DNA of 64,000 nucleotides from assembly GCA_020638635.1 (NCBI GenBank), contig JACKIE010000002.1:133140-197139 (forward strand), written 5' to 3'. A program made the translations under genes and the position numbers. This document shows positions 1 through 64,000 of the stretch, in pieces; positions within the stretch are counted from its first letter, which is position 1; every line of letters starts with the position of its first letter. Below the pieces are notes generated by a model. It had not been told where the DNA came from. It did no database searches and saw only the letters and a list, made by a program, of their open reading frames with translations. The DNA comes from Planctomycetota bacterium (GTDB lineage: Bacteria > Planctomycetota > UBA8742 > UBA2392).

Positions 1-26
1 TGGCGCGACGTACCCAGGAGCATTCA

Positions 27-848
27 ATGTACCCGAACCACAATCGCAACCAGGGTTACCAGAGCTACGGCCCCGTCGAAGGTGCATACCCGCAGCAAGG
101 CTACCAGGCTGGTCCGCAGTATGCGGCCGGAGGCTACGCAGACAGCATTGACACCGGACAAGGCATCTACGAAGGCGACCTCGCAAGCGCGAGCGTAGCC
201 GCCTTCGCCAAGAAGGTGTACGTTTACTTCGCCAGTGCATTGTTGACGGCCACGCTGGCCAGCGTTGGTGGGGTGATGGCGGTTGAACATTTCATCGCCA
301 CCCAGAACATCTCGGCGCTGGGCACCATGCGGATCCTGTCGCTGGTGGCGTTCTTCGGCTCGTTCCTGTTTGTGGTTCTGACGCGCAAGGCGCACAGCCC
401 GCTGAAAACCGGCCTGCTGTACGTGTTTGCCGGCGCCTGCGGGATGATGATCGCCCCGATGCTGACATTCTTCATGAAGTCCGGCATGGGCATGAGCATC
501 GTGTTCGCTTTCGGCATTGCCACCGTTGTGTGGGGCGGGCTGTCGGTATACGTGCTGGCCACGGGCAAGGACTTCCGCGGGCTGGGCGGCTACCTGTTTG
601 CGGGCATTCTGCTGGTGCTGGGGCTGATCCTGCTCAACATCTTCGTTCCGTTCCCCGACGCGATTTCACGGCTGGTCATGGCCGGCATCCTGCTTCTCTT
701 TGTGGGCTACACCCTGTACGACACCTCCAGGGTAACGCGCGACTACTACCATGCGAATGACGCCGTGGGCGCGGCCTTGATGCTGTTCTATGACTTCTTC
801 ATCCTGTTCAAGTACATCCTGTATTTCCTGGGCGGCAGCCGGGACTAG
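27..848 (+). CDS. BAX inhibitor-1/YccA (TMBIM) family membrane protein
   Basis: 273-aa ORF. Q/Y/G-rich N-terminus followed by about 7 hydrophobic helices. The C-terminal DTSRVTRDYY...LFYDFFILFKYIL region is typical of the Bax-inhibitor family. Confidence 0.8.
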   Translation: MYPNHNRNQGYQSYGPVEGAYPQQGYQAGPQYAAGGYADSIDTGQGIYEGDLASASVAAFAKKVYVYFASALLTATLASVGGVMAVEHFIATQNISALGTMRILSLVAFFGSFLFVVLTRKAHSPLKTGLLYVFAGACGMMIAPMLTFFMKSGMGMSIVFAFGIATVVWGGLSVYVLATGKDFRGLGGYLFAGILLVLGLILLNIFVPFPDAISRLVMAGILLLFVGYTLYDTSRVTRDYYHANDAVGAALMLFYDFFILFKYILYFLGGSRD

Positions 849-918
849 CGGGGCTTGATACAACGGCTACACTCTTCGCGGCAGGCCGGTTGCGGCCTGC
901 CGTTTCCTTGGGATCGCC

Positions 919-2529
919 ATGCCGAAGAAGTTCAAGAGAGGCGCTGCCGACCGCAAACGCCGCGCCGGCAGCAAGAAGGCCCGCAAGCGCGACGCCGAAC
1001 GGCATGAGCGTAAGGCCCGCCGGCCCAACGCCAAGGTGGTCGGCAAGCGCGGCAAGCCCCGCCGCACAAAGCCGGAGCGTGAAGAATCACGCCCTGAAGA
1101 AGCCGCACCCCTGCGTGAGACGCCCCAGGGCAAGCCCTACACCCGGCGCCAGAAAACCGCGGCCGAGCTCGGCGTTGAATCGCGCGGCGGCCTGCGCCTG
1201 CCCGTGGTGGCGATCGTCGGCCGTCCCAACGTGGGCAAGAGCAGCCTGTTCAACCGCCTGGCCGGCAGCCGCATTTCGATTGAAGACCCGCGTCCCGGCA
1301 CCACCCGCGACCGCATCAGCACCCCAGTGCGCATCCGCAGCGAGGACGGCCAATTGCGCGTTGTCGAGCTGTTCGACACGGCCGGCATCGGCGTGGTGGA
1401 TGAGCAGCGCGTCAACGAACACGTGCACGAGCAGATCCACAACGCGGTCGCGTCGGCCGACGTGGTGGTGCTGCTCGTGGACGTGAAGGAAAGCCCCACC
1501 GCCCTGGACCGCGAGGCCGCCAACATGCTGCGCCGCGCCGGGCGCAAGGTGGTGCTGGTTGCCAACAAGGCCGATGACCCGGCCCACGACAAGCTGGCCG
1601 ACCAGTTCTTCGAGTTTGGGCTTGGCGACCCGGTGACGTGCTCGGCCAAGGGCGCGCGCAAGATGAAGCAGGTGGCCGCCGCCGTCTGCGAGTTGTTGCC
1701 GCCCAAGACCGGCGCCGAGACCATGGAGCCCCCCGAGTTGCTGCTCGCCATCGTGGGGCGCCGCAACGTGGGCAAGTCCACGCTGGTGAACGCCTTGGCG
1801 GAAGACGAGCGCGTGATCGCCAGCGAGCTGGAGGGTACCACGCGCGACAGTATCGACGTGCGCTTCACCCACGACGGTAAAACGTTCGTTGCAATCGACA
1901 CGGCCGGCGTGCGAAAGCGCAGCACACTGCAGCACAGCGTCGAGTTCTTCAGCCAAAGCCGCAGCTTCCGCGCCGTGCGCCGCGCAAGCGTGGTGGTGCT
2001 GATGCTGGACGCGCGCGAGCCGATCACCAAGATCGACCAGCAGCTGGTCGAGCTGGCGGTGCGCGAAGCCAAGCCGGTGATCATCGCGGTCAACAAGTGG
2101 GACCTGGTGAAGGGCCACACGACGGGCTCATTCACGGACTACCTCAGGCGCAAGCTTCACGCCATCGACTTCGCGCCTGTGGTGTACCTGTCGGCCAAGA
2201 ACCGCGAGAACGTGTTCGAGCTGCTTGAGGTCGCGCGCGACCTGCACCGGCAGACCGGGCACCGCATGGGCACCGGCGAGCTGAACCGCGTGGTAATGGG
2301 CGCCTACGACCGCCACCACCCGCAGCCGCGCAAGAGCAGGCTGGGGCGCATCTACTACGCCACGCAAGTGGAGACCTATCCGCCCAAGGTAGTGGTGTTC
2401 GTGAACGACCCCGAGCTGTTCCCGGAGAACTGGCGGCGCTACCTGCTGCACCAGCTTCAGCAGGAGTCGGATTTCCCGGAAGTGCCGATTCGCCTGAAAT
2501 TCAAGGCGCGCGCCAAGGTGCAGTTGTAG
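919..2529 (+). CDS. der: ribosome-biogenesis GTPase Der (EngA) with a long basic N-terminal extension
   Basis: Two tandem G domains (GRPNVGKSSLFNRL..DTAG..NKAD and GRRNVGKSTLVNAL..DTAGVRK..NKWD) plus a KH-like C-terminus. The first ~95 residues are K/R-rich, so the start codon is uncertain. Confidence 0.9.
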   Translation: MPKKFKRGAADRKRRAGSKKARKRDAERHERKARRPNAKVVGKRGKPRRTKPEREESRPEEAAPLRETPQGKPYTRRQKTAAELGVESRGGLRLPVVAIVGRPNVGKSSLFNRLAGSRISIEDPRPGTTRDRISTPVRIRSEDGQLRVVELFDTAGIGVVDEQRVNEHVHEQIHNAVASADVVVLLVDVKESPTALDREAANMLRRAGRKVVLVANKADDPAHDKLADQFFEFGLGDPVTCSAKGARKMKQVAAAVCELLPPKTGAETMEPPELLLAIVGRRNVGKSTLVNALAEDERVIASELEGTTRDSIDVRFTHDGKTFVAIDTAGVRKRSTLQHSVEFFSQSRSFRAVRRASVVVLMLDAREPITKIDQQLVELAVREAKPVIIAVNKWDLVKGHTTGSFTDYLRRKLHAIDFAPVVYLSAKNRENVFELLEVARDLHRQTGHRMGTGELNRVVMGAYDRHHPQPRKSRLGRIYYATQVETYPPKVVVFVNDPELFPENWRRYLLHQLQQESDFPEVPIRLKFKARAKVQL

Positions 2530-2598
2530 GCAAGGTCACAACCCCGCCACATCAACATTTGTCCCACACCTGTGGAAAAGAATCTGTCAGCAACTTGC

Positions 2599-2626
2599 TT
2601 GACGTGTCAAGAACAAGGGGTACACT
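2599..2626 (+). promoter_or_regulatory. sigma70-like promoter candidate (TTGACG-16 nt-TACACT) upstream of the nuo leader
   Basis: The hexamers are read directly from the sequence. The -35 element is embedded in the perfect palindrome CTTGAC-gt-GTCAAG (2598-2611). There is no experimental support. Confidence 0.35.
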
Positions 2627-3008
2627 TCCTCTGTCCGCAAGCACTTACGGCGGGCAACGTCGCCCGGACGCGGGCGGTTACAGATCGGCCTCACGGGCGC
2701 ACTGCTTTCAGCGCCCAGTGACGCCAGGACCCGAACGAAAGGAGGTGATCTGTGAGTAAATCAGACAGTCGAAAGCGTGGGGGGCATCGCTAGCCGAGAC
2801 CGACGGGCTTGGCTACACGAGCCCATCCCCTGCGTAGATATACGCTGGATTAGGGGTGTCTGCGAAAGCGGGCACCCCTGCCGCGCTTAATGAGTTCCGC
2901 GTCCCGCATGGCAGGCACAGTTGCCGCCCCGGAACCCTGCGCACCCTTGCTCTTGCCTGCTGCGTGTTTACGCGGTAAACCGTTCCCTGCAGCAGCTTTG
3001 GAGCGGAC

Positions 3009-3452
3009 GTGAACGCCGATATCTTCAGCCTTGCAGTCTACGCCGTGCTGATTTTCCTGGTCGCCAGCGGCGGCCTGGTTACGTCCATGCTGATCGGCAA
3101 GCGTCGCAAGGGCTTCGTCAAGGAAGAGCCCTACGAGTGCGGCGTTCCGCAGATCGGTGAGACGCGCACCGAGTTCAACGTGCGCTTCTTCGTGCTTTCG
3201 ATGCTGTTCGTGCTGTTCGACATCGAAACCGTGCTTCTGGCGCCTTACGCCATGACGTTCCTGGGCGACGTTGAGAGCGGCAAGGGCGTGGAATATCTGG
3301 CCGAAGTGGCCGTGTTCCTGGCTGTGCTGGGTTTCGGCCTGCTGTACGCATGGCGCAAGGGCGTACTGGACTGGAACGTGCCCCTGGGGCACTCGCCCGA
3401 CGAAGTCGTCCAGAAGGAACTTACCGGGTCGGAAGCAAAGCGGGCAGCCTGA
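3009..3452 (+). CDS. nuoA: NADH-quinone oxidoreductase subunit A
   Basis: GTG start. Three TM helices. Contains EPYECG and [12 protein letters not shown] motifs typical of NuoA/ND3. Confidence 0.9.
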
Positions 3453-3463
3453 AAGGTAAAAAG

Positions 3464-3979
3464 ATGGGCCTCGAGCAGATGATTCCTTCGCTCGCCGGTG
3501 ATGGCTTCTTCACCACCCAGGTGAACAAGGTGATCGCCTGGGCGCGCAAGAACAGCCTGTGGCCGTACCCCTTCGGCACCGCATGTTGCGCCATCGAAAT
3601 GATGGCCACACTCAACTCGCGCTACGATTTATCGCGCTTCGGCGCCGAGGTGATACGCTTCAGCCCCCGACAATCAGACCTGCTGATCGTCTCCGGCCGC
3701 GTGGTGCTGAAGATGATGCCGGTGCTGGCCGAGATCTACCAGCAGATGGGCGAGCCGAAGTGGGTGATCAGCATGGGCGCTTGCGCCAGCACGGGCGGCG
3801 TGTTCAACACCTACCCACAGATTCAGGGTGTGGACCAGTTCATCCCGGTTGACGTGTACATCCCCGGCTGCCCGCCCCGCCCGGAAAGCCTGATCGACGG
3901 CGTGCTGAAGATCCAGAAGATCATCGACGGCCAGGCCGAGCGCGGTGAGTTCACCCGCCCGACCGTGGAAGCAAACTAG
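3464..3979 (+). CDS. nuoB: NADH-quinone oxidoreductase subunit B
   Basis: Carries the N2 cluster Cys ligands [16 protein letters not shown] and PGCPPRPE. The ATG at 3464 was chosen within ORF 3350..3979 because the upstream part overlaps nuoA and is Arg-rich. Confidence 0.92.
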
Positions 3980-3981
3980 TC

Positions 3982-4233
3982 ATGACGCGCGACGAAATCA
4001 CGAAGATGTACGAACGGCAGCCGTTTGAGCCATTCCGCATTCACCTAGCGGACGGGCGGGCAATTGATGTCGTGCATCGGGAGTTCATCGCAATCTCTCC
4101 GACGGGGCGCACGGTAACCGTCTATCAGCCTGACGGCGACTGGAACCTGATTGACCTGATGCTGGTTACGGACATTTCGCCACTCAGAAACGGGAAAGGC
4201 CGCAAGGGTGGGGGACGCAAGAAGGCTTCCTAG
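3982..4233 (+). CDS. small hypothetical protein inserted between nuoB and nuoC
   Basis: 83-aa ORF lying 2 nt after the nuoB stop and 3 nt before the nuoC start. It has a globular-looking N-terminal 65 aa and a GKGRKGGGRKK tail. I recognise no known Nuo subunit in it. Confidence 0.6.
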   Translation: MTRDEITKMYERQPFEPFRIHLADGRAIDVVHREFIAISPTGRTVTVYQPDGDWNLIDLMLVTDISPLRNGKGRKGGGRKKAS

Positions 4234-4236
4234 CGG

Positions 4237-4833
4237 ATGAAGACGATGACAGACCAAGCCAAGCCCGAGCCCAAACTGCCGCCGACCCATGACTCGCATC
4301 CGGCCAGCACCCGCGTGCTTGAGGAAAACCAGAACGACCTCGACCAGCTGCGCGACAAGCTTGCAGGCCGCTGCAGCGACGTGTCCGTCCAGTTCAAGCA
4401 GACCGTGATCAAGACCGACCGTGACAACGTGATCGCCGCCCTGGAGATCCTGAAGTCCGACCCGGAGTTGAAGTTCAACATGATCACGGACATCACGGCC
4501 GTGGACAACATGCGCCGCCCGGATTTCGAGCCGGAGCGCCGCTTCACAGTCATTCACACCGTCTACAGCGTGGAGCGCCGTAAGCGTGTGCGCCTCGAGA
4601 CGGACCTGTCCGAAAGCAGCCCGCGCATACCGACCGCAGCCGGCGTCTACAAAGGCGCCGCCTGGATCGAGCGCGAAATCTACGACATGTACGGCATCGA
4701 GTTTGAAGGCCACCCCGACCTGCGTCGCGTGCTGCTGCCCGACTACTACGAGCATTTCCCGCTGCGCAAGGACTACCCGCTGACAGGCCGCGGCGAGCGC
4801 GACAACTTCGTACGCGCTGAGGAAGTGGATTAG
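4237..4833 (+). CDS. nuoC: NADH-quinone oxidoreductase subunit C (30 kDa subunit)
   Basis: Contains ERRFTVIHTVYS, AAWIEREIYDMYGIEFEGHPDLRR and FPLRKDYPLTG motifs. Confidence 0.9.
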   Translation: MKTMTDQAKPEPKLPPTHDSHPASTRVLEENQNDLDQLRDKLAGRCSDVSVQFKQTVIKTDRDNVIAALEILKSDPELKFNMITDITAVDNMRRPDFEPERRFTVIHTVYSVERRKRVRLETDLSESSPRIPTAAGVYKGAAWIEREIYDMYGIEFEGHPDLRRVLLPDYYEHFPLRKDYPLTGRGERDNFVRAEEVD

Positions 4834-5102
4834 TACAATTGTCACATCAGTGCGGACTGAAAGGCGGCTGCTGCTCGGGGAGCAAACCGTGCCCGCCCCG
4901 CATTGTCGTGCTGCCCGCCACGGACTGACCCTGCTCCGGAAGGTCGGGTCCTTGGACGCATCCCGTCGCCTCGGCTCTCCATAAAGCTTTCCTCGCCGTG
5001 CAGGTCCTTTTAACACATTGTAATGCAAATCTGTTTGAAATCGGACGGGCAGGAGATATACTACTAACCGTTAATTTCACAACCGAGACCAGCGGCCATC
5101 CT

Positions 5103-7847
5103 ATGCCCCCCGAGCAGACGGACTTATTCACCCTGGATCAGGTCCGTGCTGTACTTGAGGCGATGCGGGCTGGCGTGATCATCACGGACTCAGATGGAAA
5201 ATTTCGGGTTTTCAACGCCGCGGCCGAGCGCATTATGGGTATCGGCGCCAAGGACGTTGGTCCGGACCAATGGGCCGACACCTACGGCGTGTTCCATCCC
5301 GATCGAACAACACCATATGTGGTGCATGAGTACCCGCTAATGCGCGCGCTCCAGGGAGCCGTGGTTGACAACGAAGAGATGTTCATTCGCAACCATTCGG
5401 TTCCAACGGGCATTCCCATCTCGGTATCGGCCGCTCCCATACATGATCAAGATGGAGCCATCATAGGCGGAGTTGCCACGATCTACGACATCTCTCCGGT
5501 GAAGCACGTCGAAGGCCGGCTGGATGAAGTCGGCCGGCAGTTGGTGCTTGCCCAGAAACTTGAAGCTGTGGGGCGGCTGGCCAGCGGTGTCGCGCACGAC
5601 TTCAACAATCAGTTGTCGGTGATCCTGAGCTTCACTCAGATGGCGCTTGATCAAGTTCCCGAGGATTCGGAAGCGGCAGCTGACCTGCGCTCCGTGGTCC
5701 AGGCCGCCAACCGGGCCGCCACTTTGACGCGCCAGTTGCTGGCCATGAGTCGCCGTTCCGTATCCACACCGCGTGTCGTGGTGGCCGATGAAGTCGTCAG
5801 CGAAGTTGAAAAGGTTCTGCGCCGCATCATCGGCGAAGATGTGAAGCTCCACGTCAAGCTGGATTCGAACCAGGCTTGTGTTTCGATGGACCCAACTCAG
5901 TTTGAGCAGATCCTGATGAACCTGGTGGTCAACGCTCGTGACGCGATGCCGTCCGGGGGCCTGATCACCATCACATCCGAGATTGCGGAACTGGACCAGA
6001 CCTACGCCGCGGGCCACCACGAAGTGAAGCCCGGTCCGTACTATTGCCTGACAGTGACCGACACCGGCCACGGCATGGACGCCGAAACTCTATCCCGGCT
6101 GTATGAACCATTCTTCACCACCAAGCCCGAAGGCCGAGGTACGGGGCTTGGCATGGCTATCGTCCATGGGCTGGTCAAACAGTCAAATGGCGTGATCCTT
6201 GTGTACTCCGAGCCGGGTGAGGGCACCTCGTTCAAGCTGTACTTCCCCTGCCTGGATGCGGAAGCCACGCGCACCATCCAGAAACCCGGTGAAGTCAGCG
6301 TGGACGGCCGCGGACGCACGGTGCTGCTCGTGGAAGACGACGCCCAAGTGCGCGCAGTGGCGTCGCGCATCCTCAAGCGCGAGGGATTTGAAGTGCTGGA
6401 GGCTTCCAACGCGCAGGAGGCGCGCGAAATCGGGATCGCGGCGGACCGTCCCATCGAAGTGCTGCTTTCCGACGTGGTAATGCCCGGCGTTTCCGGCCCG
6501 GAGCTGGCGGTGCAGCTTAGCCGCATGATCCCGGGCATGCGCGTCGTGCTGATGTCGGGATACCCGGCCGAGGCGCTGCTGAATCGCAAAACGGACCTTG
6601 CCAAGGCGAAGCTGATCTCAAAGCCGTTCTCACCGGCCGAGTTGCTGCGCGCGGTTGCAGCTGTGCTGGCGCCCCGCCAGGACACAGGCAGCGTGGACAA
6701 GTCGCTGGGGCATGTGCTGGTGGTGGACGACGACGAAAGTGTCCGCAAGCTGGTACGCCGCATGATGGAAACCCGCGGCTACACCGTGGTGGATGCCGAG
6801 AGCGTACAGGCCGGCATGGATCAGTTCACGGACGGCCCCGTCGATGTTGTGGTGTCAGACATCAACCTGCCTGACGGTCAGGGGCTGGACCTGCTGAAGC
6901 AGATCCGCCAGCGCGACATGGACGTGCCGGTGATCCTGATGACCGGCGCGCCGGACCTGGAGATGGCAACCGAGGCGATCCGATACGGCGCGTTCCGCTT
7001 TGTAGCCAAGCCCATTCCACAGGATGAACTGCTGCAGATGGTGTCATACGCCGTCCGCATGGGCCGGCTTTCCCGGCTCAAGCGTGAAGCGTTGAATCTG
7101 ACCGGCAAGGATGGAAAACGCCCGCGCGACCCGGCCGGGCTGGAGATCTGTTTTGAAGCTGCTCTCGATAGGCTGTGGGTAGAGTTCCAGCCAATCATGC
7201 GAACCGGTGAGCATACGGCATATGCCTACGAGGTGCTGGCCCGCAATGATGAGCCGACACTGCGTTCACCCGCGGCTCTGTTCGCGGCAGCAAGGGAGCT
7301 TGATCGGCTCAAGGAGTTGGGGCGTTTGATCCGGCGCAAAGCAGCGGAAGCGATCGGGAATGCGCCGCCGGGCGCGCTGCTGTTCGTAAACCTGGTAGCC
7401 CAGGATCTCGATGACAGTCACCTGTTTGACCCGGATGCTCCGCTTTCGCGAATCGCCGAGCGCGTGGTACTCGAGCTGACCGAGCGTGAGGCGCTTGAGC
7501 CCGGGCAGGAACTGGAAGCCAAGATCCATGCTCTGAGGCAGTTGGGCTTCCGCATCGCGGTGGACGACCTGGGCGCAGGCTACTCGGGCCTTGCCACCTT
7601 TGCACAGCTTTCGCCGGAGATCGTCAAGCTGGACATGTCGCTGGTGCGGGACATCGACAAGAACCTCGCCAAGCGGAAGACCGTTACCGCGATGATCGAG
7701 CTCTGCCAGGGACTCGGCATCAAGGTTGTGGCGGAGGGCATCGAGACATCCGCGGAGCGCGAGTGCCTGATGCGCCTGGGCTGCGACTTCCTGCAGGGCT
7801 ACTTCTTTTCACGACCGAGCAAAGAGTTCGTTACCGAGTTGGGGTGA
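5103..7847 (+). CDS. hybrid sensor histidine kinase: PAS-HisKA-HATPase-REC-REC-EAL
   Basis: PAS (GVIITDSDGKF); H-box SGVAHDFNNQLS; N/G boxes NLVVNARDAM and GTGLGMAIV. Two receiver domains (LLVEDD..SDVVMPG and LVVDDD..SDINLPDG). EAL domain with EVL, FVNL, ELTERE, DDLGAGYSG, KLD, EGIET and QGYFF. ATG 5103 is preferred over GTG 4998. Confidence 0.9.
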   Translation: MPPEQTDLFTLDQVRAVLEAMRAGVIITDSDGKFRVFNAAAERIMGIGAKDVGPDQWADTYGVFHPDRTTPYVVHEYPLMRALQGAVVDNEEMFIRNHSVPTGIPISVSAAPIHDQDGAIIGGVATIYDISPVKHVEGRLDEVGRQLVLAQKLEAVGRLASGVAHDFNNQLSVILSFTQMALDQVPEDSEAAADLRSVVQAANRAATLTRQLLAMSRRSVSTPRVVVADEVVSEVEKVLRRIIGEDVKLHVKLDSNQACVSMDPTQFEQILMNLVVNARDAMPSGGLITITSEIAELDQTYAAGHHEVKPGPYYCLTVTDTGHGMDAETLSRLYEPFFTTKPEGRGTGLGMAIVHGLVKQSNGVILVYSEPGEGTSFKLYFPCLDAEATRTIQKPGEVSVDGRGRTVLLVEDDAQVRAVASRILKREGFEVLEASNAQEAREIGIAADRPIEVLLSDVVMPGVSGPELAVQLSRMIPGMRVVLMSGYPAEALLNRKTDLAKAKLISKPFSPAELLRAVAAVLAPRQDTGSVDKSLGHVLVVDDDESVRKLVRRMMETRGYTVVDAESVQAGMDQFTDGPVDVVVSDINLPDGQGLDLLKQIRQRDMDVPVILMTGAPDLEMATEAIRYGAFRFVAKPIPQDELLQMVSYAVRMGRLSRLKREALNLTGKDGKRPRDPAGLEICFEAALDRLWVEFQPIMRTGEHTAYAYEVLARNDEPTLRSPAALFAAARELDRLKELGRLIRRKAAEAIGNAPPGALLFVNLVAQDLDDSHLFDPDAPLSRIAERVVLELTEREALEPGQELEAKIHALRQLGFRIAVDDLGAGYSGLATFAQLSPEIVKLDMSLVRDIDKNLAKRKTVTAMIELCQGLGIKVVAEGIETSAERECLMRLGCDFLQGYFFSRPSKEFVTELG

Positions 7848-7875
7848 CGGCCGGCGGGGGCCGAAGGCCGAGCCC

Positions 7876-8550
7876 TCAGGCCTTTTCGCACAGCAGCACC
7901 AGCTTTTCGCTGAACGGCCGCCAGTTCCAGACCTTGCGCACGATGCGCAAGCCGGCTTCCCGCATGTCGTCCTCAAGCTCGGCCACACTGTAGCGATGCT
8001 CGGGAACTTTCACCTTCATCCCGAGCGCCTTGCGGAGCTTTTTCCACCACAGGTTGATGCAGTACTTGTGGCGCACGTCCAGCACCACATAGCGTTTGGT
8101 GACGCGCCCGTATTCGCGGAAAATGCGGATACGCACGTCGTGCGGTACGTGCATCAGGAAACGGATGCTGATCACCAGGTCAAGCGCGCCGTCGGCAAAG
8201 GGCAGTCGCTCAGCGTTCATGCGCGCGCTACCGAGAAAGTTGTCGTGCTCGCCCGCATGCTCACGCGCCTTGGCCAGCATGGGGCCGGAGATGTCGCCGT
8301 TGATCAGCTTCCAGCCGTGCTGAAGGATTCGCGACGTGAAGCGCCCCGTTCCGCAGGGCAGATCCAGCACGAACTGAATGCCTTCCAGTCCGCGAGCGGC
8401 TTTCAGGATCATCCGCCACTTGCGTTCGGACTTGGGGCCCGCCAACCCACCCTTGAAGCGGCGGTCGTCGTATGCATCCACCACGTCGTCGCGCTGGTAG
8501 TGCGACTTTTTTGCGTCCCAGTCAGGTTGCCGTGGAAGCGGATCGTTCAC
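7876..8550 (-). CDS. class I SAM-dependent methyltransferase
   Basis: Motif [12 protein letters not shown] and a Methyltransf_11-like layout. GTG start. Confidence 0.85.
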
Positions 8551-8557
8551 TGAAGTC

Positions 8558-10780
8558 CTAGCGTACGCCGTCCGAGCCTTCTATGCCGACGGTGCCGCCC
8601 TTCAGGTTGAAAGTCAACATCGAGCCCCCGCGCTCGACCAGCATGATGACGTCGTCGGTTGCCTTCGTGCGACGGATCGCCTGGCCCAGGCCACCCCAAC
8701 TGGTAATAGCCTCGCTGTTGTACTCGATCACAAGGTCACCGACCTGCAGGCCCAGCTTGCTGGCCTGCGTCTCGGGGTAAATGTGCGTGAGCCGGCAGCA
8801 GTTCGGCTTCTGCATGCGCACCGTGACACTGTTATCGCCGGCGTTCAGGGACACGAACTGCGACTGCGAAGCCAGACCGCGTGAGGTGGCGACCAGGCTG
8901 TAGCTGCCGACCTCCACGAAGCTGATGGTCGCCACGCCTTCGCCGTTCGAATTGGCGTTGAAGTTCTTGATACCCGTCAGCTGTACATTGCCCCAGGCAA
9001 TCGGGTTGCCCTGCTCGTCCACCAGTTTCACGATCACCGTCGCCCCCGCGTCAACCACTACGTTGCGGGTGTTTTCGCCTTCGTTCAGCGTGACCATGTC
9101 GGAGTACACCTCTGTCCAGTTTCCCGTGGTGTATACCTCGATCCGCCACTGGCCCGGCTCGGCGGGGCCCAGCTTGTAGCTGCCGTCATCACCGACCTGC
9201 GCGTAACGGCCTGTACCCCAGCCGCCCCAACGATCCTCGCCTTCCTTTCGCAGGCGCACGCCGACGTTGCTGACCTTGCTGCCGCTGCTGCTGGTGATGG
9301 TGCCGGTCAACATTGCGCCTGTAGTGAACTTCAGTGTCAGCTCGTTGGCACCGGCGACAACCGTGATGTCCTGCTTGATGGCAGGCAGTCCTGCCGCTGT
9401 CACGGTCATCGTGTACTCGCCTGGACGCATGCCGGCAAACTCGGCCAAACCGGGCTCGGTGGAGGGCAGGCGCTCGGGTCGGGGCCAGTTGCGCCCGCCC
9501 TTCTCCTGAAACCAGACCGAGTCCGCCTCGACGGGCTCGCCGCCCGGGTTGCTCAGGCGCAGACGGATGATTGCGCCCACATCCATCCGGAAGTCCAGCG
9601 TGTTCTCACCCTGCACCAGGGTAACGGTCTGGGTCTCAGACATCTCGCCCAGTTCGGCCGTGAAGCGGGTTTCCTTGGGTGTCAGGGTGTCGAATCGATA
9701 TCGCCCCTTGCTGTCGGTGCGTACCGAGGGGCCGGAGCCGCCTTCCTGGTTCCAGCCGCGGCGGTTGCGGTCTTCGCCGCCGCCGACCCGCACCTGCACG
9801 TTGGCCAGAGGCTTCCCGTCCTTATCACTCACCACGCCGGTGAGGATCGCCGCCCGCTGCAACACAAGAACCGCTTCGTCGGCGCCGACCTCGATGTCCT
9901 GCGGCTTCTCCTGGGTAAAGCCCGTGGCCGTGATCTCAACCTGCATCAAGCCGGTTTTGGCGGGCAGGCTGAACCTCCCCTCCGAGTCGTCAAAGCCTCG
10001 GCTAATCGCTTCCCACTGGCGGTTCTGGCGCCATGCGCGCACCTTGAATTTCGTGACCGGCTTGCCGTCGGCGGTTTCCACACGCCCGCGCAGCAGACTC
10101 TCCGCCGACAACAGGATGGTGACCTCGTCGCCGGCGGCCACACGCCCCAGTTCGCCGCTGCCCTGGCCCTCACCGCGTGCGGCGAGATCGTACGCCAGGC
10201 TGCCGTCGAGGCCGCTGAATCGGAAGACGCCGCCCTGGCCGGTGGTGGTAGTTCGGGATTCCTTGGCCGCGCGGGTCAGGAATGCGGAAACTTCCGCCCT
10301 GTATCGTTCCATGTCATCGCGGTTGAACTCGGGGGCGTTGAGGTCAAGATCGCTGCGACGGGCCGTCACAGTGGCGCCGGTCACGGGGGCGCCGTCGGGC
10401 CCGATCACCTTGCCCTGGATGACCGCGTCGCCGCGATCGGAAGGATCGGACCGCGCCTCGACCTGCAACTCGCTGCCGATAGCCTTAGGCGCAGTGTTTT
10501 CTGCGGGCGTGGGCGTCGTGGTCGGGCCCGGCGATTTCTGCGCTTCACCTGCCCGAGGTGCTGCGGTTTCCGGGGCCGCGTGCAGAGGAGGAGCATCTCT
10601 GTCGTCCGCTGTCGGGGCACCCTCCAAGGCGCGCGCGCCCACCACATTCGCGGCCGGCCCGCGGTCATCCATTCCGCTCGTGATGAATCCGTATGCGCCG
10701 ACCATCAGCGACAATACGGTCACGACGAGCAAAACGATGTTCAGACCGCTGAATCGGTTGTCAGGCATGGGGCCCCTCAT
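8558..10780 (-). CDS. membrane-anchored protein with repeated carboxypeptidase-regulatory-like (CarboxypepD_reg) beta-sandwich domains and a C-terminal PDZ domain
   Basis: N-terminal TM helix. Multiple G.V.D..G.P...A.V repeats. The C-terminal [18 protein letters not shown] region is PDZ-like. Confidence 0.8.
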
Positions 10781-10860
10781 TCACTCCACTTCCTAGTACG
10801 CACAAGGGCCGAAACCGGTTCGCCTATTCTGTCTATTTGAGCACACAAGGGGAGAAGAAA

Positions 10861-12108
10861 TCAGTCGCCGTCTTCCCAGCCCTCCTGGCCCTTTGCCTGG
10901 CGGGACACGTACGTGGGAGCGGGGTACGGCAACGGACGGCTGAAGCTGCTCACGATCTCGACCGTGATGATCCAGGGTGACTCCTCGCTGATCTCCATCT
11001 TGATGTCAAAAGGCAGGATGCCCGCCCATCGCAGCGCCCAGCCGGTTGGAACGACAAACCGGTCAAGGACCTCTTGCCGCTGCATGCCCGCATCCAGGTT
11101 CATTCTGGCCGTGCGCGTGAGCAGGCGGGTGAGCCAGAGACAGCGTTCCTTGAAATCTTCGCGACTCTCAGGGATGGGGATCCAGGCCGCCGACTTGGGT
11201 CCGCTGATCTTTGCCCTGCGCGCCGCGTAATCCAGCACGATCACGGCGGGTTCAGCCAGTTGCTTGCCTTGCAGGGTGCTGCATGTGAGTTCGATGGCCA
11301 TCGGCCGCTCGACCACTTGTGTCGCCCTGAAGTCGTCGGGCAAGAACGGTGTCGGGCTGCCCTTCTCGAACAGGTCCTCCAGTGGCGCCAGACCGTCCTC
11401 GGTCCGGGCTGTCTGCGCTTCCAGGTGCGCGTACACGGCGTGCAGCATCCAATCCGAGAGTGTCTTAGTTTCGCGCTCGCCCAGTAGCACAAGACCGTCC
11501 GTGTTGCGAGCCAGGATGCAGCCCGACTTTGTTGTTCTGCCGGTGCGCAGGTTGACGTTCATGCGCAACTCGCCGTCCGGCAGCTTCGCGCCGTCCATGC
11601 TGACGCAAGCGACCTCCACCACCGGCTCCTCCCCTTCGGGAAACGAGAGCGTGAAGTCAGTGCCGTGGAAGTACTTTCCGTCAAGCCGATCCAGGCGACG
11701 CATCAGCGACTCGACGGTCCATGTTCGTTCGAGTCGGTACTCGGCCTGCTTGTACTTCAGCTCGAGGCGCGCGCGGACGTCGTCCAGGGCGGCCCAGGCT
11801 TCGTCCGCCATTTCTTGAGCCACCACCACGCTGGCAGGCGCTCCGGGAACCGGCTGTGGCCGGGGTACGCGGCCCGGGTCCGACTGTAACGGATTGCCTT
11901 CCGGCCTGCGTTCCGGGCTGTTCGCGGGCTCCGGCAGACTGGGCGCCGGCGGAATCGGCGGCGTCGGCGGATCATCAGCAGTGAAGAACACTGCGGCGAG
12001 GCAAAGCGCCAGCAGCGTCGGCAGCGCGACCAGGAGCGGGAACCGCACAGATCGTGTTTTCAGAGTCGCCATCCGTACCCGGGACCGGTTGTAACGCTGA
12101 TGGTTCAA
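10861..12108 (-). CDS. hypothetical secreted/membrane-anchored protein
   Basis: 415-aa ORF 6 nt downstream of lgt on the same strand. It has an N-terminal hydrophobic helix and a Pro-rich linker. No recognisable domain. An alternative start lies at 12072. Confidence 0.65.
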   Translation of the reverse strand: MNHQRYNRSRVRMATLKTRSVRFPLLVALPTLLALCLAAVFFTADDPPTPPIPPAPSLPEPANSPERRPEGNPLQSDPGRVPRPQPVPGAPASVVVAQEMADEAWAALDDVRARLELKYKQAEYRLERTWTVESLMRRLDRLDGKYFHGTDFTLSFPEGEEPVVEVACVSMDGAKLPDGELRMNVNLRTGRTTKSGCILARNTDGLVLLGERETKTLSDWMLHAVYAHLEAQTARTEDGLAPLEDLFEKGSPTPFLPDDFRATQVVERPMAIELTCSTLQGKQLAEPAVIVLDYAARRAKISGPKSAAWIPIPESREDFKERCLWLTRLLTRTARMNLDAGMQRQEVLDRFVVPTGWALRWAGILPFDIKMEISEESPWIITVEIVSSFSRPLPYPAPTYVSRQAKGQEGWEDGD

Positions 12109-12114
12109 AAAAGT

Positions 12115-13239
12115 CTACGCCGGCTTGCCATTCGGAGCGGTATCAACGGGCGCGGGCGCAGCAACTCCCGGCGCGTCCGTGGGGATGGTCTCTATCAGGA
12201 TCGGCTTGCGCCTGATCTGCCAGAACAGCACCAGGCCACCGATCACCATGGACAGGCTGAGCAGTTGCCCGCGCGTGAGCCCAAGCAGGAAGCCAAGTCC
12301 CGGTTCCGGCTGGCGGAAGTTCTCGGTTACCATGCGCAACCCGCCGTAGCACACCAGGAACCAGGCAGAGAGCTGGCCGACGGTTTTCGTTCGCGCGCGC
12401 ACCAGCACCAGGATCAGCAACAGGATCACACCTTCGGTGATCGCCTGGTACAGCTGGCTGGGGTGGCGGGGCGTGGTTACCACCATGCGCGCATATTCGA
12501 TAATCCCGGAATCGTGTGAGCCAAGGTGGTATGAAAAGTAGTCGGCGCTTTCCAGGGGCATGCAGGGCTGGTCAGGCGTGTAGGGCTCGATGTGGTAGGC
12601 GATCTTGTCACCCGGCAACTCATCCCTGAACACCAGGAACATCTCACCCTGCTGGTTCGCCACCACCGGCCGCGAGATCGGTCCCCTCATGGGAAAACGC
12701 ACGGCCCAGGGAAGGTCGGACTCACGGCCCCACAGGTCGGCAGACAGGAAGTTCGCGATGCGCCCCAAGGGTGTGCCGAAGGCAACGAAGATCACAGTCT
12801 GATCCAGCAGGTGGAACCAAGGTCGCTTGATCCAGCGCGCCCAGAACCAGAATGCGAAGATCACGCCCAGGATCATGCCGTGGATCGTAAAGCCACTGGC
12901 GTTGGTCAGCAGGCGCCCGGGATGGCTGAAGTAATACTCGGGTTGATAAAAGATCGCCTCGCCCAGGCGCCCGCCGATCACGATGGCGGCCACCGCAACC
13001 AGGATGCTGTCCAGCACCTGTCGCCTGGTTACGCGGAAGCTTCCGCGCTTCCACCACACGTAGCACATGATCCATGCGAAAACGAAAATGATACTGTAGG
13101 CAAGGTGGAAGACGTTGATCGGAACCTCGAACCCCTCCGCGCCCGCCGGCACACTACTGAAGAAGTGGAGGCCGCCGTCGTACCAGGAGACCACTGTGGT
13201 GGAGTAGTCAGGGTCGCTGATGTATGGGTGGTCGATCAT
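12115..13239 (-). CDS. lgt: prolipoprotein diacylglyceryl transferase (enlarged, 374 aa)
   Basis: Contains GRIANFLSADLWGRESDLPWAVRFP and HPSQLYQAITEG signature regions and is polytopic. It carries an extra ~60-aa periplasmic insert. Confidence 0.9.
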   Translation of the reverse strand: MIDHPYISDPDYSTTVVSWYDGGLHFFSSVPAGAEGFEVPINVFHLAYSIIFVFAWIMCYVWWKRGSFRVTRRQVLDSILVAVAAIVIGGRLGEAIFYQPEYYFSHPGRLLTNASGFTIHGMILGVIFAFWFWARWIKRPWFHLLDQTVIFVAFGTPLGRIANFLSADLWGRESDLPWAVRFPMRGPISRPVVANQQGEMFLVFRDELPGDKIAYHIEPYTPDQPCMPLESADYFSYHLGSHDSGIIEYARMVVTTPRHPSQLYQAITEGVILLLILVLVRARTKTVGQLSAWFLVCYGGLRMVTENFRQPEPGLGFLLGLTRGQLLSLSMVIGGLVLFWQIRRKPILIETIPTDAPGVAAPAPVDTAPNGKPA

Positions 13240-13291
13240 CCGGCCTGATTATGGGGGGTAGCGCTCCGCGGAAAAAGCCGCAAACGAACGG

Positions 13292-13313
13292 GGGGGAGGC
13301 CAAAGCCTCCCCC
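13292..13313 (-). terminator. GC-rich hairpin downstream of the 13334 gene
   Basis: GGGGGAGGC-caaa-GCCTCCCCC. The T tract on the minus strand is interrupted. Confidence 0.4.
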
Positions 13314-13333
13314 ATTCGTTTCATGCGTTCGTA

Positions 13334-13882
13334 CTACCCGCGTGATCCGCGAAGGCGAACGCCGGCCGCGAGGGCGCACACCACACCCAGCAGCGCCAGC
13401 AAGCTGAGGCCGCTACCTTCGGCGGTGGAACACTTCTCATCCTTCTTTTCCTTGCCGGCCGTGCCGAAGAAACGCACGGAGTACTTGGGCGTGTCGGGGT
13501 CATCGCTGTAGACGTCGAGCCAAACTTCCCATTTGCCCTTGGCGTTGGGTGTGATGTCCATCGTGAAGTCAACACTTGCCGACGGTGCCAGTGTTGTCGT
13601 GGCTGGTTGGGTGATGAACCAGTTGCATTGCACGGCGCCACCGCCGTCGCATGGGCGGTTCGTAGCGCTGGTGTCCAGAACCAGGTTGGTGCCTGTGCCA
13701 ATGTTCTGAATGCGGATCGTCAGGTTGTACGGCGCCTTGTCGGGGTGGTCGCCCAGGTCAATGGACGATCCGTGTGCGACAGTGGTACCCACCGGGTACT
13801 GCACAATGATGTCCTGCTGCGCCGCCAACACGCCGCAGAACAGCGCCATCACGCCAAACCATATCAAGAACTTGCCGGTCAT
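13334..13882 (-). CDS. small secreted single-Ig/PapD-like domain protein with Cys-containing C-terminal sorting-type signal
   Basis: Signal peptide MTGKFLIWFGVMALFCGVLAAQQ. RBS GGGGAGGA. C-terminus KCSTAEGSGLSLLALLGVVCALAAGVRLRGSRG. Confidence 0.75.
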   Translation of the reverse strand: MTGKFLIWFGVMALFCGVLAAQQDIIVQYPVGTTVAHGSSIDLGDHPDKAPYNLTIRIQNIGTGTNLVLDTSATNRPCDGGGAVQCNWFITQPATTTLAPSASVDFTMDITPNAKGKWEVWLDVYSDDPDTPKYSVRFFGTAGKEKKDEKCSTAEGSGLSLLALLGVVCALAAGVRLRGSRG

Positions 13883-14038
13883 CTTGTCCTCCCCACTGTG
13901 TGCCGCCCCAACGGCAATGCTCGAAAGGCCGTACGCGCGGCCCGATGAAACCCGGATGTCGATAGAGTGAAAAAATCATACCTCGCACAGGCTGAAAGGG
14001 CAAACTTTCAGGCATTTCCAGAGCGACATCAATGAAAA

Positions 14039-14062
14039 GGGGGAGGCGTGATCGCCTCCCCC
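14039..14062 (-). terminator. intrinsic terminator of surface-protein gene A
   Basis: GGGGGAGGCG-tgat-CGCCTCCCCC, followed on the minus strand by TTTTCATT. It lies 26 nt past the stop codon. Confidence 0.7.
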
Positions 14063-14087
14063 TGTTTGTGACTCTCGTGTGGTGCAA

Positions 14088-17000
14088 CTACGCCTTGCGC
14101 GTTCGAACGCGGAAGGCCAGCGCAACCAACCCCAGCAGGCTCAACAGCAGGAAGATTCCCGTGTTGCTGCTGGTGCCGGCCGCACAACCACCGCCGCCGC
14201 CGCCACCGCCGCCGCCGGAACCTCCGCCTGCCGCGTTAATGGTGAGCGAGAAGGCCTTGGTGCCTGAGTCATTCAGACTGTCCACTGCGCGCACCGTGAA
14301 GTTGGCGGTGACCGCCACCGTGGGGGTACCTGTGATATCGCCGGTGGCGCTAAGGCTCAAACCGGCGGGCAGGGCGCCCGAAACCACGCTGTAGGTGTAG
14401 GGCCCGGTGCCGCCTGTCGCGGTCAGGGTAACAGTAGTGTAAACCGCACCCACAGTGCCAGCAGGCAGCGGCGAGGTGTTGGAGATTACCACAGCGCCGG
14501 AGTTCCCCAGAACCAGGATGCTGACGTTCACGGTGACGGTGTTCGTGCCGTCATCAATGTCCATGCTGAACACCTGGGTTCCGACGTCGTTGGCAACCAG
14601 CGTCGCGCTGGGAGCCACGCTCAGGACGCCGCCGACCAGGCTGAAGGTGAATCCGCTGCCGGTCGTCGGGCCGCTGGACTGCGCCACGTTGCTCAGGTTC
14701 AGCACCTGGCCGGTGTTGCCGTCCGTTACATTGGCCAAGTTGACAGTCAGCGTGGCCGGGTCGTTTTCGGCGTAGGTGGTCAGGTACGGCGTGCCCGCGG
14801 ATCCGTCACCGCTGATGCCGGTGGCTGCGGTGTGCTGTGGAGCCACGTCCACCACGATGATACGGGCAGTGATGTTGGTGCTGCTGGTGCCGTCGTTGAC
14901 GGAGATCAGCCAGTCGTAGTTGCCGGGGGTGTTGCTGGCGGCTGCCGTGCCGGTCCACGTCATGCTGATGGGGCCGGCAGTCGGTGTGGTGACGTCGGCA
15001 GGCTGGGCGGTCAGGCCGGCAAGCGCGGTGGCCGGGTTGGTCACCGTGACTGTCATGTTGTCCGGCGTGGCGTCTGTAGCCTCCAGGGTGTCGTTGATCG
15101 CGGCGCCAGGGTTCACCGTGAGGGTGAACAGCCCGCCGCCGGCGTCTACCCAGTTCGAGCCCGTCTGGTTGGCCACGACCGGCGGCACGTTGCTGACCGC
15201 GTTGCCGCTGACCGTGAAATTGTATGGGTTCTCGTTCGGGTCGTTGTTGGCGATGCTGATGGTGAAGTCATAAGCGCCGGCCGCCACGGGCACGACGTTG
15301 ACCGTGAAGTTGGTGCTGCCGCTGGCCGGGACCGGAGTCGTCGGCGTGGCGGTCACGATGACGGAACTGACGTTGGTGCCCGCCGTGACGGCCACCAATG
15401 GGGTGCCCGTCAGCAGCAGGTCCAGGCCGCCGGTGTTCTGGATGGTGTAGGTCAGGTTGCTGCCTGCCAGCACGATTGCCACGGTGTCGGTGCCGCCGTC
15501 GGCTACCGGCGTGGCGCCGCGCAGCACGTCCATCTCCTGTGCGGCGGCGATTGTCAGGGTGTACGTGATGGTGTCCGTCAGCGTACCGTCGGATACCTGC
15601 ACGGTCAGCTCGATCGTGCCGACCATCGCGGCCGTGCCGGTCAGGCTGGCGGAATGTGGCGTGGTGCCGCCAGCGGGGGTGTAGGGGAAGGACTCGTTGA
15701 AGCCGGCCTGCGCACCCGTGAGCGTACCGCCCGTCACGGTTATGGTGAAATTGAGTGTCTGGGCGGGGTTGCTGTCCGTGGCCGTGAAGGTCACGTCCAG
15801 CGCGTCGCCCACCTGCAACGAGCCGGTCCAAGCGGGGTCAGCGCCGCCGAGGGTGGCGCCGCCGAGGGTCGAGAACGGCAGGGTGAGACCGCCGTTAGTC
15901 GTGCCCAGTGTTCCGGTAGCGCCGTTGTCCTGCCAGTCGGTCGCGTCGTTGTTGTCCTGGGTGCCGACCCGCGCGTAAAAGTTGCCGTTGTCGGGGACGC
16001 CGTTGCCGCTCCATTCGGGGCCGGGGGTCAGGCCGGTGAAACCACCGGCGTTGACGCTCATGTTGGCGATGTCCGTCGAGGTCCAGATGAACGCCACGAA
16101 ATCACGGATGTTGCCGGCGGTGTCTACCAGCATGATCCATCCCGCACCGCTGGGATCCCAGAAGATGTTGTTGCCCCAGGGGTTGGTCGCGCCGTCAGTC
16201 CAGTACTGAACCTGGCCGGCGGTGAAGTTGCCCAATGTCTGGGTGATCGGGTTGGCGATGTTGATGTCCACGTAATCGTCGGAGATGATCACCTGCCAGC
16301 CGGTGGCGTCAAAAGCTGATGCGCTGGTGTTCTGAATCTCCAGCGAGTCGTCGCCGGTGTTGCTGGTCATTTCAGTGATCAGGAGCGGCGAATTCGCCGT
16401 GGCCGGAGCCGGGGCCTGCACACCCGGGGTCGGGTCTGCGCCGGTACCCTGCACAATCACCGTGTAGGTGCCCTCGTCGGCATCGTTGTTCGTGATCGTG
16501 ATGGTGAATTCATACGGGCCGATCGCCGTAGGCGTGACGGCTACGATGAAGGTCGCCGAGTTGCCTGCCGGAATCGGCGAAGCCGGCGTCAGGGCCGGGC
16601 TGGCAGTCACGGTTACGTTGCCCACACCGCTCGGCGCACAGGCGATACCCGATACGGTCAGCGGGTTGGTTGCGCCGAGGTTGTCTACGGTGAAGGTGTA
16701 GTTAGTCGGTCCGCCGATGTCGGTGTTGCCAAGGTTGGTCGTGCCGGTGGACTGCACCGCGACGAGTGACGGATTCCGCACCTGGATTTCAGGGTCGCCC
16801 AGCGGTGTGATCGCGGCGTCATATTCTTCGCACTGGCCGAATCCGTAGATGCCGACCGGGTCATTGGGTACCGCGTTGTAGACCTGGATGACTCTGAATC
16901 GCGTCGCAGGTTGTGCCGGGGTGGCGACGGGAACGGTGAAGTTGATGGTGCCGCTCTGGCTGGGCGTCAGCACAGCGGTGGCGCCGAGGAATTCGTTGGC

Positions 17001-17330
17001 GTCCGCGTAGTCACCGTCACCGTTGAGGTCGAGCCAGGCGCCGATGCCGCCATCCCAGGACGGGTTATTCAGCACGGTCATGGTGTAGGCCTGCCCGGGC
17101 GTGAATGACGCTCCCACGCCTACGTGGTAGTTGTAGTCCGTCGCCGAATCCGCAATCGCACCGGAGTCGAAGGGCGGCGTGGTGTTGATCTGGATGTTCG
17201 CACACCAGTCACCTGTAGCGCCCGTGTTGTTGTACGTCGGCGGCAGGTATTGCGCCGCCAAAGCTGTACTGGCCACGGCGGCAAGGCTGGCCACCGCCAG
17301 CAACGGTAGGTACTTCCCATTAAAAATCAT
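14088..17330 (-). CDS. giant surface protein A (about 1080 aa): GEVED-like, lamin-tail-like, PapD-like/Ig repeats, He_PIG Ig domain, Gly10-Cys C-terminal signal
   Basis: Start trimmed to ATG 17330 (RBS GGGGAG; signal peptide MIFNGKYLPLLAVASLAAVASTALA). GQCEEYD (GEVED-like). LLITEMTSNTGDDSLEIQN (LTD-like). LRGATPVADGGTDTV modules. GPYTYS..LPAGLSL..G.I.GTPT (He_PIG). The tail has the tripartite signal. Confidence 0.85.
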   Translation of the reverse strand: MIFNGKYLPLLAVASLAAVASTALAAQYLPPTYNNTGATGDWCANIQINTTPPFDSGAIADSATDYNYHVGVGASFTPGQAYTMTVLNNPSWDGGIGAWLDLNGDGDYADANEFLGATAVLTPSQSGTINFTVPVATPAQPATRFRVIQVYNAVPNDPVGIYGFGQCEEYDAAITPLGDPEIQVRNPSLVAVQSTGTTNLGNTDIGGPTNYTFTVDNLGATNPLTVSGIACAPSGVGNVTVTASPALTPASPIPAGNSATFIVAVTPTAIGPYEFTITITNNDADEGTYTVIVQGTGADPTPGVQAPAPATANSPLLITEMTSNTGDDSLEIQNTSASAFDATGWQVIISDDYVDINIANPITQTLGNFTAGQVQYWTDGATNPWGNNIFWDPSGAGWIMLVDTAGNIRDFVAFIWTSTDIANMSVNAGGFTGLTPGPEWSGNGVPDNGNFYARVGTQDNNDATDWQDNGATGTLGTTNGGLTLPFSTLGGATLGGADPAWTGSLQVGDALDVTFTATDSNPAQTLNFTITVTGGTLTGAQAGFNESFPYTPAGGTTPHSASLTGTAAMVGTIELTVQVSDGTLTDTITYTLTIAAAQEMDVLRGATPVADGGTDTVAIVLAGSNLTYTIQNTGGLDLLLTGTPLVAVTAGTNVSSVIVTATPTTPVPASGSTNFTVNVVPVAAGAYDFTISIANNDPNENPYNFTVSGNAVSNVPPVVANQTGSNWVDAGGGLFTLTVNPGAAINDTLEATDATPDNMTVTVTNPATALAGLTAQPADVTTPTAGPISMTWTGTAAASNTPGNYDWLISVNDGTSSTNITARIIVVDVAPQHTAATGISGDGSAGTPYLTTYAENDPATLTVNLANVTDGNTGQVLNLSNVAQSSGPTTGSGFTFSLVGGVLSVAPSATLVANDVGTQVFSMDIDDGTNTVTVNVSILVLGNSGAVVISNTSPLPAGTVGAVYTTVTLTATGGTGPYTYSVVSGALPAGLSLSATGDITGTPTVAVTANFTVRAVDSLNDSGTKAFSLTINAAGGGSGGGGGGGGGGCAAGTSSNTGIFLLLSLLGLVALAFRVRTRKA

Positions 17331-17530
17331 TGTCACTCCCCACGAGTTCACGCGGCCCGATGGCCGCAAGCTAAGTCTTCCGTTCTCGGGGAACACGCAG
17401 GAGCACGGCGCGCAATGCGCCTGTGGCCCAATCTGCTGACTAAGTCCCCACGAACTTGATGTGAAAGTTTGTCACGAAATTACCACGAGGCAAGCAAAAA
17501 GAACTCAATATGCACTAAGTGTAGCGACTG
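17331..17530 (-). promoter_or_regulatory. conserved 5' leader/promoter region of gene A with stem-loop 17352-17367
   Basis: Collinear with the region upstream of gene B (blocks at 17361-17384, 17442-17459, 17483-17525). Hairpin GCGGCC-atcg-GGCCGC lies 21 nt upstream of the ATG. Confidence 0.45.
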
Positions 17531-17634
17531 ACTGCACTTCGGCAGCTTTAGAACGCCAACTGGCCTGGACGGACGACCAGTAAGTGGAGGGTTCGGTTCC
17601 ACGGAAGGGCGCGATTGCTTCAACAAACAAACAA

Positions 17635-17658
17635 GGGGGAGGCGTGATCGCCTCCCCC
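17635..17658 (-). terminator. intrinsic terminator of surface-protein gene B
   Basis: Same hairpin GGGGGAGGCG-tgat-CGCCTCCCCC, followed on the minus strand by TTGTTTGTTTGTTG. Confidence 0.7.
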
Positions 17659-17681
17659 TTTGTGTTGCGATTGTACTTCGA

Positions 17682-20600
17682 CTAGGCCTTGCGCAGGCGG
17701 AAGGCCAGCGCGGCCAGGCTCAGCAGGCCCAGCAGCATCATCCAGCTGTACGGCGTGTCGCCGCCAGTGGAGCACTTGCTGTCGTCGCCACCGCCGCCGC
17801 CGCTGCCGCTGCTCGGGGCGTTGATGGTGATCTGGAAGCTGGCGACCGCCGAGTCACTTACGTTGTCCACGGCGCGCACGTCGAAGCTGACCGTGCCCGC
17901 GGTGGTCGGGGTGCCGGTGATGTCACCGGTGGCGCTGAGGCTCAGGCCGGCCGGCAGGCTGGTGCCGTTGGCCAGGCTGTAGGTGTAGGGTCCGGTGCCG
18001 CCCGTGGCGGTGAGGGTGACCGTGGCGTAGACCGAGCCCACGGTGCCCGCGGCCAGCGGGCTGGTGTTGGTGAAGGTGATGGCGCCGGAGTTGCCCAGCA
18101 CCGTGATGCTGACGTTGACCGTGACGGTGTTGGTGCCGTCGTCGATGTCCATGCTGAACACCTGGACGCCGATGTCGGCCGCAACCAGCGTGGCGGTCGG
18201 TGCGACGCTCAGCACGCCGCCGGCCAGGCTGAAGGTGAAACCGCTTCCGCCGGTGGGGCCACTGCCCTGTGCGATGTTGCTCAGGGTAAGTGTCTGGCCG
18301 GTGTTGGCGTCGGTAACGCTGGCCAGGTTGATGCTGAGTGTGACCAGGTCGTTTTCTGCGAAGGTGGTCAAGTACGGAGTACCCACTGAGCCGTCGCCGC
18401 TGACACCCGTTGCAGCCGTGTGCTGCGGTGCAACGTCTACCACGATGATGCGGGCTGTGATGACCGTCGAGCTGGTGCCGTCGTTGATGTCGATGGCCCA
18501 GTCGTAGTTGCCCGGGGTGTTGCTGGCCGCCGCCGTGCCGGTCCAGGTCAGGCTGATGGGTCCCGCTGTCGGGGTCAAGATGTCCGCGGGTTCGGCTGTC
18601 AAACCGGTGAGTGCGGTGCCCGGGGCGGTGACGTCAACCGTCATGTTGTCCGGCGTGGCGTCAGTGACATCGAGGGTGTCCGCGATGGCTGCGCCCGGGT
18701 TCACGGTGAGGGTGAACAGGCCGCCGCCCGCGTCCACCCAGTTGGAGGTGCCGACACTTACGACCGGCGGAACATTGGCTACCACGTCGAGGGAAACCGT
18801 GATGGTCTGGTCGTTTGCCACGTTTCCGTCGGTTACGACCACGTCAAACACCTGGGTGCCGATGTCGGCCGCCACCAGGGTGCCGGCAGGCGCGACGGTG
18901 AGGGCGTTGGCCGCCAGCGAGAACTGGAAGCCGGTGCCGCCGGTCGGGCCGCTGGTCTGGCTGGGCGTGCCGGAGATGGTGACTGTCTGGCTGGTGTTGG
19001 CGTCGGTGACCGTTGCCAGGTCAACGCTGTTGGCGCCGGTGTTGCCCACCGCGAAGGTGTACGTGTACGGCGTGGCCACCGAGCCGTCGCCGCCGCTGGC
19101 GTTCAGAATCGTGTGCTGAGGCGGCACGTCCACGATGATGATCCGCGCGGTGATGCTGACGACGGTGGTCCCGTCGTCTATGTCGATCAGCCAGTCGTAG
19201 TTGCCCGGGGCGTTGCTGCCGTCAGCCGTGCCGGTCCAGGTCAAGCTGATGGGGCCGGCGGTCGGGGTGGTGATGTCCACGGGCTGGGCGGTCAGGCCGG
19301 TGAAGGTTGGGCTGGTGACCACGTCCACGGTCATGTTGTCGGGCGTGGGGTCGGTGACTTCCAGGGTGTCGGCGATGGCCGCGCCCGGGTTCAGTGTAAG
19401 GGTGAACAGGCCGCCGCCGGCGTCAACCCAGTTGGAGCCGGTCTGGTTGGCCACAACCGGTGGAACGTTGGAGACCGCGTTGCCCGAGACCGTGAAGTCA
19501 TACGGGTTTTCGTCCAGGTCGTCGTTGTCGATGCTGACGGTGAAGTCGTAAGCACCGGCCGCAGTCGGAACCACGTTGATGACGAATGTGGTGTTGCTGC
19601 CGCCGGCTACCGGGGTCGTGGGCAGGGTAGTCACAGTAACGGTGGAGACGTTGGTGCCGGCAGTGACGCTCACCAGCGGCGTGCCGGTGAGATTCAGGCT
19701 TTCGCCACCGTTGTTCTCGATGGTGTAGGTCAGGTTCGTGCCGGCGGTCAGGATCTGAACGGTGTCAGTACCGCCATCGGCAACCGGCGTCGCGCCGCGC
19801 AGAACGTCCATCTCGGCCGGGTAGCCGATCCAGACGTCGTCGAAAGCGAAGCCGTCCGCCTGGGTGTTGGTATCCGAGCCGAACACCACACGCAGGAACA
19901 CCGAAGCCTGGCCGGACAAACCGGTCAGCTGGTGCATCGCCGTTACCCAGCCCAGGCTGCCGGCCGCAGCGTCGCCGGTCCAGCCATCAAGCTGTCCGGA
20001 GCCCGCCTGCAGGCCGTCGATCGAGTTGAAATTGAACCAGTTGTTGGGGTCGCCGGATGCGCCGACATTCTGCCAGCTTGCGCCGTTGTCGATGGACGAC
20101 TGCAGAACCGCGCCGTCCCAGGTGTTTTCGGCGTCCCACCAGATGGCCATGCGAATCCACGGGTCGGAAGTCAGCGCCGACATGTTGAAGCGCGGGCTCA
20201 CGACAGCGCCGTCCTCATTGTCCAGATACGCGCCTGTCGCGTCGGTAGTCCAGGAGTTGGTGCCTGATGCCGCGGAGTTGATTACGGCGCCGGCCGGTGT
20301 GGCGAGTTCCCAGCTTGAGACGTTCCCGGAGACGGTCCAGTCGTCCGCGGTTGCAGCCGTCTCGAAGTCTTCAGTGTATGGGAAGGTTGAAACCGTCCCC
20401 TTGTGGCGGACGGTGATGCTTGAGGCGTCGTTGCCGGGGGTCGAGTCGCCGGCCAGGTTCGTCTGCGCGTCAATGACGTAGGTGGTTGAAGGCGTGGACA
20501 GGTTCGCCGTGGCGGTGAACACAAACGTAGCCTCGGAGAGATACAGCAGCGTGCCGGGGAAGTTCTCCACCACCGGGGTGCCGCTGTTCACCTGGAACTG

Positions 20601-22304
20601 AACCGGGAAGTTGGTCTGGGTCTGTCCGAAGTTGCGGATGGTTACGCTGACAGTTTCCGTGGCGGTCAGGCCCGCGCCGGTTGCCGGGGAGTTGATGGCA
20701 ACCACGCCGACATCGGCCGCGGGGCCGGTGAACTCCTGTACGGCAACCGTGTCAATCGCGATGTCGTGACTGAAGCTGCTGCCGATGTCGTCCACGCGGA
20801 ATACGAACGCGACGATGTTACCCAGGTGGGCGCTCAGGCCGACGGCGAAGTTCGTCCAGACGGTCAGTGTCGGGTCGGCGATGTGGCCGATCGGCGGCAG
20901 GATGTCCAACGTGGTGGTGGAGGTGGTGTAGTCAATGATGTCCACGTGAAGGAAGTTGTTGGTGGGGCCCACACCGTTGTTGTCGTTGGCATGCACCCAG
21001 AAGCTCAGCATCGGGGCGATCGCGCCCACCAGGCTGATGGGCGGCGTCATCATCACCACGTCGCCGGTGTTCGGCGTGTTGGAATCTTCCACGTACAGGT
21101 AGCGGCCGGTCGCGGTACCTGTGGACTGGTCCACGCTGGGTCCGGTACCTGCTGAAGACGTGCCGCCGATGTCGATGTACCAGTCGTTTGCGCCGTCTGT
21201 GGTAACGTTCTGCCAGGGAGCCGGCAGCGGAACCGGGTTGGTGATGTCCGTCGCCCAGGCGTCAAAATTCTCGAGGAACGGGAACGCGGCCGGAGTCTGT
21301 ATGTTGAACGTGACGGTCCGGTTGGTGACGTTGGAGCCGTCCGTAAGCGAGAAGTTGTAGGTGTAGGTTCCGCCGGCAGTGGGGGTTCCGGTGAACGTAA
21401 GCACGGTCGGGACCGTGACGCCGGTTTGACTGGAGGGCGCAGTCACACCAGGGGCGGGAGTCACCGGTGTAACCGTGATATCGATGGTGCCGCCCTGGGG
21501 GTCATTGGCTTCCAGTGTGGCGTTGGCCAGCGCCGATCCCTGAAGGCCCGCGTAGGTCAGACTACCGGAGAACGCGGATCCCGTCGCCGGGACCAGCGAG
21601 GGGAACGTGTTTGTCAGCTCCGTGTTCATGTTCGCGGCAATCTCGGCACCGGTTCGAGCAACGCTCCAAAGGCGGAACTCGTCCATGTCGCCCAGGAATG
21701 CCTGAGTGGTGGAAGCCTGGTTGTTTCCCGCGAAAAAGCCGCTGCCTGTCCCGGTGCCGGTCTGTGCAACGTTCTGCGCGGACTGGACGCCGTCCAGGTA
21801 GGCAGTCATGGTTCCGGCTCCGGCGTCGTAAACGAAGGCTACGTGGTGCCAGCTGCCGTCGTTGGCGTTGTTCAGGTTGATGTTGGTGAAACCGCCACCG
21901 CGCAGGGTGATGTTTGCTGCACCCGCCGCGCCGGCTGCGAAAATGCGGAAGTTGCCGGCTCCCGGATCGCCGCACAGATAACCGAAAGTCCCGCTCGTTC
22001 CGATCATCCAGAATTCGATGGTGAACGATCCGGTCGTGTTGTGGCTATAGCCGGTCGGGGCGACAGAGGCCGCAGCGCCGCGAGAGGCAGCACCGAGCGG
22101 CGGTGTTGCCGTGTTCCAGATCGGGGCCGGCGTAAAGGTTGCCGGATTTGCACCCTGGCCAGGGTTGGCGTCGTTGGCCACCGTCGAGCCCGTTCCCTCA
22201 TTGAACTTGTAGTAAAGAACGTCAGGGTACTGCGCGCGCAGGACCGCCGCGCCCATCACGGCTATCAGAAACAGTGGAAGCGCCCACTTAACCTTGCCCA
22301 ACAT
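17682..22304 (-). CDS. giant surface protein B (about 1540 aa): LamG, choice-of-anchor/MAM-like, PapD-like/Ig repeats (internally duplicated), He_PIG, Cys C-terminal signal
   Basis: Start trimmed to ATG 22304 (RBS GGGGAG; signal peptide MLGKVKWALPLFLIAVMGAAVLRAQ). LamG: GSFTIEFWM..WHHVAFVYD..DEFRLWS. Two copies of the PPVV..SNWVDAGGGLFTLT..PGNYDW module. Confidence 0.85.
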   Translation of the reverse strand: MLGKVKWALPLFLIAVMGAAVLRAQYPDVLYYKFNEGTGSTVANDANPGQGANPATFTPAPIWNTATPPLGAASRGAAASVAPTGYSHNTTGSFTIEFWMIGTSGTFGYLCGDPGAGNFRIFAAGAAGAANITLRGGGFTNINLNNANDGSWHHVAFVYDAGAGTMTAYLDGVQSAQNVAQTGTGTGSGFFAGNNQASTTQAFLGDMDEFRLWSVARTGAEIAANMNTELTNTFPSLVPATGSAFSGSLTYAGLQGSALANATLEANDPQGGTIDITVTPVTPAPGVTAPSSQTGVTVPTVLTFTGTPTAGGTYTYNFSLTDGSNVTNRTVTFNIQTPAAFPFLENFDAWATDITNPVPLPAPWQNVTTDGANDWYIDIGGTSSAGTGPSVDQSTGTATGRYLYVEDSNTPNTGDVVMMTPPISLVGAIAPMLSFWVHANDNNGVGPTNNFLHVDIIDYTTSTTTLDILPPIGHIADPTLTVWTNFAVGLSAHLGNIVAFVFRVDDIGSSFSHDIAIDTVAVQEFTGPAADVGVVAINSPATGAGLTATETVSVTIRNFGQTQTNFPVQFQVNSGTPVVENFPGTLLYLSEATFVFTATANLSTPSTTYVIDAQTNLAGDSTPGNDASSITVRHKGTVSTFPYTEDFETAATADDWTVSGNVSSWELATPAGAVINSAASGTNSWTTDATGAYLDNEDGAVVSPRFNMSALTSDPWIRMAIWWDAENTWDGAVLQSSIDNGASWQNVGASGDPNNWFNFNSIDGLQAGSGQLDGWTGDAAAGSLGWVTAMHQLTGLSGQASVFLRVVFGSDTNTQADGFAFDDVWIGYPAEMDVLRGATPVADGGTDTVQILTAGTNLTYTIENNGGESLNLTGTPLVSVTAGTNVSTVTVTTLPTTPVAGGSNTTFVINVVPTAAGAYDFTVSIDNDDLDENPYDFTVSGNAVSNVPPVVANQTGSNWVDAGGGLFTLTLNPGAAIADTLEVTDPTPDNMTVDVVTSPTFTGLTAQPVDITTPTAGPISLTWTGTADGSNAPGNYDWLIDIDDGTTVVSITARIIIVDVPPQHTILNASGGDGSVATPYTYTFAVGNTGANSVDLATVTDANTSQTVTISGTPSQTSGPTGGTGFQFSLAANALTVAPAGTLVAADIGTQVFDVVVTDGNVANDQTITVSLDVVANVPPVVSVGTSNWVDAGGGLFTLTVNPGAAIADTLDVTDATPDNMTVDVTAPGTALTGLTAEPADILTPTAGPISLTWTGTAAASNTPGNYDWAIDINDGTSSTVITARIIVVDVAPQHTAATGVSGDGSVGTPYLTTFAENDLVTLSINLASVTDANTGQTLTLSNIAQGSGPTGGSGFTFSLAGGVLSVAPTATLVAADIGVQVFSMDIDDGTNTVTVNVSITVLGNSGAITFTNTSPLAAGTVGSVYATVTLTATGGTGPYTYSLANGTSLPAGLSLSATGDITGTPTTAGTVSFDVRAVDNVSDSAVASFQITINAPSSGSGGGGGDDSKCSTGGDTPYSWMMLLGLLSLAALAFRLRKA

Positions 22305-22505
22305 CCGAATCTCCCCAGTTTTAGGCGCGGCCTGCCGGCCGCAAGCTAAGTCTTCGGTTCGTGGCACAATCGTGGAAGCCAGGCACGCGTGACGCACCTG
22401 CAAGGACCACCTTCAGAAGTCCCCACGAACTTGACGCGTAAGTCTGTCTCGGATTGATCCGGAGGCAAGCAAAAAGGATGCAAGAAGCACTAAGTGTTGT
22501 GGCAT
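22305..22505 (-). promoter_or_regulatory. conserved 5' leader/promoter region of gene B with stem-loop 22327-22342
   Basis: Collinear with the gene A leader. Hairpin GCGGCC-ggca-GGCCGC lies 22 nt upstream of the ATG. Confidence 0.45.
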
Positions 22506-22600
22506 AAGCCACTTCCACAGGCATGGAATTGTAGTTCGTCTCGGTTGGGGTACGCATCCGGTGGCGCAACCCACCCTGATGGAGCGTTTAGATAGAAAAA

Positions 22601-22624
22601 GGGGGAGGCGTGATCGCCTCCCCC
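22601..22624 (-). terminator. intrinsic terminator of surface-protein gene C
   Basis: Identical hairpin GGGGGAGGCG-tgat-CGCCTCCCCC, followed on the minus strand by TTTTTCTATC. Confidence 0.7.
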
Positions 22625-22647
22625 TTTGTGTTGCGATTGTGCTTCGA

Positions 22648-25600
22648 CTAGGCCTTGCGCAGGCGGAAGGCCAGCGCGGCCAGGCTCAGCAGGCCCAGCA
22701 GCAGCATCCAGCTGTACGGCGCGTTGCCGCCGGTGCTGCAACCGCCGTCGTCGCCACCGCCGCCGCCGCTGCCGCTGCTCGGGGCGTTGATGGTGATCTG
22801 GAAGCTGGCGACCGCCGAGTCATTGAGGCTGTCCACCGCGCGCACGTCGAAGCTGACCGTGCCCGCAGTGGTCGGGGTGCCGGTGATGTCACCGGTAGCG
22901 CTGAGGCTCAGGCCGGCCGGCAGGCTGGTGCCGTTGGCCAGGCTGTAGGTGTAGGGTCCGGTGCCGCCCGTGGCGGTGAGGGTGACCGTGGCGTAGACCG
23001 AGCCCACGGTGCCCGCGGCCAGCGGGCTGGTGTTGGTGAAGGTGATGGCGCCGGAGTTGCCCAGCACCGTGATGCTGACGTTGACCGTGACGGTGTTGGT
23101 ACCGTCATCGATGTCCATGCTGAAGACCTGGGTGCCGACGTCGTTCGCATTCAGCGTGGCCGACGGGGCGACCGACAGCACGCCGGTCAGCAGCGTGAAG
23201 GTGAAGCCGCTGCCGGTGGTCGGGCCGCTGGACTGCGCAACGTTTGTCAGGTTCAGCACCTGGCCGGTGTTGGCGTCGGTCACGTTCGCCAGGTTGGTGC
23301 TCTGCGTGGCCAGGTCATTCTCGGCGTACGTCGTTGCGTACGGGGTGCCCACGCTGCCGTCGCCGGAGATGCCGGTGGCGGCGGTGTGCTGCGGGGCCAC
23401 GTCCACCACGATGATGCGGGCAGTGATGCTGACCGTGCTGACACCGTCGCCGATGTCGATGGCCCAGTCGTAGTTGCCCGGAGTGTTGCTGCCGTTCGCG
23501 GTGCCGGTCCAGGTCAGGCTGATGGGTCCGGCGGTCGGCGTGGTGATGTCCACGGGCTGGGCCGTCAGTCCGGTGAAGCTGGGGCTGGTGACCACATCCA
23601 CGGTCATGTTGTCGGGGGTGGGGTCGGTGACTTCGAGGGTGTCCGCGATGGCTGCGCCCGGGTTCACGGTGAGCGTGAACAGGCCGCCACCCATGTCTAC
23701 CCAGTTTGAGCCGGTCTGGTTGGCCACGACAGGCGGCAGGTTGCTGATGGCGTTGCCGCTGACCGTGAAGTCGTACGGGTTTTCGTCACTGTCATCGTTG
23801 TCGATGCTGACCGTGAAGTCGTAGGCACCGGCCGCTGTCGGAACCACGTTGATGACGAAGGTGGTGCTGCCGCCGCCCGCCACCGGGCTGGTGGGCGGAG
23901 TGGTGACGGTGACCGTGCTGACGTTGGTGCCGGCCGTGACCACGACCAGCGGGGTGCCGGTCAGGTTCAAGTCAACGCCGCCAGTGTTTTCGATGGTGTA
24001 GGTCAGGTTGCTGCCGGTGGTCAGGATCTGCACGCCGGTATCCGTGCCGCCGTCGGCGACCGGAGTAGCGCCGCGCAGGACGTCCATCTCCGCAAGTTCA
24101 TAGAGCTGGATGTCGTCAAACACGTGGCCGTCTGTGGCAAACGGGAAGTTGTCATCGCCCTGGAAGCGGATGATGACCTGGTTGGTGTAGTTAAGCGTCG
24201 CCGCAACCAGAGCCGCGGACACGTCCACGACCACGTTCTGCAGGACTGTGGTGCCGTTCTGAAGCACGTACAGCTGCAAGGACCAGGTTGCTCCGCCGTC
24301 GAGGCTCAGGTACACGCCGTCCGGGGCCGTGTTTTCATCGCCGGTTTCCGCCCAGTTGAAGTCAAGAATCAGCGTGTCCGTGTTCGCGTTGTAGGCCGAC
24401 AGGTCGAATGCATAGTCAATCGCGCCGGCGGACTGTCCATTGGGGAAATCGATCCCGGCCTGGTTCGTGCCGCTGCTTGGCGTCACGCCGGAAGCGGCGA
24501 CAGCGCCGAACTGAATCTGCGACTGGATAGCGTAGGTCACTGTGGTGGGCGGAGTTCCGCCAGAGGGGAACGTGCCGTCAATTTGCGTACTGCGGTTGAA
24601 GATCGTGGTTGCCGGCTCGAAGTCATCCAGGAACGGCAGAGCGCTGAAGTAACCGCTCACGTTGTGGACAGAGCCGGTGGTCGGAGTGCCCGAAACCGGA
24701 CCCGGTGTTGCGACCACAGCGGTCACGTCACAGCCGAAAGTGTCGCCAGGCGTGGCCGTGCCGGCAAGGCTGAAGCTGATCAGGTAGTTCCCGACCGTCG
24801 GGTTGGTCACAACCGAAGTGAGGCCGGTGAACGAAGCAGTTCCGGAGGCAAACACCTGGGTTCCGCCGATCTGGGTATCGGTACCGGTTTCCAGCGTGCC
24901 GTTGGAGTTGGTGTCCTCCCACAGCTTGACTTCGGTGATCTGGCCATCTGGCAGAGTGCCGGTCTTGGCCACCTCTACACTGGTGATGGTCTGGGCGCCG
25001 GCCGCGGATGTCGCCGTGAAGCGGGCGACTACAGCATCGGTTGCAGGTGCGAAGATGGAAGCTGCGGTTGGGCTGTTGTCCGCTATAGCCAGGTCTGGAG
25101 ACGCCGCGTCACCGGCGATGGTGAAATCGTACGGATTCTCGTTCGGGTCGTTGTTGGCAAAGGTGATCGTGCACGACCAAGCGCCCGCCGCAGTAGGTGT
25201 CACGTCCACGACCAGGGTCGTGCTGTTGCCGGTGGTCACAGGCGAGGTGGGCTGGGTTGAAATGGTGGCCGTGCAGTTCACCAGTGTTCCGGGAGCCGCC
25301 ACAGGCGTGGTAATGGTGAGGTCCTGGAGGCCTCCATTGGAGATTGAATAAGTGACAGGCACCGTGATGCCGGTGACCAGAGTGCCGACGTTGTCCGTGC
25401 TGCCGTCGGCAACGTTGGTTGCACCGCGCGAAACTCCAATTTCAGAGTTGCCAGCGCCACCGCCCACGATAGCCAGCTGCCAGGACAACAGTACGCCAGT
25501 GTCGCCGGTAGCCGTGTCGGCAATGCCGAGGATCCAGGTCCCATTTGGTGAACCGGAGTTATACAGCGCGTCAAACGCCGCGGTTCCCTCCGGAATGTAG

Positions 25601-26043
25601 ACGGCTGCCGTGAACGGAGCCGCGCCGGCAGTAATGTTGACTGTGCCTGGTGTCACCGGGTCTGAGGCGGAGGATATCTGTGTGTAGACGAATGGTGCAA
25701 CAGCACCCGTACCAAAGTTGTTGGCCGATCCGCCATTGCCGCTGCAGAGGTCAATAACACCGGCCGGAGGCGTGCCCGCGTAACTCCCAGGGTCCGCTAC
25801 GCCGGGAGGAATCAACCATATGCTGAGGTCGGAATCCCAAGTGTGGTCGATGCGCAGGTCAACGCGCAATGACGTGACTGCACCGGTAACACCGGTTACG
25901 TTCATCGAATCAGACTGGCTGACGTTGTCGGCGATCGGAAGGTTTGGATTGCTGGTGAAGGTCTGCGCGCTCAGTGCCGTCGATACAATGGCTGTTACCG
26001 CCATTGTCGCCAGCAGCGCATGTAATGTCTTTGCTCGAAACAT
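22648..26043 (-). CDS. giant surface protein C (about 1131 aa): proprotein-convertase P-domain-like, PapD-like/Ig repeats, He_PIG, Cys C-terminal signal
   Basis: Start trimmed to ATG 26043 (RBS GGGAGA; signal peptide MFRAKTLHALLATMAVTAIVSTALSAQ). P-domain-like LRVDLRIDHTWDSDLSIWLIPPG..GTWILGIAD. The C-terminal 150 aa is nearly identical to gene B. Confidence 0.85.
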   Translation of the reverse strand: MFRAKTLHALLATMAVTAIVSTALSAQTFTSNPNLPIADNVSQSDSMNVTGVTGAVTSLRVDLRIDHTWDSDLSIWLIPPGVADPGSYAGTPPAGVIDLCSGNGGSANNFGTGAVAPFVYTQISSASDPVTPGTVNITAGAAPFTAAVYIPEGTAAFDALYNSGSPNGTWILGIADTATGDTGVLLSWQLAIVGGGAGNSEIGVSRGATNVADGSTDNVGTLVTGITVPVTYSISNGGLQDLTITTPVAAPGTLVNCTATISTQPTSPVTTGNSTTLVVDVTPTAAGAWSCTITFANNDPNENPYDFTIAGDAASPDLAIADNSPTAASIFAPATDAVVARFTATSAAGAQTITSVEVAKTGTLPDGQITEVKLWEDTNSNGTLETGTDTQIGGTQVFASGTASFTGLTSVVTNPTVGNYLISFSLAGTATPGDTFGCDVTAVVATPGPVSGTPTTGSVHNVSGYFSALPFLDDFEPATTIFNRSTQIDGTFPSGGTPPTTVTYAIQSQIQFGAVAASGVTPSSGTNQAGIDFPNGQSAGAIDYAFDLSAYNANTDTLILDFNWAETGDENTAPDGVYLSLDGGATWSLQLYVLQNGTTVLQNVVVDVSAALVAATLNYTNQVIIRFQGDDNFPFATDGHVFDDIQLYELAEMDVLRGATPVADGGTDTGVQILTTGSNLTYTIENTGGVDLNLTGTPLVVVTAGTNVSTVTVTTPPTSPVAGGGSTTFVINVVPTAAGAYDFTVSIDNDDSDENPYDFTVSGNAISNLPPVVANQTGSNWVDMGGGLFTLTVNPGAAIADTLEVTDPTPDNMTVDVVTSPSFTGLTAQPVDITTPTAGPISLTWTGTANGSNTPGNYDWAIDIGDGVSTVSITARIIVVDVAPQHTAATGISGDGSVGTPYATTYAENDLATQSTNLANVTDANTGQVLNLTNVAQSSGPTTGSGFTFTLLTGVLSVAPSATLNANDVGTQVFSMDIDDGTNTVTVNVSITVLGNSGAITFTNTSPLAAGTVGSVYATVTLTATGGTGPYTYSLANGTSLPAGLSLSATGDITGTPTTAGTVSFDVRAVDSLNDSAVASFQITINAPSSGSGGGGGDDGGCSTGGNAPYSWMLLLGLLSLAALAFRLRKA

Positions 26044-26340
26044 CGGTTCTCCCACGTAGACACGCGACCAGCTGGTCGCAAGCGAACTCAGAATTTGCCG
26101 AAAATGCGTGGGGGCGGCGTACAACGCTCGCACGAGTGAGGCCCCACGACCTCCGGAACTGTATTAGCGTGGGCAATCTGTCATGTTTGAAACCTAAAGC
26201 AAGGCTGAACTCGGAAAAGTCATTACATCGTGGGTGGTTTTACTCGCATCGATCAATCACCACTAGGAGTAGTATGCAGCGCGATGGCGCGGCGGCTCAC
26301 AAGTTGACGGTGGAGGCGCAGATCGGACGTGCCAGCCGCC

Positions 26341-28086
26341 TCAGTTGTCTTCGTGGGTTTTCAATCCGTCGCCAGGAGCCGTGAAGATGTACTCGCCCTC
26401 CTCAGGAGTTTCCATACGCAGCAGGGGCAGTTTGTGGTTGACCGATGTCTTTACCCAGCCCCGCGAAACCATGCTCTCCAGGCATTGCATCGCCGCCTGG
26501 AACAGGAACTTCTCCTCCCCGGGTTGACCCAGCTTGCTGATGGAGGAACGCAGGAGCGGCATCAGTTCGTTGATGTTGCGGGCCTGCTTCAGCGCGTTGT
26601 AGACGACTTCATATCCGCCGGCCAAAACCAGCACATCCCCGTCCCGCTCAAGTGCCTTTACAGGAGTGACGCGACCTTGCCATACGTGTGCGACATGCGT
26701 CTCCTTCGCGCCGTCCTCCCGAAGTTTGAAAACATTCTTCCCGTCGATGCGATAGCCGACTTTGCCATCCGAGGAGTGGCTCAGGCGGTGTTGCACCTGC
26801 TTGATGCTGGCCAGATTGAAACCGCCGATGTCCACCTGGCCGATGTGGTCGTCGATGCCGCCATTGCTGAGCCAGCGGAATGCTTCCTCAGGTGACAGGT
26901 TGAGTCCGGAGTTTTCCGCAATCCGTGAGCAATGTTCTTGAAGGTCACTGAAGCAGCCGTTCGCGGAGTACCAGTAATCAGCGAACTTCATGTGTTGGCG
27001 AATTCGCTTCCTCTGTATCGCGTCGTACTGCGACAACAACCAGTCTTTGTCGTGCTCAGCGCGTTCGATTTCCAGGATGGTGAATGCGCAGTGTTGAGCT
27101 CCGCTGTGGGTGAGTGTCAGGCCTGCAGCGAGGATCGGGTCGGCAAAGCCCATGCTTTCGCCGCACAGGAACCAGTTTTCGCCGTAGGCGCGATCGGCCA
27201 GGAACGACCAGTCCTTGGTCGCCCGCACGTTGCCGGACGAGGCCGCGTCTTCCAGCAGTGTCTTGATCGCAGGTTCAAGTGACAGGGCTTCCGCGTAGAG
27301 TTCCGCGCCGGTCTTGCCACTCTCTTTGAAGTACTTCGCGGGGCAGACCAGCCCGACGCTGGTTTCGTCGTCGCTCAGGGCGATGTACCAGATCCAGCCG
27401 AAGGGAACACTGCGAATCTGTACCCGGATGGTGCGCTTTTCGAGGAGTTGGTTGTTCAGGCCCGGTTTCTTCCAGTAGTCCCAGAACGCTACGTTTTGAA
27501 GCAACGTCGGACACTCTATCCGTACGCCCAAGGCCTCCCGCAGCACACCGACGTTGCCGCTGGCGTCGATGTAGTATTTGGCTGTGAGTGTCCGGCCTGT
27601 GTTGGTGTTCAGACCAGTGATCCGGTCGCCATCGCGAAGCACCTTGACGACGCTCGTTTCTTCAAACACATCACAACCCAGCTTTGCGGCGTGCTTCAGC
27701 AGGATTTGGTCGTACTTTGCCCGGTCTACTTGCAGGGCGACGCGCTTGCGCCACCCGCCGAAAGGAACCGGCCGCCGGGTGTCGCCAATTTCCTCCAGTG
27801 GAATGAAGCTGAACACCCATGGGTCGGTGGTCTTGCCCCATGTGTAGGTGGCTCCAAGTTTGATCACGAAATTGGCGGCCTCGATGTCATTCCATACGCC
27901 CATTTCATCGAGGATCGCACCGATGGCGGGAAGCTGGCTTTCTCCAACGTGCTCTCGTGGGAAGCGTGATTTCTCCAGGATCGCTACCTTCAGCGCCGGG
28001 TTGTACTTTTTCAGAAAGGTCCCGGCCGTGCTGCCCCCCGGACCTCCGCCAACAATGACTACGTCGTAGTGTTCTTCTGCCGACAT
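26341..28086 (-). CDS. FAD-dependent halogenase-like oxidoreductase (tryptophan-halogenase family), paralogue 1
   Basis: GxGxxG (VIVGGGPGGS). FPREHVGESQLP..FVIKLGATYTWG resembles the Lys-containing motif of CndH/PltA-type enzymes. FGWIWYIAL is a WxWxIP-like motif with Pro replaced by Ala. GFADPILAAG. Confidence 0.75.
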   Translation of the reverse strand: MSAEEHYDVVIVGGGPGGSTAGTFLKKYNPALKVAILEKSRFPREHVGESQLPAIGAILDEMGVWNDIEAANFVIKLGATYTWGKTTDPWVFSFIPLEEIGDTRRPVPFGGWRKRVALQVDRAKYDQILLKHAAKLGCDVFEETSVVKVLRDGDRITGLNTNTGRTLTAKYYIDASGNVGVLREALGVRIECPTLLQNVAFWDYWKKPGLNNQLLEKRTIRVQIRSVPFGWIWYIALSDDETSVGLVCPAKYFKESGKTGAELYAEALSLEPAIKTLLEDAASSGNVRATKDWSFLADRAYGENWFLCGESMGFADPILAAGLTLTHSGAQHCAFTILEIERAEHDKDWLLSQYDAIQRKRIRQHMKFADYWYSANGCFSDLQEHCSRIAENSGLNLSPEEAFRWLSNGGIDDHIGQVDIGGFNLASIKQVQHRLSHSSDGKVGYRIDGKNVFKLREDGAKETHVAHVWQGRVTPVKALERDGDVLVLAGGYEVVYNALKQARNINELMPLLRSSISKLGQPGEEKFLFQAAMQCLESMVSRGWVKTSVNHKLPLLRMETPEEGEYIFTAPGDGLKTHEDN

Positions 28087-28180
28087 GAGTTGTTCCCCAC
28101 GGTTTGGCCGGAGTGTAGCGGATCAAGGCCGGGAGGGGAGGGCGCGGCCCGGGAAACAACTCGCTGAATTGCCCAGTGCA

Positions 28181-29878
28181 TCACTCCGCAGAACGCAGAA
28201 TCTGGCCTTCCTTGGGCGTCTGCATCCTCAGCGCCGGCTTGCCCCTTTGCTGCGACGTTTTTACCCAGCCGTTTACCACCATCCACTCCAGGCACTCCAG
28301 CGCCGCCTGATGCAGCGCTTTGGCGGCCGGATTGCCGCTGATTGCGCGCTGCAGCGCGTTCATGAAGTCCGCCGCCAGGGGCGAGGTTTGCAGGGCGTCG
28401 AACACCAGCTTGTAACCGCCGATCATGGGCAGCACCTGCTGCTCGCGCTGCCAGGCCGGCACCTTGTGGATGCGCCCTTCCAGCGGCAGAGGCAGATGGG
28501 TCAGCTCCGCACCCTCCATGCGCAGCTTGAAGTGCGTCTTGCCGTCGATGTTGTAGGTGACCGGCCCCTCGCTCTCGTGTCCCATGCGCCACTGCAGCGC
28601 GCGCAGGCCGGAAACGTTCACACCGCCCGTTGAGCCCGCGCCCAGGTCGTCGTCGATGCCGCCGTTGCTCAGCCAGCGGAATGCGGCTTCGGGCGTCATC
28701 TTCAGGCCGGCCTCGGCGGCGATGCGCGCGCAGTTTTCCTCGATGGCCGAAAAGAACCCGTTTCCCGAGTACCAGTAGTCCGCGAACTTGATGTGCTGCC
28801 GGATGCGCTTGAGCTGAATGGTGTCGTAGTGCTTCAGCAGCCAGTCGCGCTCATGCTCGCCGCGTTCGAGCTCCATGATCAGGTACGCGCAGTGCTGCGC
28901 GCAGGTGTGGGTCAGCGCCATGCCGGCGGAAAGAATCGGGTCCGCAAACCCCAGCGCCTCCCCGACCAGGAACCAGTTGCGCCCGTGGCCGCGCTCGGAC
29001 ACGAACGACCAGTCCTTGCGCGCGCGTACCTTGCCATCGGGCGCCGCCTCGGCGAGCAGCCGGTTGACGGATTGCTCAAGCTTTACCGACTCGTGGTACA
29101 GCGCTTCCGGCGACTTGCCGCTTTTTTGGAAGTACTCGGCCGGCGTGACCAGCCCGACGCTGGAGCGGTTCTCGTCCAAGGCGATGTACCAAAGCCAGCC
29201 GTAGGGAAGGCTGCGGATCAGGATGCGGATGGTGCGCGTCTCAAGCAGCGAGCTGTTCAGCCCCGGCTTTTGCCAGTACTCCCAGAACGCCACGTTCTGC
29301 AGGGCCGTGGGCACGTCCACTTTCACGCCCAGGGCACGGCGGATTACGGCCGCGTCGCCGCTGGCATCCACATAGTGTTTGGCGGTCACCACGCGGCCGT
29401 CGTCGAGACGCAACTCGCGGATTTCGTCGTCGGCATGGACCACTTCGCGCACGCCGACGGGCTGAAGCACCTGGCAGCCCAGTTCGGCCGAGTGTCTCAA
29501 CAGTATGTCGTCATAGCTCGCTCGATCGACCTGGAAGGCGACCTTCTGGCGCCAGCCCTCGTAACGGGCGGGGCGCGGTTCGTCGCGGATCTGGTCGTTC
29601 GAGACAAAGCCGAACAGCCAGGGCTCCGTCTGTTTGCCCCAGGTGTAATTGGCGCCCAGCTTGACGATGAAGTTGGCGGCCTCGACTTTGTCCCAGGCGC
29701 CCATGTCGTGCAGTACGCGTCCGACGGGCGGCAGCTGGCTCTCGCCGACGTGCTCGCGCGGGAATGCCTCGCGCTCGATGATCGCCACGGAAAGCGCTGG
29801 CATGTACTTCCTGATCAGCGCGCCGACGGTCGAGCCGCCGGGCCCGCCGCCGACGATGGCCACGTCAAAGTGCAGCAT
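28181..29878 (-). CDS. FAD-dependent halogenase-like oxidoreductase, paralogue 2
   Basis: Collinear with 26341..28086 by eye (about 60% identity). Motifs VAIVGGGPGGS, FIVKLGANYTWG, YGWLWYIAL and GFADPILSAG. Confidence 0.75.
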   Translation of the reverse strand: MLHFDVAIVGGGPGGSTVGALIRKYMPALSVAIIEREAFPREHVGESQLPPVGRVLHDMGAWDKVEAANFIVKLGANYTWGKQTEPWLFGFVSNDQIRDEPRPARYEGWRQKVAFQVDRASYDDILLRHSAELGCQVLQPVGVREVVHADDEIRELRLDDGRVVTAKHYVDASGDAAVIRRALGVKVDVPTALQNVAFWEYWQKPGLNSSLLETRTIRILIRSLPYGWLWYIALDENRSSVGLVTPAEYFQKSGKSPEALYHESVKLEQSVNRLLAEAAPDGKVRARKDWSFVSERGHGRNWFLVGEALGFADPILSAGMALTHTCAQHCAYLIMELERGEHERDWLLKHYDTIQLKRIRQHIKFADYWYSGNGFFSAIEENCARIAAEAGLKMTPEAAFRWLSNGGIDDDLGAGSTGGVNVSGLRALQWRMGHESEGPVTYNIDGKTHFKLRMEGAELTHLPLPLEGRIHKVPAWQREQQVLPMIGGYKLVFDALQTSPLAADFMNALQRAISGNPAAKALHQAALECLEWMVVNGWVKTSQQRGKPALRMQTPKEGQILRSAE

Positions 29879-29939
29879 CTGGTTTCCCCACGTAGAAGCG
29901 CGGACAGTTTAGTGCGGGGCAGCGATCCGTGCAGGGGGA

Positions 29940-31166
29940 TCAGCGCATCTGTTCGGGGCTTTGCTTGGCCCACTCGGCTAGCTGCTTCAGGTAGGCTTTG
30001 TCGAAGGCCTTCAGGTCAGCGCTTATGTGCTGCTTGAACGCGTCCAGTTGCTTGGAGGCCGAGTCCAGCTTGCCGTTCTGCAGTTCCTGCTCGAACTTGC
30101 TGAAGCCCTCTTTGTGGTCACTGTTACGCAGGTAGTAAATGAAAGCCCAGGAGTTCTGGTAAAACTCCGGGTCCACCTCGCCCCACCAGTTCTGGTTCAG
30201 CGTGTCTTCGGCGCCCTTGATTTTCTTCTTCTTCAGCAGCTTGCCGCAGAAGTACAGGCTGTAGTTCACCTCCGGCACCAGCTGCCCCATCTCGAGCTTC
30301 TTGCCGTCCCAGCTGTGCATGCTCCAGTACTCGGCCGTGCCCTCCTTGTACCAGGCGGGCGTGTTCCACAGCTTCTGCGTGACCAGGCCGTCGAACTGGT
30401 GGCGCGCCTCGTGCAGCAGCACCCGGCGTGTGCGGTACCAGTCGTGGAAGTAACTGAGCCGGCACACGCGGCCGTCGAAGAAGCCCTGGGACTTTTTCAT
30501 GTCGTCGCTGAAGCTTTCGATGTCGCTTTCGATCATCGCCACGAAGTCGGCGTTGGTCTTCAGGATGTCCACTTCCAGTGTGATGGCCTTGACCGGGTCG
30601 TACTCCACCCCCGCGTCGGCGCGCCATGCACGCACGGCCTGCTCGAGCAGAGCCGCCAGCTCCGTGGTTTCCTCGGGCTTGAGGCGCGAGGTGATCACGA
30701 ATTCGCGCGTGATGACTTCATGCCAGTCATCGCGGGCGTGGGCCATGAGGGGCTGGCCGGCTTCCAGTTGCGCGATTTCGTCCGCGGTCAGGCGGTAGTC
30801 GTGCACCAGCTTCCAGGCTGATTTCTGCTCAGGCGTGGCGTCCACCCATTCGGTGAGGCGGCGGGTCCTGCCCTTGGCGATCTGCATTGCGTCGTATGAC
30901 TCGTGCCAGCTTTCGCCATCGAGCACGTGGCCGAGGGACTTGTGCGCTGTCTCGTCGGCCGGCGCCAGCTTGATGATCTCGCGATAGAGCCGCAGCTCGC
31001 TCTGGCGCAGCTTCTTTAGCTTGCACCACTTGGCCAGCTTGTGGCGGCCTTCGACGTCGTCGGCTGTAAGGGCGGCCTTCTTGTCGGCTAGCTCTTTGTG
31101 CAGGCTTTCCAGCTCGGCGGCCTGCAGCGGGGCGGCTAGTGATAGAAGAAGCAACAACAAGCGCAT
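29940..31166 (-). CDS. secreted protein with HExxH motif (putative metallopeptidase-like; resembles planctomycetal DUF1570-type proteins)
   Basis: Start trimmed to ATG 31166 (signal peptide MRLLLLLLSLAAPLQA). LLHEARHQFDG contains HEARH. The function is not established. Confidence 0.6.
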   Translation of the reverse strand: MRLLLLLLSLAAPLQAAELESLHKELADKKAALTADDVEGRHKLAKWCKLKKLRQSELRLYREIIKLAPADETAHKSLGHVLDGESWHESYDAMQIAKGRTRRLTEWVDATPEQKSAWKLVHDYRLTADEIAQLEAGQPLMAHARDDWHEVITREFVITSRLKPEETTELAALLEQAVRAWRADAGVEYDPVKAITLEVDILKTNADFVAMIESDIESFSDDMKKSQGFFDGRVCRLSYFHDWYRTRRVLLHEARHQFDGLVTQKLWNTPAWYKEGTAEYWSMHSWDGKKLEMGQLVPEVNYSLYFCGKLLKKKKIKGAEDTLNQNWWGEVDPEFYQNSWAFIYYLRNSDHKEGFSKFEQELQNGKLDSASKQLDAFKQHISADLKAFDKAYLKQLAEWAKQSPEQMR

Positions 31167-31337
31167 GGCGAACCAGGCAGGGGAAGGGCCGGGAGGGACA
31201 GTATAGCAGTTGATGGGGAGGCAGCTTTTCGGCAATTTCAGCGCATTCAACCGTTTCAGGATTTCCTGAAAAACTTGAACGGATTTCTTGTTTTCCACAC
31301 CCACGAAAAGCATGCTCGCCCCCCTACGGGAGAAGGC

Positions 31338-32375
31338 GTGCGGTTCAGCAACGTTCACATTGAATCTGTCGGCTATTTGCTGCCCGATCGTGTCGTGACC
31401 TCACTGGAAATCGAGGACCGGCTGGCCCCCGCCTATGAACGACTGGGGCTGCACCCCGGACGGATCGAATTGATGTCCGGCATCCGCGAACGCCGGCATT
31501 TTGAGCCGGGCACACGCCCCAGCGCGGTTGCAACCAAGGCGGCGGAGTTTGCCCTGCAGCGCGCGGGCATCGATCGCGATCAACTCGGCATCCTGATCTT
31601 CAGCAGCGTGTGCCGCGATTTCATGGAGCCGGCCACGGCCAGCGTGGTGCACGCGAACCTGAAGCTGCCGCTGGGCTGCCAGTGCTTCGACCTGTCCAAC
31701 GCCTGCCTCGGCTTCGCCAACGCCATGATGGTGGCGGCCAACATGATCGAGCTGGGCCAGGTCAAGGCCGCGCTGGTTGTCGCCGGTGAAGACGGCGGGC
31801 CGCTGGTGGAGGCGACCATAAAGCGGCTGAATGAAGACAGCAGCATCGGCCGCAAAGAAAGCAAGCTCAGCTTCGCCAGCCTGACCATCGGCTCAGGCGC
31901 GGCCGCCATGGTGCTGACGCACGCGGACCTGGCAAAACACGACCACAAGCTGCTGAGCGGCGGCATGTTGGTGGATTCCAGCGCCGTGGAGCTGTGCCAG
32001 GGCGGCGTTGTGGAAGGTGCTGCGGGGCCGCTGATGCAGACAGACAGCGAGACCCTGATGCAGGAAGGAGTGAAGCTGGCCACCCGGGTCTGGGCGGAAA
32101 CCAAGGCTGAACTCGGCTGGCAGAACAGCGATGTAGACCGCGTGTTCGCCCACCAGGTGGGCGTGATGCACCGCAAGCTGCTGTTCGAGAAGCTTGAGCT
32201 GGACCCGGCCAAGGATTTCCCGACCGTCGAGACGCTGGGGAACATCGGCAGCGTAAGCCTGCCGATCTCACTCAGCCTCGGCCTCGAGCAGGGCAAGGTG
32301 AACGCCGGCGACAACGTGGCGCTGCTGGGCATCGGCAGCGGCCTGGTGTGCCTGAACATGGGGGTGCGCTGGTGA
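31338..32375 (+). CDS. oleA: OleA-type thiolase (FabH-like 3-oxoacyl-ACP synthase III family)
   Basis: FabH-like fold with active-site FDLSNACLGF. Followed directly by oleB, oleC and oleD. GTG 31338 with RBS GGGAGAAGG is preferred over ATG 31275. Confidence 0.8.
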   Translation: MRFSNVHIESVGYLLPDRVVTSLEIEDRLAPAYERLGLHPGRIELMSGIRERRHFEPGTRPSAVATKAAEFALQRAGIDRDQLGILIFSSVCRDFMEPATASVVHANLKLPLGCQCFDLSNACLGFANAMMVAANMIELGQVKAALVVAGEDGGPLVEATIKRLNEDSSIGRKESKLSFASLTIGSGAAAMVLTHADLAKHDHKLLSGGMLVDSSAVELCQGGVVEGAAGPLMQTDSETLMQEGVKLATRVWAETKAELGWQNSDVDRVFAHQVGVMHRKLLFEKLELDPAKDFPTVETLGNIGSVSLPISLSLGLEQGKVNAGDNVALLGIGSGLVCLNMGVRW

Positions 32376-33394
32376 CCACCACTGAACAGGCGCGCCCCTT
32401 CACGGGCATCTGGGAACGCGAATACCCCTTCGCGTCGAACTGGCTCGACCTCGGCGAGGCGCGGCTGCATTACATCGATGAAGGGAGCGCTGGCTTCCAG
32501 CCGGCATCCGCCTTGGACGTCCCGTCCAAGGCTCGGGGCGTGAGACAGAGGCCAACGCCGAATGCAGGCGGGACGCCTGCGCTCCTGTTCCTGCACGGCA
32601 ACCCGACCTGGAGCTTCTACTGGCGCCACCTGGTCGAGGCCTTCCGGCCCACCAACCGATGCGTCGCCCTGGACCACATGGGCTGCGGCCTCTCCGACAA
32701 GCCCCAGTTCTACCCCTACACCCTGGCCCAGCACATCGAGAACGCCCGCGCGCTGGTCTACAAGCTTGACCTGCGCGACATCGTGCTGTGCGTCCACGAC
32801 TGGGGCGGCGCCATCGGCATGGGCCTGGCTGCGCAGATCCCGGACCGCATCAAAGGCTTCGTGGTGTTCAACACGGCCGCGTTCCCCAGCCGGCGCATGC
32901 CTTTGAGTATTGGCCTGTGCCGCCTACCGGGCTTCGGCGCGTTCGCGATCCGCGGCCTGAATGCTTTCGTGCGCGGTGCACTTGCGCGTTGCGCGAAGAA
33001 GCCGCTGTCAGCCGAAGCCAAGGCCGGCTACCTGGCGCCCTACAGCAACTGGGACGACCGCGTGGCCAACCTGCGCTTCGTGCAGGACATCCCGATGGAC
33101 ACGGGCCACGAGAGCTGGCCGACGCTGCAAGCCGTGGAGGCCGGCCTCGCGCAGTTCAAGCAGCACCCGATGCTGCTGTGCTGGGGCCGCCACGACTTCG
33201 TGTTCAATGACTCGTTCCTGCACGAGTGGCAGCAGCGCTTCCCGCAGGCGGAAACACAGTACTTCGAAAACGCCGGGCACTTCGTGGTGGAGGACGCCCG
33301 CAACGAGATCATAGCGGCCATGAAACGGTTCCTCGCGGGCGAAGAGCAGACCTACACGGACGAGCACCACTCTTCGGTCAACCTGCACGCATGA
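32372..33394 (+). CDS. oleB: OleB-type alpha/beta hydrolase (haloalkane-dehalogenase-like beta-lactone decarboxylase family)
   Basis: FLHGNPTWSFYWRH and VHDWGGAIG (Asp nucleophile). The GTGA overlap with the oleA stop suggests start 32372 (alternative 32348). The N-terminal region contains a REPIN-derived insert. Confidence 0.8.
   Translation: MTTTEQARPFTGIWEREYPFASNWLDLGEARLHYIDEGSAGFQPASALDVPSKARGVRQRPTPNAGGTPALLFLHGNPTWSFYWRHLVEAFRPTNRCVALDHMGCGLSDKPQFYPYTLAQHIENARALVYKLDLRDIVLCVHDWGGAIGMGLAAQIPDRIKGFVVFNTAAFPSRRMPLSIGLCRLPGFGAFAIRGLNAFVRGALARCAKKPLSAEAKAGYLAPYSNWDDRVANLRFVQDIPMDTGHESWPTLQAVEAGLAQFKQHPMLLCWGRHDFVFNDSFLHEWQQRFPQAETQYFENAGHFVVEDARNEIIAAMKRFLAGEEQTYTDEHHSSVNLHA
32483..32585. 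repeat. REPIN/MITE-like palindromic element inside the oleB coding sequence (in frame)
   Basis: GGGAGCGCTGGCTTCCAGCCGGC...GGACGtccCGTCC...GCAGGCGggaCGCCTGCGCTCC. Same family as 39844-39943 and 40188-40289. Translated as GSAGFQPASALDVPSKARGVRQRPTPNAGGTPAL. Confidence 0.7.
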
Positions 33395-33408
33395 GAAAAG
33401 GACACGGC

Positions 33409-33837
33409 ATGAACCGCAAAGAACCGCAAAGGACCGCGAAGAAAGACCTTGGGGATGACTTGCTGCTGAAGGAAGAAGTCTACGCCGTGATCGGCGCAGC
33501 GATCGAGGTGCATAAAGAGTTGGGACACGGCTTTCTGGAAGGCGTGTACGACGAGTGCTTCGGCTACGAGATGGAAGACAGACACGTTCCGCACGTAGCC
33601 CAACCAGAAGTGGAGATTCGGTACAAGCGCAGGCGCTGCAAGAAGAAGTACGTCCCAGATTACCTTTGCTTCGGCGAGATCGTGGTCGAGATCAAAGCAA
33701 TCAAGGTGCCGACAGAAGTCGAGGAAGCCCAGCTGATCAATTATCTACGGGCGACGGGCAAGCCTGTCGGTCTGCTCATGAACTTCGGAGCACGAGGGAA
33801 ACTGGAGTGGAAACGCATCGCACTGACGAAGGCGTAG
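33409..33837 (+). CDS. GxxExxY family protein (PD-(D/E)XK-like)
   Basis: GFLEGVYDE motif and the EIKA..KVPTEVEEAQLINYLRATGKPVGLLMNFG core. Wedged between oleB and oleC. Confidence 0.85.
   Translation: MNRKEPQRTAKKDLGDDLLLKEEVYAVIGAAIEVHKELGHGFLEGVYDECFGYEMEDRHVPHVAQPEVEIRYKRRRCKKKYVPDYLCFGEIVVEIKAIKVPTEVEEAQLINYLRATGKPVGLLMNFGARGKLEWKRIALTKA
33412..33441. repeat. left 30-bp inverted repeat of the GxxExxY cassette
   Basis: AACCGCAAAGAACCGCAAAGGACCGCGAAG, made of three decamer units. It is the reverse complement of 33841-33870 with 29/30 matches. Confidence 0.85.
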
Positions 33838-33840
33838 TTC

Positions 33841-33870
33841 CTTCGCGGTCCTTTGCGGTTCTTAGCGGTT
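33841..33870. repeat. right 30-bp inverted repeat of the GxxExxY cassette
   Basis: CTTCGCGGTCCTTTGCGGTTCTTAGCGGTT. It starts 4 nt after the cassette stop codon and ends 8 nt before the oleC ATG. Confidence 0.85.
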
Positions 33871-33877
33871 AATCAGC

Positions 33878-35647
33878 ATGACTATCAGTGAAGCAGAGCT
33901 GCCGGTTGCACGTGCTACCTCGGTCCAGGCCGTGGCGCCGCGCTGTAACGTCAGCGACTTCATCTTCGAGCAGGCGAAGCAGCGCCCTGAACAGGCGGCC
34001 GTGATCGAGCATGCCACTGGCCGTCGCGTCACCTACGCCGAGCTGGCAAAACGCATCGAGAACATCACCTTCGGCCTGACCCAGCTTGGCATCTGCAACG
34101 GCGCGCGCACGGTGTTCGCGATCAAGCCGGGCATCGAGTTCGTCGAGACCGTGTTCGCCTTGTTCCGCGCCGGGGCCGTGCCTGTGGTGGTCGATCCCGG
34201 CATGGGCGTGGATAACATGCTCAAGTGCATCGAGGAAGCTCAGCCCACGGCGCTGGTTGGCATCCCGATGGCGCACATGCTGAGCAAGCTGAAGTCCCGT
34301 GCCTTCCGCAGCGTGAAGCAGCGCGTCACTGTTGGCCGTCGCTGGCTGTGGGGCGGCGCCAGCCTTGATGAACTGCGCGCGCGCAACGTAACGGGCGCAC
34401 AGGCCGCACCCACCACGGCCGAAACCACGGCCGCGATCCTGTTCACATCAGGCGCGACCGGCGTGCCCAAGGGCGTGGTGTTCCGCCAAGGTGTGTTCGT
34501 CGGGCAGACGGAGATGATCCGCGATGCCTACGACATCCAGCCCGGCGAAGTTGACGTGCCGTGCTTCGCACTGTTCGCGCTGTTCAGCGTGGCGATGGGC
34601 GTGACCATCGTGCTGCCCGACATCGATTTCTCGAATCCCGGCAAGGCCAGCCCTGCCAAGGTGGTGGACGCCATCAACGCCCACCACGCCACCATGAGTT
34701 TCGGCTCTCCGGCCGTGTGGAAGCGCGTGGGACCATACCTTGAGCAGACCGGCGTGACGCTGCCGACAATCAAGCGCATCCTGATCGCGGGCGCGCCGGT
34801 GCCATTCACGACACTGGCAATGTTCAAGGGCAAGCTCGCGCCCGAGGGCGACCTGCACACGCCTTACGGGGCCACGGAGTCGCTGCCCTTCAGCACCATC
34901 AGCGCGAGCGAGATCCTGGGCGAGACGCGGCTCGACACCGCCAACGGCGCAGGCACCTGCGTGGGCAAGCCGCTGCCCGGTGTGAACGCGAAGGTAATCC
35001 GCTTTGTGGACGGACCGATTGCGAGCCTTGATGACGCCGAAGAGCTGCCGACCGGCGAAGTCGGCGAGATCATCGTCAACAGCCCGGTGACCACACAGGA
35101 GTACTTCAACCGGCCGGAGAACAACAAGCTCGCCAAGATCCGTAGCGCAGGCGTCCCGCCTGCACAGGGCACGGCCGCCCCGCCCGTGCCAGAATCTCTC
35201 GGGCACGGTGCCCGCGATAGCGCGCGGCTCTGGCATCGCATGGGCGACGCCGGCTACTTCGACGCGAACGGCCGCCTGTGGTTCTGCGGCCGTGTGAATC
35301 ACCGCGTGGAAACCGCAAACGGCACAATGTGGCCGATCCGCGTAGAGGCCATCTTCAACAACCACGACGCCATCAGCCGCTGCGCGCTGGTGGGCCTGGG
35401 CGACCGGCCGAACCAGGTGCCCTGCATCGTGATCGAGTTGCACGACGGCCACATCCCCGAGAAAGACCTGCGCGAGCGCATCCGTAGTGAACTGCAGCGC
35501 ATGGCCGACGCCCACGAGCTGACCCGCGGCATCCGGTACTTCCTGTTCCATGAAGGCCTGCCCGTGGACGTGCGCCACAACGCCAAGATCAACCGAGAGG
35601 CCCTGAAGCACTGGGCCGATACCCAACTGCCTGAGGTGACGCAATGA
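33878..35647 (+). CDS. oleC: OleC-type AMP-dependent synthetase (olefin beta-lactone synthetase family)
   Basis: AMP-binding motif LFTSGATGVPKGVV, plus YGATE and WHRMGDAGYFD. Positioned in the ole operon. Contains a 30-aa REP-derived insert. Confidence 0.85.
   Translation: MTISEAELPVARATSVQAVAPRCNVSDFIFEQAKQRPEQAAVIEHATGRRVTYAELAKRIENITFGLTQLGICNGARTVFAIKPGIEFVETVFALFRAGAVPVVVDPGMGVDNMLKCIEEAQPTALVGIPMAHMLSKLKSRAFRSVKQRVTVGRRWLWGGASLDELRARNVTGAQAAPTTAETTAAILFTSGATGVPKGVVFRQGVFVGQTEMIRDAYDIQPGEVDVPCFALFALFSVAMGVTIVLPDIDFSNPGKASPAKVVDAINAHHATMSFGSPAVWKRVGPYLEQTGVTLPTIKRILIAGAPVPFTTLAMFKGKLAPEGDLHTPYGATESLPFSTISASEILGETRLDTANGAGTCVGKPLPGVNAKVIRFVDGPIASLDDAEELPTGEVGEIIVNSPVTTQEYFNRPENNKLAKIRSAGVPPAQGTAAPPVPESLGHGARDSARLWHRMGDAGYFDANGRLWFCGRVNHRVETANGTMWPIRVEAIFNNHDAISRCALVGLGDRPNQVPCIVIELHDGHIPEKDLRERIRSELQRMADAHELTRGIRYFLFHEGLPVDVRHNAKINREALKHWADTQLPEVTQ
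35142..35231. repeat. REP-like hairpin cluster inside the oleC coding sequence (in frame)
   Basis: GTAGCGCAGGCGtccCGCCTGCAC, GGCACGG..CCGTGCC and CGGGCACGGTGCCCG. The first 60 nt are collinear with the left end of the RAYT element (42383-42440). Translated as RSAGVPPAQGTAAPPVPESLGHGARDSARL. Confidence 0.65.
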
Positions 35648-36723
35648 AGGCAGTGGTGACAGGCGGCGCCGGTTTCCTGGGCGCGAAGATTGGTCAGCGT
35701 CTGCTGCAGCGCGGCGACGAAGTAACAATCATGTCCCGCTCCGCAAGCAGGCATTCCGCGCCGCACGCAGGCGCACGTGTGGTTGATGCCGACCTGCGCG
35801 ACGCAGACGACGTCGCCCGCGCGCTCGAAGGTGCCGACGCGGTCTTCCACGCCGCCGCCAAGGCCGGCGTGTGGGGCCCGCGGGCGGAGTACTTCGGCAT
35901 CAACCTGGCCGGCACGCGCAACGTGCTGGCCGCCTGCCACAAGCACGGCGTGCAAGAGCTGGTCTACACCAGCACGCCCAGTGTGGTGTTCGAGCGCGGC
36001 GGGATTGACGGTGGCGACGAAACGCTGCCCTACCCGAAGAAGTTCCTCACCCATTACGCCGAATCCAAGGCTCTGGCCGAGCAGGAAGTGCTGGCCGCCA
36101 ACGGCGTGCACGGCCTGCGCACGGTGGCCCTGCGCCCGCACCTGATCTGGGGCGCGGGCGACCCGCACCTTCTTCCGCGTGTGCTGGAGCGCGCGCGCGA
36201 GGGCAAACTCAAGCAGGTCGGCGACGGCCGCAACCGCGTGGACATCACCCACGTGAACGACGCCACCGACGCCCACCTGCTGGCGCTTGAGCACATCGAG
36301 CGCGCCGCGGGCAAGGCCTACTTCATCAGCAGCGAAACGGTCGAGTTGTGGCCCTGGCTCAATTTCGTGCTGGAGCGTTCGGGAGTCGCGAAACTCAGCG
36401 CGCAGGTCAGCGCGGCCACGGCTTATCGCGCCGGCGCGGTGATGGAGTTCGTCTGGCGCCTGCTGGGTATCGGCAGCGAGCCGCCGATGACGCGCTTTGT
36501 GGCCGAGAACCTGGCGACTTCGCACTGGTTCAGGCTGGATGCAGCTAAGCGCGACCTCGGCTACCAGCCCCGCTGGACGGGCGCAAAAGCGCTGGACGAG
36601 TATTTCGGTAACGGCCCCGCCATCACGGGTGGGGAAACAACCCTGGATAGTGATCTGGGCTCTGACTCCCCCGGCCTGCCGGCCGGGGCTGAGGGAGCGC
36701 TTCAGGAGCAACGCCATGGATAA
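35644..36723 (+). CDS. oleD: OleD-type NAD(P)-dependent reductase (3-beta-HSD/epimerase family)
   Basis: VTGGAGFLG Rossmann motif and YAESK (YxxxK). ATGA overlap with oleC. Confidence 0.85.
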   Translation: MKAVVTGGAGFLGAKIGQRLLQRGDEVTIMSRSASRHSAPHAGARVVDADLRDADDVARALEGADAVFHAAAKAGVWGPRAEYFGINLAGTRNVLAACHKHGVQELVYTSTPSVVFERGGIDGGDETLPYPKKFLTHYAESKALAEQEVLAANGVHGLRTVALRPHLIWGAGDPHLLPRVLERAREGKLKQVGDGRNRVDITHVNDATDAHLLALEHIERAAGKAYFISSETVELWPWLNFVLERSGVAKLSAQVSAATAYRAGAVMEFVWRLLGIGSEPPMTRFVAENLATSHWFRLDAAKRDLGYQPRWTGAKALDEYFGNGPAITGGETTLDSDLGSDSPGLPAGAEGALQEQRHG

Positions 36724-37351
36724 TGTGCTACGCGAACACCTGATGACGTTCGAGACGTTCTTCTCGGCCATCGGCTTCAAGTCGCGGCTGGGCAAGGTGT
36801 GGGGGCTGCTGGCGCTGGCCGGCAAGTCGCTCAGCGCCGCGGACATCGCCAACGAGCTCGACATGAGTGCCGGCTCGGTCAGCGAATGTCTGTCCGAATT
36901 GCGCGAGTGGGGCGCAGTCACCAGCGAATTCTCAAGCGAACACCGCTGTCAGATGCACAGCGCGGTCAGCGACACCATGAGCATCGTGACCACCGTACTG
37001 CGCCGCCGCGAGCAGCTGGCCGTGCAGAACTTCAAGGACAACGCCCGCAGCGCCCTGCAGTACGTGACCGAGCGCTACGGCAGCAACGACGCCCGCGTGC
37101 ACACACTGCAGAGCATCGTGACGACTAGTGAAATTGCCGAAGCCACCATCCAGTTCTTCGTGGCCGCCAGCAGCGCGGTTCCCAAGAACGACGAGTCGCG
37201 CCTGGCCCGCGTGGTCAAGCGCATGGCCGCCATCGGCATGAAAATGCCCGGCGAGATCAACAAGTTCCGCAACGGCCGTCGTAAGACCGGCCAGCTGAAC
37301 GGCAACGCCACCTCGGCGCCTGTGGAAGAAGCGGAGGACGCCCATGTATAG
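36716..37351 (+). CDS. GbsR/MarR-type winged-helix transcriptional regulator
   Basis: ATG 36716 overlaps the oleD stop by 8 nt. KVWGLLALAGKSLSAADIANELDMSAGSVSECLSELREWGAV is HTH-like. Confidence 0.7.
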   Translation: MDNVLREHLMTFETFFSAIGFKSRLGKVWGLLALAGKSLSAADIANELDMSAGSVSECLSELREWGAVTSEFSSEHRCQMHSAVSDTMSIVTTVLRRREQLAVQNFKDNARSALQYVTERYGSNDARVHTLQSIVTTSEIAEATIQFFVAASSAVPKNDESRLARVVKRMAAIGMKMPGEINKFRNGRRKTGQLNGNATSAPVEEAEDAHV

Positions 37352-38579
37352 CCTTCCGCGCGTGGTGATCACCGGCGTCGGCCTGACCGCGCCCAACGGC
37401 AACAACCTGGCCGAGTTCCGGCAAGCTTTGCTGCAGGGCAAGTCGGGCGTGCAGCCCTACGAAATCCGCTATTTCGGCAAAACCCTGGCGGGCATCTGCA
37501 ACTTCGAGGCCACCCGCTACCAGAAGCGCAAGGACCTGCGCCGCGGCACCCGCGCCGGCAGCATCAGCATCTACTGCGCCCACGAGGCGCTGAAAGACGC
37601 GGGCATCGGCTGGGATGGCGTTGACAAGTCAAGGGTCGGCGTATACGTCGGCACCACCGAGCACGGCAACGTCGAGACCGAGACCGAGATCTACGAGGTC
37701 AGCAAGCAGAACTACAACCTCGATTTCTGGACCCACCACCACAACCCGCGCACAGTGGCCAACAACCCGGCCGGCGAGGTGACGCTCAGCCTCGGCATCA
37801 CCGGCCCGGCCTACGCCATTGGTGCGGCCTGCGCGGCCGGCAACCTGGGGGTGATCCACGCCACCCAGATGCTGCAGCTGGGCGAGGTGGACCTGGCGTT
37901 CGGTGGCGGCGTCAGCGAGAGCATTCACACCTTCGGCATCTTCGCCGGCTTCAAGCAGCAGGGCGCGCTCGCGCACCGTGAAGACCCGACCAAGGCTTCG
38001 CGCCCCTTCGACAAGGCCCGCAACGGCATCGTAGTCGCCGAAGGCGGCTGCCTGTACACGCTGGAGCGCCTGGATGACGCGCTCAAGCGCGGCGCGAAAA
38101 TCTACGCCGAGATCGCCGGCTGGCACGTCAACAGCGATGCCAGCGACTACGTGCTGCCGAATTCCGAGCGGCAGATGCAATGTATGCGCGCCGCCATCAA
38201 ACGCGCAGGCATGCAGCCCGGTGACGTTGACATCGTCAACACCCACGCAACCAGCACGCCCAGCGGCGACGAAATGGAAGCCGCGGCCGTCAACGCCGTG
38301 TTCGGTGACTACGACGGCGTGCACGTCAACAACACCAAGAGTTACATCGGCCACGCCATGGGTGCCGCGGGCGCTTTAGAGCTGGCCGGCAACCTGCCCA
38401 GCTTTGAAGACGGCGTGGTGCACCCGACCATCAACATCGATGAGCTGGACCCGGAATGCGCCGTGCGCGGCCTGGTGATCAACCAGCCCAAACAGGCGGG
38501 AGAAGTGAAGACCATCATGAACATGAGCTTCGGCATGCTGGGCATTAACTCAGCGCTGATCGTGAAGAAGTACGAATAG
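37344..38579 (+). CDS. beta-ketoacyl-ACP synthase I/II family (FabF/FabB-like)
   Basis: Cys-His-His triad contexts AIGAACAAGN, NTHATSTPSGD and KSYIGHAMGAAG. Overlaps the regulator stop by 8 nt. Confidence 0.9.
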   Translation: MYSLPRVVITGVGLTAPNGNNLAEFRQALLQGKSGVQPYEIRYFGKTLAGICNFEATRYQKRKDLRRGTRAGSISIYCAHEALKDAGIGWDGVDKSRVGVYVGTTEHGNVETETEIYEVSKQNYNLDFWTHHHNPRTVANNPAGEVTLSLGITGPAYAIGAACAAGNLGVIHATQMLQLGEVDLAFGGGVSESIHTFGIFAGFKQQGALAHREDPTKASRPFDKARNGIVVAEGGCLYTLERLDDALKRGAKIYAEIAGWHVNSDASDYVLPNSERQMQCMRAAIKRAGMQPGDVDIVNTHATSTPSGDEMEAAAVNAVFGDYDGVHVNNTKSYIGHAMGAAGALELAGNLPSFEDGVVHPTINIDELDPECAVRGLVINQPKQAGEVKTIMNMSFGMLGINSALIVKKYE

Positions 38580-38580
38580 A

Positions 38581-38646
38581 GCCCCGGCCAGTTCGCGAAG
38601 CGAACGTGCCGCAGGAACGCACTGCGTTCCGAGGATGGCCGGGGGC
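38581..38646. repeat. composite REP-like palindromic element (intergenic)
   Basis: Outer stem GCCCCGGCC/GGCCGGGGC enclosing GTTCGCgaaGCGAAC and GGAACGCactGCGTTCC. Confidence 0.6.
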
Positions 38647-38695
38647 GAAGGGAACAACAAACAACGCCCGCAAGGGCACAACCAAGGAAGAAGCA

Positions 38696-38959
38696 ATGAC
38701 AGACGAAATGATCAAGCAGGCCATCATCGGGATCATCAACGACATCAACCCCGACGAGGACACCAGTAACATCGACGCGGCCACGCGCCTGCGCGACCAG
38801 CTCGACCTCGACTCGATGGACTTCCTCGACATCGTGATGGAGCTGCGCAAGCGCTACGGCGTGCACGTGCCCGACACGGACTACGAGCACCTCGCCAGCC
38901 TCGACAGCTGCGTGAACTACCTGCGCGACAAGATGGCCGGCAAGGAACTGGTGTCGTAG
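38696..38959 (+). CDS. acyl carrier protein
   Basis: 87 aa. The LDLDSMDFLDIV motif carries the phosphopantetheine Ser. RBS AAGGAAG. Confidence 0.85.
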   Translation: MTDEMIKQAIIGIINDINPDEDTSNIDAATRLRDQLDLDSMDFLDIVMELRKRYGVHVPDTDYEHLASLDSCVNYLRDKMAGKELVS

Positions 38960-38963
38960 TCGC

Positions 38964-39033
38964 CAGTTGTCAGTTGTCGGTTGTCAGCGGCAGCGCTGAG
39001 CCCGGTAAACTGACAACTGATAACCGACAACTG
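38964..39033. repeat. long imperfect hairpin with arms built from heptamer tandem repeats (empty cassette-like)
   Basis: Arms are CAGTTGTCAGTTGTCGGTTGTCAG and CTGACAACTGATAACCGACAACTG. As RNA the 24-bp stem has 1 mismatch and 2 G-U pairs, with a 22-nt loop. Confidence 0.75.
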
Positions 39034-39039
39034 AAAACC

Positions 39040-40605
39040 ATGTCCCACTATGACGCCATCATCATCGGTGCGGGGATGTCCGGCCTGGCGGCCGGCATCC
39101 GTCTGGCCATGTACGACAAGAAGGTTGTCGTGCTGGAGCGTCATTACGTGTGGGGCGGGCTGAACTCGTTCTACCAGTTTCAGGGGCACCAGTTCGACGT
39201 GGGCCTGCACGCTATGACGAATTACGCCCCGCGCGGGGCCAGGGGCCTGCCGCTGACGCGGTTGCTGAAGCAACTGCGCATCCGCTGGGAAGAGCTGGAC
39301 CTGCACCAGCAGGGCCACAGCGCGGTCAGCTTCCCGGGCCTGAAACTGAATTTCAGCAATGACTTCGAGCTGCTGCGCAGCGAAATCGCCCGCGCATTCC
39401 CGGGGCAGATCGACGGCTTTGATGCATTGACGCGTCAAGTGCGTGGCTACAACGAGTTTGACCTCAACGCGCCCACGCTCAACGCCCGCGAGATCGTGGA
39501 GTCGCACACCACCGACCCCGTGCTGGCCGACATGCTGTTCTGCCCGCTGATGTTCTACGGCTCAGCCCGCGAGAACGACATGGACTGGGACCAGTTCGTG
39601 GTGATGTTCAAAAGCATCTTCTTCGAAGGCTTCGCAAGGCCGCAGGCAGGCGTGCGGCATATTTTAAAACTGCTGATTGATCGCTATCGCAGGGCCGGCG
39701 GCGAACTGCGCCTGAAAGCCGGCGTGTCGCGCATCATCACCGACGGCCAACGCGCCACCGGCGTCGAGCTAGACAACGGCGAAACCCTCACGGCCGACAA
39801 CGTGCTGTCGTCAGCGGGACTTGTGGAGACAGGGCGACTGGTAGGGAGCGCCGGCCTCTGGCCGGCAGATGCCGTGGACGTTCCGTCCACGGCGGGCGCG
39901 GACAAAATGTCCGCGCAGCAGGCCGCCGGGACGGCGGCGCTCCGTGGCAAACTCTCCTTCACAGAAACCATAAGCGTGCTGGACAAACCCGCGCGCGATC
40001 TGGGCATCGAAGAGACCATCATCTTCTTCAGCAACACCGAGCGCTTCAACTACGCGCAGCCCAATGACCTGTGCGACACCAGCAGCGGGGTGATCTGCAT
40101 GCCCGGCAACTTCAACCTGCCCCGGCAGCCCAAAGACCACCTCGTGCGCATCACCAACATCGCCAACTACGACAAGTGGGCGGCGCTGGGGAGCGCCGGC
40201 CTCCGGCCGGCACATGCCGTGGACGTCACGTCCACGGCTGACGCGCACAGGATGTCCGCGTCGAAAGCCGGCCAGAGGCCGGCGCTCCCGTACTACGAAG
40301 CCAAGCAGCACTGGTATGCGCGTTCCTGCGACGACGTGCTGAGCCACATCCCGGATTTCCGGCCGTACGTGTCGCTAGTGGACATGTTCACCCCTCGCAC
40401 GATACGGCACTACACCGGCCACGAAGGGGGCGCCGTGTACGGCAGCCCGCTCAAGAAGCGCACCGGCGAGAGCGGCGTGGAAGGCCTCTACATCATCGGC
40501 ACCGACCAGGGCTTTTTAGGCATCATCGGCGCCATGCTGAGCGGCATCAGCATGGCCAACCGCTGGGTACTTCAACGCGACAACGCAGCGGTGGAGACAA
40601 CATGA
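39040..40605 (+). CDS. NAD(P)/FAD-dependent oxidoreductase, phytoene-desaturase (CrtI)-like, with two REPIN inserts
   Basis: [20 protein letters not shown] dinucleotide-binding motif. The C-terminal [17 protein letters not shown] region is typical of the amine-oxidase/CrtI fold. Confidence 0.8.
39844..39943. repeat. REPIN/MITE-like element in CDS (in frame), copy 1
   Basis: GGGAGCGCCGGCCtctGGCCGGC..GTGGACGttcCGTCCAC..GCGCGGACAaaaTGTCCGCGC..CGGCGGCGCTCC. Translated as [33 protein letters not shown]. Confidence 0.75.
40188..40289. repeat. REPIN/MITE-like element in CDS (in frame), copy 2
   Basis: GGGAGCGCCGGCCTCCGGCCGGC..GTGGACGtcaCGTCCAC..GCCGGCCAGAGGCCGGCGCTCCC. It is 102 nt, or 34 codons. 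Translated as [33 protein letters not shown]. Confidence 0.75.
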
Positions 40606-42116
40606 CGACTGATCAGCAACAACAGGGATTCAACCTCAAGGCCGAGGGCAAACGCGTGCTGCGCGGCTCTTCGGGCGGGCGCTTGCAGCAGAAAGCCAAC
40701 CCCGTCGAGAAGGCCAAGGGCGAATACGACGTCATCGTGATCGGTTCCGGCCTGGCCGGCCTTACCGGCGCCAACGTGATGGCAACACAGGGTTACCGCG
40801 TCTGCCTGCTGGAGCAGCACTACAACTACGGCGGGCTCGCCACCTGGTTCAAACGGCCGGGCGGGCACATCTTCGACATCTCCCTGCACGGCTTCCCGGT
40901 CGGCATGGTGAAGTCCATGCGCCGCTATTGGTCGAAAGAGATCGCCGACAGCATCGTGAAGCTCGAAAGCATCAAGTTCGACAACCCGCAGTTCAGCTTC
41001 GAAACCGAGTTCACCCGCGACGACTACACCAACAAGGTCGTGCAGGCCTTCAACCTCGACCGCGCGCACGTCGAAAGCTTCTACAACTACCTGCGCAAGA
41101 TGGAGTATTACAACAACGACGGCACGACCACCGGCGAAATGCTCGAACGCTTCTTCCCCGGCCGTAACGACGTGCACCGCGCGTTCATGGAGCCGATCAC
41201 CTACGCCAACGGCAGCACGCTCGCCGAGCCCGCCATTACCTACGGCATCGTGTTCAGCAACTTCATGAGTAAAGGCGTCTTCACCTTCAGCGGCGGCACG
41301 GACCAGCTGATCATGAAGATGCGCAAGATTCTCGCTGCCAATGGCGTGGACATGTTCAGCGGCGCCCAGGTCGAGCGCGTGCTGGTGAAAGACGGCCGCG
41401 TGGCCGGCGTCCGCGTCAACGGCCGCGAGATCAAGGCCCGCAGCGTGCTCAGCAACGCCAACATCAAGTCCACGGTGTTGAAGCTGGTGGGGGAAGAGAA
41501 CCTCAAGCCCGACTTCATTGAGCAAACCAGGGCCGTGCGCCTGAGCGGCAGTAGCTGCCAGGTCTACATCGGCATCAAGCAGGGCGAGGAGATCCCTTTC
41601 ATCACGGACCTGCTGTTTTGCAGCACAGCCGAGCGCTTCACCAGCGAAGAGCTGTGCGACCTGCGCACGAAAAGCCGCACCTTCAGCTTCTATTACCCCA
41701 AGACACGGCCGCACCTGCCGAACGCGGGCTACACAATCGTCAGCAGCAACAACGCGCGCTGGCAGGATTGGCAGGGGCTGGATGAGGTCGAGTACGAGCG
41801 CGAAAAGAATGCGCTGATCGAGCGCACGCTGGATCACCTGGAAAAGTACATCCCGGGCGTGCGCGAGAAGATTGACCACGTCGAGGCCAGCACGCCGCGC
41901 ACCTTCAACTTCTATACGCAGCAGATGCAGGGGGCCAGCTTCGGCACCAAGTTCGAAGGCCTTGACGTGTCAATGAAGCTGAGCGAGCACGTGCCCGGCC
42001 TGTACCACGCGGGCAGCGTCGGCATCATCATGTCCGGCTGGCTCGGCACCGTGAACTACGGCGTGATCACCGCCAACAAGATGGCCGAATACCTGCACGT
42101 GGCGAAGGCGAAGTGA
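40602..42116 (+). CDS. NAD(P)/FAD-dependent oxidoreductase, phytoene-desaturase (CrtI/CrtD)-like
   Basis: [20 protein letters not shown] and [11 protein letters not shown] motifs. ATGA overlap with the upstream paralogous-fold gene. Confidence 0.8.
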
Positions 42117-42143
42117 TGCGGGCGCCCCGCCCGCGGCAGCCCT

Positions 42144-43406
42144 ATGAGTGACGCCCTCGAACAAGTGAAAGCCCGCATTCCGCACCGGGAGCCGTTCCTG
42201 TTCGTGGACCGCATCCTCGAGCAGGGGCAAGGCCGCATAGTCACCGAAAGAATTGTGCGCGCCGACGAGCCCCAATTCCAAGGCCACTATCCCGGCAGCC
42301 CACTGATGCCCGGCGTGCTGCTATGCGAAGCCTGCTTCCAGACCGGCGCCATGCTGTTGAGGAGCGCAGGCGCCTTGGCCCGTAGCGCAGGCTCCCAGCC
42401 TGCACAGGCCGTGGGCGCCCCGCCCACGGCACCCCCAGAATCAGCTTTCGCTCCAATCGACCCCCGAGTCATGAAACGCCATCGAGGCTACCTTCCGCAC
42501 TGGGAGCGCGAGCACGCAACCTACTTCGTAACCTTCCGGCTGGCGGATTCGCTGCCGGCCGATGCCCGCAAGCGCATTGAGGACCAGCGCTACGACATCG
42601 TAAAGACCGCCGAACACCTGAACCGGCCGCTGACGGATACCGAGCGTGAACGGCTGGATCAGCTCTATTCAGTCACCTTCGATGAACTGCTGAACGTCGG
42701 TCACGGAGCATGCCACCTGGCGAACGCCGACTGCGCGGCCGTCGTCGCTGAGACGCTCACGAAGTGGGACGGCGAACGGTATGCGCTGTACGCCTGGTGC
42801 GTGATGCCGAACCATGTGCATGCAGTGTTTCGGCCGTTTGCGGGGCAGGCGCTTGGCGAAATTCTCCATTCGTGGAAGTCGTTTACGGCCAAGGCGTGTA
42901 ACAAGCTGCTCGGCCGCACGGGTGAATTCTGGCAGCGGGAGTCGTTTGACCGCTTGATCCGCGACCGTGAGGAGTTTGACAAACGCGTGCGCTACACGGT
43001 TGAGAATCCGGCTGCGGCGGGCCTGGTGGGCTGGAAGTGGGTTGGTGGGAGTGCCGTGGACGGGGCGTCCACGGCCGGTGCAGGCGAGGCGCCTGCGCTA
43101 CGGGGTGCAGGCGAGACGCCTGCGCTCCCGACTGCGGGTGAGGCGCCCGCATCACCAACTGCTGCGGGCGAGGCGCTCGCATCACCAACTGCTGCGGGCG
43201 AGGTGCCCGCATCACGGCGCAAGCCGGTGCTTACTCGCATCCTGGAGGCTAAGTTCCGGGGCATGGTGGTGCCGGGGGACGTCCTGCGCGTTGAAGTTGA
43301 GCAGGAAGAAAAAATGGGTGACGCCTTCGTCATGAACGGCAAAGTGTCCTGCGCGGGCAAGAACGTCCTGCGCGTGAAGTTCATCGTGGCGATGATCGAA
43401 CTGTAG
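42144..43406 (+). CDS. FabZ/FabA-like hot-dog dehydratase interrupted in frame by a REP-RAYT element (420-codon continuous ORF)
   Basis: Residues 1-72 ([40 protein letters not shown]) plus residues 358-420 ([21 protein letters not shown]..) make a full-length FabZ. Residues 73-357 are mobile-element derived. Confidence 0.8.
42360..43214 (+). mobile_element. REP-associated tyrosine transposase (RAYT, IS200-like Y1) unit with inverted REP pairs
   Basis: Internal ATG at 42471. Motifs RGYLPHWE and [15 protein letters not shown] motif is NHVHAV. The Tyr context is RYTVENP. Left REPs at 42361-42405 are the inverse of right REPs at 43078-43129 (GGAGCGCAGGCG..GTAGCGCAGGC..GCCTGCAC). Confidence 0.8.
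43131..43217 (+). repeat. 3 x 30-nt tandem repeat of hairpin units (GCTGCGGGCGAGGCGCYCGCATCACCAACT)
   Basis: Read directly from the sequence. Translated in frame as ([10 protein letters not shown])-like decapeptides at the junction back into fabZ. Confidence 0.8.
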
Positions 43407-43428
43407 GGGCGGCCCGCGGGGAACAACA

Positions 43429-44265
43429 ATGGCACTGGTGAACACGGATTTCCTTGACCTGCGCAGCAAGAACGTCGTCGTCATCGGCGCGGCGAACAAG
43501 AAGTCCGTGGCCTGGATCACTGCCCTCACGCTGGAAGAAGCCGGCGCGCGCGTCACCCACATCGTGCGCGACGAAGAGCGCAAGGCCGAAGTCGCCCAGC
43601 TCATCGACAAACAGCGCGGCCTGCACGGGGGCGGCATCAAGGAAGTGTTCACCTGCAACGTCGAGTCGCAGGAAGAAATCGACGCGGTCGCCAAGGCGGT
43701 GGGGGAAGCGCGCGGGCCGATCCACGGCCTGGTGCACAGCATCGCGTTTGCCAACTATTCCGAGGGCATGAAACCCTTCCACGAAACCAACCGCGAAGAC
43801 TTCCTGCAGGCCGTGAACATCAGCGCCTTCAGCCTGGTGGCCCTGGCGCGCGCCTTCAAGCCCTACCTCGACGACTCCGCCGCCGTGGTCACCATCGGTA
43901 TCAGCACCACGCGCATGGCCGCGGAAAACTACGGCTACATGGCGCCGATCAAGGCCGCGCTGCACTCCAGCGTGGTGTTCCTGGCCAAGAGCTTCAGCGC
44001 CGACACCAAAATCCGCTTCAACGCCGTGTGCCCCGGCCTGCTGAAAACCAGCGCCAGTGCGGGCATCCCCGGCTATCTCGACAGCTACCTGTACGCCGAG
44101 CAGGCGACCCTGCGCAAGCAGGCCGTGAGCACGCAGGAGGTGGCGAACGCGGTTGCGTTCCTGCTCAGCCCGCGCAGCAGCGGCATCAACGCGAATGAGC
44201 TGGTAATCGACGCCGGCATGGGCGTGAACTATTTCGACAAGTCGATCATCGAGAAGATGAAGTAG
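43429..44265 (+). CDS. enoyl-ACP reductase, FabI-like SDR
   Basis: [54 protein letters not shown] matches the FabI Tyr/Lys layout. Confidence 0.85.
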
Positions 44266-44329
44266 GGGCCGCCCCGCGTGGCGGCCCCGGCGGGCACGGG
44301 CGGGCACGTGGGCCCGCCCCTACAGACCC

Positions 44330-44737
44330 CTACAGCGCCTCCAGATCCACGCCTTCGCGCAGGGCTTTCAGCACGGCGCATTTTTCGGCGATTTCCAGCA
44401 GCCGCTCGTGCTGCTCGGGGGTGAAGTCGCCCTTGATGTTCACTTTCTTGCGGATCAGCATGTCGTGCTCGCCGGGCTTGAGCTCGCTGGGCTTGCGGCG
44501 CACGATCTCCACGTCTACGTCCACCCCGTCCAGCCTGATGCCCTTCACGTTGGCGTAGCTGCGCAGCGTCAGAGTGGTGCATGAGGCCAGCGCGCCGGCC
44601 AGCATCTCGATCGGCGTGGGGCCGGTGTCGTCGCCCTTGCCGACCGGTTCGTCGGCGAACAGGGTGTGGGTGGTCTTCTGGCCGGTCCGGATTTCGGTCT
44701 TGAACCCGACCGGTCCCATGCTTGCGGTTGCTTTCAT
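44330..44737 (-). CDS. OsmC/Ohr family protein
   Basis: GPTPIEMLAGALASCTTLTLRSYA. Start ATG 44737 (alternative 44761). Confidence 0.8.
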   Translation of the reverse strand: MKATASMGPVGFKTEIRTGQKTTHTLFADEPVGKGDDTGPTPIEMLAGALASCTTLTLRSYANVKGIRLDGVDVDVEIVRRKPSELKPGEHDMLIRKKVNIKGDFTPEQHERLLEIAEKCAVLKALREGVDLEAL

Positions 44738-44806
44738 CTGTTTGCCCTCGCTGCCTGACAAACAGGATAAACAGGTCTGTTATTCCCGTAAATGGGGGCG
44801 GGAAAA

Positions 44807-44833
44807 GGGACAGGCACCAAAGGTGCCTGTCCC
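44807..44833 (-). terminator. intrinsic terminator after the second OsmC gene
   Basis: GGGACAGGCACC-aaa-GGTGCCTGTCCC, followed on the minus strand by TTTTCCC. Confidence 0.6.
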
Positions 44834-44865
44834 TGTCCGCGCTGCGGGCGACGCAAGCGTCGCCC

Positions 44866-45282
44866 CTACTCGTGGACCAGGTCAACGCCCTGCAGCAGGG
44901 CGCGGTTTACCGGGCACTTCTCGGCGATCTCGAGCATGCGTTTGCGCTGATCGTCGGTCAGCTCACCCTTCAGCGTGATCTTCTTGGTCACCAGCGTGGC
45001 CTTGGCGCCCTCCCCCGCTTCGGCCTGTTCCGAAGGCTTGCGGCGGTGCGCCTCGACTTCCACCTCGACGCTCTCCAGCGCGATTCCCTTTAGGTTCGCG
45101 TAGCTGCGCAAGGTCGCGGCCGTGCAGGCGCCGAGCGCGGCGGCGAGCAGCCCCATGGCGGTGGGCCCGGTGTTTGCGCCACCGGCCTCGGCGGGTTCAT
45201 CGGCGATGATGGTGTGGGCAAGCCCGGGATCGACCTTGATCTCGGTGCGGAACGAGTCAGTGAGTCTGACCACGGCGCGCAT
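44866..45282 (-). CDS. OsmC/Ohr family protein (paralogue)
   Basis: GPTAMGLLAAALGACTAATLRSYA. Start ATG 45282 with RBS GAAGGAGGGGAGG. Confidence 0.8.
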   Translation of the reverse strand: MRAVVRLTDSFRTEIKVDPGLAHTIIADEPAEAGGANTGPTAMGLLAAALGACTAATLRSYANLKGIALESVEVEVEAHRRKPSEQAEAGEGAKATLVTKKITLKGELTDDQRKRMLEIAEKCPVNRALLQGVDLVHE

Positions 45283-45457
45283 TGGGCCTCCCCTCCTTCG
45301 GGCGGATTCTGCATTACCAGCGCGCCACTTCAATGGTGGGATGAAATGAATATAAGAAAAGTATTAAAAAAGCAGAAAAAAAAAATAAAAAAACTAGAAA
45401 GGCGTATTCTAGTAGCAGTATAACGTTCAATCCACGAAAACTAAAAAAGGAGATGTC

Positions 45458-46730
45458 ATGTCCCTCAAAATGCTTCTGCTTCTTGGGCTCGCAGTAATGG
45501 TCGGTCTGCCGCTCGGAGCGCAGAATCCGTACTTGGCAACTGCCATTGGCAATCATTTTACAGTGAGTGCGGGACCGCCGGTTACGATGGTCCCCAGCTC
45601 GGGGACCTGGTACTCGCAGGCGAAAGCAGTTCACAACTACATGGTGGCTCAGGGCTATAACGGATCCTCGCCGGTAACCACAGTTGTTAACGGCGTTGAC
45701 ATCATGTGGGTGCCGGTGCGGTCAGTTGGGCCAACGACCAGGTCATCGTTTGGCCACTTCCACAGCTCTCTACAACGACGCAAGCGCAACTGTGACTGGA
45801 GACGAGTTCGGCTTACGCGGTTGTCATCCAACCTGGCTTCTTTGGCATACCCGGTAGAGATGGAGGAGCGCGTCTGCATCAGACACGGGACAGAGCGGTG
45901 GGGCAACGTTAGCCATCGCCGGGGATGCGGTTGGAGACTCATCGAGCGTGTACCACGGAGGAACTGCCTCAGCGTCCAGCATTGACGGGACGGCCTACGC
46001 CGATGCTGGAAACGGGTCACTGCTCTGGAACGGTGCAGGGGAATGGCGGTGATGCAACCGCCATTGAGGTCAGCAGACGCCATTGCTGGTGCAGGAGCGG
46101 GTACTGGTGACGAGGCGACGCTTACGCAGAAAGCGATACGGACATTGCCTACGCTGAAGGCGGTGACACTCTTTCTGGCGACGGCGGTGACGCAGAAGCC
46201 ATCGCACCGGATGGGGCACAGGCGTATGGAGGCAGCGCAACATCCACTTCCGACGTGGCGTCCTACGGCGGCGCTGCAACAGCCAGCACGACTAACGGAC
46301 TGGCATGGGCCGGGCTGGCAATGGCAACTTTCCCAACTGGCGCTTGCCACATCAGCTGGCGCGAACGGCGACGCTCACGCCTTCGGCGGTCAAGGCATCG
46401 GAGCAGGAACAACTTTAACAATCGATGGAGGTGAGGCGCGGGCCGTCTCCTTTATGGAACAGCCGAGGCTGAAGGTGGGGACAGTTTGGCAACGAATCCG
46501 GGGACTGGAGGTTAGCATATGCTGACGGGAGTAGTTCCGGATATGTGATGATCAGCCAACGACTTGGCAAGGTGGATACGCAGTCCAGTATAAACGCACC
46601 GGATGGCGCATTTTGGGCGGCCACGCGTGTGTCGGCCCTCTGGTTTTTCTCCACGAAGATGTTTTGGACTGTGACGCACCTGTTGCACCGTTCACATACC
46701 CTTACAAAACAGGCACTTACAGAAATATAG
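45458..46730 (+). pseudogene. frameshifted gene for a secreted Gly/Ala/Asp-repeat protein
   Basis: Good RBS (AAAGGAG) and signal peptide MSLKMLLLLGLAVMVGLPLGAQ. The protein-like reading then hops between all three frames at least 5 times (GGATLAIAGDAVGDSSSVYHGGTASASS, GNGGDATAI, SADAIAGAGAGTGDEATL, GDGGDAEAIAPDGAQAYGGSATS, GANGDAHAFGGQGIGAGTTLTIDGG). Confidence 0.55.
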
Positions 46731-46895
46731 ATCGCTGGTGAAGCAAAGCTTCATTGTAATCCCGCTCGACCGGAATAGTATGCATGAACTTGGGGACAGG
46801 TCTTTCGTTCTAGAGCGCCATGGTTCGTTGAACCGGATTTCCATTTGACTGGGTGTGCACTGGGCAGCGCACGCAACTAGAGGAGAGAGTTTCGA

Positions 46896-48838
46896 ATGCG
46901 ATCGATCATGAGATTGGCCCTATGTACACTCGTACTACTAGCCGCCGGAAGCCTGCGAGCAGCAGTTTCTGAGACGACCGGCCCTGTTAACTTCAGCGGC
47001 AATCAGCTCGCGGGTGGAATGTTGATGTCGATTTCGGCGCCACGCCCACGAGCCTCAACATCGATCTGACCTGTGGCTTTACGGAACAAGCGTCCGGCTT
47101 CGAATCGAGATGTACGACATAACAAGGGCGGCGCGGGCGACGACCACCACGGCGTGGAACGACGGAATGCCCATCTGGGACACCGGTGCACCTTTACGCC
47201 TGGCACTACAATCTCGCGATCGGCGGAAGTCCGTACCAGACACTGTCACTGAGCGGAGTTCATCGGTTCATCATTGCCATCAGCCCGTCTGACGGTGCGA
47301 GCACGACCAACAACGACGTCACGCTGACTTTCGACATTGCAGGCACAGCAACTTCGATGGGATCGGGTTTTCATATCTGGACTACCCGGCGGCAGGTGGC
47401 GGGCTTGTTCCATCGGAACAGCCTCCGGCTTCTATCAGCGCAACTACAACGGCAACGCACTGCTGTTCACGAATATCGGCGCGGCAAGTGACACAGTTCA
47501 GTACGAGTTCGACGTGGACTTCGGTGCGACACCCGTCCAGAAGGCAATCAGCATCTGGGCGTTCGGCTTACCTCTTCAACGGGTACCGGAAACGTCGATT
47601 TCGAGGTCTATTCGCTCGGTGAAGGTTTCGAGGATCCCGCGAAGATCATCATCTCCTGCTCGCCGGGTGTTGAGAGTGAAGGAACCTACACAACCGCGGC
47701 CCTGAGCGGCCCACAGAAATTCCGAGTCGTCGCAAGTGCGGGCACGGGCTTCTCCGCGACGATCGAGACGATCGCGTTCTTCACGGTAGAATCCGGTCCC
47801 ACCCTGGCCGATGCCATCGTCAACCCGACGACCGCCTCTACGCCCATGGCGATCACGCCGGCCGGAACCACGCTGACAACTTCACCGACGGCGCTGACTG
47901 CCAGCGGCGGTACGCCGACTGTCACCTACAACTGGACGCTGGAAGGCACAGTCCCGACCGGCGTGTCGCTCAGCGCGGCCACCGGCACGACGGTCAACCT
48001 GGTCTTCGGTTCCAGCACCCCGGCCAGCTCTACCGTAACGGTGCGCTGCACCAACGGCGTCGGGCCCGAGTTCACAGAAGAAACCTACACACTCAACTTC
48101 GGAGGCGGCGGCGGCGGCAACTCGCTCACAATCGTGACAACCACCCTGCCCAACGGCTCGGAGACTGTGGTGTACCCGACCACCAATATCACCGCCACCA
48201 GCACCGGCACCACCGGCCCGAACTATACCTGGTCCGTCAGCGCCGGCACCCTGCCCCCGGGCCTTACGCTTGACACTGCGGCCACGGGCCTCACCACCAC
48301 CATCAGCGGCACGCCCACCACAGCCGGCACCTACAACTTCACCGTCCAGATCACCGACGGCACCAACAGCGACACCCAGAGCTTCCAGGTGGACATCAGC
48401 GCAGCGGGCGCACTGGTCATCACCACCAGCAGCCTGGCGGCCGGCACCCAGGGTGCGGCCTACAGCGCCAACATCACGGCGATCAACGGCGTGGGCAACC
48501 ACACCTGGTCGATCAGCGCCGGCACACTGCCGACCGGACTGAGCCTCGGCGCTTCGACGACCGCCACGGTCTCGATCAGCGGCACGCCGACCCAGACCGG
48601 CACCTTCCCGATCACCGTGCAGGTTACCGACAGCACGGTCCCGACGGCGCAGACGGACACCCAGGCCTTCAGCCTGGTGATCAACGCCAGCAGCCCGCCC
48701 CCGAGCCTGGGCGGCGGCGGTGGCGGCGGCGGCGGCGGCGGTTGCGCCGCGACCGGCGGTAACAGCTACTGGATGTTCGCCATCGGCCTGCTCGCCATGC
48801 TGGGCTTCGCCCTGCGCATGCGCGCTCGCCGCGAGTAG
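46896..48838 (+). pseudogene. surface protein with He_PIG repeats and Gly11-Cys C-terminal signal; the 5' 680 nt carry multiple frameshifts
   Basis: RBS AGGAGAGAG and signal peptide MRSIMRLALCTLVLLAAGSLRA at 46896. The frame changes near 47010, 47105, 47185, 47340-47400 and 47570. The motif VDFGATP occurs twice in different frames. The frame is open and intact from about 47573 to 48838. This could instead reflect assembly indels. Confidence 0.55.
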
Positions 48839-48857
48839 TACACGCCAGACACACGAA

Positions 48858-48885
48858 GGGGACAGGTACCTTGGTACCTGTCCCC
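48858..48885. terminator. bidirectional terminator hairpin between convergent genes
   Basis: GGGGACAGGTACC-tt-GGTACCTGTCCCC, followed by TTTCACTTTTTG on the plus strand. Confidence 0.6.
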
Positions 48886-48887
48886 TT

Positions 48888-49478
48888 TCACTTTTTGCGG
48901 GCGGCCTTCAGCAGCGCCAGCAGGTCTTCAAGCCACGGCACCGCCAGGTCGGCTTCAAACCGCGGCTCCGGCTCGCCGTTGGTCACCAGGCAGGTCAGGG
49001 TGCCCGCCGCGCGGCCGGCATCCATGTCGTCGCGGAAGTCGCCGACCATCAGGGTGGTTTCCGGCCCGCGGCCCAGGCGGCGCAGGGCCTCCAGCAGCGC
49101 GTCAGGCGCTGGCTTGGGCGGGGCGCAGTCGCGGGTGATGATCACGTCGAATTCCAGACCCAGGGCCTGCAGGGTCAGGTCCACTGCCGCGCGAAAGTTG
49201 CGTGTGATGATGCCGGTGGCGAAGCCGGAGCCGTGCAGCCAGTGGATCAGCTCAACGGCGCCGTGGGCGGCCTTGGCCAGGCGCGCTGCCTCAAGCTCTG
49301 CTTCGCGCACGATTTCGAAGCCGCGTTCGCGCTCGGCCTCGGGCAGCGCGTTGAGGGCATGGGTGATCGAGACGCCGTGTGGCAGGCCCAGGCGGTTGCG
49401 CAGGCTGTCGAAGTCGATCACCGGCACGGTAAGGGTTCCGTCCAAGTCGAACAGCACGGTGTCGATGTGGGAAAGCAC
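48888..49478 (-). CDS. HAD-superfamily hydrolase (phosphoglycolate-phosphatase-like)
   Basis: Motif I VLFDLDGTLT, motif II ITRN and motif IV MVGDFRDDMDAG. Confidence 0.85.
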   Translation of the reverse strand: MLSHIDTVLFDLDGTLTVPVIDFDSLRNRLGLPHGVSITHALNALPEAERERGFEIVREAELEAARLAKAAHGAVELIHWLHGSGFATGIITRNFRAAVDLTLQALGLEFDVIITRDCAPPKPAPDALLEALRRLGRGPETTLMVGDFRDDMDAGRAAGTLTCLVTNGEPEPRFEADLAVPWLEDLLALLKAARKK

Positions 49479-49570
49479 TGGGCAGGTTTCAGGGGACAGG
49501 TTTCAGGTTACAGGGCGCAGCGGGTTGCAGGAGTCAATTCGGCCGGCGACTGATGACTGCAGGCAGGCCT

Positions 49571-50080
49571 CTACCCCCGTGCTTCGGTACGTTCCTGGGC
49601 GGCTTCCGAGCGCGTGTTTTCGTCTGTTACCCAGTTCCATACCACGCCGGCAGCGATCGCGGCCGAAGCCGTGGCGGCCGCCACGGCGCCGATCAGTGCG
49701 CGCCTGCGCCTGCGGGCGGCGTGCTTGAGCTGCTGCCACTCCAGGTACTCGGTGTCGGTGCGAACGCCGCGCACCTGGCGCAGCACTTCCTGGGCAAACA
49801 GATGCTCGCCCTCGGCCACTTCCACCACGCTGCCGACGTGGCCCAGCAGCACACGCTCCAGGTTGCTGTGCTTGAGGCGCGCGGTCAGGCCGTGGGCCTG
49901 CAGGGTCGCGCTGGCCAACAGCGCGTCGGCATAGCTGTATGGGTGATACACGGAACGCCACGAGCTGACCGGTCGCAGCAGCAGCGACGCGCCGCAGAAA
50001 ATGCAGTTGTCGCCGTCTCCGGCGGCTTGTTTGCCGCAGGCTCTGCAATGCTCTCGCCGCTGTCTGATTCCTTCAAACAT
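49571..50080 (-). CDS. hypothetical protein: N-terminal CxxC..CxxC zinc-ribbon, small alpha/beta domain, C-terminal TM helix
   Basis: Trimmed from ORF 49571..50536 to ATG 50080, because the upstream part is antisense to the 50154 gene. CRACGK..CIFCG. Confidence 0.6.
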   Translation of the reverse strand: MFEGIRQRREHCRACGKQAAGDGDNCIFCGASLLLRPVSSWRSVYHPYSYADALLASATLQAHGLTARLKHSNLERVLLGHVGSVVEVAEGEHLFAQEVLRQVRGVRTDTEYLEWQQLKHAARRRRRALIGAVAAATASAAIAAGVVWNWVTDENTRSEAAQERTEARG

Positions 50081-50153
50081 GGCATCAGGGTAAGCTGGTA
50101 AAGGTCTTTGGGAAGGGGTCAGGATCGGAATCACAGGCGCGAACCTGGAGGCG

Positions 50154-50960
50154 TTGATACGCCTGCTCAACGAGCCCGACCCCGTCGCGGCGGAGCCGCT
50201 GATTTCCCAGGTCTCGGCCATGGAGCCGGAAGATCTCGAACGCGTGGTCGCGCGCTGCGAGGACGCGCCGGCTACCGCGCGACGCAACGTCGAGAGCGCC
50301 CTCGTACGGCTGAGATTCGCCGCCCTGGACGCTGAGTGGTCGCGCCAGGCAACAGGGCGCCTCGATCTCGAAGCAGCGCTGCAGTTGATCGCCCGGACCG
50401 GCGAGAATCCGCCCGCGCTGGATATCGGCAAGACACTTGACGAATACGCCGATGAGGCGAGCGCCTTGCTCAGCGGCGACCGGGCCTTCGACGTTGGCTT
50501 GGGCGTCCTGGCCGAAGTGCTGTACCGCCGCCACAACCTGCGCGGTAACGGGGCAGACTACTATGCCCCCGAAAACAGCTACCTAGATTGCGTGCTCGCC
50601 AGCGGCAGAGGCATACCGATCAGCCTGTGTGCAGTGGCGTTGCTGGTTGGACGCAGGTTGGATTTGCCCGTTCACGGTGTAGGTTCGCCGGGCCACTTCC
50701 TCGGGTTTTATGGCGACGTGGACCTCAAGATCGGCCACTACTTTGATCCATTCGACGGTTTCCGGCGCCTGACAGCGGGAGACATGCGCGCGTTGTTGGC
50801 CCATTTTGTTGATGAAGTCGGGCCCGAAATGTTGAAGCCGGCCACCGACCGCGAGATCACCTCCCGGTTCCTGCGAAACCTTGTGGGTAGTTACACAAGG
50901 CTGAGTCAGTCTGAGCAGATCCGCAATCTGGAGCGCTGGATTCGCACCTTAAACCCGTAA
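50154..50960 (+). CDS. transglutaminase-like/SirB1 family protein
   Basis: YYAPENSYLDCVLASGRGIPISLCAVALLVGRRLDLPVHGVGSPGHFL core. TTG start is uncertain. Confidence 0.75.
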   Translation: MIRLLNEPDPVAAEPLISQVSAMEPEDLERVVARCEDAPATARRNVESALVRLRFAALDAEWSRQATGRLDLEAALQLIARTGENPPALDIGKTLDEYADEASALLSGDRAFDVGLGVLAEVLYRRHNLRGNGADYYAPENSYLDCVLASGRGIPISLCAVALLVGRRLDLPVHGVGSPGHFLGFYGDVDLKIGHYFDPFDGFRRLTAGDMRALLAHFVDEVGPEMLKPATDREITSRFLRNLVGSYTRLSQSEQIRNLERWIRTLNP

Positions 50961-51046
50961 TCCGCAATACTTTGGCTCCACCTAAGGGTTGAACTGCTAC
51001 ACCGCGCCGGCCGGTGCGGGTATCTTTCAGGCCGGAGGGGAAGCTC

Positions 51047-53338
51047 ATGCGCAGAACGTTGGTGACGCTCGCGGCGATCGTTTTGTTGGGTCTGTCGGCA
51101 TCACCCATCGAGGTGACGGCCCAGCGGGGTCCTGGCAAAGGCCCCCCCGGCGGCGGCAAGGGTCCCGGCGGAGGCCAGCAGCCCTGGGGCAAGAACGCAG
51201 GTAAACAGAAGTTGCCCAACCTGGTAATCGAAGACGTGAAGCCGGAGGGCGCCTACGAGGTTTACAACCTGCTACCCGGCAGCGCCGACCAGCCCCGCAT
51301 CGGCGTCACGGCCGACAAGGCCTATCGCCTGGTGGGATACAGCAAAGAAAGCCGCTGCCTGAAATTCGTGACCTGTGACCTGGTTACAGGCGCGCTGAAC
51401 GCCAAGGACATCAAGCTGCCCACGGACGCCCCTGATCTGGGCGAAGAACCGCGCATGGCAAACGACGGAGGTGACTGGTGCGTCGTCTCAGACCAGGCCG
51501 CCACCATCTTCGTGGACGTGTTCAAGGGCAAGGTGAAAGTTGCCGCCGGCTTTGACAGCGCCGTGGCCATGGCACCCCCGGCCCCCAAGGGCAAGAAGTG
51601 GCGCCCGGAAGACAAGGAAAAGGCCGAAGCGCCCAGCGGCGATCAGTACCACGTTCACGGAGGCGCGGGCGGCAGGTACGCGCTGAGCCTGCTGGTGAAG
51701 TGGGACAAAGAAAGCAAGCTGTACACAGGTAACGGCGCCACCGTGCATTTCGCCGAGGAAAAGAGCGTCAGCCTGAGCTGGGACCACGGCCGCTACGGCA
51801 TTCCGCCCAAGAGTCGCGACGCGGTATGCGCGGTAACCGACAGCGAAATCATCGTGCTGGTTACCGTGCCGCGCAAACCTGGGGGCTTCAGCGGCTCGAC
51901 CAGCCTTTCCACGCTGGTGTTCGACCGCAAGGGTAACCTGAAAGAAGCCCAGGAATCAGCCGAGCCCTGGGCCGGCGGCAACGCGCCGCGCTTTACGCTC
52001 AGCCCCGACGGCACCTGCTTCGTGGCTCACCCGGAAGACGGTCTCCACTCCTACGTCATCAAGCGCGGCAGCTGGGAACGCGGCTACAAGACCAACTACC
52101 TTGACGCCTGCGTGGGCTTCGCGCCCGAGGGCAAGGTCGGCGTATTCACCGAGAACCTGTCGCCCCAGCGGGCCGCGCTGAAGGGCATCAACCTCGCGAC
52201 CGGCGAGGCCGTCTGGACCACCAGCGTCCTGCACGCGGAGGCCACCGGAGACGGCGACGACGAACCCTTCACGGCCGTCGGCCCGGGCGCCACGCTGGTC
52301 GCGGCGCGTTACGGCATCATCAAGGGCGAGAACTCGGCCGATGAGCCGATCTGGCTGTACCGTGCCAAGGCCATCGACTTCGAACCCCTCAGTATGAGCT
52401 ATGACAACGACGGCAAGCGCGTGGCCGTGCTGGCGCTGGACCGAGTGTTCGTGCTGGACGCCAGGACCCGCGCCGAGTTGAACAGTGTGTCCTTTGAAAA
52501 TCCGCTCTCCAGCGGCACGCTGGGCGAGTTCGTCACCTTTGACGCCAAGGGCAAGAAGATCCTCGCCTGCGCCCGCAACAAAGGCGTGTGGCTGATCGAC
52601 CTGGCCACCAACACCATTGAGAAAACGCTGCCGGCCGTACCGGGAACCTGGGCGCGCGCCATGCCTGACTTCAGCGGCGTCGTTTACTCGCAATCCAAGG
52701 ACCAGGGCGGCAACGTGATGCTGCAGAAGCTGGACGACTCGGAGCCGCAGCGTGTGTATCGCTGCGAATACAAAGATGCGCAGGCCGTGTGCTTCTGGAT
52801 CAGCGACAAGGGCGACCAGTTCCTGGTGGCCGAGCGCGAGATCGGCGAAGGACGCCTCTTCCTGATCAACGAAAAGGGCGAGCCGGATGTCACCTACAAC
52901 GTGGCGGACGCCGACCCCATGTTCGTTGGCGACACCACCGTCACGGCGTTCGTCACCAAGCGCAAGCAGGCGGTGCTGATCAACGAGGTCAACAAGTGGA
53001 CCTACACGGGCATCAACTGCACCGTGGTCGGCCCCGGCTCCGAGGGCGAGGCGATCGAGACCAGCTTCAGCGCCGTGTTCAAGACCGAAGAGCTGCCCGG
53101 CCGTTCCACCTACGGCGTGACGGCCGCCTCGCCGTTCTTCGGCGGCCTGTACACGGGTGATGAGCGTAACTGCAAGTTCGCCTGCCCGGCGGGCGTCCTG
53201 GAGGCCGACATCGCCAAGGGCGCCATGAAGCTCTACGCCTGGAGCCGCGAGCCCAAGGGCCTGGCAGCGATCAACCCCAAGGGCAAGGAGTTCTTCGTGG
53301 CCGGCGGCACCGGGCTCACGACGTACAAGATCAAGTAA
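51047..53338 (+). CDS. hypothetical secreted protein (possibly beta-propeller)
   Basis: RBS GGAGGGG. Signal peptide MRRTLVTLAAIVLLGLSASPIEVTAQ followed by a Gly/Pro-rich linker. No firm domain assignment from the sequence alone. Confidence 0.7.
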   Translation: MRRTLVTLAAIVLLGLSASPIEVTAQRGPGKGPPGGGKGPGGGQQPWGKNAGKQKLPNLVIEDVKPEGAYEVYNLLPGSADQPRIGVTADKAYRLVGYSKESRCLKFVTCDLVTGALNAKDIKLPTDAPDLGEEPRMANDGGDWCVVSDQAATIFVDVFKGKVKVAAGFDSAVAMAPPAPKGKKWRPEDKEKAEAPSGDQYHVHGGAGGRYALSLLVKWDKESKLYTGNGATVHFAEEKSVSLSWDHGRYGIPPKSRDAVCAVTDSEIIVLVTVPRKPGGFSGSTSLSTLVFDRKGNLKEAQESAEPWAGGNAPRFTLSPDGTCFVAHPEDGLHSYVIKRGSWERGYKTNYLDACVGFAPEGKVGVFTENLSPQRAALKGINLATGEAVWTTSVLHAEATGDGDDEPFTAVGPGATLVAARYGIIKGENSADEPIWLYRAKAIDFEPLSMSYDNDGKRVAVLALDRVFVLDARTRAELNSVSFENPLSSGTLGEFVTFDAKGKKILACARNKGVWLIDLATNTIEKTLPAVPGTWARAMPDFSGVVYSQSKDQGGNVMLQKLDDSEPQRVYRCEYKDAQAVCFWISDKGDQFLVAEREIGEGRLFLINEKGEPDVTYNVADADPMFVGDTTVTAFVTKRKQAVLINEVNKWTYTGINCTVVGPGSEGEAIETSFSAVFKTEELPGRSTYGVTAASPFFGGLYTGDERNCKFACPAGVLEADIAKGAMKLYAWSREPKGLAAINPKGKEFFVAGGTGLTTYKIK

Positions 53339-53407
53339 ACCGCGCTTGCCGCCGGGGCTGTCCTGAAGAACTGGGACAGCCCCGGTTTCTTTTCGTATCT
53401 TCCCGCC

Positions 53408-54355
53408 ATGCGCACGGTCTTCCTTGGCACGCCGGAAATCGCACTGCCCACCCTGAGGGCTATGGCCGCGAGCAGCGAGTTCCGGCCTCTGGCCGTGTTC
53501 ACGCAGCCCGCGGCCCGGCGCTCAAGGCGCGGCGGCGCGGAGTCAAGCCCGGTGGGGGTCGAGGCGCTGCGACTGGGGTTGCCCGTGCACGAGGTAGAGG
53601 CTGTAAGCGGCGGCGAAGCGCTGCAGCGACTGGTTGAGCTGCGGCCGGAGGTGATTGTGGTGGTCGCCTTCGGCCAGATCCTGAAGAAGGCGGTGCTGAA
53701 CCTGCCGCGCCATGGCTGCCTGAACTTTCACCCCAGCATGCTGCCGAAGTACCGCGGCGCGGCGCCGGTGCAGCGCGCCGTGCTGGATGGCGTGGTGGAA
53801 TCTGGCCTGACCATCATGCGCCTGGTGCGCAGGCTTGACGCCGGGCCGATCCTGCTGCAGCGGCCCTGGCGGCTTGACCCGGGCAAGAACGCCGATGAGC
53901 TGCTGGCCGAAGCCGGTGAGCTGGGTGCTCCCATGATGCTGGAGGCGCTGGGCAGGCTGGAAAGCGGCATCACGGCCGTCGAGCAGGACGAGGCCCAGGT
54001 CAGCTTCGCGCCGCCTCTGGAGAAGGCGGACGGGGAATTGCGGCTCAGCGAGAGTGCAACGCAGGTGGTGAACCGCATCCGCGCGGTGCAACCCTGGCCC
54101 AAGGCGGAAACCTGGCTGAAGACGGATGACGGCGGCGAGTTGCGGGTGTTAATCCATAGAGCGGAAATTGCGCACAACAGCGGTTCCGGCGCCGTCGGCG
54201 AGGTGCTTGCGATCGAGAAGCGCGGAATCGTGATCGCCTGCGGCCAGGGCGCGGTATGCTTTACGGAGATCCAGCTCGAAGGAAAGCCCCGCAAGCCGGC
54301 GCGCGACGTGGCGAACGGCCTGCGCCTGAAACCCGGCGCGAAGTTCCGCGGTTGA
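53408..54355 (+). CDS. fmt: methionyl-tRNA formyltransferase
   Basis: VFLGTPEIALPTL, NFHPSMLPKYRGAAPVQRAVLDG, and a C-terminal Formyl_trans_C-like region. Confidence 0.9.
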   Translation: MRTVFLGTPEIALPTLRAMAASSEFRPLAVFTQPAARRSRRGGAESSPVGVEALRLGLPVHEVEAVSGGEALQRLVELRPEVIVVVAFGQILKKAVLNLPRHGCLNFHPSMLPKYRGAAPVQRAVLDGVVESGLTIMRLVRRLDAGPILLQRPWRLDPGKNADELLAEAGELGAPMMLEALGRLESGITAVEQDEAQVSFAPPLEKADGELRLSESATQVVNRIRAVQPWPKAETWLKTDDGGELRVLIHRAEIAHNSGSGAVGEVLAIEKRGIVIACGQGAVCFTEIQLEGKPRKPARDVANGLRLKPGAKFRG

Positions 54356-54357
54356 AC

Positions 54358-55836
54358 ATGGCGAAGAAAGAGTCCAAAGCAGGCCAGATGGAAGGCACCG
54401 CGGTCGAGACCGCGGCCGAGCCCGCGCGCGTGCCGCCGGCGCCTGAGCCGCTGACGCTGGGCTCGCTGGTGCACAAGAACCGCATCGTGGACCTCAAGGG
54501 CACCGACAAGAACCTGGCGCTGGAGCAGATGGTGGCGACCGCCGCCCGCGCCCTGAACCTGGACGCCAGCCGGCAGGTGGACCTGACGGCCGCCGTGCAG
54601 GCGCGCGACGCCGCGCTGAGCACGCAGCTGGGGCGCGGCTGGGCGGCGCCCCACGCCATGATCGAGGGCGCGCCTGAGCTCGTGATGGTGGTCGGGCGCA
54701 GCAAGGCAGGTATCGACTACGGCCGGCCCGAGCTGGGACGCGTGCACCTGGTGTTCCTGTTCGTGAGCTCACCCAAGACGCACGACCAGTACCTGCGCGT
54801 GCTGGGGCAGCTCGCCAACGCGCTCAAGGACAGCGAGCAGAACGGGCGGCTCGAGCTGGCCTTGAACGCCGACACGCCCACCAAGCTGCGCAAGGCGCTG
54901 GGCGACAAGATGCGGCAGACGCGGGTGGTGGTCTCGCGCCGCTTACCACAGGTGACGCGGGCGCTGATCCGCAACCTGCTGCGGTTTGCCGACGACATCG
55001 ACGCAGAGGCGATCATCCTGTTCAGCGACGTGTTCCGGAACCCGAGCCTGCTGGCCTCGTTCATCAGCCGCAAGATCGTGCTGGCCACGCGCTCGGCCGA
55101 CATCCCGGACGTGCTGGTGGAAAAGGCCCGCGGCGTGGTGCACCTTGCGCGCGGCGATTTCAGCGAGGAAAGCGCCGTACAGCTCGCGCTGCTGTCTGCG
55201 GGCGCCAAGGGCATGCTGGGAGAAGGCAGCCGCGTGGTGGCCGTATGCGGCGAGAAAGGCAGCGACACGTTCGACACGGTGCGCATCGAGACGCCGCGCC
55301 TGATGCTGACCCGCATCTTCAGCAAGGCCGCTAAGGAAAGCGTACAGCCGGAGGTTTTCGAGCGCGCGCTGCAATTGATGCTCGAGTTGTCCGAAGAAGG
55401 GCGTGAGGGCAAGCCGATCGGTACCACCATGGTGCTCGGCGATGAGGAAGTCGTGCGCGAGATGACCCAGCAGCTCACCATCAACCCGTTCCGCGGCTAC
55501 GACGAATCCGAGCGCAACGTGCTGGACCCGGCGCTGGAGGAGACCATCAAGGAGTTCTCGCTGCTCGACGGCGCGTTCGTGGTGGGCGGCGGCGGCGTGC
55601 TGCATTCCGCGGGTGCCTACCTTTCGCCGCCGGCCGAGGCGCGCGTGGACCTGTCCTCCGGCCTGGGCACGCGCCACCGCGTGGCGGCGGCGATCACCAA
55701 GATGACCAAGGCCTTGGCGATCGTGCTGTCCCAGAGCACCGGGCGTGTGACCGTGTTCCGCGGCGGCAAGTCGGTGATGACCATCAGCCCCACACGCAGC
55801 CGCGTCGAGATTCCTTCCACGGGCGACGAGTCGTGA
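54358..55836 (+). CDS. diadenylate cyclase (DAC/DisA_N domain) fused to an N-terminal PTS-EIIA(type 2)-like domain and a central pyruvate-kinase-C-like domain
   Basis: The EIIA-like part has GRGWAAPHAM (His site) and VHLVFLFVSS. The DAC part has LLDGAFVV (DGA) and GLGTRHRVAAAIT (RHR). ATG 54358 was chosen within ORF 54256..55836. Confidence 0.8.
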   Translation: MAKKESKAGQMEGTAVETAAEPARVPPAPEPLTLGSLVHKNRIVDLKGTDKNLALEQMVATAARALNLDASRQVDLTAAVQARDAALSTQLGRGWAAPHAMIEGAPELVMVVGRSKAGIDYGRPELGRVHLVFLFVSSPKTHDQYLRVLGQLANALKDSEQNGRLELALNADTPTKLRKALGDKMRQTRVVVSRRLPQVTRALIRNLLRFADDIDAEAIILFSDVFRNPSLLASFISRKIVLATRSADIPDVLVEKARGVVHLARGDFSEESAVQLALLSAGAKGMLGEGSRVVAVCGEKGSDTFDTVRIETPRLMLTRIFSKAAKESVQPEVFERALQLMLELSEEGREGKPIGTTMVLGDEEVVREMTQQLTINPFRGYDESERNVLDPALEETIKEFSLLDGAFVVGGGGVLHSAGAYLSPPAEARVDLSSGLGTRHRVAAAITKMTKALAIVLSQSTGRVTVFRGGKSVMTISPTRSRVEIPSTGDES

Positions 55837-56228
55837 GCGAGCCGGGCGAAATCAGGCAGGCCGAGGCGGTGCGCAAGGGCGAGGGCAAGGTCGTCGAGGC
55901 CGAAGTCGTCCGCGAGTCCGCAAGCAGCGGCGAGGTCGAGCGCGTCACGGTGCGGCGCATCCCGGGCGGCATGCTGTTCGGGCGCAGCGCTTTCGAGTTC
56001 GGCGGCGACCCGGCCCTGGCACGCAAGCGCCTGCGCGACCTGCAGTTCAAGCTGTGGCTGTGGTTGCTCGGCTTTGCGGCCATCGCCGCCGGCTGCTTTT
56101 ACGGCGCATTCGTCACCGAGGTGGTGATCTGGGCGGCCATGCTGCTGGTCGGCGGCGCGGTCTGCCTATTCTGCGTGTCGTTCCTCTGGATGATCATCTG
56201 GGCCGTGCGCCGCATTCCCAAGCCGTAA
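55833..56228 (+). CDS. small membrane protein (two TM helices), translationally coupled to the DAC gene
   Basis: GTGA overlap with the upstream stop. Hydrophobic C-terminal half LWLWLLGFAAIAAGCFYGAF..MLLVGGAVCLFCVSFLWMIIW. Confidence 0.6.
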   Translation: MSEPGEIRQAEAVRKGEGKVVEAEVVRESASSGEVERVTVRRIPGGMLFGRSAFEFGGDPALARKRLRDLQFKLWLWLLGFAAIAAGCFYGAFVTEVVIWAAMLLVGGAVCLFCVSFLWMIIWAVRRIPKP

Positions 56229-56250
56229 CACGCCGCCTAGAATCCCGCCC

Positions 56251-57060
56251 ATGACTACCAACCGCAACCCGCAGGCCGCGCAGATGGCTGATGAATCCAT
56301 GGTGCGCAACCTGGCCGCGCAGGCCCAGGCGATCTGGCCGCAGGAGCGCGCACTGTTCGAGCGCTACGGCGCGCCGGCCCGCATCCTGGACCTGGCCTGC
56401 GGCACCGGCGAGATCACGCGCCGCCTGGCCGAGTTGTTTCCGCAGGCGCAGATCACCGGCGTTGACCTTGAGGAAACGCACCTCAACACCGCTCGCAAGT
56501 CCACGGCCGCGTTCGGCCCGCGCGTGAGCTTCGAGAAGGGTGACGCCTTCGAACTGGGCTTTGATGACGGCAGTTTCGAGCTCAGCGTCGTGCGCCATAT
56601 GTTGCAGGCCGTGCCCGATGCCGACCGGGTGCTGGCGCAGCTCAAACGCGTGACGCGCCCCGGCGGCCGCCTGCACGTGCTGGCGGAAGACTACTCGATG
56701 ATGCACTTCTGGCCCGTCGCCACGGACACGGACGAGTTCTGGCGCCTCGGGCCCGTGACCTACGCGCGCAACACCGGCAGCGACCTGCGCAGCGGCCGCA
56801 AGATCTTCAACTGGCTGAGCGAACTGGGCTGCCGCGACGTGCGGGTGGACTACGTGGTGTGCGACATAGTGCGCGTAGAGCGCGAACTGTTCGCGAGCAT
56901 CTGGGAGGCCTGGCGCGACGGCTACACCGACGTGATCGCGCAGAACACGAGCCTCAGCCGCGAGCAGGTGTGGGAAGGCTGGAACGACATGATCGCCGCC
57001 ATCCGCAACCCGCAAGGCTACGCCTGCTGGCAGATCCCGGTGATCAGCGCGGTGGTGTAG
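56251..57060 (+). CDS. class I SAM-dependent methyltransferase
   Basis: ILDLACGTGEITRRLA motif I, plus GRLHVLAED. Confidence 0.85.
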   Translation: MTTNRNPQAAQMADESMVRNLAAQAQAIWPQERALFERYGAPARILDLACGTGEITRRLAELFPQAQITGVDLEETHLNTARKSTAAFGPRVSFEKGDAFELGFDDGSFELSVVRHMLQAVPDADRVLAQLKRVTRPGGRLHVLAEDYSMMHFWPVATDTDEFWRLGPVTYARNTGSDLRSGRKIFNWLSELGCRDVRVDYVVCDIVRVERELFASIWEAWRDGYTDVIAQNTSLSREQVWEGWNDMIAAIRNPQGYACWQIPVISAVV

Positions 57061-57063
57061 GGG

Positions 57064-57150
57064 CACAGGCATTCCTGCCTGTGGTCGCGACGAAGTTTTC
57101 GCGACAATCGGGCTTCGCTCCACTCAGCCCCACTGGCAGGAATGCCGGTG
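57064..57150. repeat. REPIN-like doublet of a second REP family (intergenic)
   Basis: CACAGGCAttccTGCCTGTG (57064-57083) and its inverted copy CACTGGCAggaaTGCCGGTG (57131-57150) flank GTCGCGA..TCGCGAC. Confidence 0.6.
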
Positions 57151-57166
57151 CCACTGGGCGTCGCCC

Positions 57167-58132
57167 CTACTCGTGCTCTGCCAGCCAGCGCTCGGCGTCG
57201 ATCGCCGCCATGCAGCCTGAGCCGGCCGCCGTGATGGCCTGCCGGTAGGTGTGGTCCTGCACGTCGCCGCAGGCGAACACGCCTTCCACGCTGGTGTACG
57301 TGTTGGGGTGGCCCTTGGGCCCGCCGGCCTCGGCGCCTGTCACCAGGTAGCCGTTGTCGTGCATCTTGAGCTGGCCTTTGAACAGGTCGGTGTTGGGGAT
57401 GTGGCCAATGGCCAGGAACACGCCGTCAGCCTTGATTTCGCTGACTTCGCCGGTCCTGGTGTTCTTGCTCTTGATGCCGCACACGGTGCCGTTTTCGCGC
57501 AGCAGGTACTCGGTGGGCTGCTCATTGAGCGTCCACTTGATCTTCTCGTTCTTCTGCGCGCGCTCCAGCATGGTGGTGCTGGCGCGGAATTCTTCGCGGC
57601 GGTGAACCAGGTTCACGTCACCGAAGCGCGTCAGGAAGGTGGCCTCTTCCATGGCCGTGTCGCCGCCGCCGATCACGATCATGCTCTTGTTGCGGTAGAA
57701 CGCGCCGTCGCAGGTGGCGCAGGTGTGCAGGCCGCGGCTGATCAGCTTCTGCTCGCCGGGGATGTTCAGCAGGCGCGAGCGCGCGCCGGTGGCGATGATC
57801 ACCGCCTCGGCAGTGTAGAGCGTGTCGTCCACCCAGACCTTGAAGGGGCGCTCGCTGAAGTCAACCTTGCTGACGTCAACGTCCTCAAACTCGGCGCCGA
57901 AGTCGATCGCCTGCTGGCGCATGCGGGCCATCAGCTCGGGTCCCGCGATGCCGCCTCCCGGAAAGCCGGGGAAGTTCTCGATCTCCGTGGTCAGCATCAG
58001 CTGGCCGCCCGGGGGGCCTCCCGCGCCGAAGCCCGCGAACACGTGGGGTTTCAGGCCGGCGCGCGCCGCGTAAAGGGCCGCGGTGTCGCCCGCGGGGCCG
58101 GATCCGATGACAATCACCTTGTGCTCGCTCAT
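57167..58132 (-). CDS. trxB: thioredoxin-disulfide reductase
   Basis: VIVIGSGPAGDTAALYAAR, redox-active CATCDGAFY, and GGGDTAMEEA. ATG 58132 was chosen. Confidence 0.92.
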   Translation of the reverse strand: MSEHKVIVIGSGPAGDTAALYAARAGLKPHVFAGFGAGGPPGGQLMLTTEIENFPGFPGGGIAGPELMARMRQQAIDFGAEFEDVDVSKVDFSERPFKVWVDDTLYTAEAVIIATGARSRLLNIPGEQKLISRGLHTCATCDGAFYRNKSMIVIGGGDTAMEEATFLTRFGDVNLVHRREEFRASTTMLERAQKNEKIKWTLNEQPTEYLLRENGTVCGIKSKNTRTGEVSEIKADGVFLAIGHIPNTDLFKGQLKMHDNGYLVTGAEAGGPKGHPNTYTSVEGVFACGDVQDHTYRQAITAAGSGCMAAIDAERWLAEHE

Positions 58133-58243
58133 GTCTGACCTTTCAAGACCGGTTGTGTTTTCGAAGCTGTATAACAAGGCCGCCGTGCGCTGACACCCCT
58201 GAACACTGGCGCCTGCACTGTTTCGGCCCTAACATCCCGCACA

Positions 58244-58684
58244 ATGGCGGAACGCAAGGTCAATATCTGGTTCGCGCTGCTGCTGGGCTGGCTGGTTCCC
58301 GGTTTGGGGCACTTTTACGCCAGGCGGCAGCTGCACGGGCTGTTTTATTTCGCCACCATAGTCGGGCTGTATGGCGCCGGGATGGTGATCTCCGATGGCA
58401 CCGCCGTAAACGCCACGGACCACTTCTGGTATTTCCTGTGCCAGCTGCTGGCCGGTCCGGTCACGTTCGCCATCGAAGCTCTCCGCCACCCGGAGGGCAT
58501 CTACCTTGGCGAAAGCATCAGCATCATGGCCCACCAGACCGGCGTGGTGTACGCGGCCGTCGCGGGCGTGCTGAACCTGATTTCGATCTGCGAACTTTAC
58601 CGCCGTCACGCGCATCCCGAAGAGCCCGGGCCCTCCGACACCATGCGGGTGGACGCCATCAGCGGCAAGCAGGAGACGGCCTGA
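58244..58684 (+). CDS. hypothetical polytopic membrane protein
   Basis: 146 aa with four hydrophobic segments (IWFALLLGWLVPGLGHFY...). Confidence 0.6.
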   Translation: MAERKVNIWFALLLGWLVPGLGHFYARRQLHGLFYFATIVGLYGAGMVISDGTAVNATDHFWYFLCQLLAGPVTFAIEALRHPEGIYLGESISIMAHQTGVVYAAVAGVLNLISICELYRRHAHPEEPGPSDTMRVDAISGKQETA

Positions 58685-58875
58685 TGGACGCGCTGACTTA
58701 CGCCCTGTACTACGCGCCGGTCGCAATCATTGGCGGCCTGGTGATGGGCGTGGCCGGCAGCCGTGAGTTCAAGCGCGGGTTGCTGCGTGGCGCACTGAAC
58801 GGCGCGCTGCTTCTGGGCGGCATGGCGGCGCTGATCTTCCTGGCGCAGCTCGCGACGGATCCCACGATTCTTTAG
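58684..58875 (+). CDS. small membrane protein (63 aa)
   Basis: ATG overlaps the upstream TGA (TGATG). Two hydrophobic helices. Confidence 0.45.
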   Translation: MDALTYALYYAPVAIIGGLVMGVAGSREFKRGLLRGALNGALLLGGMAALIFLAQLATDPTIL

Positions 58876-59077
58876 AGATCAAAGGCCAGAGATCACAGGC
58901 CAGAGGTCGGAGGCCACGGAGAAGGCCTGCAGCTGCTTCCAGCGTGGTTCGACCGTAAAACCGCGAGGATGGCATGTCATTCAGTCACAGGCCCCGTATT
59001 GCTCTTCCCTGACCTCCGGCCTCTATACTCTGACCTCTGCCTCTGCCCGTTGCCCCGCCGCGCCATAACTGCTGAAA

Positions 59078-60289
59078 TTGGTACTTTCTGACGCACCGGA
59101 GTTTCCCTTGAGCGCGCGCGAGGCAGTGGTTCGCGAATTCGCCCCCGGCGAGCTGGTCTGCCGCCAGGGCGCGCAGGCGAATCGCGCGTTCATACTCAGG
59201 GCCGGCAGCCTGCGCAGTTCCGTGGTGCCGGAGAAGGTCCTCACAGAAGCCGACGATGCGCGCTTGCGCCGTGGGCATGACGTCAATCTGTACACGGAGG
59301 CCGGCGCGATTCTCGAGTTGGAAGGCGGGCTGACCGGCCACTACCTCACCAGCCTAATCGCGGGTGAAACCACCATTGTTGCGGAGTTCCCGGTGGATAC
59401 GCGCGCCGTCATGAGCATGATACAAGAAGCCCCGGCCTTCGGGTTGTCGCTCGCGCGTTCCCTTGCGCGGCGCATGGTGGCAGCCAACAAGAGCCTGGGC
59501 GGCGCGCAACGGCTGGCCAGCCGCTTCTTGCGCGACTTCCAGGGTCTGTGTACGGACTTCTACAACCTTGTGCAACGCATCGGCGACGATGCAGAAGGCG
59601 AAGACGACGTGCTGCAGGTGCTGAGCGCAGCCAAGCGCTCCTGGAGCTACGGCAACGGTGAAGTCGGCGGCGCCGAGCTGACCAAGAACACTCGCGTGAT
59701 CATGGCGCGCGTGGTGGACGACCGAAACATGGTGGGCAAGCAGCATCGCCTCAAGGCCGGCGACCTGCTGTGCCGCCGCGGCGACCCCGGCTATTCGGTT
59801 TACCTGCTCGTTAGCGGGCGCCTGTCGGTGCGTATCGGCAGCGAGCAGTACGGTGTGGTACGCCCCGGTGAAACGGTGGGCGAGATCGGCGTGCTGCTGG
59901 GCGATGAAGAGCCCAAACGAATTGCAGATATCCAGGCCGATGAACCCAGCGTGGTGGGCGTGATTCCCAGCGATCAGTTTCCAAAGCTGGTGATGGAACA
60001 GCCCAAGTTGCTGATCAACCTGTGCCGGCTGATGTGCCTGCGCGTAAAGTCATTCGAGCAACTGGCTGGCGAAAGCGAAGACGCCCTGCGCGCGGTGGCT
60101 GCCCGCTACGTGGGCGAAGACGCGACGTTCCTTGAGGACGTGGAGAAGCTGCGCGAGCAGCTGGAGATGCTGGCCGGCGAACACGACCTCCCGCTGGAAG
60201 GCGAGGTCGAAGCGCTGAATGCCATGGGCGAACGCTGGCTTGCGCGTCGTGAAGAGTTGAACGAAAAACTTCCCGCCGAGACAAGCTGA
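59078..60289 (+). CDS. protein with two cyclic-nucleotide-binding (Crp-type cNMP) domains
   Basis: FAPGELVCRQGAQANRAFILRAGSL and LKAGDLLCRRGDPGYSVYLLVSGRLSV..GETVGEIGVL. TTG start is uncertain. Confidence 0.75.
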   Translation: MVLSDAPEFPLSAREAVVREFAPGELVCRQGAQANRAFILRAGSLRSSVVPEKVLTEADDARLRRGHDVNLYTEAGAILELEGGLTGHYLTSLIAGETTIVAEFPVDTRAVMSMIQEAPAFGLSLARSLARRMVAANKSLGGAQRLASRFLRDFQGLCTDFYNLVQRIGDDAEGEDDVLQVLSAAKRSWSYGNGEVGGAELTKNTRVIMARVVDDRNMVGKQHRLKAGDLLCRRGDPGYSVYLLVSGRLSVRIGSEQYGVVRPGETVGEIGVLLGDEEPKRIADIQADEPSVVGVIPSDQFPKLVMEQPKLLINLCRLMCLRVKSFEQLAGESEDALRAVAARYVGEDATFLEDVEKLREQLEMLAGEHDLPLEGEVEALNAMGERWLARREELNEKLPAETS

Positions 60290-60850
60290 TCAGCGCCACT
60301 GCAGGTCCGACGAGCCTGTGGTCCAGGCGAACTTCAATGAACCTCTCCCCTTGTCGGCCGCGGCCGGGGTCGGTGAGCAGGTTACCTCGACGTCATGGAC
60401 TTCGCCGCGCAGCTCTCGGGGATCAGGGTCCACGTTGTAGTACTTGCCGCTGAACGAACCGCCGGCGTGTTCCCGTGAGAACGCCTGGAAGGCCTGAAAC
60501 GAGAGGCCGGTCCGGGCAAACGACACCCGCAGATAGTCGCGGGCTGTACCCATCAATTGCTCGCCTTCCGCCCGCTGGGCGTCACGGGTATTAGCGGAGG
60601 AAGCGGCCATTCCGACCATCGCCACAACGACCATGAACACCAGCATCAGCAAGACGCCGCCGATGATCAGTCCCCAGGCCCATCCGGGCATGCCCTTCTT
60701 CGCGGGCTGGTAGTAGGGGTACTGCTGCATCGCGTACTGAGGAGCTCCCGGGGCGGCCTGCTGCGGGTACTGCTGATATTGCGGCCCCTGGGGTTGCTGC
60801 GGGTAAGGCTGGCCCTGCGGCTGCTGTGAATAGCCGGGTGGGGGTTGCAT
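60290..60850 (-). CDS. hypothetical membrane protein with P/Q/Y-rich N-terminus and a single TM helix
   Basis: MQPPPGYSQQPQGQPYPQQPQ.., then WAWGLIIGGVLLMLVFMVVVAMVGMA, then a 100-aa extracytoplasmic domain. Confidence 0.6.
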   Translation of the reverse strand: MQPPPGYSQQPQGQPYPQQPQGPQYQQYPQQAAPGAPQYAMQQYPYYQPAKKGMPGWAWGLIIGGVLLMLVFMVVVAMVGMAASSANTRDAQRAEGEQLMGTARDYLRVSFARTGLSFQAFQAFSREHAGGSFSGKYYNVDPDPRELRGEVHDVEVTCSPTPAAADKGRGSLKFAWTTGSSDLQWR

Positions 60851-60925
60851 GGTTCTCTCCCGTGAGATCGCAATCAGTGTATGCCGAGACGATCCGTTCG
60901 CAAATTGGAAAACGTCAAAGCTTCG

Positions 60926-61690
60926 TCACTGGCGGCGCGTTAAGACGTAGGACAACGCGATGCCTTCGTGGGTGAGGCTGGGGGCGATCACGTCTATTCC
61001 CTCGATCTCAGGCGCCAGGTAGGCCCCGTATCCGCCGGTGGCGAACACGGTCGGCTTGCTTGAGTAGGTCTTCACCAGCTCACGCAGAATGTTGTTCACC
61101 AGCCCGATGTAGCCGTAGTACACCCCGCTGTTAATGGCATCTTCCGTGTTCGCCCCGATCACCGGCGGTCGGATACCGTCCGGCCGCACCAGCGGCAGCA
61201 GCGCGGTCTTCTGATGCAGCGCTTCCATAGCCAGGCCGATGCCGGGCGTTAACACGCCGCCGACGAACGCGCCGTCCTTGACGACGTCGAAGCTGACTGC
61301 GGTACCGAAATCCACGACGATCGCGTTTCCGCCGGAGCGTTCGCGGGCGGCCAGGGCGTTGACCAGTCGGTCTTGTCCGACCTTCTCGGGGGGGGTGGCG
61401 CGGTTATCAATGGGTACCACGATGTCCCGACCCAGCGCGCAGGCCTTGTCTCCGCCCAGGTTGCCCCAGGCGGTTTCCAGAGCCTCAAGGCCCCGCGGAT
61501 TGACGCTCGCGACCACCAACGGAAGCTTCAGCAGGACGGAAGTCCGCGCGCGCAGGGATTCCTGAACAACTTGTACGGGCGCGTGGCTGGAAACATCGAA
61601 CTGCGAAAGCACTTCAAGCCCGCGCATGTGCGCGATGGTGGCGCTGGTGTTGCCGATGTCGGCGGCGACGATTTCTGCGGAGTTGCTCAC
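60926..61690 (-). CDS. coaX: type III pantothenate kinase
   Basis: VAADIGNTSA, DRLVNALAA, VVDFGTAVSFDVV, GGVLTPGIGL and ATGGYG. GTGA overlap with the upstream gene. Confidence 0.88.
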   Translation of the reverse strand: MSNSAEIVAADIGNTSATIAHMRGLEVLSQFDVSSHAPVQVVQESLRARTSVLLKLPLVVASVNPRGLEALETAWGNLGGDKACALGRDIVVPIDNRATPPEKVGQDRLVNALAARERSGGNAIVVDFGTAVSFDVVKDGAFVGGVLTPGIGLAMEALHQKTALLPLVRPDGIRPPVIGANTEDAINSGVYYGYIGLVNNILRELVKTYSSKPTVFATGGYGAYLAPEIEGIDVIAPSLTHEGIALSYVLTRRQ

Positions 61691-63993
61691 GGCAGTGTGG
61701 TGCGCACGATGACGACATTGCCGTCGCGGTCAATGGCCAGCAGGTCGGGACGACCGTCGCCGGTGAAGTCGGCCAGCGACAGGTTGGTGGCGCGAAACTC
61801 GCCGACAGCCCTGGCGAGCGAGGCCTGAGCGTCGGTTGCCTCGCCGAACTGACCGCGCCCGTCGTTGACCCAAAGGGTCATGGTGTTGCCGCCTTCCGCC
61901 AGGTCTTCGCTGGCGATCAGGTCCAGGTCGCCGTCGCGGTCAAGGTCATCCAGCGCCAGGTCCAGCAGCCTACCCTTGGCAACGGGCGAGCCCTCGAAGG
62001 GCTCGAACTGGCGGCCGTTGCCGAGACGCAGCAGCGTAAGCTTTGCCTCTGCGTCCGTGGCGCCGAAGCCGACGGCAAGATCCAGCCGTCCGTCTCCGTC
62101 AAAGTCCGCGGGCGACAGCCCAAACAGGCGGCCCTTGACCGCGCCGCTGATCCAGGTTCGGAACGGGCCGATTTCATCGTCCGCGCTGCCGGTTCCTTCC
62201 AGCAGCACCAGGTACTGGGGCCCTGCGCCGTCCTCGCTGACCTGCATCACGGCCGCCACGTCCTCGATGCCGTCATTGGTGAAGTCGGCGCAGCACAACT
62301 CGCCCGAGAACTGGAGGCGCATGCCCGACTCTTCTCTGATCTCGAGCTGGGCGCGGCTTTCGCGCCAGCCGTCCCGGCCCTCATTGAACTGAACGCGCCC
62401 GAGGGGGCTGGGCCAAAGCACGTCCAGGTCGCCGTCGCGGTCGAAGTCGCCCAGGGCCGGCGCGCCGCGGAGCACGCTGGGCGGTGTGGGCAGCAGGTCC
62501 TGGTCGTCGCCGTCAAAGCGGCCCGCTCGGTTGTTGCGCAGCACGCGGGGTTTCTGGGCGGGATCGTTCGGTATGTACAGCAGGTCGGGCGCGCTGTCGC
62601 GGTCGAAGTCGATAGCCTGCAACACGCCGCCGGCACCCAGCGGCACACCTTCGCCGGCCAGGGTGAACGGTTCGCCCTCGGCGCCGCTAAGCCAGATCTG
62701 CAGGTTACCGTCGCGATCGAGCGCGGCCAGGTCCGTGCGCCCGTCGTCGTTGAAGTCGGCCATGGCTGCCGCCAGCGGCGCGGGGATCTGCGGCACCGGC
62801 TGGTACGCCTCGATGAAGCGCACCTTGCTGTCCACGGTGGGGGGCATGTCGGCCGGGTTGACCTTCAACACCAGCAGACCGGCGTTGGTCGCGAACACGA
62901 TGTGCTCGTGCCAGTACTCCATGGCCTCGATGCGCACGCGCGCTCCCATGGGCAGGATTGCGTCCGGGCTGGAATCGCCATCATCAGAATTCAGATAGAC
63001 ACCCACTTCGTCCGCCACGCCACGGTCGTCTTCGCGAGCCACCAGGATGTCCGTGCGGCTGTCGCGGTTGACGTCGCGACACAGCACGGCGCCTGCCAGA
63101 CGCGGCTGCTCACCGTTCAGGGAGAAAACTTTCCTGCGCAACCCGGCCCCCAACACCACTGACAGCTCGGGCTCGCGTCCGGTGAACACGAAATCCGTGT
63201 GTCGATCACCATCCAGTTCGCCGGTCACGACGCGCTGCGCGCCGGCCACGTCAAGCGGCAACACGCCCAGTTCAGTGCCGAAACCCGCGCCGTTGATGTT
63301 CAGCAGCAGGCGGCCTTTGCCGTCGGCGCCCATCACGTACAGGTCGGGCTTGCCGTCAGCGTTGGCGTCGTCGCACACCAGGGTGGCAGCAAGCGCACGA
63401 CCGGCGAGGCCGGAAACGAGTTGCGCAGGCCGCGCGGTATATTGCACCAGCACGTCGCCGAAGGCATCCAGGATGGCATAGTCGTCACGCCCGTCGCGGT
63501 CGAAGTCAGCGCTGCGCACACACAGCGGCGCCTCAAGTGGGATGGTCTCCGATTGTACCGCGAAACGCGACTCGCCGACGCGGGTCTGGTTGTAGAGGCT
63601 GAGCAGTCGGTACGCCTGCTTGCCCTGCAGCAGAACCAACAGGTCGAGAGCACCGTTGCCGTCGAAGTCGCCACAGGCGAAGTCCAGAGCTGCTTCGTCG
63701 CCGGCGGGCAAAATACCCTCCGCCCGGCCCATGGGGTCGGTCAGCGCGGTGATCGAACCGTCGCCGAACAGGCAGACAAGCTCCGGGTCACCATCACGGT
63801 TCAGGTCCGCGAGCTTCAGCTTGATCGGCGCCTTGTCTCTCACTCCGCGGCAGTACAGCCTGAACTCCGGCGATACGGTGGCTCCATAGGGATCGGATGA
63901 CGTGCCCGTGGTTTCCAGGACGTAGATACGCCTCGGTTCAAGCGGTTCGGCGGCTCTGGCGCGCAGGCCTTCGGGCCCGATGGAAAGCTGCAA
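61687..63993 (-). CDS. FG-GAP/VCBS repeat protein
   Basis: More than 10 repeats of the D.(D/N).DG..D(L/I) type (DFDGDGRLDL, DFDRDGDLDV, DLNRDGDPEL). The start is close to the window edge and may lie further upstream. Confidence 0.75.
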   Translation of the reverse strand: MQLSIGPEGLRARAAEPLEPRRIYVLETTGTSSDPYGATVSPEFRLYCRGVRDKAPIKLKLADLNRDGDPELVCLFGDGSITALTDPMGRAEGILPAGDEAALDFACGDFDGNGALDLLVLLQGKQAYRLLSLYNQTRVGESRFAVQSETIPLEAPLCVRSADFDRDGRDDYAILDAFGDVLVQYTARPAQLVSGLAGRALAATLVCDDANADGKPDLYVMGADGKGRLLLNINGAGFGTELGVLPLDVAGAQRVVTGELDGDRHTDFVFTGREPELSVVLGAGLRRKVFSLNGEQPRLAGAVLCRDVNRDSRTDILVAREDDRGVADEVGVYLNSDDGDSSPDAILPMGARVRIEAMEYWHEHIVFATNAGLLVLKVNPADMPPTVDSKVRFIEAYQPVPQIPAPLAAAMADFNDDGRTDLAALDRDGNLQIWLSGAEGEPFTLAGEGVPLGAGGVLQAIDFDRDSAPDLLYIPNDPAQKPRVLRNNRAGRFDGDDQDLLPTPPSVLRGAPALGDFDRDGDLDVLWPSPLGRVQFNEGRDGWRESRAQLEIREESGMRLQFSGELCCADFTNDGIEDVAAVMQVSEDGAGPQYLVLLEGTGSADDEIGPFRTWISGAVKGRLFGLSPADFDGDGRLDLAVGFGATDAEAKLTLLRLGNGRQFEPFEGSPVAKGRLLDLALDDLDRDGDLDLIASEDLAEGGNTMTLWVNDGRGQFGEATDAQASLARAVGEFRATNLSLADFTGDGRPDLLAIDRDGNVVIVRTTLP

Positions 63994-64000
63994 TTCGATG

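Follow-up and report, generated by a model that had tools for sequence, protein, structure and literature searches.

The closest described counterpart of the tails discussed here is the MYXO-CTERM signal, with the models TIGR03901.2, TIGR03382 and NF040914 and the myxosortases MrtX, MrtC and MrtP as references (Haft 2023, bioRxiv 10.1101/2023.06.07.544157; PMC11980579). MrtX processed a MYXO-CTERM tail in E. coli with the housekeeping Lgt alone, while the acyltransferase of the system is still unidentified, Lgt being the leading candidate (PMC11980579). Lgt itself owes its specificity for protein substrates to the head domain, arm-2 and H103, and it requires Y26 as an essential residue (PMC13251419).

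The window, which is the whole 64-kb stretch of DNA analysed, derives from a MAG of an uncultured member of the Planctomycetota and contains five genes with a Cys-bearing C-terminal tail.

13334-13882, minus strand: surface protein 1, small and secreted, 182 aa
13337-13432, minus strand: tail 1, CSTAEGSGLSLLALLGVVCALAAGVRLRGSRG, Cys to last residue
14088-17330, minus strand: surface protein 2 (MIFNGK at 17330 is the probable start; the ORF extends to 17396)
14091-14186, minus strand: tail 2, CAAGTSSNTGIFLLLSLLGLVALAFRVRTRKA, with poly-Gly before the tail
17682-22304, minus strand: surface protein 3 (MLGKVK at 22304 is the probable start; the ORF extends to 22403)
17685-17774, minus strand: tail 3, CSTGGDTPYSWMMLLGLLSLAALAFRLRKA, Cys to last residue
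22648-26043, minus strand: surface protein 4 (MFRAKT at 26043 is the probable start; the ORF extends to 26133)
22651-22740, minus strand: tail 4, CSTGGNAPYSWMLLLGLLSLAALAFRLRKA, Cys to last residue
47846-48838, plus strand: 3' part of the fifth Cys-tail gene, with two He_PIG domains and the tail
48743-48835, plus strand: tail 5, CAATGGNSYWMFAIGLLAMLGFALRMRARRE, Cys to last residue

Protein 1 is composed of a signal peptide (..LAA/QQ), a choice-of-anchor-D-like Ig domain (NF012200 at 19.9 bits, under the cut-off), a Lys/Glu/Asp linker and the Cys tail. Its homologues P0135 and P0139 are annotated 'hypothetical protein' in the NCBI records. Ahead of the Cys tail, protein 2 carries GEVED, choice-of-anchor D / HYDIN-type Ig, LTD and He_PIG domains, protein 3 Laminin_G_3, MAM, CARDB and He_PIG, and protein 4 P_proprotein, choice-of-anchor D, CARDB and He_PIG. 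Choice-of-anchor D domains, whose name reflects their occurrence with varied anchors, recur among the tail proteins, which favours a sorting signal at the C-terminus. The probable start of protein 4 at 26043 is also the end coordinate of the preliminary description. The fifth gene is disrupted and looks frameshifted, pieces of its N-terminal part beginning at about 46896. A fragment bearing a signal peptide starts near this position in a frame that differs from that of the 3' part, and between 47492 and 47846 we find neither a start codon nor a signal peptide.

The tail consensus is a Gly- or Lys/Asp/Glu-rich linker, C-[SA]-[TA], about 9 residues, a hydrophobic helix of 17-19 aa and R-x-R. The distance from the Cys to the C-terminus is 30-32 residues in all five window tails. 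The tails had been reported as five sequences built in three parts like a sorting signal. All five are present exactly as quoted and bear this layout. When the stop-to-stop ORFs of 60 aa or more in the six frames of the window are searched, the tail regular expression matches these five genes and no others. A looser pattern of Cys, helix and basic residues was run on about 1.3 Mb of outgroup loci and loci of Lgt-B, an Lgt paralogue described below. It gave only 11 matches. These fall on ORFs that are spurious, on the C-termini of Lgt proteins or on CorA, and the C-S-T/linker signature occurs in none of them. Among 42 distinct tails from 20+ loci the Cys is common to all and C-S-T is found in most, while linker and protein body are variable.

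Proteins 2-4 have about 500 C-terminal residues in common, with 60-81% identity. Protein 5 can be aligned with other tail proteins in the He_PIG region only, and protein 1 only via its internal Ig-like domain, its tail lying outside all significant alignments. The tail is borne by at least three protein architectures. On these alignments, the likeness among the five tails is more than recent paralogy, and the possibility raised earlier, that simple shared ancestry would account for the tail, falls away with its presence beyond these paralogues.

All five window tails stay below the cut-offs of every curated CTERM model, and MYXO-CTERM is nearest. Few sorting-domain models match them at all, two of these being TIGR03901.2 and TIGR03382. 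Tail 2 scores 15.6 bits with TIGR03382 (cut-off 15.85) and 8.6 bits with TIGR03901.2 (cut-off 20), tail 4 scores 11.6 bits with MYXO-CTERM (cut-off 20), and for tail 1 there is no match to the NCBIfam CTERM models at E<=10. MYXO-CTERM is the commonest curated match, with 26 of 33 tails at E<=10. Of 10 tails taken from genomes of relatives, 4 pass the cut-off of a MYXO-CTERM model, and we therefore read the five tails as Cys-bearing C-terminal sorting signals of this class, in a divergent planctomycete branch of it. They match no defined CTERM family whose sortase is known in this lineage.

CPBP protease, rhombosortase and exosortase are all absent from the 64-kb window. Apart from the tail proteins, its polytopic ORFs with coding-like GC3 are only Bax1-I, a probable NuoA (not scanned) and Lgt, and neither the window nor any of the fetched loci yields a sorting protease. 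The preliminary description therefore holds for the tripartite layout, the proximity to MYXO-CTERM (window tails just below the cut-off), the PVC-like context and the missing protease. It is not supported where it stated that no cognate sorting enzyme is visible, as it missed an Lgt paralogue directly downstream of the tail genes, an adjacency found in at least 18 species.

12115-13239, minus strand: Lgt-A, full-length Lgt paralogue of 374 aa (TIGR00544 148.9 bits against 118.9)
13292-13313, minus strand: GC-rich hairpin GGGGGAGGC-TTTG-GCCTCCCCC with a poor T-run, between the small tail gene and Lgt-A
14038-14063, minus strand: terminator-like hairpin 3' of surface-protein gene 2, its stem nearly identical to that of the 13292-13313 hairpin
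8558-10780, minus strand: protein anchored in the membrane, with a PDZ domain and CarboxypepD_reg repeats, locus context only

The four clustered tail genes are followed directly by Lgt-A in the same orientation. The hairpin at 13292-13313 may be a partial terminator, which leaves co-transcription of the small gene and Lgt-A only putative. The predicted structure of Lgt-A (pLDDT 87, pTM 0.81) matches 5azb with E 2.5e-14 and TM 0.68. A beta segment lies at the N-terminus, and the periplasmic head, at about residues 185-255, is enlarged and rich in beta structure. The residues H103, R143, N146, G154, Y235, R239, E243 and R246 of E. coli Lgt are kept. Changed are Y26 to F44, G27 to H45 and E151 to D168. 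By HMM, modelled fold and catalytic residues Lgt-A is a bona fide Lgt. Of 16 Lgt-A sequences, 13 carry Y26F and 12 carry E151D, while Lgt-B retains both Y26 and E151. Y26F could mean altered or reduced activity instead of a new specificity.

A scan of species-representative genomes finds both paralogues, Lgt-A and Lgt-B, in each of 18 related species, with scan patterns that a third canonical lgt would escape. A same-strand Cys-tail gene ends 30-119 nt upstream of Lgt-A in all 18 loci with upstream DNA; many of these adjacencies are not independent events, because most of the species form one clade with broadly conserved synteny. We count 33 tails in 146 kb upstream of Lgt-A and 1 in the 185 kb on its other side. 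The 407 kb surrounding Lgt-B, which adjoins pheT in two of three loci examined (L043, L034), contain no real tail gene. Directly upstream of Lgt-A, most loci have the small protein as a conserved neighbour (homologues of protein 1 in 11 of 16), but L025, L026, L028 and L029 have a giant protein that is unrelated. Conservation therefore concerns the tail and not one protein family. The adjacency is also present in a distant Planctomycetaceae MAG (L004), in which a second Lgt (P0046) is encoded at another site whose surroundings are free of tail genes. P0047, although adjacent to a tail gene, falls outside the Lgt-A group in a crude NJ tree. At least 18 species keep Lgt-A beside Cys-tail genes, and the adjacency also withstands local rearrangement. 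With four tail genes directly upstream of a second, specialised Lgt, this Lgt is a testable candidate for the tail-lipidating enzyme, and Lgt-A is the best candidate for the cognate modifying enzyme.

We give slightly more credence than doubt to a pathway in which Lgt-A diacylglycerylates the Cys of MYXO-CTERM-type tails and a protease encoded outside the window then removes the helix. A type-I signal peptide (A-x-A/Q), read from the sequence, would export the protein. The C-terminal helix and the cytoplasmic R-x-R would hold it N-out in the cytoplasmic membrane, as sequence and the positive-inside rule imply. The invariant Cys, about 9-12 residues outside the helix past a flexible linker, would receive diacylglyceryl from phosphatidylglycerol via Lgt-A. 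The conserved gene linkage, the divergence of the paralogues and the published MYXO-CTERM hypothesis point to this step. More speculatively, an endopeptidase, by analogy a myxosortase-like CPBP enzyme, would cut off the helix and leave a lipid-anchored protein free for transfer to the cell surface. Lgt-B would handle ordinary N-terminal lipoproteins. Observations that speak against the Lgt-A proposal are G, K, D or E at -1 to -3 of the Cys without a lipobox, a substrate topology inverted relative to known Lgt substrates, the hairpin between the small gene and Lgt-A, the tree position of P0047, the shared synteny of most of the species, and the lack of a protease in window and fetched loci.

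It is rather unlikely, though to be taken seriously, that Lgt-A is one of two general Lgts whose position reflects inherited synteny, the MYXO-CTERM-type tails being lipidated by the housekeeping Lgt or another enzyme. The close-clade surroundings of Lgt-A are indeed conserved (PDZ protein, methyltransferase, nuo genes, Bax1-I), the CarboxypepD_reg/PDZ protein being its downstream neighbour in 15 of 16 loci. Yet the adjacency is kept where surroundings are rearranged (L002, L003, L025-L028) and in the distant lineage (L004), and upstream tail genes vary from 1 to 4 and in type while the tail beside Lgt-A is constant. Terminator-like hairpins between the genes, other Lgts of the same N-terminal type without tail neighbours, and up to four lgt copies kept for other reasons in some bacteria (PMC13251419) fit inherited synteny. 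So does the sufficiency of E. coli's own enzymes for MrtX-dependent processing, by which a dedicated paralogue is not needed in principle (PMC11980579). Against this stand the near absence of tails around Lgt-B and downstream of Lgt-A, and the substitution of an essential substrate-side residue in Lgt-A but not in Lgt-B.

Adhesin-like and choice-of-anchor bodies are typical of sorted surface proteins. Such bodies on the tail proteins speak against a further, improbable reading, in which the tail is a permanent C-terminal membrane anchor, neither lipidated nor cleaved, with a Cys that forms a disulfide or has no special role. Although the lack of a protease in window and fetched loci and the sub-threshold CTERM scores of the window tails would suit such an anchor, it would not predict an invariant Cys at fixed spacing with a conserved C-S-T beside a freely varying linker, nor tails of relatives that pass MYXO-CTERM models, and it leaves the linkage to Lgt-A unexplained. 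That Lgt-A acts on an N-terminal lipobox of its neighbours as ordinary lipoproteins, the C-terminal Cys being unrelated, is hardly credible: this is the sole proven activity of the Lgt family (PMC13251419), but the type-I signal peptides of the neighbours end in A-x-A/Q and lack a [LVI][ASTVI][GAS]C lipobox, and a lipobox expression gives 0 matches in the genes of the window.

The pathway with Lgt-A as lipidating enzyme can be compared with known systems. GlyGly-CTERM/rhombosortase and PEP-CTERM/exosortase share the C-terminal helix with basic tail on secreted surface proteins of diderms, and lipid attachment after cleavage is proposed for them. In contrast to the tails here, they have no invariant Cys. 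The GlyGly-CTERM model gives no match to the tails at E<=10, PEP-CTERM scores are at most 11.2 bits (cut-off 16) with the PEP motif absent, and the window lacks rhombosortase and exosortase. The JDVT, Synerg and CGP Cys-type signals have the invariant Cys and the tripartite layout, and JDVT-CTERM also has compact gene cassettes with the enzyme adjoining its substrates. However, the DP motif of JDVT, the helix Pro of Synerg and the CGP motif are absent from the tails, HMM scores are far under the cut-offs (best JDVT 19.4, cut-off 27), and the linked enzyme is a CPBP protease in JDVT-CTERM-type systems but a lipid transferase here.

With the canonical Lgt/LspA/Lnt pathway the locus shares a true Lgt-family enzyme with fold, phosphatidylglycerol-binding and catalytic residues, and the lipid acceptor would likewise be the thiol of a Cys on the outer side of the cytoplasmic membrane, beside a helix that is later removed. 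The canonical Cys directly follows the helix within a lipobox. Here the lipobox is absent and the Cys is C-terminal, 9-12 residues ahead of the helix, and the helix orientation is therefore inverted. LspA could not make the tail cleavage, and Lgt-A differs by Y26F, G27H and its head domain.

MYXO-CTERM differs in its curated range, Myxococcota and Bradymonadales only against Planctomycetota here, in its GCGC signature against a single Cys in C-S-T or C-A-A, in the sub-threshold scores of all five window tails, and in its myxosortase, which is seen neither in the window nor in the fetched loci. Similar to the tails here, it is a tripartite C-terminal tail with an invariant signature Cys, a helix free of charged residues and an Arg cluster, in many cases with a Gly-rich low-complexity stretch ahead, on large adhesin-like and choice-of-anchor proteins; the HMM scores of planctomycete tails lie at or around its cut-off, and Cys lipidation is hypothesised with Lgt as candidate enzyme. 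Clustering of tail genes beside a dedicated Lgt paralogue, unreported for MYXO-CTERM, bears on the identity of the enzyme that would lipidate MYXO-CTERM-type tails.

The preliminary description had five proteins with a common Cys-bearing C-terminal tail, and on reading of the sequence all five do end in the tails it gave. The tail genes listed here were located with a regular expression and by reading of the tails; the gene of Lgt-A, the Lgt paralogue of the window, is added.

13334-13882, minus strand, tail gene 1, encoding a small secreted protein of 182 aa
14088-17396 (ORF), minus strand, tail gene 2
17682-22403 (ORF), minus strand, tail gene 3
22648-26133 (ORF), minus strand, tail gene 4
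47846-48838, plus strand, tail gene 5, a disrupted gene
12115-13239, minus strand, Lgt-A gene, starting 94 nt downstream of the gene for the 182-aa protein on the same strand

Tail genes 1-4 are consecutive on the minus strand and gene 5 lies on the plus strand. A regular expression for the tail layout, run over the six frames of the window, matches these five ORFs only. Each tail runs from a linker through C-S-T or C-A-A, about nine polar residues and an uncharged helix of 17-19 residues to R-x-R-x(1-3) at the end. The linker is poly-Gly; in the 182-aa protein it is instead rich in Lys, Glu and Asp. The stretch KKDEKCSTAEGSG is tail sequence ahead of the helix. The Cys stands 30-32 residues before the C-terminus in each of the five tails; in the 182-aa protein it is Cys151. 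The window tails and 42 distinct tails that we gathered from related genomes share this tripartite layout, with an invariant Cys in the signature, at the very end of the protein.

Proteins 2-4 are paralogous across their last ~500 residues in pairwise alignments. The homology of the other two is only partial: protein 5 has the He_PIG region alone in common with the others, and protein 1 an internal Ig-like domain alone, with tail 1 outside all significant alignments. The tail is therefore carried by different protein bodies. According to domain searches, the bodies contain modules typical of surface or adhesin proteins, namely choice-of-anchor D, GEVED, MAM, Laminin_G_3, CARDB and He_PIG.

Type-I signal peptides, ending in A-x-A before Q, are present in the four proteins of the cluster. 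No N-terminal lipobox of the classical lipoprotein type, [LVI][ASTVI][GAS]C, is present in these signal peptides, and a lipobox scan of the window genes gave no match, a result that is uninformative. Unlike in a lipobox, the three residues ahead of the tail Cys (-3 to -1) are drawn from G, K, D and E in the tail alignment. In all tail proteins inspected, A-x-A is followed by Gln (LAAQ, LRAQ, LSAQ), with N-termini at 13882, 17330, 22304 and 26043 in the window and at 5669 and 9370 in the related locus L001. The mature proteins would start with Gln, which may be cyclised to pyroglutamate.

The fifth gene is disrupted, as the 118 codons upstream of 47846 hold no start codon (none in 47492-47846); a signal-peptide fragment, MRSIMRLALCTLVLLAAGSLRAAV..., begins near 46896 in another frame. 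This gene is either a pseudogene or bears assembly indel errors. Terminator-like hairpins follow consecutive tail genes at 14038-14063 and 13292-13313, and their nearly identical GC-rich stems, GGGGGAGGC...GCCTCCCCC, suggest an intergenic repeat.

The earlier view that the 64 kb encode no exosortase, rhombosortase or CPBP protease is borne out, as no polytopic window ORF is such an enzyme. With the tail proteins set aside, the multi-helix window ORFs whose GC3 is coding-like encode a Bax1-I protein, a protein that is probably NuoA by the position of its gene, and the Lgt. A crude CPBP motif scan (EExxxR...FxxxH...HxxxN/D, polytopic ORFs) of the window and 91 fetched loci found none, which is a weak negative. 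The broader statement that no cognate sorting enzyme is visible in the window does not hold, given the candidate enzyme encoded next to the small tail gene, the Lgt paralogue.

Both the HMM score and the fold place the product of 12115-13239 in the Lgt family. It scores 148.9 bits on TIGR00544 against a cut-off of 118.9 and 163 bits on PF01790, and its AF2 model (pLDDT 87) has E. coli Lgt 5azb as its sole significant PDB match (E 2.5e-14, TM 0.68). The protein is 100% identical to MCB9934607.1 from a Planctomycetota bacterium MAG, which is encoded on a contig of 455 kb.

GTDB species representatives, scanned with an alignment built on Lgts of this type, gave 80 loci. Two matches each are found in 18 planctomycete species, one an Lgt-A that is 46-78% identical to the window enzyme and the other a second paralogue, Lgt-B. 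Where an Lgt-A locus includes 1.6 kb or more of DNA upstream, a Cys-tail gene ends 30-119 nt before Lgt-A on the same strand, in 18 of 18 cases. The DNA upstream of Lgt-A contains 33 tails in 146 kb in total, that downstream one in 185 kb, and in 407 kb around Lgt-B of the same genomes there is no real tail. Outgroup Lgt loci from Verrucomicrobiota, Bdellovibrionota and Alphaproteobacteria also have no tails. For Lgts that are 63, 54, 45 and 37% identical to that of the window, Cys-tail genes adjoin all of them, even where the other neighbours differ. At most loci a homologue of the 182-aa protein is the immediate neighbour of Lgt-A; at L025, L026, L028 and L029 it is an unrelated protein of 1100-1800 aa with the same tail, and the conserved item beside Lgt-A is therefore the tail. 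A GC-rich hairpin lies between the small tail gene and Lgt-A.

Truly independent adjacencies are few, because most of the 18 species have broad synteny in common. We count as independent observations the close clade, the rearranged group of L002, L003 and L025-L028, and a distant Planctomycetaceae MAG, GCA_026647195.1, in which the Lgt P0047 directly follows tail genes and a second Lgt, P0046, lies elsewhere with no tail genes nearby. A single clade of tail-adjacent Lgts gained no support from a quick NJ tree, which is too crude to decide and puts P0047 outside Lgt-A. As negative controls, Lgts from other lineages that belong to this broad type (P0048, P0049, L030-L032) have no tail genes nearby; they fit a clade-specific specialisation, and the link is not general. 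A homologue search with the 182-aa protein returned nine close matches only and no new lineages.

Alignment with E. coli Lgt shows that Lgt-A keeps H103, R143, N146, G154, Y235, R239, E243 and R246. Phe stands in place of Y26 in 13 of 16 sequences, that of the window included, His in place of G27, and Asp in place of E151 in 12 of 16. All Lgt-B sequences have Tyr at the Y26 position, and Glu is kept at the E151 position. In E. coli Lgt, Y26 is among six absolutely required residues, and protein-substrate specificity is set by the head domain, arm-2 and H103 (PMC13251419). The window Lgt-A keeps five of the six (Y26, H103, R143, N146, G154, R239), with Phe for Y26. Its head is, in the AF2 model, a six-stranded beta domain of ~80 residues, and the N-terminus adds three strands. 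Neither the long head insertion nor the N-terminal xDHPx..TT segment is diagnostic of a tail-linked enzyme, because Lgt-B and some unrelated housekeeping Lgts have comparable extras, among them the L032 Lgt that adjoins lspA.

Lgt-B is 28-31% identical to the window enzyme, measures 416-509 aa and, like Lgt-A, passes the Lgt equivalog model (129-133 bits). In three near-complete assemblies it is on the same contig as Lgt-A, ~83-91 kb away, and in two loci it follows pheT. Lgt-B proteins (L033-L060, for example L043 9992-11521) are unusually long, with an acidic or low-complexity C-terminal extension. Their N-terminus has, like that of Lgt-A, a beta segment (xNHPxL..W/F-TT) that is absent from the canonical-type Lgts aligned here. 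These genomes may contain a third, canonical lgt, since the patterns of the GTDB scan would miss such a gene.

Several further genes accompany the cluster. Of 16 related loci, 15 retain, downstream of Lgt-A, the gene at 8558-10780, whose membrane-anchored product has CarboxypepD_reg repeats and a C-terminal PDZ domain, and six retain that of a 415-aa Pro-rich protein with no Pfam match (10861-12108). Two tandem genes for flavin-dependent halogenases (Trp_halogenase) lie beside a type-II FAS/PKS-like cluster (26341-29878 and 33878-44265) with an AMP-ligase, a 3-beta-HSD/epimerase, KAS, ACP, two amine-oxidase-type flavoproteins, a FabA-like dehydratase and an enoyl-ACP-reductase-like SDR. Together they may represent a halogenated polyene or lipid pathway, and similar lipid-type genes flank Lgt-A at L001 and L002. 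In three of the more distant lineages, a protein of ~500-525 aa without a Pfam match stands divergently beside the Lgt/tail cluster (L002 11065-12576, L003 5996-7516, L004 4497-6074). The three copies resemble each other at the C-terminus (KGYG.FESL), by eye the N-terminus resembles a helix-turn-helix, and the protein may regulate the cluster.

Our tentative reading, a serious possibility rather than a probable one, is that Lgt-A may be a dedicated "C-terminal lipoprotein" diacylglyceryl transferase that evolved to lipidate a Cys upstream of an inversely oriented C-terminal anchor helix. After Sec export, the C-terminal stop-transfer helix is predicted to retain the protein while the flexible linker would present the single conserved Cys at the outer membrane face. 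Lgt-A would then transfer diacylglycerol from phosphatidylglycerol to this Cys. More speculatively, a myxosortase-like enzyme encoded elsewhere might cleave after the lipidated Cys, and the lipid-anchored protein might be transported to the surface. Two features speak against lipidation by Lgt-A: relative to the Cys the helix lies on the "wrong" side, and no lipobox precedes the Cys. This raises the question of how Lgt could accept a lipobox-free substrate of inverted topology.

Lgt is universal and usually single-copy, which kept comparative genomics from picking it out. In the planctomycete clade lgt is duplicated, with one copy locked beside tail genes. Myxosortase, a protease of the CPBP family, was shown in 2025 to cleave the tails of MYXO-CTERM, the myxobacterial Cys-bearing class of C-terminal sorting signals (CTERM), and according to the authors of that work the enzyme presumed to acylate the invariant Cys before cleavage "remains unidentified", Lgt being no more than a guess (PMC11980579). 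The adjacency of Lgt-A is the first gene-neighbourhood evidence for this guess; a literature search turned up no Lgt paralogue linked with a C-terminal sorting signal. The proposed 182-aa substrate and the neighbouring enzyme form a minimal pair that turns the open lipidation question into a two-gene experiment. If the reading of Lgt-A is true, the Lgt family would be the missing lipid transferase of all Cys-bearing CTERM signals (MYXO-, JDVT-, Synerg- and CGP-CTERM-like), and one compact cassette of substrate and enzyme would be the system for proving its role.

None of the five window tails reaches a curated CTERM cut-off of NCBIfam release 20, the LPXTG_anchor matches covering the helix and basic tail only. 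With TIGR03901.2 (cut-off 20 bits) four window tails score 7.9-11.6 bits, and with TIGR03382 (cut-off 15.85 bits) two score 13.7-15.6 bits, so that the window tails stay below the MYXO-CTERM cut-offs; tail 1 matches neither model. From the 42 tails of related genomes, 33 were scanned against the models and 10 were scored individually. TIGR03901.2 is matched at E<=10 by 26 of the 33, more than for any other model. Four of the 10 pass a MYXO-CTERM model (27.3, 24.6 and 21.8 bits with TIGR03901.2, 20.5 with TIGR03382), and four more score 15-19.6 bits with TIGR03901.2. The earlier placement of the tails nearest to MYXO-CTERM is supported. Because window tails fall below the cut-off while four of 10 relatives pass, the family straddles the threshold and, judged by these profile scores, is a putative divergent branch at the edge of the class.

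Other CTERM classes fit less well. For JDVT-CTERM (NF033191) the best score, from a relative, is 19.4 bits against 27, and the DP motif that is near-invariant before the helix in that class is absent. Isolated tails reach 15.9-19.8 bits against 15.9 with the LPXTG/sortase model TIGR01167, but only at model positions 4-31, which are the helix and basic tail and thus give a match without the motif; the LPXTG pentapeptide is absent, and the source phylum, Planctomycetota, is diderm. PEP-CTERM/exosortase (TIGR02595) stays at or below 11.2 bits against 16, with no PEP motif in the tails and no exosortase-like polytopic ORF in the window. GlyGly-CTERM/rhombosortase is dismissed, as its model is absent from the E<=10 matches of the 33 tails and the window has no rhomboid-like ORF.

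The distribution of MYXO-CTERM in the literature is narrower. MAGs like the source of the window were probably absent from the proteome set of Haft's 2022 scan. The curation by Haft has MYXO-CTERM restricted to Myxococcota, the myxosortase core was found only in Myxococcota and Bradymonadales in that scan of >14,000 representative proteomes, and the text of the preprint never mentions planctomycetes (10.1101/2023.06.07.544157). A planctomycete branch of MYXO-CTERM would be a new lineage and would extend Cys-bearing CTERM sorting to the PVC superphylum, where our scores suggest that the curated MYXO-CTERM models under-call the class. In contrast to MYXO-CTERM, which belongs to Myxococcota/Bradymonadales and often has a second Cys (GCGC), the tails described here come from Planctomycetota, score below the cut-off in the window and have one signature Cys, which most of the 42 carry within C-S-T. 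A He_PIG protein of the distant Planctomycetaceae MAG (L004 553-2961) ends in ...AAAGCTMGCAFVSMAGIWIITALMVVTCVKNWIFARAR, a two-Cys GCxxGC signature nearer to the myxobacterial GCGC. We conclude that the feature, as read from its sequence, is a putative C-S-T-type planctomycete relative of MYXO-CTERM in a cassette with a dedicated Lgt paralogue.

Follow-up and report, generated by a model that had tools for sequence, protein, structure and literature searches.

Among the systems closest to the locus described here are the OleABCD pathways of Xanthomonas campestris and Shewanella oneidensis. The C31:9 hydrocarbon is formed from two 16:4n-3 chains via OleABCD, and in Shewanella these chains are supplied by a Pfa synthase (PMC4882568). 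In pfa-ole clusters (pfaDABC-oleABCD-pfaE in Geobacter bemidjiensis; pfa and ole in Shewanella), ole is coupled, either physically or by function, to a dedicated synthase that provides the polyunsaturated C16 chain ending up as C31:9 (PMC4882568, PMC3098273). n-C31:9 is frequent in planctomycetes, although polyunsaturated chains are absent from their fatty acids (PMC6995999, PMC3327967, PMC7534041), and a 2011 survey detected pfa-like clusters in no more than two planctomycetes (PMC3098273). Desulfotalea psychrophila produces C31:8 and C31:9 without pfa and carries two adjacent phytoene-dehydrogenase-like genes in its FASII clusters, for which a new anaerobic PUFA route to the C31:8/C31:9 precursor was proposed in 2009 (PMC2649909). 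This route is hypothetical (PMC4790861, PMC13459092).

Here we describe an ole locus in a window of 64,000 nucleotides, by which we mean the whole stretch of DNA that was analysed. It holds the same four families in the same order as the OleABCD systems above, but its operon goes on with a regulator gene and with a private set of FAS-like genes, two flavoenzymes among them. Precedents for flavin-dependent acyl desaturation or allylic isomerisation are UfaD of furan fatty acid synthesis, which is a CrtI-family enzyme, FabX of Helicobacter and the polyenoic acid isomerase of Propionibacterium acnes; judged from their descriptions, these differ in acting singly, unpaired and outside a KAS-ACP-FabZ-FabI cassette.

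Organization of the locus

The following genes were assigned:

26341-28086 and 28181-29878, minus strand: two tandem flavin-dependent halogenase-like genes (Trp_halogenase, 124 and 107 bits)
29940..31166, minus strand: secreted HExxH protein (ORF 29940-31358, probable start 31166; HEARH motif, signal-peptide-like N terminus)
31338..32375, plus strand: oleA, head-to-head condensing thiolase (NF006720/PRK09258, 418 bits against a cut-off of 285)
32372..33394, plus strand: oleB, alpha/beta hydrolase of the beta-lactone decarboxylase type (Abhydrolase_1 and haloalkane-dehalogenase-like models)
33409-33837, plus strand: GxxExxY / PD-(D/E)XK_3 gene with 36-nt inverted repeats, cassette 33409..33873 (PF13366, 121 bits; TIGR04256, 123 bits)
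33878..35647, plus strand: oleC, AMP-dependent beta-lactone synthetase (PRK09274, 609 bits against a cut-off of 478)
35644..36723, plus strand: oleD, NAD(P)H 2-alkyl-3-oxoalkanoate reductase (best matches OleD equivalogs; 3Beta_HSD/Epimerase Pfam domains)
36716..37351, plus strand: winged-helix HTH regulator of uncertain family
37344..38579, plus strand: FabF-like KAS, a dedicated elongating beta-ketoacyl-ACP synthase (ketoacyl-synt N and C domains)
38696..38959, plus strand: dedicated ACP (PP-binding match; LDLDSMD serine motif)
39040..40605, plus strand: Crt1, CrtI-fold FAD enzyme, proposed acyl-ACP double-bond isomerase/desaturase (Amino_oxidase, NAD_binding_8)
40602..42116, plus strand: Crt2, second CrtI-fold FAD enzyme, a distant paralogue of Crt1 (22% identity over the full length)
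42144..43406, plus strand: FabZ dehydratase with in-frame REP-RAYT-REP insertion (FabZ model matches in two stretches)
43429..44265, plus strand: FabI-type enoyl-ACP reductase (adh_short_C2, 193 bits)
44330..45282, minus strand: two tandem OsmC/Ohr-like peroxiredoxin genes, convergent with fabI (PF02566 matches both)

Pfam and NCBIfam matches, together with the NCBI gene calls on the same contig, give the plus-strand order oleA, oleB, GxxExxY cassette, oleC, oleD, HTH regulator, FabF-like KAS, ACP, Crt1, Crt2, FabZ, FabI. The gene content and order given by the first-pass annotation are thereby borne out, as is its placement of two halogenase-like genes and an HExxH protein on the minus strand, divergent from oleA. 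Overlapping junctions had also been seen, but there are five of 4-8 nt rather than four, spanning oleA to Crt2 (oleA/oleB, GTGA; oleC/oleD, 4 nt; oleD/regulator and regulator/KAS, 8 nt each; Crt1/Crt2, 4 nt). The GTG start of oleA at 31338, read from the sequence, lies 171 nt from the start of the divergent HExxH gene. The ole/FAS-like cluster of the window contains no gene for FabG, FabD or a PPTase, nor a thioesterase or CoA ligase for acyl hand-over to OleA.

The Ole enzymes

OleA could be aligned over its whole length with the known structures of Xanthomonas campestris OleA (3ROW and others, 221 bits; FabH about 90 bits), and its catalytic residues are retained: the Glu of EP(A)TAS, the Cys of NACL, the His of HQV and the Asn of GNIG. 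OleB has the HDWGG nucleophile motif. OleC scored 546 and 463 bits with the olefin beta-lactone synthetase models (cut-offs 900 and 850), and OleD 347 and 336 bits with the OleD equivalogs (cut-offs 580), so both lie under the NCBI cut-offs for the Xanthomonas/Shewanella equivalogs. To our knowledge, the OleA enzymes studied to date use acyl-CoA substrates.

The private FAS-like set and its two flavoenzymes

KAS scored 317 bits with the fabF model, under its cut-off of 494, and has the active-site Cys (AACAAG) and two His (HATST and GHAMGAAG) as read from the sequence. It is the best conserved gene of the cassette, with 61-91% identity across phyla. ACP also falls under the ACP equivalog cut-offs; FabI reached at most 176 bits with the FabI equivalogs, again under their cut-offs, and carries the Y-x6-K motif (YGYMAPIK). 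Since KAS, FabZ and FabI all lie under the NCBI cut-offs for the housekeeping enzymes, they represent a second, specialised set, which fits the term "private" first applied to them. The regulator, kept only in the close clade L002-L008, is an HTH protein as first annotated, but the label "GbsR/MarR-like" rested on weak matches (MarR_2, HTH_IclR, ArsR, CudC) at or just under cut-off.

The AlphaFold model of Crt1 (pLDDT 84) had CrtD (4REP) and CrtI (4DGK) as its top Foldseek matches, at 16% identity; the description "CrtI-like" is thus correct at the level of the fold. The best NCBIfam match of Crt1 was carotenoid isomerase (92 bits against a cut-off of 587), and Crt2 scored 117 bits with the same model, also under cut-off. 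That both flavoenzymes score best with isomerase rather than desaturase models speaks weakly for the reading preferred below. Relatives of Crt1 were found in at least 594 stretches of the species collection, and Crt2 shows 55-89% identity across phyla. A parallel with the anammox clusters, drawn at first, proved to hold only at the superfamily level: the identity of Crt1 and Crt2 to kuste3336 and kuste3607 is 21-26%, no higher than to Pantoea CrtI, and judged by these values neither enzyme is an orthologue of the "ladderane" desaturase-like genes of anammox bacteria.

Inserted elements

FabZ, correctly recognised at first as FabZ-like, is in fact a chimera. Its gene is one continuous ORF of 420 aa, in which FabZ matches lie on either side of a foreign, RAYT-like domain of 200 aa inserted in-frame (about 42456-43043; REP-associated tyrosine transposase 67.6 bits, with Y1_Tnp also matching). 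The insertion is bounded by inverted REP arms (42379-42437 and 43046-43104) that are 88% complementary. The same chimera is present in L002-L005; dN/dS of the RAYT part is 0.10-0.16, and purifying selection acts on both fabZ halves and on the frame. REP-like hairpins also occur in-frame in oleB, oleC and Crt1, the insertion in oleB being at 32473-32532; in carrying such insertions, oleB and oleC differ from the described OleABCD systems. The repeats of the GxxExxY gene (33409-33444 and 33838-33873) are 92% complementary, and among the relatives this gene was found in L002 only. It is a small inserted cassette and not part of the pathway.

Conservation of the cassette and its linkage to ole

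The cassette KAS-ACP-Crt1-Crt2-(FabG)-FabZ-FabI was found in Planctomycetota, Nitrospirales, Nitrospinota, Dehalococcoidia/Chloroflexota and Opitutales. An ole gene (at least 40% identity) lies within 10 kb of it in 33 of 80 loci, many contigs ending early. The two occur together in five or more phylum-level groups and are arranged in at least five different ways: oleABCD upstream of the cassette; oleABCD divergent from it; oleCD upstream with oleA downstream on the opposite strand; oleA alone directly 5' of KAS; and oleAB 3' of fabI. The oleA-like genes of distant cassette loci are full members of the model of the window's oleA (432-452 bits). The linkage is therefore conserved in relatives, a point on which the first-pass annotation had made its proposal depend, and it persists through several gene orders. 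These results support the view that ole and the FAS-like set, including its two CrtI-fold enzymes, form a conserved functional unit.

Crt1 and Crt2 are always paired wherever the full cassette occurs, an enoyl reductase is always present, and radical SAM genes are absent from the cassette. In Dehalococcoidia, an Sfp-type PPTase gene is next in line, as pfaE is after the pfa genes, and an oleA-like gene is linked without oleBCD. All three Nitrospinota loci have no ole genes nearby, and in many Planctomycetaceae and Opitutales (e.g. Fuerstiella marisgermanici) the cassette is reduced to KAS-ACP-Crt1. It follows that ole is not the sole possible outlet of the cassette.

Neighbouring genes

The two halogenase-like genes, on the opposite strand, are separated from the oleA promoter region by 1.4 kb. 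They scored 203 and 163 bits with CmlS (cut-off 900) and contain the motifs GGGPGG, GWxWYIA and FxVKLG, the proline of WxWxIP being substituted. No such genes stand beside HExxH/oleA in the close relatives L002 and L005 or in the other cassette loci (80 loci). Homologues elsewhere (43-49% identity) adjoin LacI regulators, N_methyl proteins and TPR-sulfotransferases, not lipid genes. In the window, the genes downstream of the halogenase-like pair on its own strand encode large secreted surface proteins. The halogenase-like genes are thus probably not part of the ole/FAS-like system. The HExxH protein has no Pfam match and matched the flagellinolysin HExxH model weakly (22.7 bits); its gene adjoins oleA in L002, L003 and L005 with 45-53% identity. 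Like the GxxExxY cassette, these genes are neighbours of the pathway and not components. The OsmC/Ohr-like pair after fabI is kept in L002-L005 and not in distant loci, which gives only a hint of a link to the pathway.

Discussion

The first-pass annotation had proposed a dedicated precursor for Ole condensation, possibly polyunsaturated and/or halogenated. The conserved ole-FAS unit agrees with its first part. We give an even chance to the reading that the cassette is a dedicated type II acyl-ACP line feeding OleA, most likely making the polyunsaturated chains from which the n-C31:9 alkene is built. Chain extension on the private ACP would be the work of the private KAS, FabZ and FabI, with a ketoreductase, malonyl transferase and PPTase borrowed from elsewhere in the genome. 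At defined cycles, the ACP-bound enoyl/acyl intermediate would be the substrate of Crt1 and Crt2, which would keep or shift double bonds (e.g. trans-2 to cis-3, or trans-2 to cis-2) that would otherwise be reduced. The acyl chain made in this way, unsaturated and most likely polyunsaturated (16:4-type), would be condensed by OleA, which perhaps takes it directly from the ACP, and OleD, OleC and OleB would then give a long polyolefin of the n-C31:9 type. A polyunsaturated precursor is plausible in this scheme, and Crt1 and Crt2 would stand in for the two FabA-like dehydratase/isomerase domains of Pfa synthases. In its favour are the complete set of parts with seemingly intact catalytic motifs, the five overlaps, the conserved cassette with its tie to ole, and the C31:9 findings in planctomycetes and Desulfotalea given at the outset. 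Speaking against it are the lack of FabG, FabD and PPTase genes in the cluster, the foreign domain within fabZ, the cassettes that have no ole genes nearby, and the acyl-CoA use of known OleA enzymes in a cluster that has neither thioesterase nor CoA ligase.

The activity set is comparable with that of the pfa-ole systems (KS, ACP, KR, DH, ER, PPTase and two double-bond-positioning activities). It differs in consisting of discrete type II proteins rather than giant multidomain Pfa proteins, and in having two CrtI-fold flavoenzymes in place of the FabA-like domains; the KAS of the window matches the PfaA model at only 72 bits. Judged by this comparison, the likeness is functional and not one of homology. 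That the combination had not been described as a pathway agrees with the searchable literature, which holds no description of it, but a similar hypothesis was published for Desulfotalea psychrophila (PMC2649909). There and in Kuenenia stuttgartiensis (Rattray et al. 2009), FASII genes are likewise clustered with phytoene-dehydrogenase-like flavoenzymes (in Desulfotalea, the adjacent pair DP2405/DP2406). Those clusters differ in holding radical SAM enzymes, extra FabF paralogues and a CoA-ligase-like gene, the link to ole was not made, and the Kuenenia enzymes show the low identity to Crt1 and Crt2 given above.

The cassette might instead be a general or alternative fatty-acid module, for example an O2-independent monounsaturated route replacing FabA/FabB, in which case the proximity of ole would reflect shared lipid metabolism and the olefins would be mono- to tri-unsaturated. 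The complete reductive cycle including FabI and the cassettes without nearby ole, in Nitrospinota and many other loci, are in keeping with such a module, and the flavoenzyme FabX of Helicobacter creates the cis-3 double bond of monounsaturated fatty acids. However, the ole pathway is reportedly present in about 2% of genomes (Sukovich et al. 2010), and co-location in 33 of 80 loci and five arrangements is hard to explain without specific coupling. The cassette enzymes are, moreover, all divergent paralogues under housekeeping cut-offs, and two different flavoenzymes are always paired in full cassettes. We therefore consider a general module unlikely.

Somewhat less likely again is that Crt1 and Crt2 act after condensation, desaturating, isomerising or saturating the Ole product or its beta-lactone or acid intermediates, while KAS, ACP, FabZ and FabI make a saturated precursor. 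Structurally they come closest to carotenoid desaturases, whose substrates are C40 hydrocarbons, and CrtI-family enzymes favour long lipophilic chains. Yet Crt1 stays joined to KAS-ACP even without ole or the rest of the cassette (Fuerstiella, Opitutales), the Nitrospinota cassette occurs without ole, and stepwise CrtI-type desaturation of a monoene would not give the methylene-interrupted double bonds of C31:9.

It seems improbable that the cassette makes another specialised lipid (a conjugated polyene, an unusual membrane fatty acid or a ladderane-type precursor), with ole as one of several neighbours. Phytoene-desaturase-like FASII clusters were proposed for anammox ladderane synthesis (PMC2649909, PMC4790861), and the Dehalococcoidia oleA-like gene without oleBCD might give ketones or other products; against this, neither Crt1 nor Crt2 is an orthologue of kuste3336 or kuste3607, the cassette lacks radical SAM genes, and the constant enoyl reductase argues against a fully conjugated polyene. 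Very improbable, finally, is halogenation of the ACP-bound precursor or the olefin to a halogenated lipid, for which the Trp_halogenase domain, GxGxxG, WxWxI motif and conserved Lys of two genes near the oleA promoter region might speak, but which is unsupported given the replaced proline, the absence of the genes beside HExxH/oleA in L002 and L005 and from all 80 cassette loci, the surface-protein genes downstream of them, and the non-lipid surroundings of their homologues.

The dedicated acyl-ACP line feeding OleA is thus the reading we prefer, and the combination of cassette and ole genes is a good candidate to explain the origin of the C31 hydrocarbon with nine double bonds that many such bacteria make.

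Results

Organization of the cluster

The ORF listing, Pfam, NCBIfam and NCBI gene calls agree on the map given here, and they bear out the gene content and order claimed by the first-pass annotation.

Genes of the cluster and flanking genes (coordinates of the window)
31338-32375, plus strand, oleA
32372-33394, plus strand, oleB
33409-33837, plus strand, GxxExxY/PD-(D/E)XK_3 gene
33878-35647, plus strand, oleC
35644-36723, plus strand, oleD
36716-37351, plus strand, winged-helix regulator
37344-38579, plus strand, FabF-like beta-ketoacyl-ACP synthase (KAS)
38696-38959, plus strand, ACP
39040-40605, plus strand, Crt1, amine-oxidase/CrtI-like flavoenzyme
40602-42116, plus strand, Crt2, amine-oxidase/CrtI-like flavoenzyme
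42144-43406, plus strand, FabZ
43429-44265, plus strand, FabI
28181-29878 and 26341-28086, minus strand, two halogenase-like genes, beyond the HExxH gene
44330-44737 and 44866-45282, minus strand, tandem pair of OsmC/Ohr-like peroxiredoxin genes, convergent with fabI

The genes oleABCD occupy 31338-36723 and are interrupted solely by a 0.46-kb GxxExxY cassette. Overlaps of 4 to 8 nt, as annotated at first pass, were found at five junctions rather than four: oleA/oleB, oleC/oleD, oleD/regulator, regulator/KAS and Crt1/Crt2. The regulator proposed as GbsR/MarR-like is a winged-helix protein of uncertain family assignment. A secreted HExxH protein is encoded divergently from oleA, with 171 nt between the two starts; both it and the regulator are limited to the close clade. 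In the 80-nt ACP-Crt1 spacer, an inverted repeat of GTTGTCAG-like units lies within 38964-39038 (arms 38966-38987 and 39017-39038, 91% complementary). A scan for promoters and terminators returned 0 promoters, and terminators at chance level.

The GxxExxY cassette (33409-33873) is bounded by 36-nt inverted repeats of GAACCGCAAAG units that are 92% complementary, and one repeat arm codes for the N terminus of the gene itself. It occupies the oleB/oleC site only in the window and in the related locus L002. The GxxExxY gene thus behaves as a small mobile cassette.

The Ole enzymes

OleA matched PRK09258 at 418 bits (NCBIfam; cut-off 285) and aligned over its full length with the X. campestris OleA structures at 221 bits, against only about 90 bits for FabH; all four catalytic motifs (Cys, Glu, His and Asn) are retained. 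OleB was assigned through general hydrolase and dehalogenase models, none of them OleB-specific (Abhydrolase_1, 95 bits; top NCBIfam matches, haloalkane-dehalogenase models, 162 bits); it is an alpha/beta hydrolase of haloalkane-dehalogenase type beside oleA, with an HDWGG motif. OleC scored 609 bits with PRK09274 (cut-off 478), and 546 and 463 bits with two olefin beta-lactone synthetase equivalogs (cut-offs 900 and 850). The top matches of OleD were the OleD equivalogs, at 347 and 336 bits (cut-offs 580). Because enzyme matches and gene order point the same way, an Ole pathway is the only reasonable reading of the four predicted genes.

A second type II fatty acid synthesis set

Translations and domain matches show that the Cys-His-His residues of the KAS, the phosphopantetheine serine of the ACP, the His/Glu of FabZ and the Tyr-x6-Lys of FabI are all present. 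The NCBI equivalogs of the housekeeping enzymes were matched below their cut-offs (fabF, 317 bits against 494; fabZ, 96 against 155; FabI, 176 or less against 299 or more), which argues that KAS, FabZ and FabI are a second, specialised paralogous set. No FabG, FabD or phosphopantetheinyl transferase was found in the window cluster by Pfam, NCBIfam or NCBI gene calls. Large multidomain PfaA-D ORFs with tandem ACPs and FabA-like dehydratases were likewise not found within the 64-kb window, and the KAS reached 72 bits with the PfaA model (cut-off 1010).

Crt1 and Crt2 are CrtI-like flavoenzymes

With 22% identity, Crt1 and Crt2 are only distantly related paralogues. The NAD_binding_8 and Amino_oxidase domains were matched, and the GxGxxG FAD-binding motif is invariant. 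Both fall far under the cut-offs of every carotenoid family; the top model was carotenoid isomerase (Crt1 92 and Crt2 117 bits; cut-off 587), and TIGR02734 gave 61 and 85 bits (cut-off 238). Among solved structures, a PDB sequence search turned up none close to either protein, CrtI and CrtD appearing only at E ~1e-8. In the AlphaFold model, built for Crt1 only (pLDDT 84), the nearest structures were CrtD (4REP) and CrtI (4DGK), with E values of 1e-21 to 1e-22 and 16% identity. No crtB or crtE lies near the two genes, whose neighbours are FAS and ole genes. The description "CrtI-like" of the first-pass annotation therefore holds for the predicted fold and is silent on the substrate.

Identity with the anammox ladderane cluster was considered and rejected. 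When the first 400 aa of each reference were compared, Crt1 and Crt2 showed 21-26% identity over about 280-320 aa to kuste3336 and kuste3607 of Kuenenia, with similar values for Pantoea CrtI. They are thus no closer to the anammox proteins than to CrtI, and on these alignments are not their orthologues.

The cassette recurs across phyla and is linked to ole genes

Ole genes reportedly occur in about 2% of genomes, a figure attributed to Sukovich et al. in 2010. A scan with a Crt1 alignment over one genome per species gave at least 594 related stretches, and all window proteins were mapped onto the best 80 of these loci. The order KAS-ACP-Crt1-Crt2-FabZ-FabI (hereafter the cassette) recurs in Planctomycetota, Nitrospirales, Nitrospinota, Dehalococcoidia/Chloroflexota and Opitutales. 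The Nitrospirales, Dehalococcoidia and Nitrospinota versions carry an additional FabG-type ketoreductase between Crt2 and FabZ, and the Dehalococcoidia version also has an Sfp-type phosphopantetheinyl transferase after FabI. Of the best 80 loci, many of which are incomplete, 33 have an ole gene of at least 40% identity no more than 10 kb away, and five arrangements of cassette and ole genes could be distinguished.

Arrangements of cassette and ole genes among the best 80 loci
oleABCD upstream, same strand: close clade (L002-L008) and Nitrospirales L014
oleABCD divergent: L020
oleCD upstream, oleA downstream on the opposite strand: L012, L022, L044
oleA alone immediately before KAS: Dehalococcoidia
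oleA-oleB after fabI: Opitutaceae, including the cultured Horticoccus sp.

The oleA-like genes of the distant loci are full members of the OleA-type model (432-452 bits). The first-pass annotation had staked its proposal on conservation of this linkage in related genomes, and conserved it is. Because it has been kept through repeated rearrangement across phyla, it is strong evidence of functional coupling between the cassette and ole.

In six loci of Dehalococcoidia/Chloroflexota (L023, L033, L039, L047, L055 and L060) an oleA-family gene (452 bits) precedes the cassette, and no oleB, oleC or oleD was found within 10 kb. These cassettes hold FabG, with an additional CMD-family gene in L039, and the Sfp-type transferase follows in all six. 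Such oleA-only loci might yield a ketone or some other lipid that is not an olefin.

Many loci of Planctomycetaceae and Opitutales (e.g. L058, L061, L067 and L076) have an isolated minimal unit, KAS-ACP-Crt1, and this is all that is found at the locus of Fuerstiella marisgermanici (CP017641.1; L096, 8288-11380). Unrelated genes lie downstream: a UvrA-like gene in L058 and, in Fuerstiella, an enolase-superfamily MR_MLE gene and further on complex I genes. In carriers of the minimal unit, Crt2-FabZ-FabI must be elsewhere or absent. Other loci (L040, L028, L059 and L077) apparently hold Crt1 only. When homologue searches were seeded with deltaproteobacterial and Fuerstiella Crt1, the 120 matches listed included neither Desulfotalea psychrophila nor Gimesia maris; they were mostly metagenomic proteins, F. 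marisgermanici being the only named organism among them.

The OsmC/Ohr-like pair after fabI is kept in L002-L005 and not in distant cassette loci; it can at most hint at lipids prone to peroxidation.

The halogenase-like genes are neighbours of the cluster

The two halogenase-like proteins exceed the Trp_halogenase cut-off of Pfam (124 and 107 bits) and score 203 and 163 bits with CmlS (cut-off 900). GxGxxG is present and the catalytic Lys is kept in FxVKLG; the Pro of WxWxIP is replaced by Ala in both copies (GWxWYIA). The first-pass annotation had noted these genes as divergent from the oleA promoter region and inferred a possibly halogenated precursor. This part of its proposal is not supported, as no homologue was found beside the HExxH gene or oleA in L002 and L005, or anywhere in the best 80 cassette loci. 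Metagenomic relatives (43-49% identical; contigs L082-L090) typically adjoin LacI-family regulators, N_methyl (pseudopilin-like) proteins and TPR-sulfotransferases, which hints at a family role unrelated to lipid or natural-product halogenation. A PKS/NRPS partner was also considered and rejected: the large ORFs downstream encode secreted surface proteins (Laminin_G_3, He_PIG, GEVED, CARDB).

In-frame REP-like and RAYT-like insertions in the cluster genes

The gene annotated as FabZ-like encodes a FabZ with its His and Glu and is at the same time a chimera: a single continuous ORF of 420 aa carries a RAYT-like (REP-associated tyrosine transposase; Y1_Tnp) domain in the hotdog loop after the central helix. 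The RAYT-like part (about 42456-43043) retains the HUH and Tyr motifs and is flanked by 59-nt inverted REP-like arms at 42379-42437 and 43046-43104. The chimera is kept in five genomes, namely the window and four relatives.

Further copies of the FabZ::RAYT chimera
L002, 13228-14388
L003, 11845-13044
L004, 6984-8087
L005, 14826-15989

The RAYT part gave dN/dS values of 0.10-0.16 and the FabZ parts 0.03-0.13; values for the linkers, which evolve almost neutrally, were 0.24-0.98, and 0.64-0.98 in nine of ten comparisons. Purifying selection acts on the embedded transposase-like domain. Among 1.84 billion representative proteins, other FabZ chimeras of this kind formed only one further 50%-identity cluster.

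In-frame REP-like elements
32473-32532, in oleB
35131-35185, in oleC
39844-39943 and 40189-40288, in Crt1
42371-42437 and 43046-43104, in fabZ

The REP-like hairpins have the forms GCCGTGGACG-N3-CGTCCACGGC and GCGCAGGCG-N3-CGCCTGCGC. All five copies of the former in the 64-kb window lie inside these genes, where 0.01 are expected. The elements encode disordered surface loops and account for the only disordered loops of the Crt1 model; close relatives may carry or lack them at the same loop positions. They are reminiscent of the palindromic elements found in Rickettsia ORFs.

When the RAYT part was searched against the 1.84 billion representatives, many of the best matches were long proteins in which the domain is internal. 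Pfam recognised the host protein in eight of ten that were analysed: alanyl-tRNA synthetase (P0362, P0364, P0367), valyl-tRNA synthetase (P0371), DNA methylases (P0365, P0366), and a TPP enzyme and a chorismate-binding enzyme (P0376, P0382). The internal domain splits the domains of these hosts, which are conserved housekeeping proteins, all being protein-level matches in which gene-calling artefacts are possible. The RAYT-like unit resembles a mobile element that persists through in-frame insertion into conserved proteins, and the matches suggest a family of elements that insert in frame into essential genes, an intein-like niche.

Discussion

An Ole pathway and a dedicated, uncharacterised precursor line make up the cluster, which proved to be real, conserved and intact. 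Planctomyces maris and Opitutaceae TAV2 are reported to produce C31:9. The hydrocarbon n-C31:9 is common in planctomycetes, whose fatty acids are without polyunsaturated chains (PMC6995999, PMC3327967, PMC7534041). OleABCD makes it from two 16:4n-3 chains, which in Shewanella are supplied by a Pfa synthase (PMC4882568). Desulfotalea psychrophila contains C31:8 and C31:9 and no pfa genes, and its FASII clusters hold phytoene-dehydrogenase-like genes, two of them adjacent (Rattray et al., PMC2649909). A new anaerobic PUFA route was proposed on that occasion in 2009 and never demonstrated (PMC2649909; PMC4790861, PMC13459092). The Kuenenia homologues gave no phytoene desaturation, and a 2026 review keeps them hypothetical (PMC4790861, PMC13459092). 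Literature searches for a described cluster of ole, FAS and CrtI-like genes gave nothing beyond the 2009 proposal.

In the pathway that we propose, the private KAS, FabZ and FabI would assemble an acyl chain attached to the private ACP, Crt1 and Crt2 would keep or shift double bonds at given cycles, and the finished acyl chain would pass to OleA. The chemistry is inferred; the part list (KS, ACP, KR, DH, ER, PPTase and two double-bond enzymes) closely parallels that of the Pfa system, in which two FabA-like domains do the job proposed for Crt1 and Crt2. The most likely product would be a polyunsaturated chain. We tentatively suggest that the cassette could be a third, unrecognised route to methylene-interrupted polyunsaturated acyl chains. 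It would then be a type II PUFA synthase assisted by flavoenzymes and probably independent of oxygen, distinct from the desaturase/elongase pathways and the Pfa megasynthases, and the source of C31:9 in planctomycetes, Opitutales and other pfa-less bacteria.

A rival possibility, less probable, is that the cassette is a general module for monounsaturated fatty acids. It is rather unlikely that the flavoenzymes work on the finished olefin; the fixed KAS-ACP-Crt1 unit and the existence of cassettes without nearby ole argue instead for ACP-bound chemistry, and for the same reasons Ole is not the only possible outlet of the cassette. Less likely again, the cassette may make a different specialised lipid. 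Halogenation of the product is highly improbable and was set aside on the absence of conserved linkage.

The PUFA synthase reading matters for a widespread bacterial hydrocarbon that serves as a chemotaxonomic marker of planctomycetes. The only demonstrated supply of its precursor is the Pfa megasynthase; a 2011 survey identified pfa-like clusters in just two planctomycetes (PMC3098273). A compact cassette that crosses phyla and is physically tied to ole offers roughly eight genes as candidates for the missing supply, and it revives the 2009 hypothesis, which was never tested. If the CrtI-fold pair does position double bonds on ACP-bound chains, this would be new flavoenzyme chemistry and would provide a small, transferable means of producing polyunsaturated lipids and polyolefins. 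Even with a more ordinary product, the cassette represents a large uncharacterised family of lipid gene clusters, with at least 594 related stretches in a species-level collection.

Follow-up and report, generated by a model that had tools for sequence, protein, structure and literature searches.

Within the window, a 64,000-nucleotide stretch of DNA from a Planctomycetota bacterium, palindromic elements of about 100 nt lie inside three enzyme genes of one biosynthetic operon, and they are probably non-autonomous REPs or REPINs of the GTAG-REP superfamily, with a G[T/G]AG foot, tied to the REP-RAYT system in fabZ and translated as loops of their host proteins. The gene-internal elements are real, and chance is excluded. 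The hairpin-A pattern AGCGCNGGCNNNNNGCCNGC has 9 matches in the window against 0.02 expected and the hairpin-B pattern 5 against 0.02, all confined to 32.4-43.2 kb, and 16 of the 21 perfect GC-rich hairpins with a 7-bp stem and 3-nt loop found in the 64 kb fall within the 10.9-kb cluster; every family copy in the window lies within the lipid/hydrocarbon gene cluster (Table 1).

Table 1. Host genes, palindromic elements and RAYT unit, in window coordinates; z compares DNA folding with shuffled sequence.
Feature	Position	Strand	Composition and remarks
oleB (alpha/beta hydrolase), host	32348..33394	+	
REPIN-like element, full, oleB	32483..32585	+	z = -5.76; hairpin-A/B pattern matches; GGGAGC, hairpin A, hairpin B 32510-32532, variant third hairpin, hairpin A' 32564-32580, GCTCC; translation GSAGFQPASALDVPSKARGVRQRPTPNAGGTPAL
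oleC (AMP-dependent synthetase), host	33878..35647	+	
Partial decayed element, oleC	35141..35231	+	z = -2.45; hairpin-A pattern match; GTAGC-hairpin A 35142-35163, ACAG, hairpin-B-like stem, AGAATC, degenerate right half; translation RSAGVPPAQGTAAPPVPESLGHGARDSARL
CrtI-like NAD(P)/FAD-dependent oxidoreductase, host	39040..40605	+	521 aa as annotated, identical to P0001
REPIN-like element, full, CrtI-like site 1	39844..39943	+	z = -7.69; hairpins 39850-39866, 39871-39893, 39896-39916, 39922-39938
REPIN-like element, full, CrtI-like site 2	40189..40289	+	z = -10.68; hairpins 40195-40211, 40216-40238, imperfect hairpin C, 40267-40283
fabZ/ApeI-like dehydratase, host	42144..43406	+	split in frame by RAYT unit
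RAYT left REP flank, within fabZ	42360..42437	+	z = -5.39; hairpin-A/B pattern matches; degenerate GGAGC half-REP, GTAGC-hairpin A 42382-42403, hairpin B 42408-42430
RAYT-type Y1 (HUH) transposase ORF, in frame in fabZ	42471..43040	+	Pfam Y1_Tnp
RAYT right REP flank	43053..43129	+	z = -5.61; hairpin-A/B pattern matches; hairpin B' 43053-43075, hairpin A'-GCTAC 43080-43101, hairpin A''-GCTCCC 43107-43129
Hairpin array beyond RAYT right flank	43134..43210	+	three more 17-nt hairpins (GCGGGYGAGGYGCYCGC), 30-nt spacing

The full elements, one in oleB and two in the CrtI-like gene, follow a fixed layout in which GGGAGC precedes hairpin A (7-bp stem, 3-nt loop), hairpin B (10-bp stem), hairpin C, hairpin A' and GCTCC, with a 5' G[G/T]AGC foot at one end and its inverted copy at the other, and they fold far more stably than shuffled sequence (z = -5.8 in oleB, -7.7 and -10.7 at CrtI sites 1 and 2). 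This layout, together with the pattern counts, bears out the shared outer inverted repeats and inner hairpins of the original prediction, and three of its four coding-sequence copies stand as full elements, whereas the oleC copy proved to be partial and decayed, its left part matching the left flank of the RAYT (GTAGC-hairpin A, ACAG, hairpin-B-like stem, AGAATC). A fifth, intergenic copy proposed at 38581-38646 was rejected: a stable hairpin is present (z = -5.6), but it has no sequence similarity to the family, a second copy was found in none of the fetched sequences, and relatives have unrelated hairpins in the orthologous KAS-ACP spacer.

Within the one operon, all copies point the same way and are codon-aligned with the host ORF in one shared phase (AGC = Ser) that is free of stops, which agrees with the read-through claimed for them. 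The two CrtI elements each read as 33 residues; relative to insert-free orthologues, the net gain amounts to 24 residues in OleB, 25 to 28 in OleC, 22 at CrtI site 1 and about 30 at CrtI site 2, that is, 22-30 instead of the 30-34 first estimated. Alignment with structures, proposed as a check for surface loops, places the inserts in loops. The OleB insert adjoins the HGNP strand and falls between residues that neighbour each other in PDB 8ckp, the OleC insert precedes the GW..GD motif and takes the place of a 5-residue loop of FadD5 (PDB 8r2q), and the AF2 pLDDT of the CrtI-like enzyme is below 50 at residues 271-301 (site 1) and 387-414 (site 2), distant orthologues of this enzyme having a 16-aa loop at site 1. 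The inserts in the three enzymes are probably translated as floppy surface loops and may be functionally neutral. In a general sample, REPIN lengths modulo 3 exhibit no bias, and in a sample of 120 loci the reading frame of REPs is biased, not exclusive.

The same modules bound the RAYT unit in fabZ, as had been predicted: the foot, hairpin A and hairpin B of the gene-internal elements recur in the flanks at 42382-42430 and 43053-43129, the right inverted relative to the left. The ORF between them contains the motifs NHVH, WQ and Y-T-V-E-N-P, scores 71 bits (E = 7e-20) against NCBIfam REP_Tyr_transpos, which is under the 80-bit equivalog cutoff, and has homologues that carry the name RayT. The hairpins beyond the right flank, read as 27 residues, are a BIME-like array at the right end of the RAYT. 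A RAYT occupies the identical fabZ site in four relatives (L002, L004, L205 and L208), and in an Acidobacteriota MAG the same REP stands on both sides of a related RAYT. The RAYT is presumably the enzyme that mobilises or maintains the gene-internal elements.

Comparison with orthologues indicates that the inserts are a derived state: about 70 orthologues at 45-50% identity are insert-free. Genomes of the clade vary at the same four loops, which range from empty to minimal to full and bear different element variants. At the oleB site, L004 and L208 carry a homologous insert and L003 carries none; at the OleC site, L003 has a minimal REPIN of 51 nt, L207 and L208 have full elements (117 nt in L208) and L004 has nothing, and the crt1 site shows the reverse states, filled in L004 and empty in L208. 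L003 has a 30-nt single palindrome besides its minimal REPIN, and presence/absence steps among sister genomes measure 75-102 nt. Rather than recent local insertions, the inserts are long-standing occupants of a constant small set of loops throughout the clade, and they turn over there. The REPIN-like, non-autonomous nature originally proposed is sustained by the REP-doublet anatomy, the modules common with the RAYT flanks, presence and absence in sister genomes, and the insert-free outgroups.

The alternative that survives best, unlikely as it is, assumes one ancient insertion per site and no ongoing mobility, with diversity arising through decay, deletion between inverted REPs and gene conversion or quasi-palindrome correction, and with the RAYT a domesticated or dead passenger. 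Such a history would account for orthologous copies at exactly the same sites in host proteins about 80% identical, for the 87% identity between the crt2 copies of the window and L002, and for vertical inheritance of the RAYT at one fabZ site, but it sits poorly with at least four unrelated element variants at site 1 among proteins 83-87% identical, with the reciprocal full and empty states of L004 and L208, and with the second GTAG-REP nested within the L002 and L205 copies. Central deletion can yield double-foot single hairpins (Quentin 2018, PMC6006769), and recurrent occupancy of one loop could reflect a single insertion followed by gene conversion, the identity matrix being mixed, with some same-genome copies more alike than their orthologous counterparts; nevertheless, the OleC insert of L207 is closer to the OleB insert of the window than to any insert at its own site, and relatives without the RAYT contain minimal hairpins or none.

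The conserved entity is the DNA palindrome, not the peptide. Stem cells are paired in 94.2% of cases against 30-39% with partners slid, 17 of 38 pairs covary, and cells changed on both sides number 73, a level reached by none of 500 shuffles; the stems are kept by compensatory changes, while the insert peptides vary freely. Mismatches of the G·T type (16) about equal those of the A·C type (14), which argues for a constraint on the DNA palindrome and not specifically on the mRNA. This lack of strand asymmetry in the wobble pairs bears on the rather improbable explanation that the hairpins are selected by the host as an mRNA stabiliser, RNase processing site, translation pause or gyrase/IHF site tuning the ole/fatty-acid operon, with persistence reflecting function in place of selfish maintenance. 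Compensatory conservation over about 20-25% protein divergence and the co-orientation of all copies would suit a host function, and REPs between genes have known roles in stabilising the mRNA upstream and in binding gyrase and IHF (PMC3733652); yet hairpins within coding sequence would be unwound by ribosomes, the sites are freely empty in the close relatives L003, L004 and L208, the oleC copy is decaying, and the same REP occurs in unrelated genes and spacers of many phyla.

Among the matches listed in a genome-collection scan, the REP core with its G[T/G]AG foot is found in many phyla, mostly in intergenic DNA, the foot being present in 136 of 146 sampled copies (93%), and the same REP is in frame in genes for aconitase, GlmS, GcvP, ValRS, MutL, a P-type ATPase, DsbD and MOSC. 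Such recurrence of one 20-mer with a conserved foot, also outside genes, leaves very little room for the notion that the inserts are ordinary fast-evolving low-complexity loops or linkers, without any mobile element, whose palindromic DNA arose incidentally or as a side effect of GC-rich codon usage. Insert-bearing loops do vary in length in other lineages, and Gly/Ala/Pro/Ser-rich peptides resemble many linkers, but the same modules of nucleotide sequence turn up in four different genes and beside the RAYT, the stems covary though the peptides change radically, and sister genomes differ by whole steps of the size given above. A metagenome-assembled source, in which repeats can mis-assemble, invites the suspicion of assembly or binning artefacts with chimeric joins at repeats, a negligible prospect given an identical protein on two independent contigs (130 kb and 455 kb), homologous inserts in more than 10 independent assemblies (NCBI, JGI, ENA, Logan), the same REP in isolate genomes (Geminisphaera colitermitum TAV2, Oscillatoria PCC 10802) and closed chromosomes, and intact reading frames.

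Elements of this kind have already been published, as intragenic GTAG/CGTC REPs (PMC3733652) and as in-frame REPs in tnpA-REP genes (PMC6006769). GTAG REPs, described by Di Nocera, De Gregorio & Rocco (2013, BMC Genomics 14:522; PMC3733652) and reported in Planctomycetes too, are short stem-loops rich in GC that carry a conserved tetranucleotide foot at the 5' end, lie mainly between genes and are associated with RAYTs ('REPtrons'); some lie wholly inside ORFs, single or dimeric, where they encode 20-30 aa and may occur twice in one ORF, and these are most abundant in Opitutus terrae (PVC superphylum). The elements of the window resemble them in their footed GC-rich stem-loops, in-ORF copies and RAYT association, but GGAG and GTAG feet are equally frequent, the units are four-hairpin composites of about 100 nt, and the REP (GCAGGCG-NNN-CGCCTGC with GCCGGCC variants) is absent from the O. 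terrae families of that study (peptides GTGVPPV, VGPALAAG), which followed neither the turnover at orthologous sites nor the covariation of stems, both traced here.

In REPIN-RAYT systems (Bertels & Rainey 2011, PMC3116915; Nunvar 2010, PMC2817692; Ton-Hoang/Messing 2012, PMC3479197), two inverted REPs form a larger hairpin, and the RAYT, flanked by inverted REPs, is vertically inherited at a fixed locus. Inverted REP pairs, a RAYT with inverted REP flanks and its vertical inheritance at a fixed locus are likewise seen here, as is the apparent decay of REPIN populations without a RAYT. However, classical REPINs are extragenic and dispersed and their families lineage-specific, whereas every copy seen in the 64 kb is within a coding sequence of a single operon, the RAYT gene is itself in frame inside fabZ, and the REP core is common to many phyla. 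TnpA-REP subclass 2.4, or Bertels group 4 (Quentin et al. 2018, PMC6006769), comprises proteins of about 194 aa with NH[IFV]H, WQ and Y-x-x-x-NP motifs from Cyanobacteria, Bacteroidetes and various other phyla, accompanied by long and 'double-foot' REPs, some in frame in the tnpA gene itself. Assigned by motif comparison alone, the window RAYT and its double-foot REPs fit this subclass, with Y-T-V-E-N-P in place of YIxNNP, and the phyla of the subclass match the spread of the window REP among the matches listed.

The likeness to Rickettsia palindromic elements (RPEs) drawn originally is apt. According to the summary in PMC10969869 of the work of Ogata et al. (2000, Science 290:347; 2002, Genome Res 12:808), RPEs are palindromes of about 100-150 nt inserted in frame into housekeeping and metabolic genes that are unrelated to one another, read through and predicted at surface positions compatible with the fold; RPE-4 and RPE-6 have been identified with intragenic CGTC repeats (PMC3733652). 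The window elements share the in-frame read-through at predicted surface positions in unrelated genes, but RPEs are AT-rich and limited to Rickettsia, and RPE-1 encodes a conserved peptide, whereas the elements here are of the GC-rich-hairpin type and conserve the palindrome instead. RPEs are not known to have an associated RAYT. Bacterial MITEs (Correia/NEMIS, ERIC, Nezha) are also small non-autonomous repeats that can sit in genes and form in-frame fusions, which is their likeness to the present elements, but their terminal inverted repeats derive from DDE-type insertion sequences and target-site duplications are made, while the window elements end in foot-plus-hairpin REPs and have an HUH/Y1 transposase as partner enzyme. 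No target-site duplication is visible at the element junctions; the filled and empty sites compared are too diverged for the insertion junctions to be placed exactly.

In the REP-RAYT reading preferred here, each element would consist of two inverted foot-plus-hairpin REP ends around one or two additional hairpins, some 100 nt altogether, and would belong to the system whose transposase gene lies about 2 kb downstream in fabZ. RAYTs, being HUH/Y1 enzymes, act on single-stranded DNA, where they recognise foot and hairpin and cut and rejoin the strand with no target duplication; this RAYT would mobilise the elements in that way, and copies may therefore be seeded or replaced at replication forks. 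A gene-internal copy would survive where the net length change is a multiple of three, the frame is read stop-free and yields a Gly/Ser/Ala/Pro/Thr-rich peptide, and the site is a surface loop, conditions that are shown in part; the stop-free frame would be easily attained because the elements are almost stop-free in all six frames. The outcome would be translated disordered loops of 22-30 residues in OleB, OleC and the CrtI-like enzyme, with four permissive loops across the clade repeatedly filled, cut to single 'double-foot' hairpins, emptied and re-filled with other variants. The elements add a further, clear case to a phenomenon known before from Rickettsia and Opitutus.

The cluster examined here forms a single co-oriented unit (31.2-44.3 kb) in which oleA, oleB, a PDDEXK_3 ORF, oleC, oleD, an HTH regulator gene and KAS and ACP genes are followed by two genes for CrtI-like FAD oxidoreductases, a FabZ/ApeI-like dehydratase gene split in frame by a Y1 transposase, and an SDR gene. 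The CrtI-like protein is also found on a 455-kb contig, and the FabF-like protein has an identical counterpart on contig JACKIF010000008.1 of assembly GCA_020638605.1. The original prediction had placed four palindromic elements in frame in oleB, oleC and, twice, a CrtI-like oxidoreductase gene, with a fifth copy between genes. The oleB copy and both copies in the first oxidoreductase gene are real full-length elements, as indicated by a common layout, strong folds and an excess of motifs. Each is composed of GGGAGC, hairpin A (7 bp, 3-nt loop), a 4-nt spacer, hairpin B (10 bp, 3-nt loop), hairpin C, hairpin A' and GCTCC, and the single-stranded DNA folding z-scores are -5.8 in oleB and -7.7 and -10.7 at sites 1 and 2 of the oxidoreductase. 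Within the 64-kb window, the hairpin-A pattern has nine matches and the hairpin-B pattern five, against 0.02 expected in either case, and all of them, like every copy of the element, lie at 32.4-43.2 kb; 16 of the window's 21 perfect GC-rich hairpins with a 7-bp stem and 3-nt loop fall in the same 10.9-kb stretch. Outside the window, one copy in a close relative (L072, a 3.09-Mb contig) lies beyond the ole cluster.

The two remaining copies fared differently. In oleC, the left REP (GTAGC-hairpin A, ACAG, a hairpin-B-like stem, AGAATC) matches the left flank of the transposase, while the remainder is degenerate and the fold weak (z = -2.45), so that this copy is retained as a decayed member. 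The proposed intergenic copy is dropped: it is a strong 66-nt three-way hairpin (DNA z = -5.6), but its sequence is single-copy and unrelated to the family. Because the same spacer holds different hairpins in relatives, this hairpin may be a terminator, a stabiliser or part of another repeat family. The neighbouring ACP/CrtI-like spacer carries a long imperfect inverted repeat (CAGTTGTCAGTTGTCGGTTGTCAG ... CTGACAACTGATAACCGACAACTG), which is spanned by a mechanically called ORF from TTG 38974; the annotated CrtI-like start is ATG 39040.

Positions of the elements and associated features (crt1, site 1 of the CrtI-like gene; L numbers in this table, related planctomycete loci; P0001, the 521-residue CrtI-like protein)
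Feature	Sequence	Nucleotides	Residues	Setting
oleB copy	window	32483-32585	OleB 47-70	between residues 48 and 49 of PDB 8ckp (adjacent there), just before the HGNP strand
oleC copy	window	35141-35231	OleC 417-449	takes the place of a 5-residue loop preceding the GW..GD motif of FadD5 (PDB 8r2q)
CrtI-like site 1 copy	window	39844-39943	P0001 271-301	coil with pLDDT < 50 between confident helices and strands
CrtI-like site 2 copy	window	40189-40289	P0001 387-414	coil with pLDDT < 50 between confident helices and strands
Three-way hairpin	window	38581-38646		right after the KAS stop codon
Imperfect inverted repeat	window	~38962-39035		ACP/CrtI-like spacer
PDDEXK_3 (GxxExxY-type) ORF	window	33409-33873		between oleB and oleC
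RAYT ORF	window	42471-43040		inside fabZ
FabZ(N)-RAYT-FabZ(C) ORF	window	42144-43406	420 aa	
fabZ-RAYT ORF	L002	14485-15594		
fabZ-RAYT ORF	L004	13228-14388		
fabZ-RAYT ORF	L208	11077-12207		
fabZ-RAYT ORF	L205	~11621-12974		C-terminal FabZ part in a different frame
crt1 element with nested REP	L002	10805-10945		
crt1 element with nested REP	L205	8790-8969		additional REP appended, read ..KAGETSALQ
Unrelated insert	L205	1877-1951		OleB insert site
Large paralogous repeats	window	14000-24200		minus-strand side

As predicted, all gene-internal copies are read through in frame; they are codon-aligned in one phase (AGC GCN GGC as S-A-G; GCN GGC ... CCN GCG CTC as A-G-x-x-P-A-L), in which no stop codon occurs. 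The net gain relative to insert-free orthologues is 22-30 residues, less than the 30-34 first estimated. When the inserts were placed on structures, by alignment to PDB entries for OleB and OleC and on an AlphaFold model (pTM 0.81) for the CrtI-like protein, all fell in loops. Hardly any stop occurs in the six frames of the elements; the peptide from the frame in use is rich in G, S, A, P and T, and those from the other frames are rich in R, C and W. The in-frame state would reflect a survivorship filter. A built-in length of a multiple of three is rejected, REPIN spans in general being unbiased modulo 3 in the sample, and so is an exclusive reading frame, since readings of the REP as AQASRL, QAGRLR or RRDACA also occur in real genes. 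The S-A-G and A-G-x-x-P-A-L frames are nevertheless the commonest, with 26 of 43 long-ORF cases among the matches listed, some of which are shadow ORFs. At the protein level, an artificial 68-residue concatenation of two insert peptides returned only seven candidates and no match in a word-index search, and an exhaustive HMMER search with a three-sequence insert profile gave only three matches at E <= 0.001, its power being too low to count carrier protein families.

What is conserved in these inserts is the DNA palindrome. Sixteen full copies, drawn from three genes in seven genomes, align almost without indels; under a five-helix structure, 94.2% of cells are in standard pairs, against 30-39% with slid partners; both members have changed in 17 of the 38 pairs (73 cells), and the observed values were reached by none of 500 shuffles. 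The insert peptides diverge radically (for example, AVDVPSTA versus AGDLGSPA) while the stems stay paired. Selection on the mRNA strand is unsupported by the wobble counts: G·T (16) and A·C (14) mismatches are equally frequent, which gives no hint that the sense RNA in particular is selected. Conservation of the palindrome fits either recognition by a single-strand DNA enzyme or palindrome-correcting repair.

Comparison of orthologous sites indicates that the inserts are derived and that turnover is superimposed on vertical inheritance. About 70 CrtI-like orthologues from other phyla (45-50% identity) are proteins of ~458 residues with a 16-residue loop at site 1; a metagenome scan yielded mostly such distant orthologues, which served as an insert-free outgroup, and added just four moderately close loci. 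Apparent large insertions in some distant CrtI-like loci (match spans of ~2200 nt) are an adjacent paralogous oxidoreductase. Members of the planctomycete clade (60-87% identity) differ at the four insert loops, which are empty, minimal, full or expanded. Empty sites occur in OleB and at CrtI-like site 2 of L003, in OleC of L004 and at site 1 of L208; minimal states are seen in L003, where site 1 holds a 30-nt single perfect palindrome (GGGAGCGCCGGCTGGAAGCCGGCGCTCC) and OleC a REPIN of two hairpins and 51 nt; full elements span about 100-105 nt; and in the expanded elements of L002 and L205 the first hairpin harbours another REP, tagged GTAG. The nested unit (GTAGC-AGCGAT...ATCGCT) lies in frame inside hairpin A of the site 1 element and is read ..RSSDPNEASLR... 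Full and empty states are reciprocal between the sister genomes L004 and L208, and on the host-protein tree no fewer than four variants of the element are found at site 1 of proteins sharing 83-87% identity. The site 2 copies of the window and L002 share 0.87 identity. In L004, the oleB and site 1 copies are more similar to each other (0.81) than either is to its orthologous window copy (0.69 and 0.76, respectively), and the OleC insert of L207 resembles the OleB insert of the window. This turnover may stem from recurrent insertion at sites that are permissive or already marked, or other copies may have served as donors for conversion. The OleB loop of L205 is occupied by another repeat family, a different 75-nt repetitive or palindromic insert of CAGCAGTC / GACTGCCGACT units read EHPSQQSAVSSQQFLPTADSRLSTL.

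Other repeats were observed in the region. The PDDEXK_3 ORF is flanked by 36-nt inverted repeats, 92% complementary and built of AACCGCAAAG-like units, and together they look like a separate small mobile cassette; a PDDEXK_3 gene occupies the same position in L004 and is absent from L002, L003, L205 and L208. The window also holds three or four large repeats that are paralogous to one another (blocks of 300 nt, 60-94% identity, spaced ~3.6-5.0 kb apart) and are probably tandemly duplicated surface-protein genes, as loci nearby encode proteins with He_PIG domains.

The transposase within fabZ belongs to Pfam Y1_Tnp and matches the NCBIfam model REP_Tyr_transpos at E = 7e-20 (71 bits, below the equivalog cutoff of 80 bits); its homologues number in the thousands, many titled 'REP element-mobilizing transposase RayT'. 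The translation, of ~190 residues, contains the motifs NHVH, WQ and Y-T-V-E-N-P. From motif comparison alone, these motifs, the length and the 'double-foot' REPs would fit TnpA-REP subclass 2.4 (Bertels group 4) of Quentin et al. 2018 (PMC6006769). The proposal that the same modules bound the transposase is borne out: the left flank consists of GTAGC-hairpin A and hairpin B, and the right flank, inverted, of hairpin B', hairpin A'-GCTAC and hairpin A''-GCTCCC, followed by three further hairpins at 30-nt spacing. A RAYT with HUH and Y1 (Y-x-x-x-NP) motifs is thus flanked by the same REPs in inverted orientation, and a locus from an Acidobacteriota MAG (L096) has the same REP on both sides of a related RAYT. 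The whole unit, REPs and transposase, is in frame in fabZ, and the arrangement is kept at the same site in at least four genomes, with a highly conserved C-terminal FabZ part; L003 and more distant relatives encode an intact 149-residue FabZ. Another FabA/ApeI-Y1_Tnp fusion (P0129) is present in the protein database. The genomes with RAYT in fabZ (the window, L002, L004, L205 and L208) contain 3-10 hairpin-A motifs each, all inside the cluster, L003 contains minimal hairpins only, and L126-L128 contain none. In this small sample, the pattern fits local RAYT-dependent maintenance.

Taxonomic breadth, as distinct from copies per genome, was surveyed by scanning GCAGGCGRGRCGCCTGCGCT against one genome per species, and at least 120 stretches matched. 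The matches listed, which include isolates and closed chromosomes, come from Planctomycetota, Verrucomicrobiota, Acidobacteriota, Cyanobacteria, Hydrogenedentota, Betaproteobacteria, Armatimonadota, Brocadiaceae, Bacteroidota and others; ~71% of the 148 listed lie outside long ORFs, and a G[T/G]AG foot is present in 93% of the 146 scorable copies among them (GTAG in 75, GGAG in 61). In-frame copies with Pfam domains on either side occur in aconitase, GlmS, GcvP, ValRS (twice), MutL, a P-type ATPase, DsbD, a MOSC protein, E1-beta, a Ser/Thr kinase and an autotransporter. Loci from the scan (L005-L124) place the 20-nt REP core and its G[T/G]AG foot in phyla very remote from one another, among them isolates of cyanobacteria and verrucomicrobia and Prevotella/Bacteroidales MAGs. 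Such breadth is unlike that of the classical REPIN families, each confined to a lineage, and hints that the REP-RAYT system has spread horizontally; some of the single matches may be due to chance.

The elements do not match MITEs derived from DDE insertion sequences, which have IS-like terminal inverted repeats and target-site duplications: no direct repeats flank the elements, their ends are foot-plus-hairpin REPs and their partner is a Y1 transposase. Rickettsia palindromic elements (RPEs), the classical case of palindromes in genes, resemble the present elements in behaviour only, being in frame in functional genes at surface-compatible positions; RPE-1 to RPE-10 are restricted to Rickettsia, and the present elements are set apart by their planctomycete MAG host, GC richness and G[T/G]AG foot. 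The anatomy is that of a REPIN: as in the GTAG-REP superfamily, where stems measure 6-13 bp, hairpins A and B are short, GC-rich, perfect or near-perfect stem-loops (stems of 7 and 10 bp) with a foot (GTAGC at the RAYT flanks and in oleC, GGAGC in full elements), and two inverted REPs form a larger hairpin through the outer stem GGAGC/GCTCC and hairpins A and A'. L003 and many sampled loci contain minimal REPINs, 51-54 nt long. Together with the RAYT flanks and the in-frame loop positions, this anatomy upholds the REPIN/RPE-like interpretation of the original prediction. In REPIN-RAYT systems, the RAYT cleaves and joins its cognate REP on single-stranded DNA and REPINs are mobilised in vivo; here, presence/absence between sister genomes and nested insertions would be indirect signs of such activity. 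The kind of element is already known, from RPEs and from two earlier studies. GTAG- and CGTC-tagged REPs have been described, some wholly within ORFs and these most numerous in Opitutus terrae and R. conorii; over half of the intra-ORF repeats are dimers or grouped repeats encoding 20-30 residues, and some ORFs carry two inserts (Di Nocera et al. 2013, PMC3733652). In-frame REPs have also been reported within tnpA-REP genes, such inserts being deemed tolerated in loops (Quentin et al. 2018, PMC6006769). In the literature searched, no description was found of this REP sequence family or its cross-phylum spread, of the four-hairpin composite, of orthologous-site turnover documented with stem covariation, or of a host enzyme gene that retains an in-frame RAYT unit across four or more genomes.

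Tentatively, and as a somewhat doubtful reading, the RAYT could have resided in frame in fabZ since before the species split and act mainly in cis, re-seeding, replacing or homogenising REPINs in a few permissive surface loops of neighbours in the same operon. The REPIN-RAYT population would then be inherited vertically and have its niche in coding sequence instead of between genes, with the palindrome maintained and the loops drifting. If this cis-acting reading is true, the insert loops would be hot spots of protein length variation. The cluster offers a clean comparative case of selfish palindromic DNA persisting in enzymes, its structure kept by compensatory changes, its peptide free and a few loops re-used clade-wide. 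The inserts mark loops in OleB, OleC and CrtI-like enzymes that tolerate 20-35 extra residues, which is useful for protein engineering. In MAGs of Planctomycetota, Verrucomicrobiota and Acidobacteriota, such inserts make proteins longer and more varied in length, and they can mislead orthology assignment, the placing of domain boundaries and the prediction of structures. The possible cross-phylum distribution of the REP, if confirmed by a full census, would bear on how REP-RAYT systems spread.
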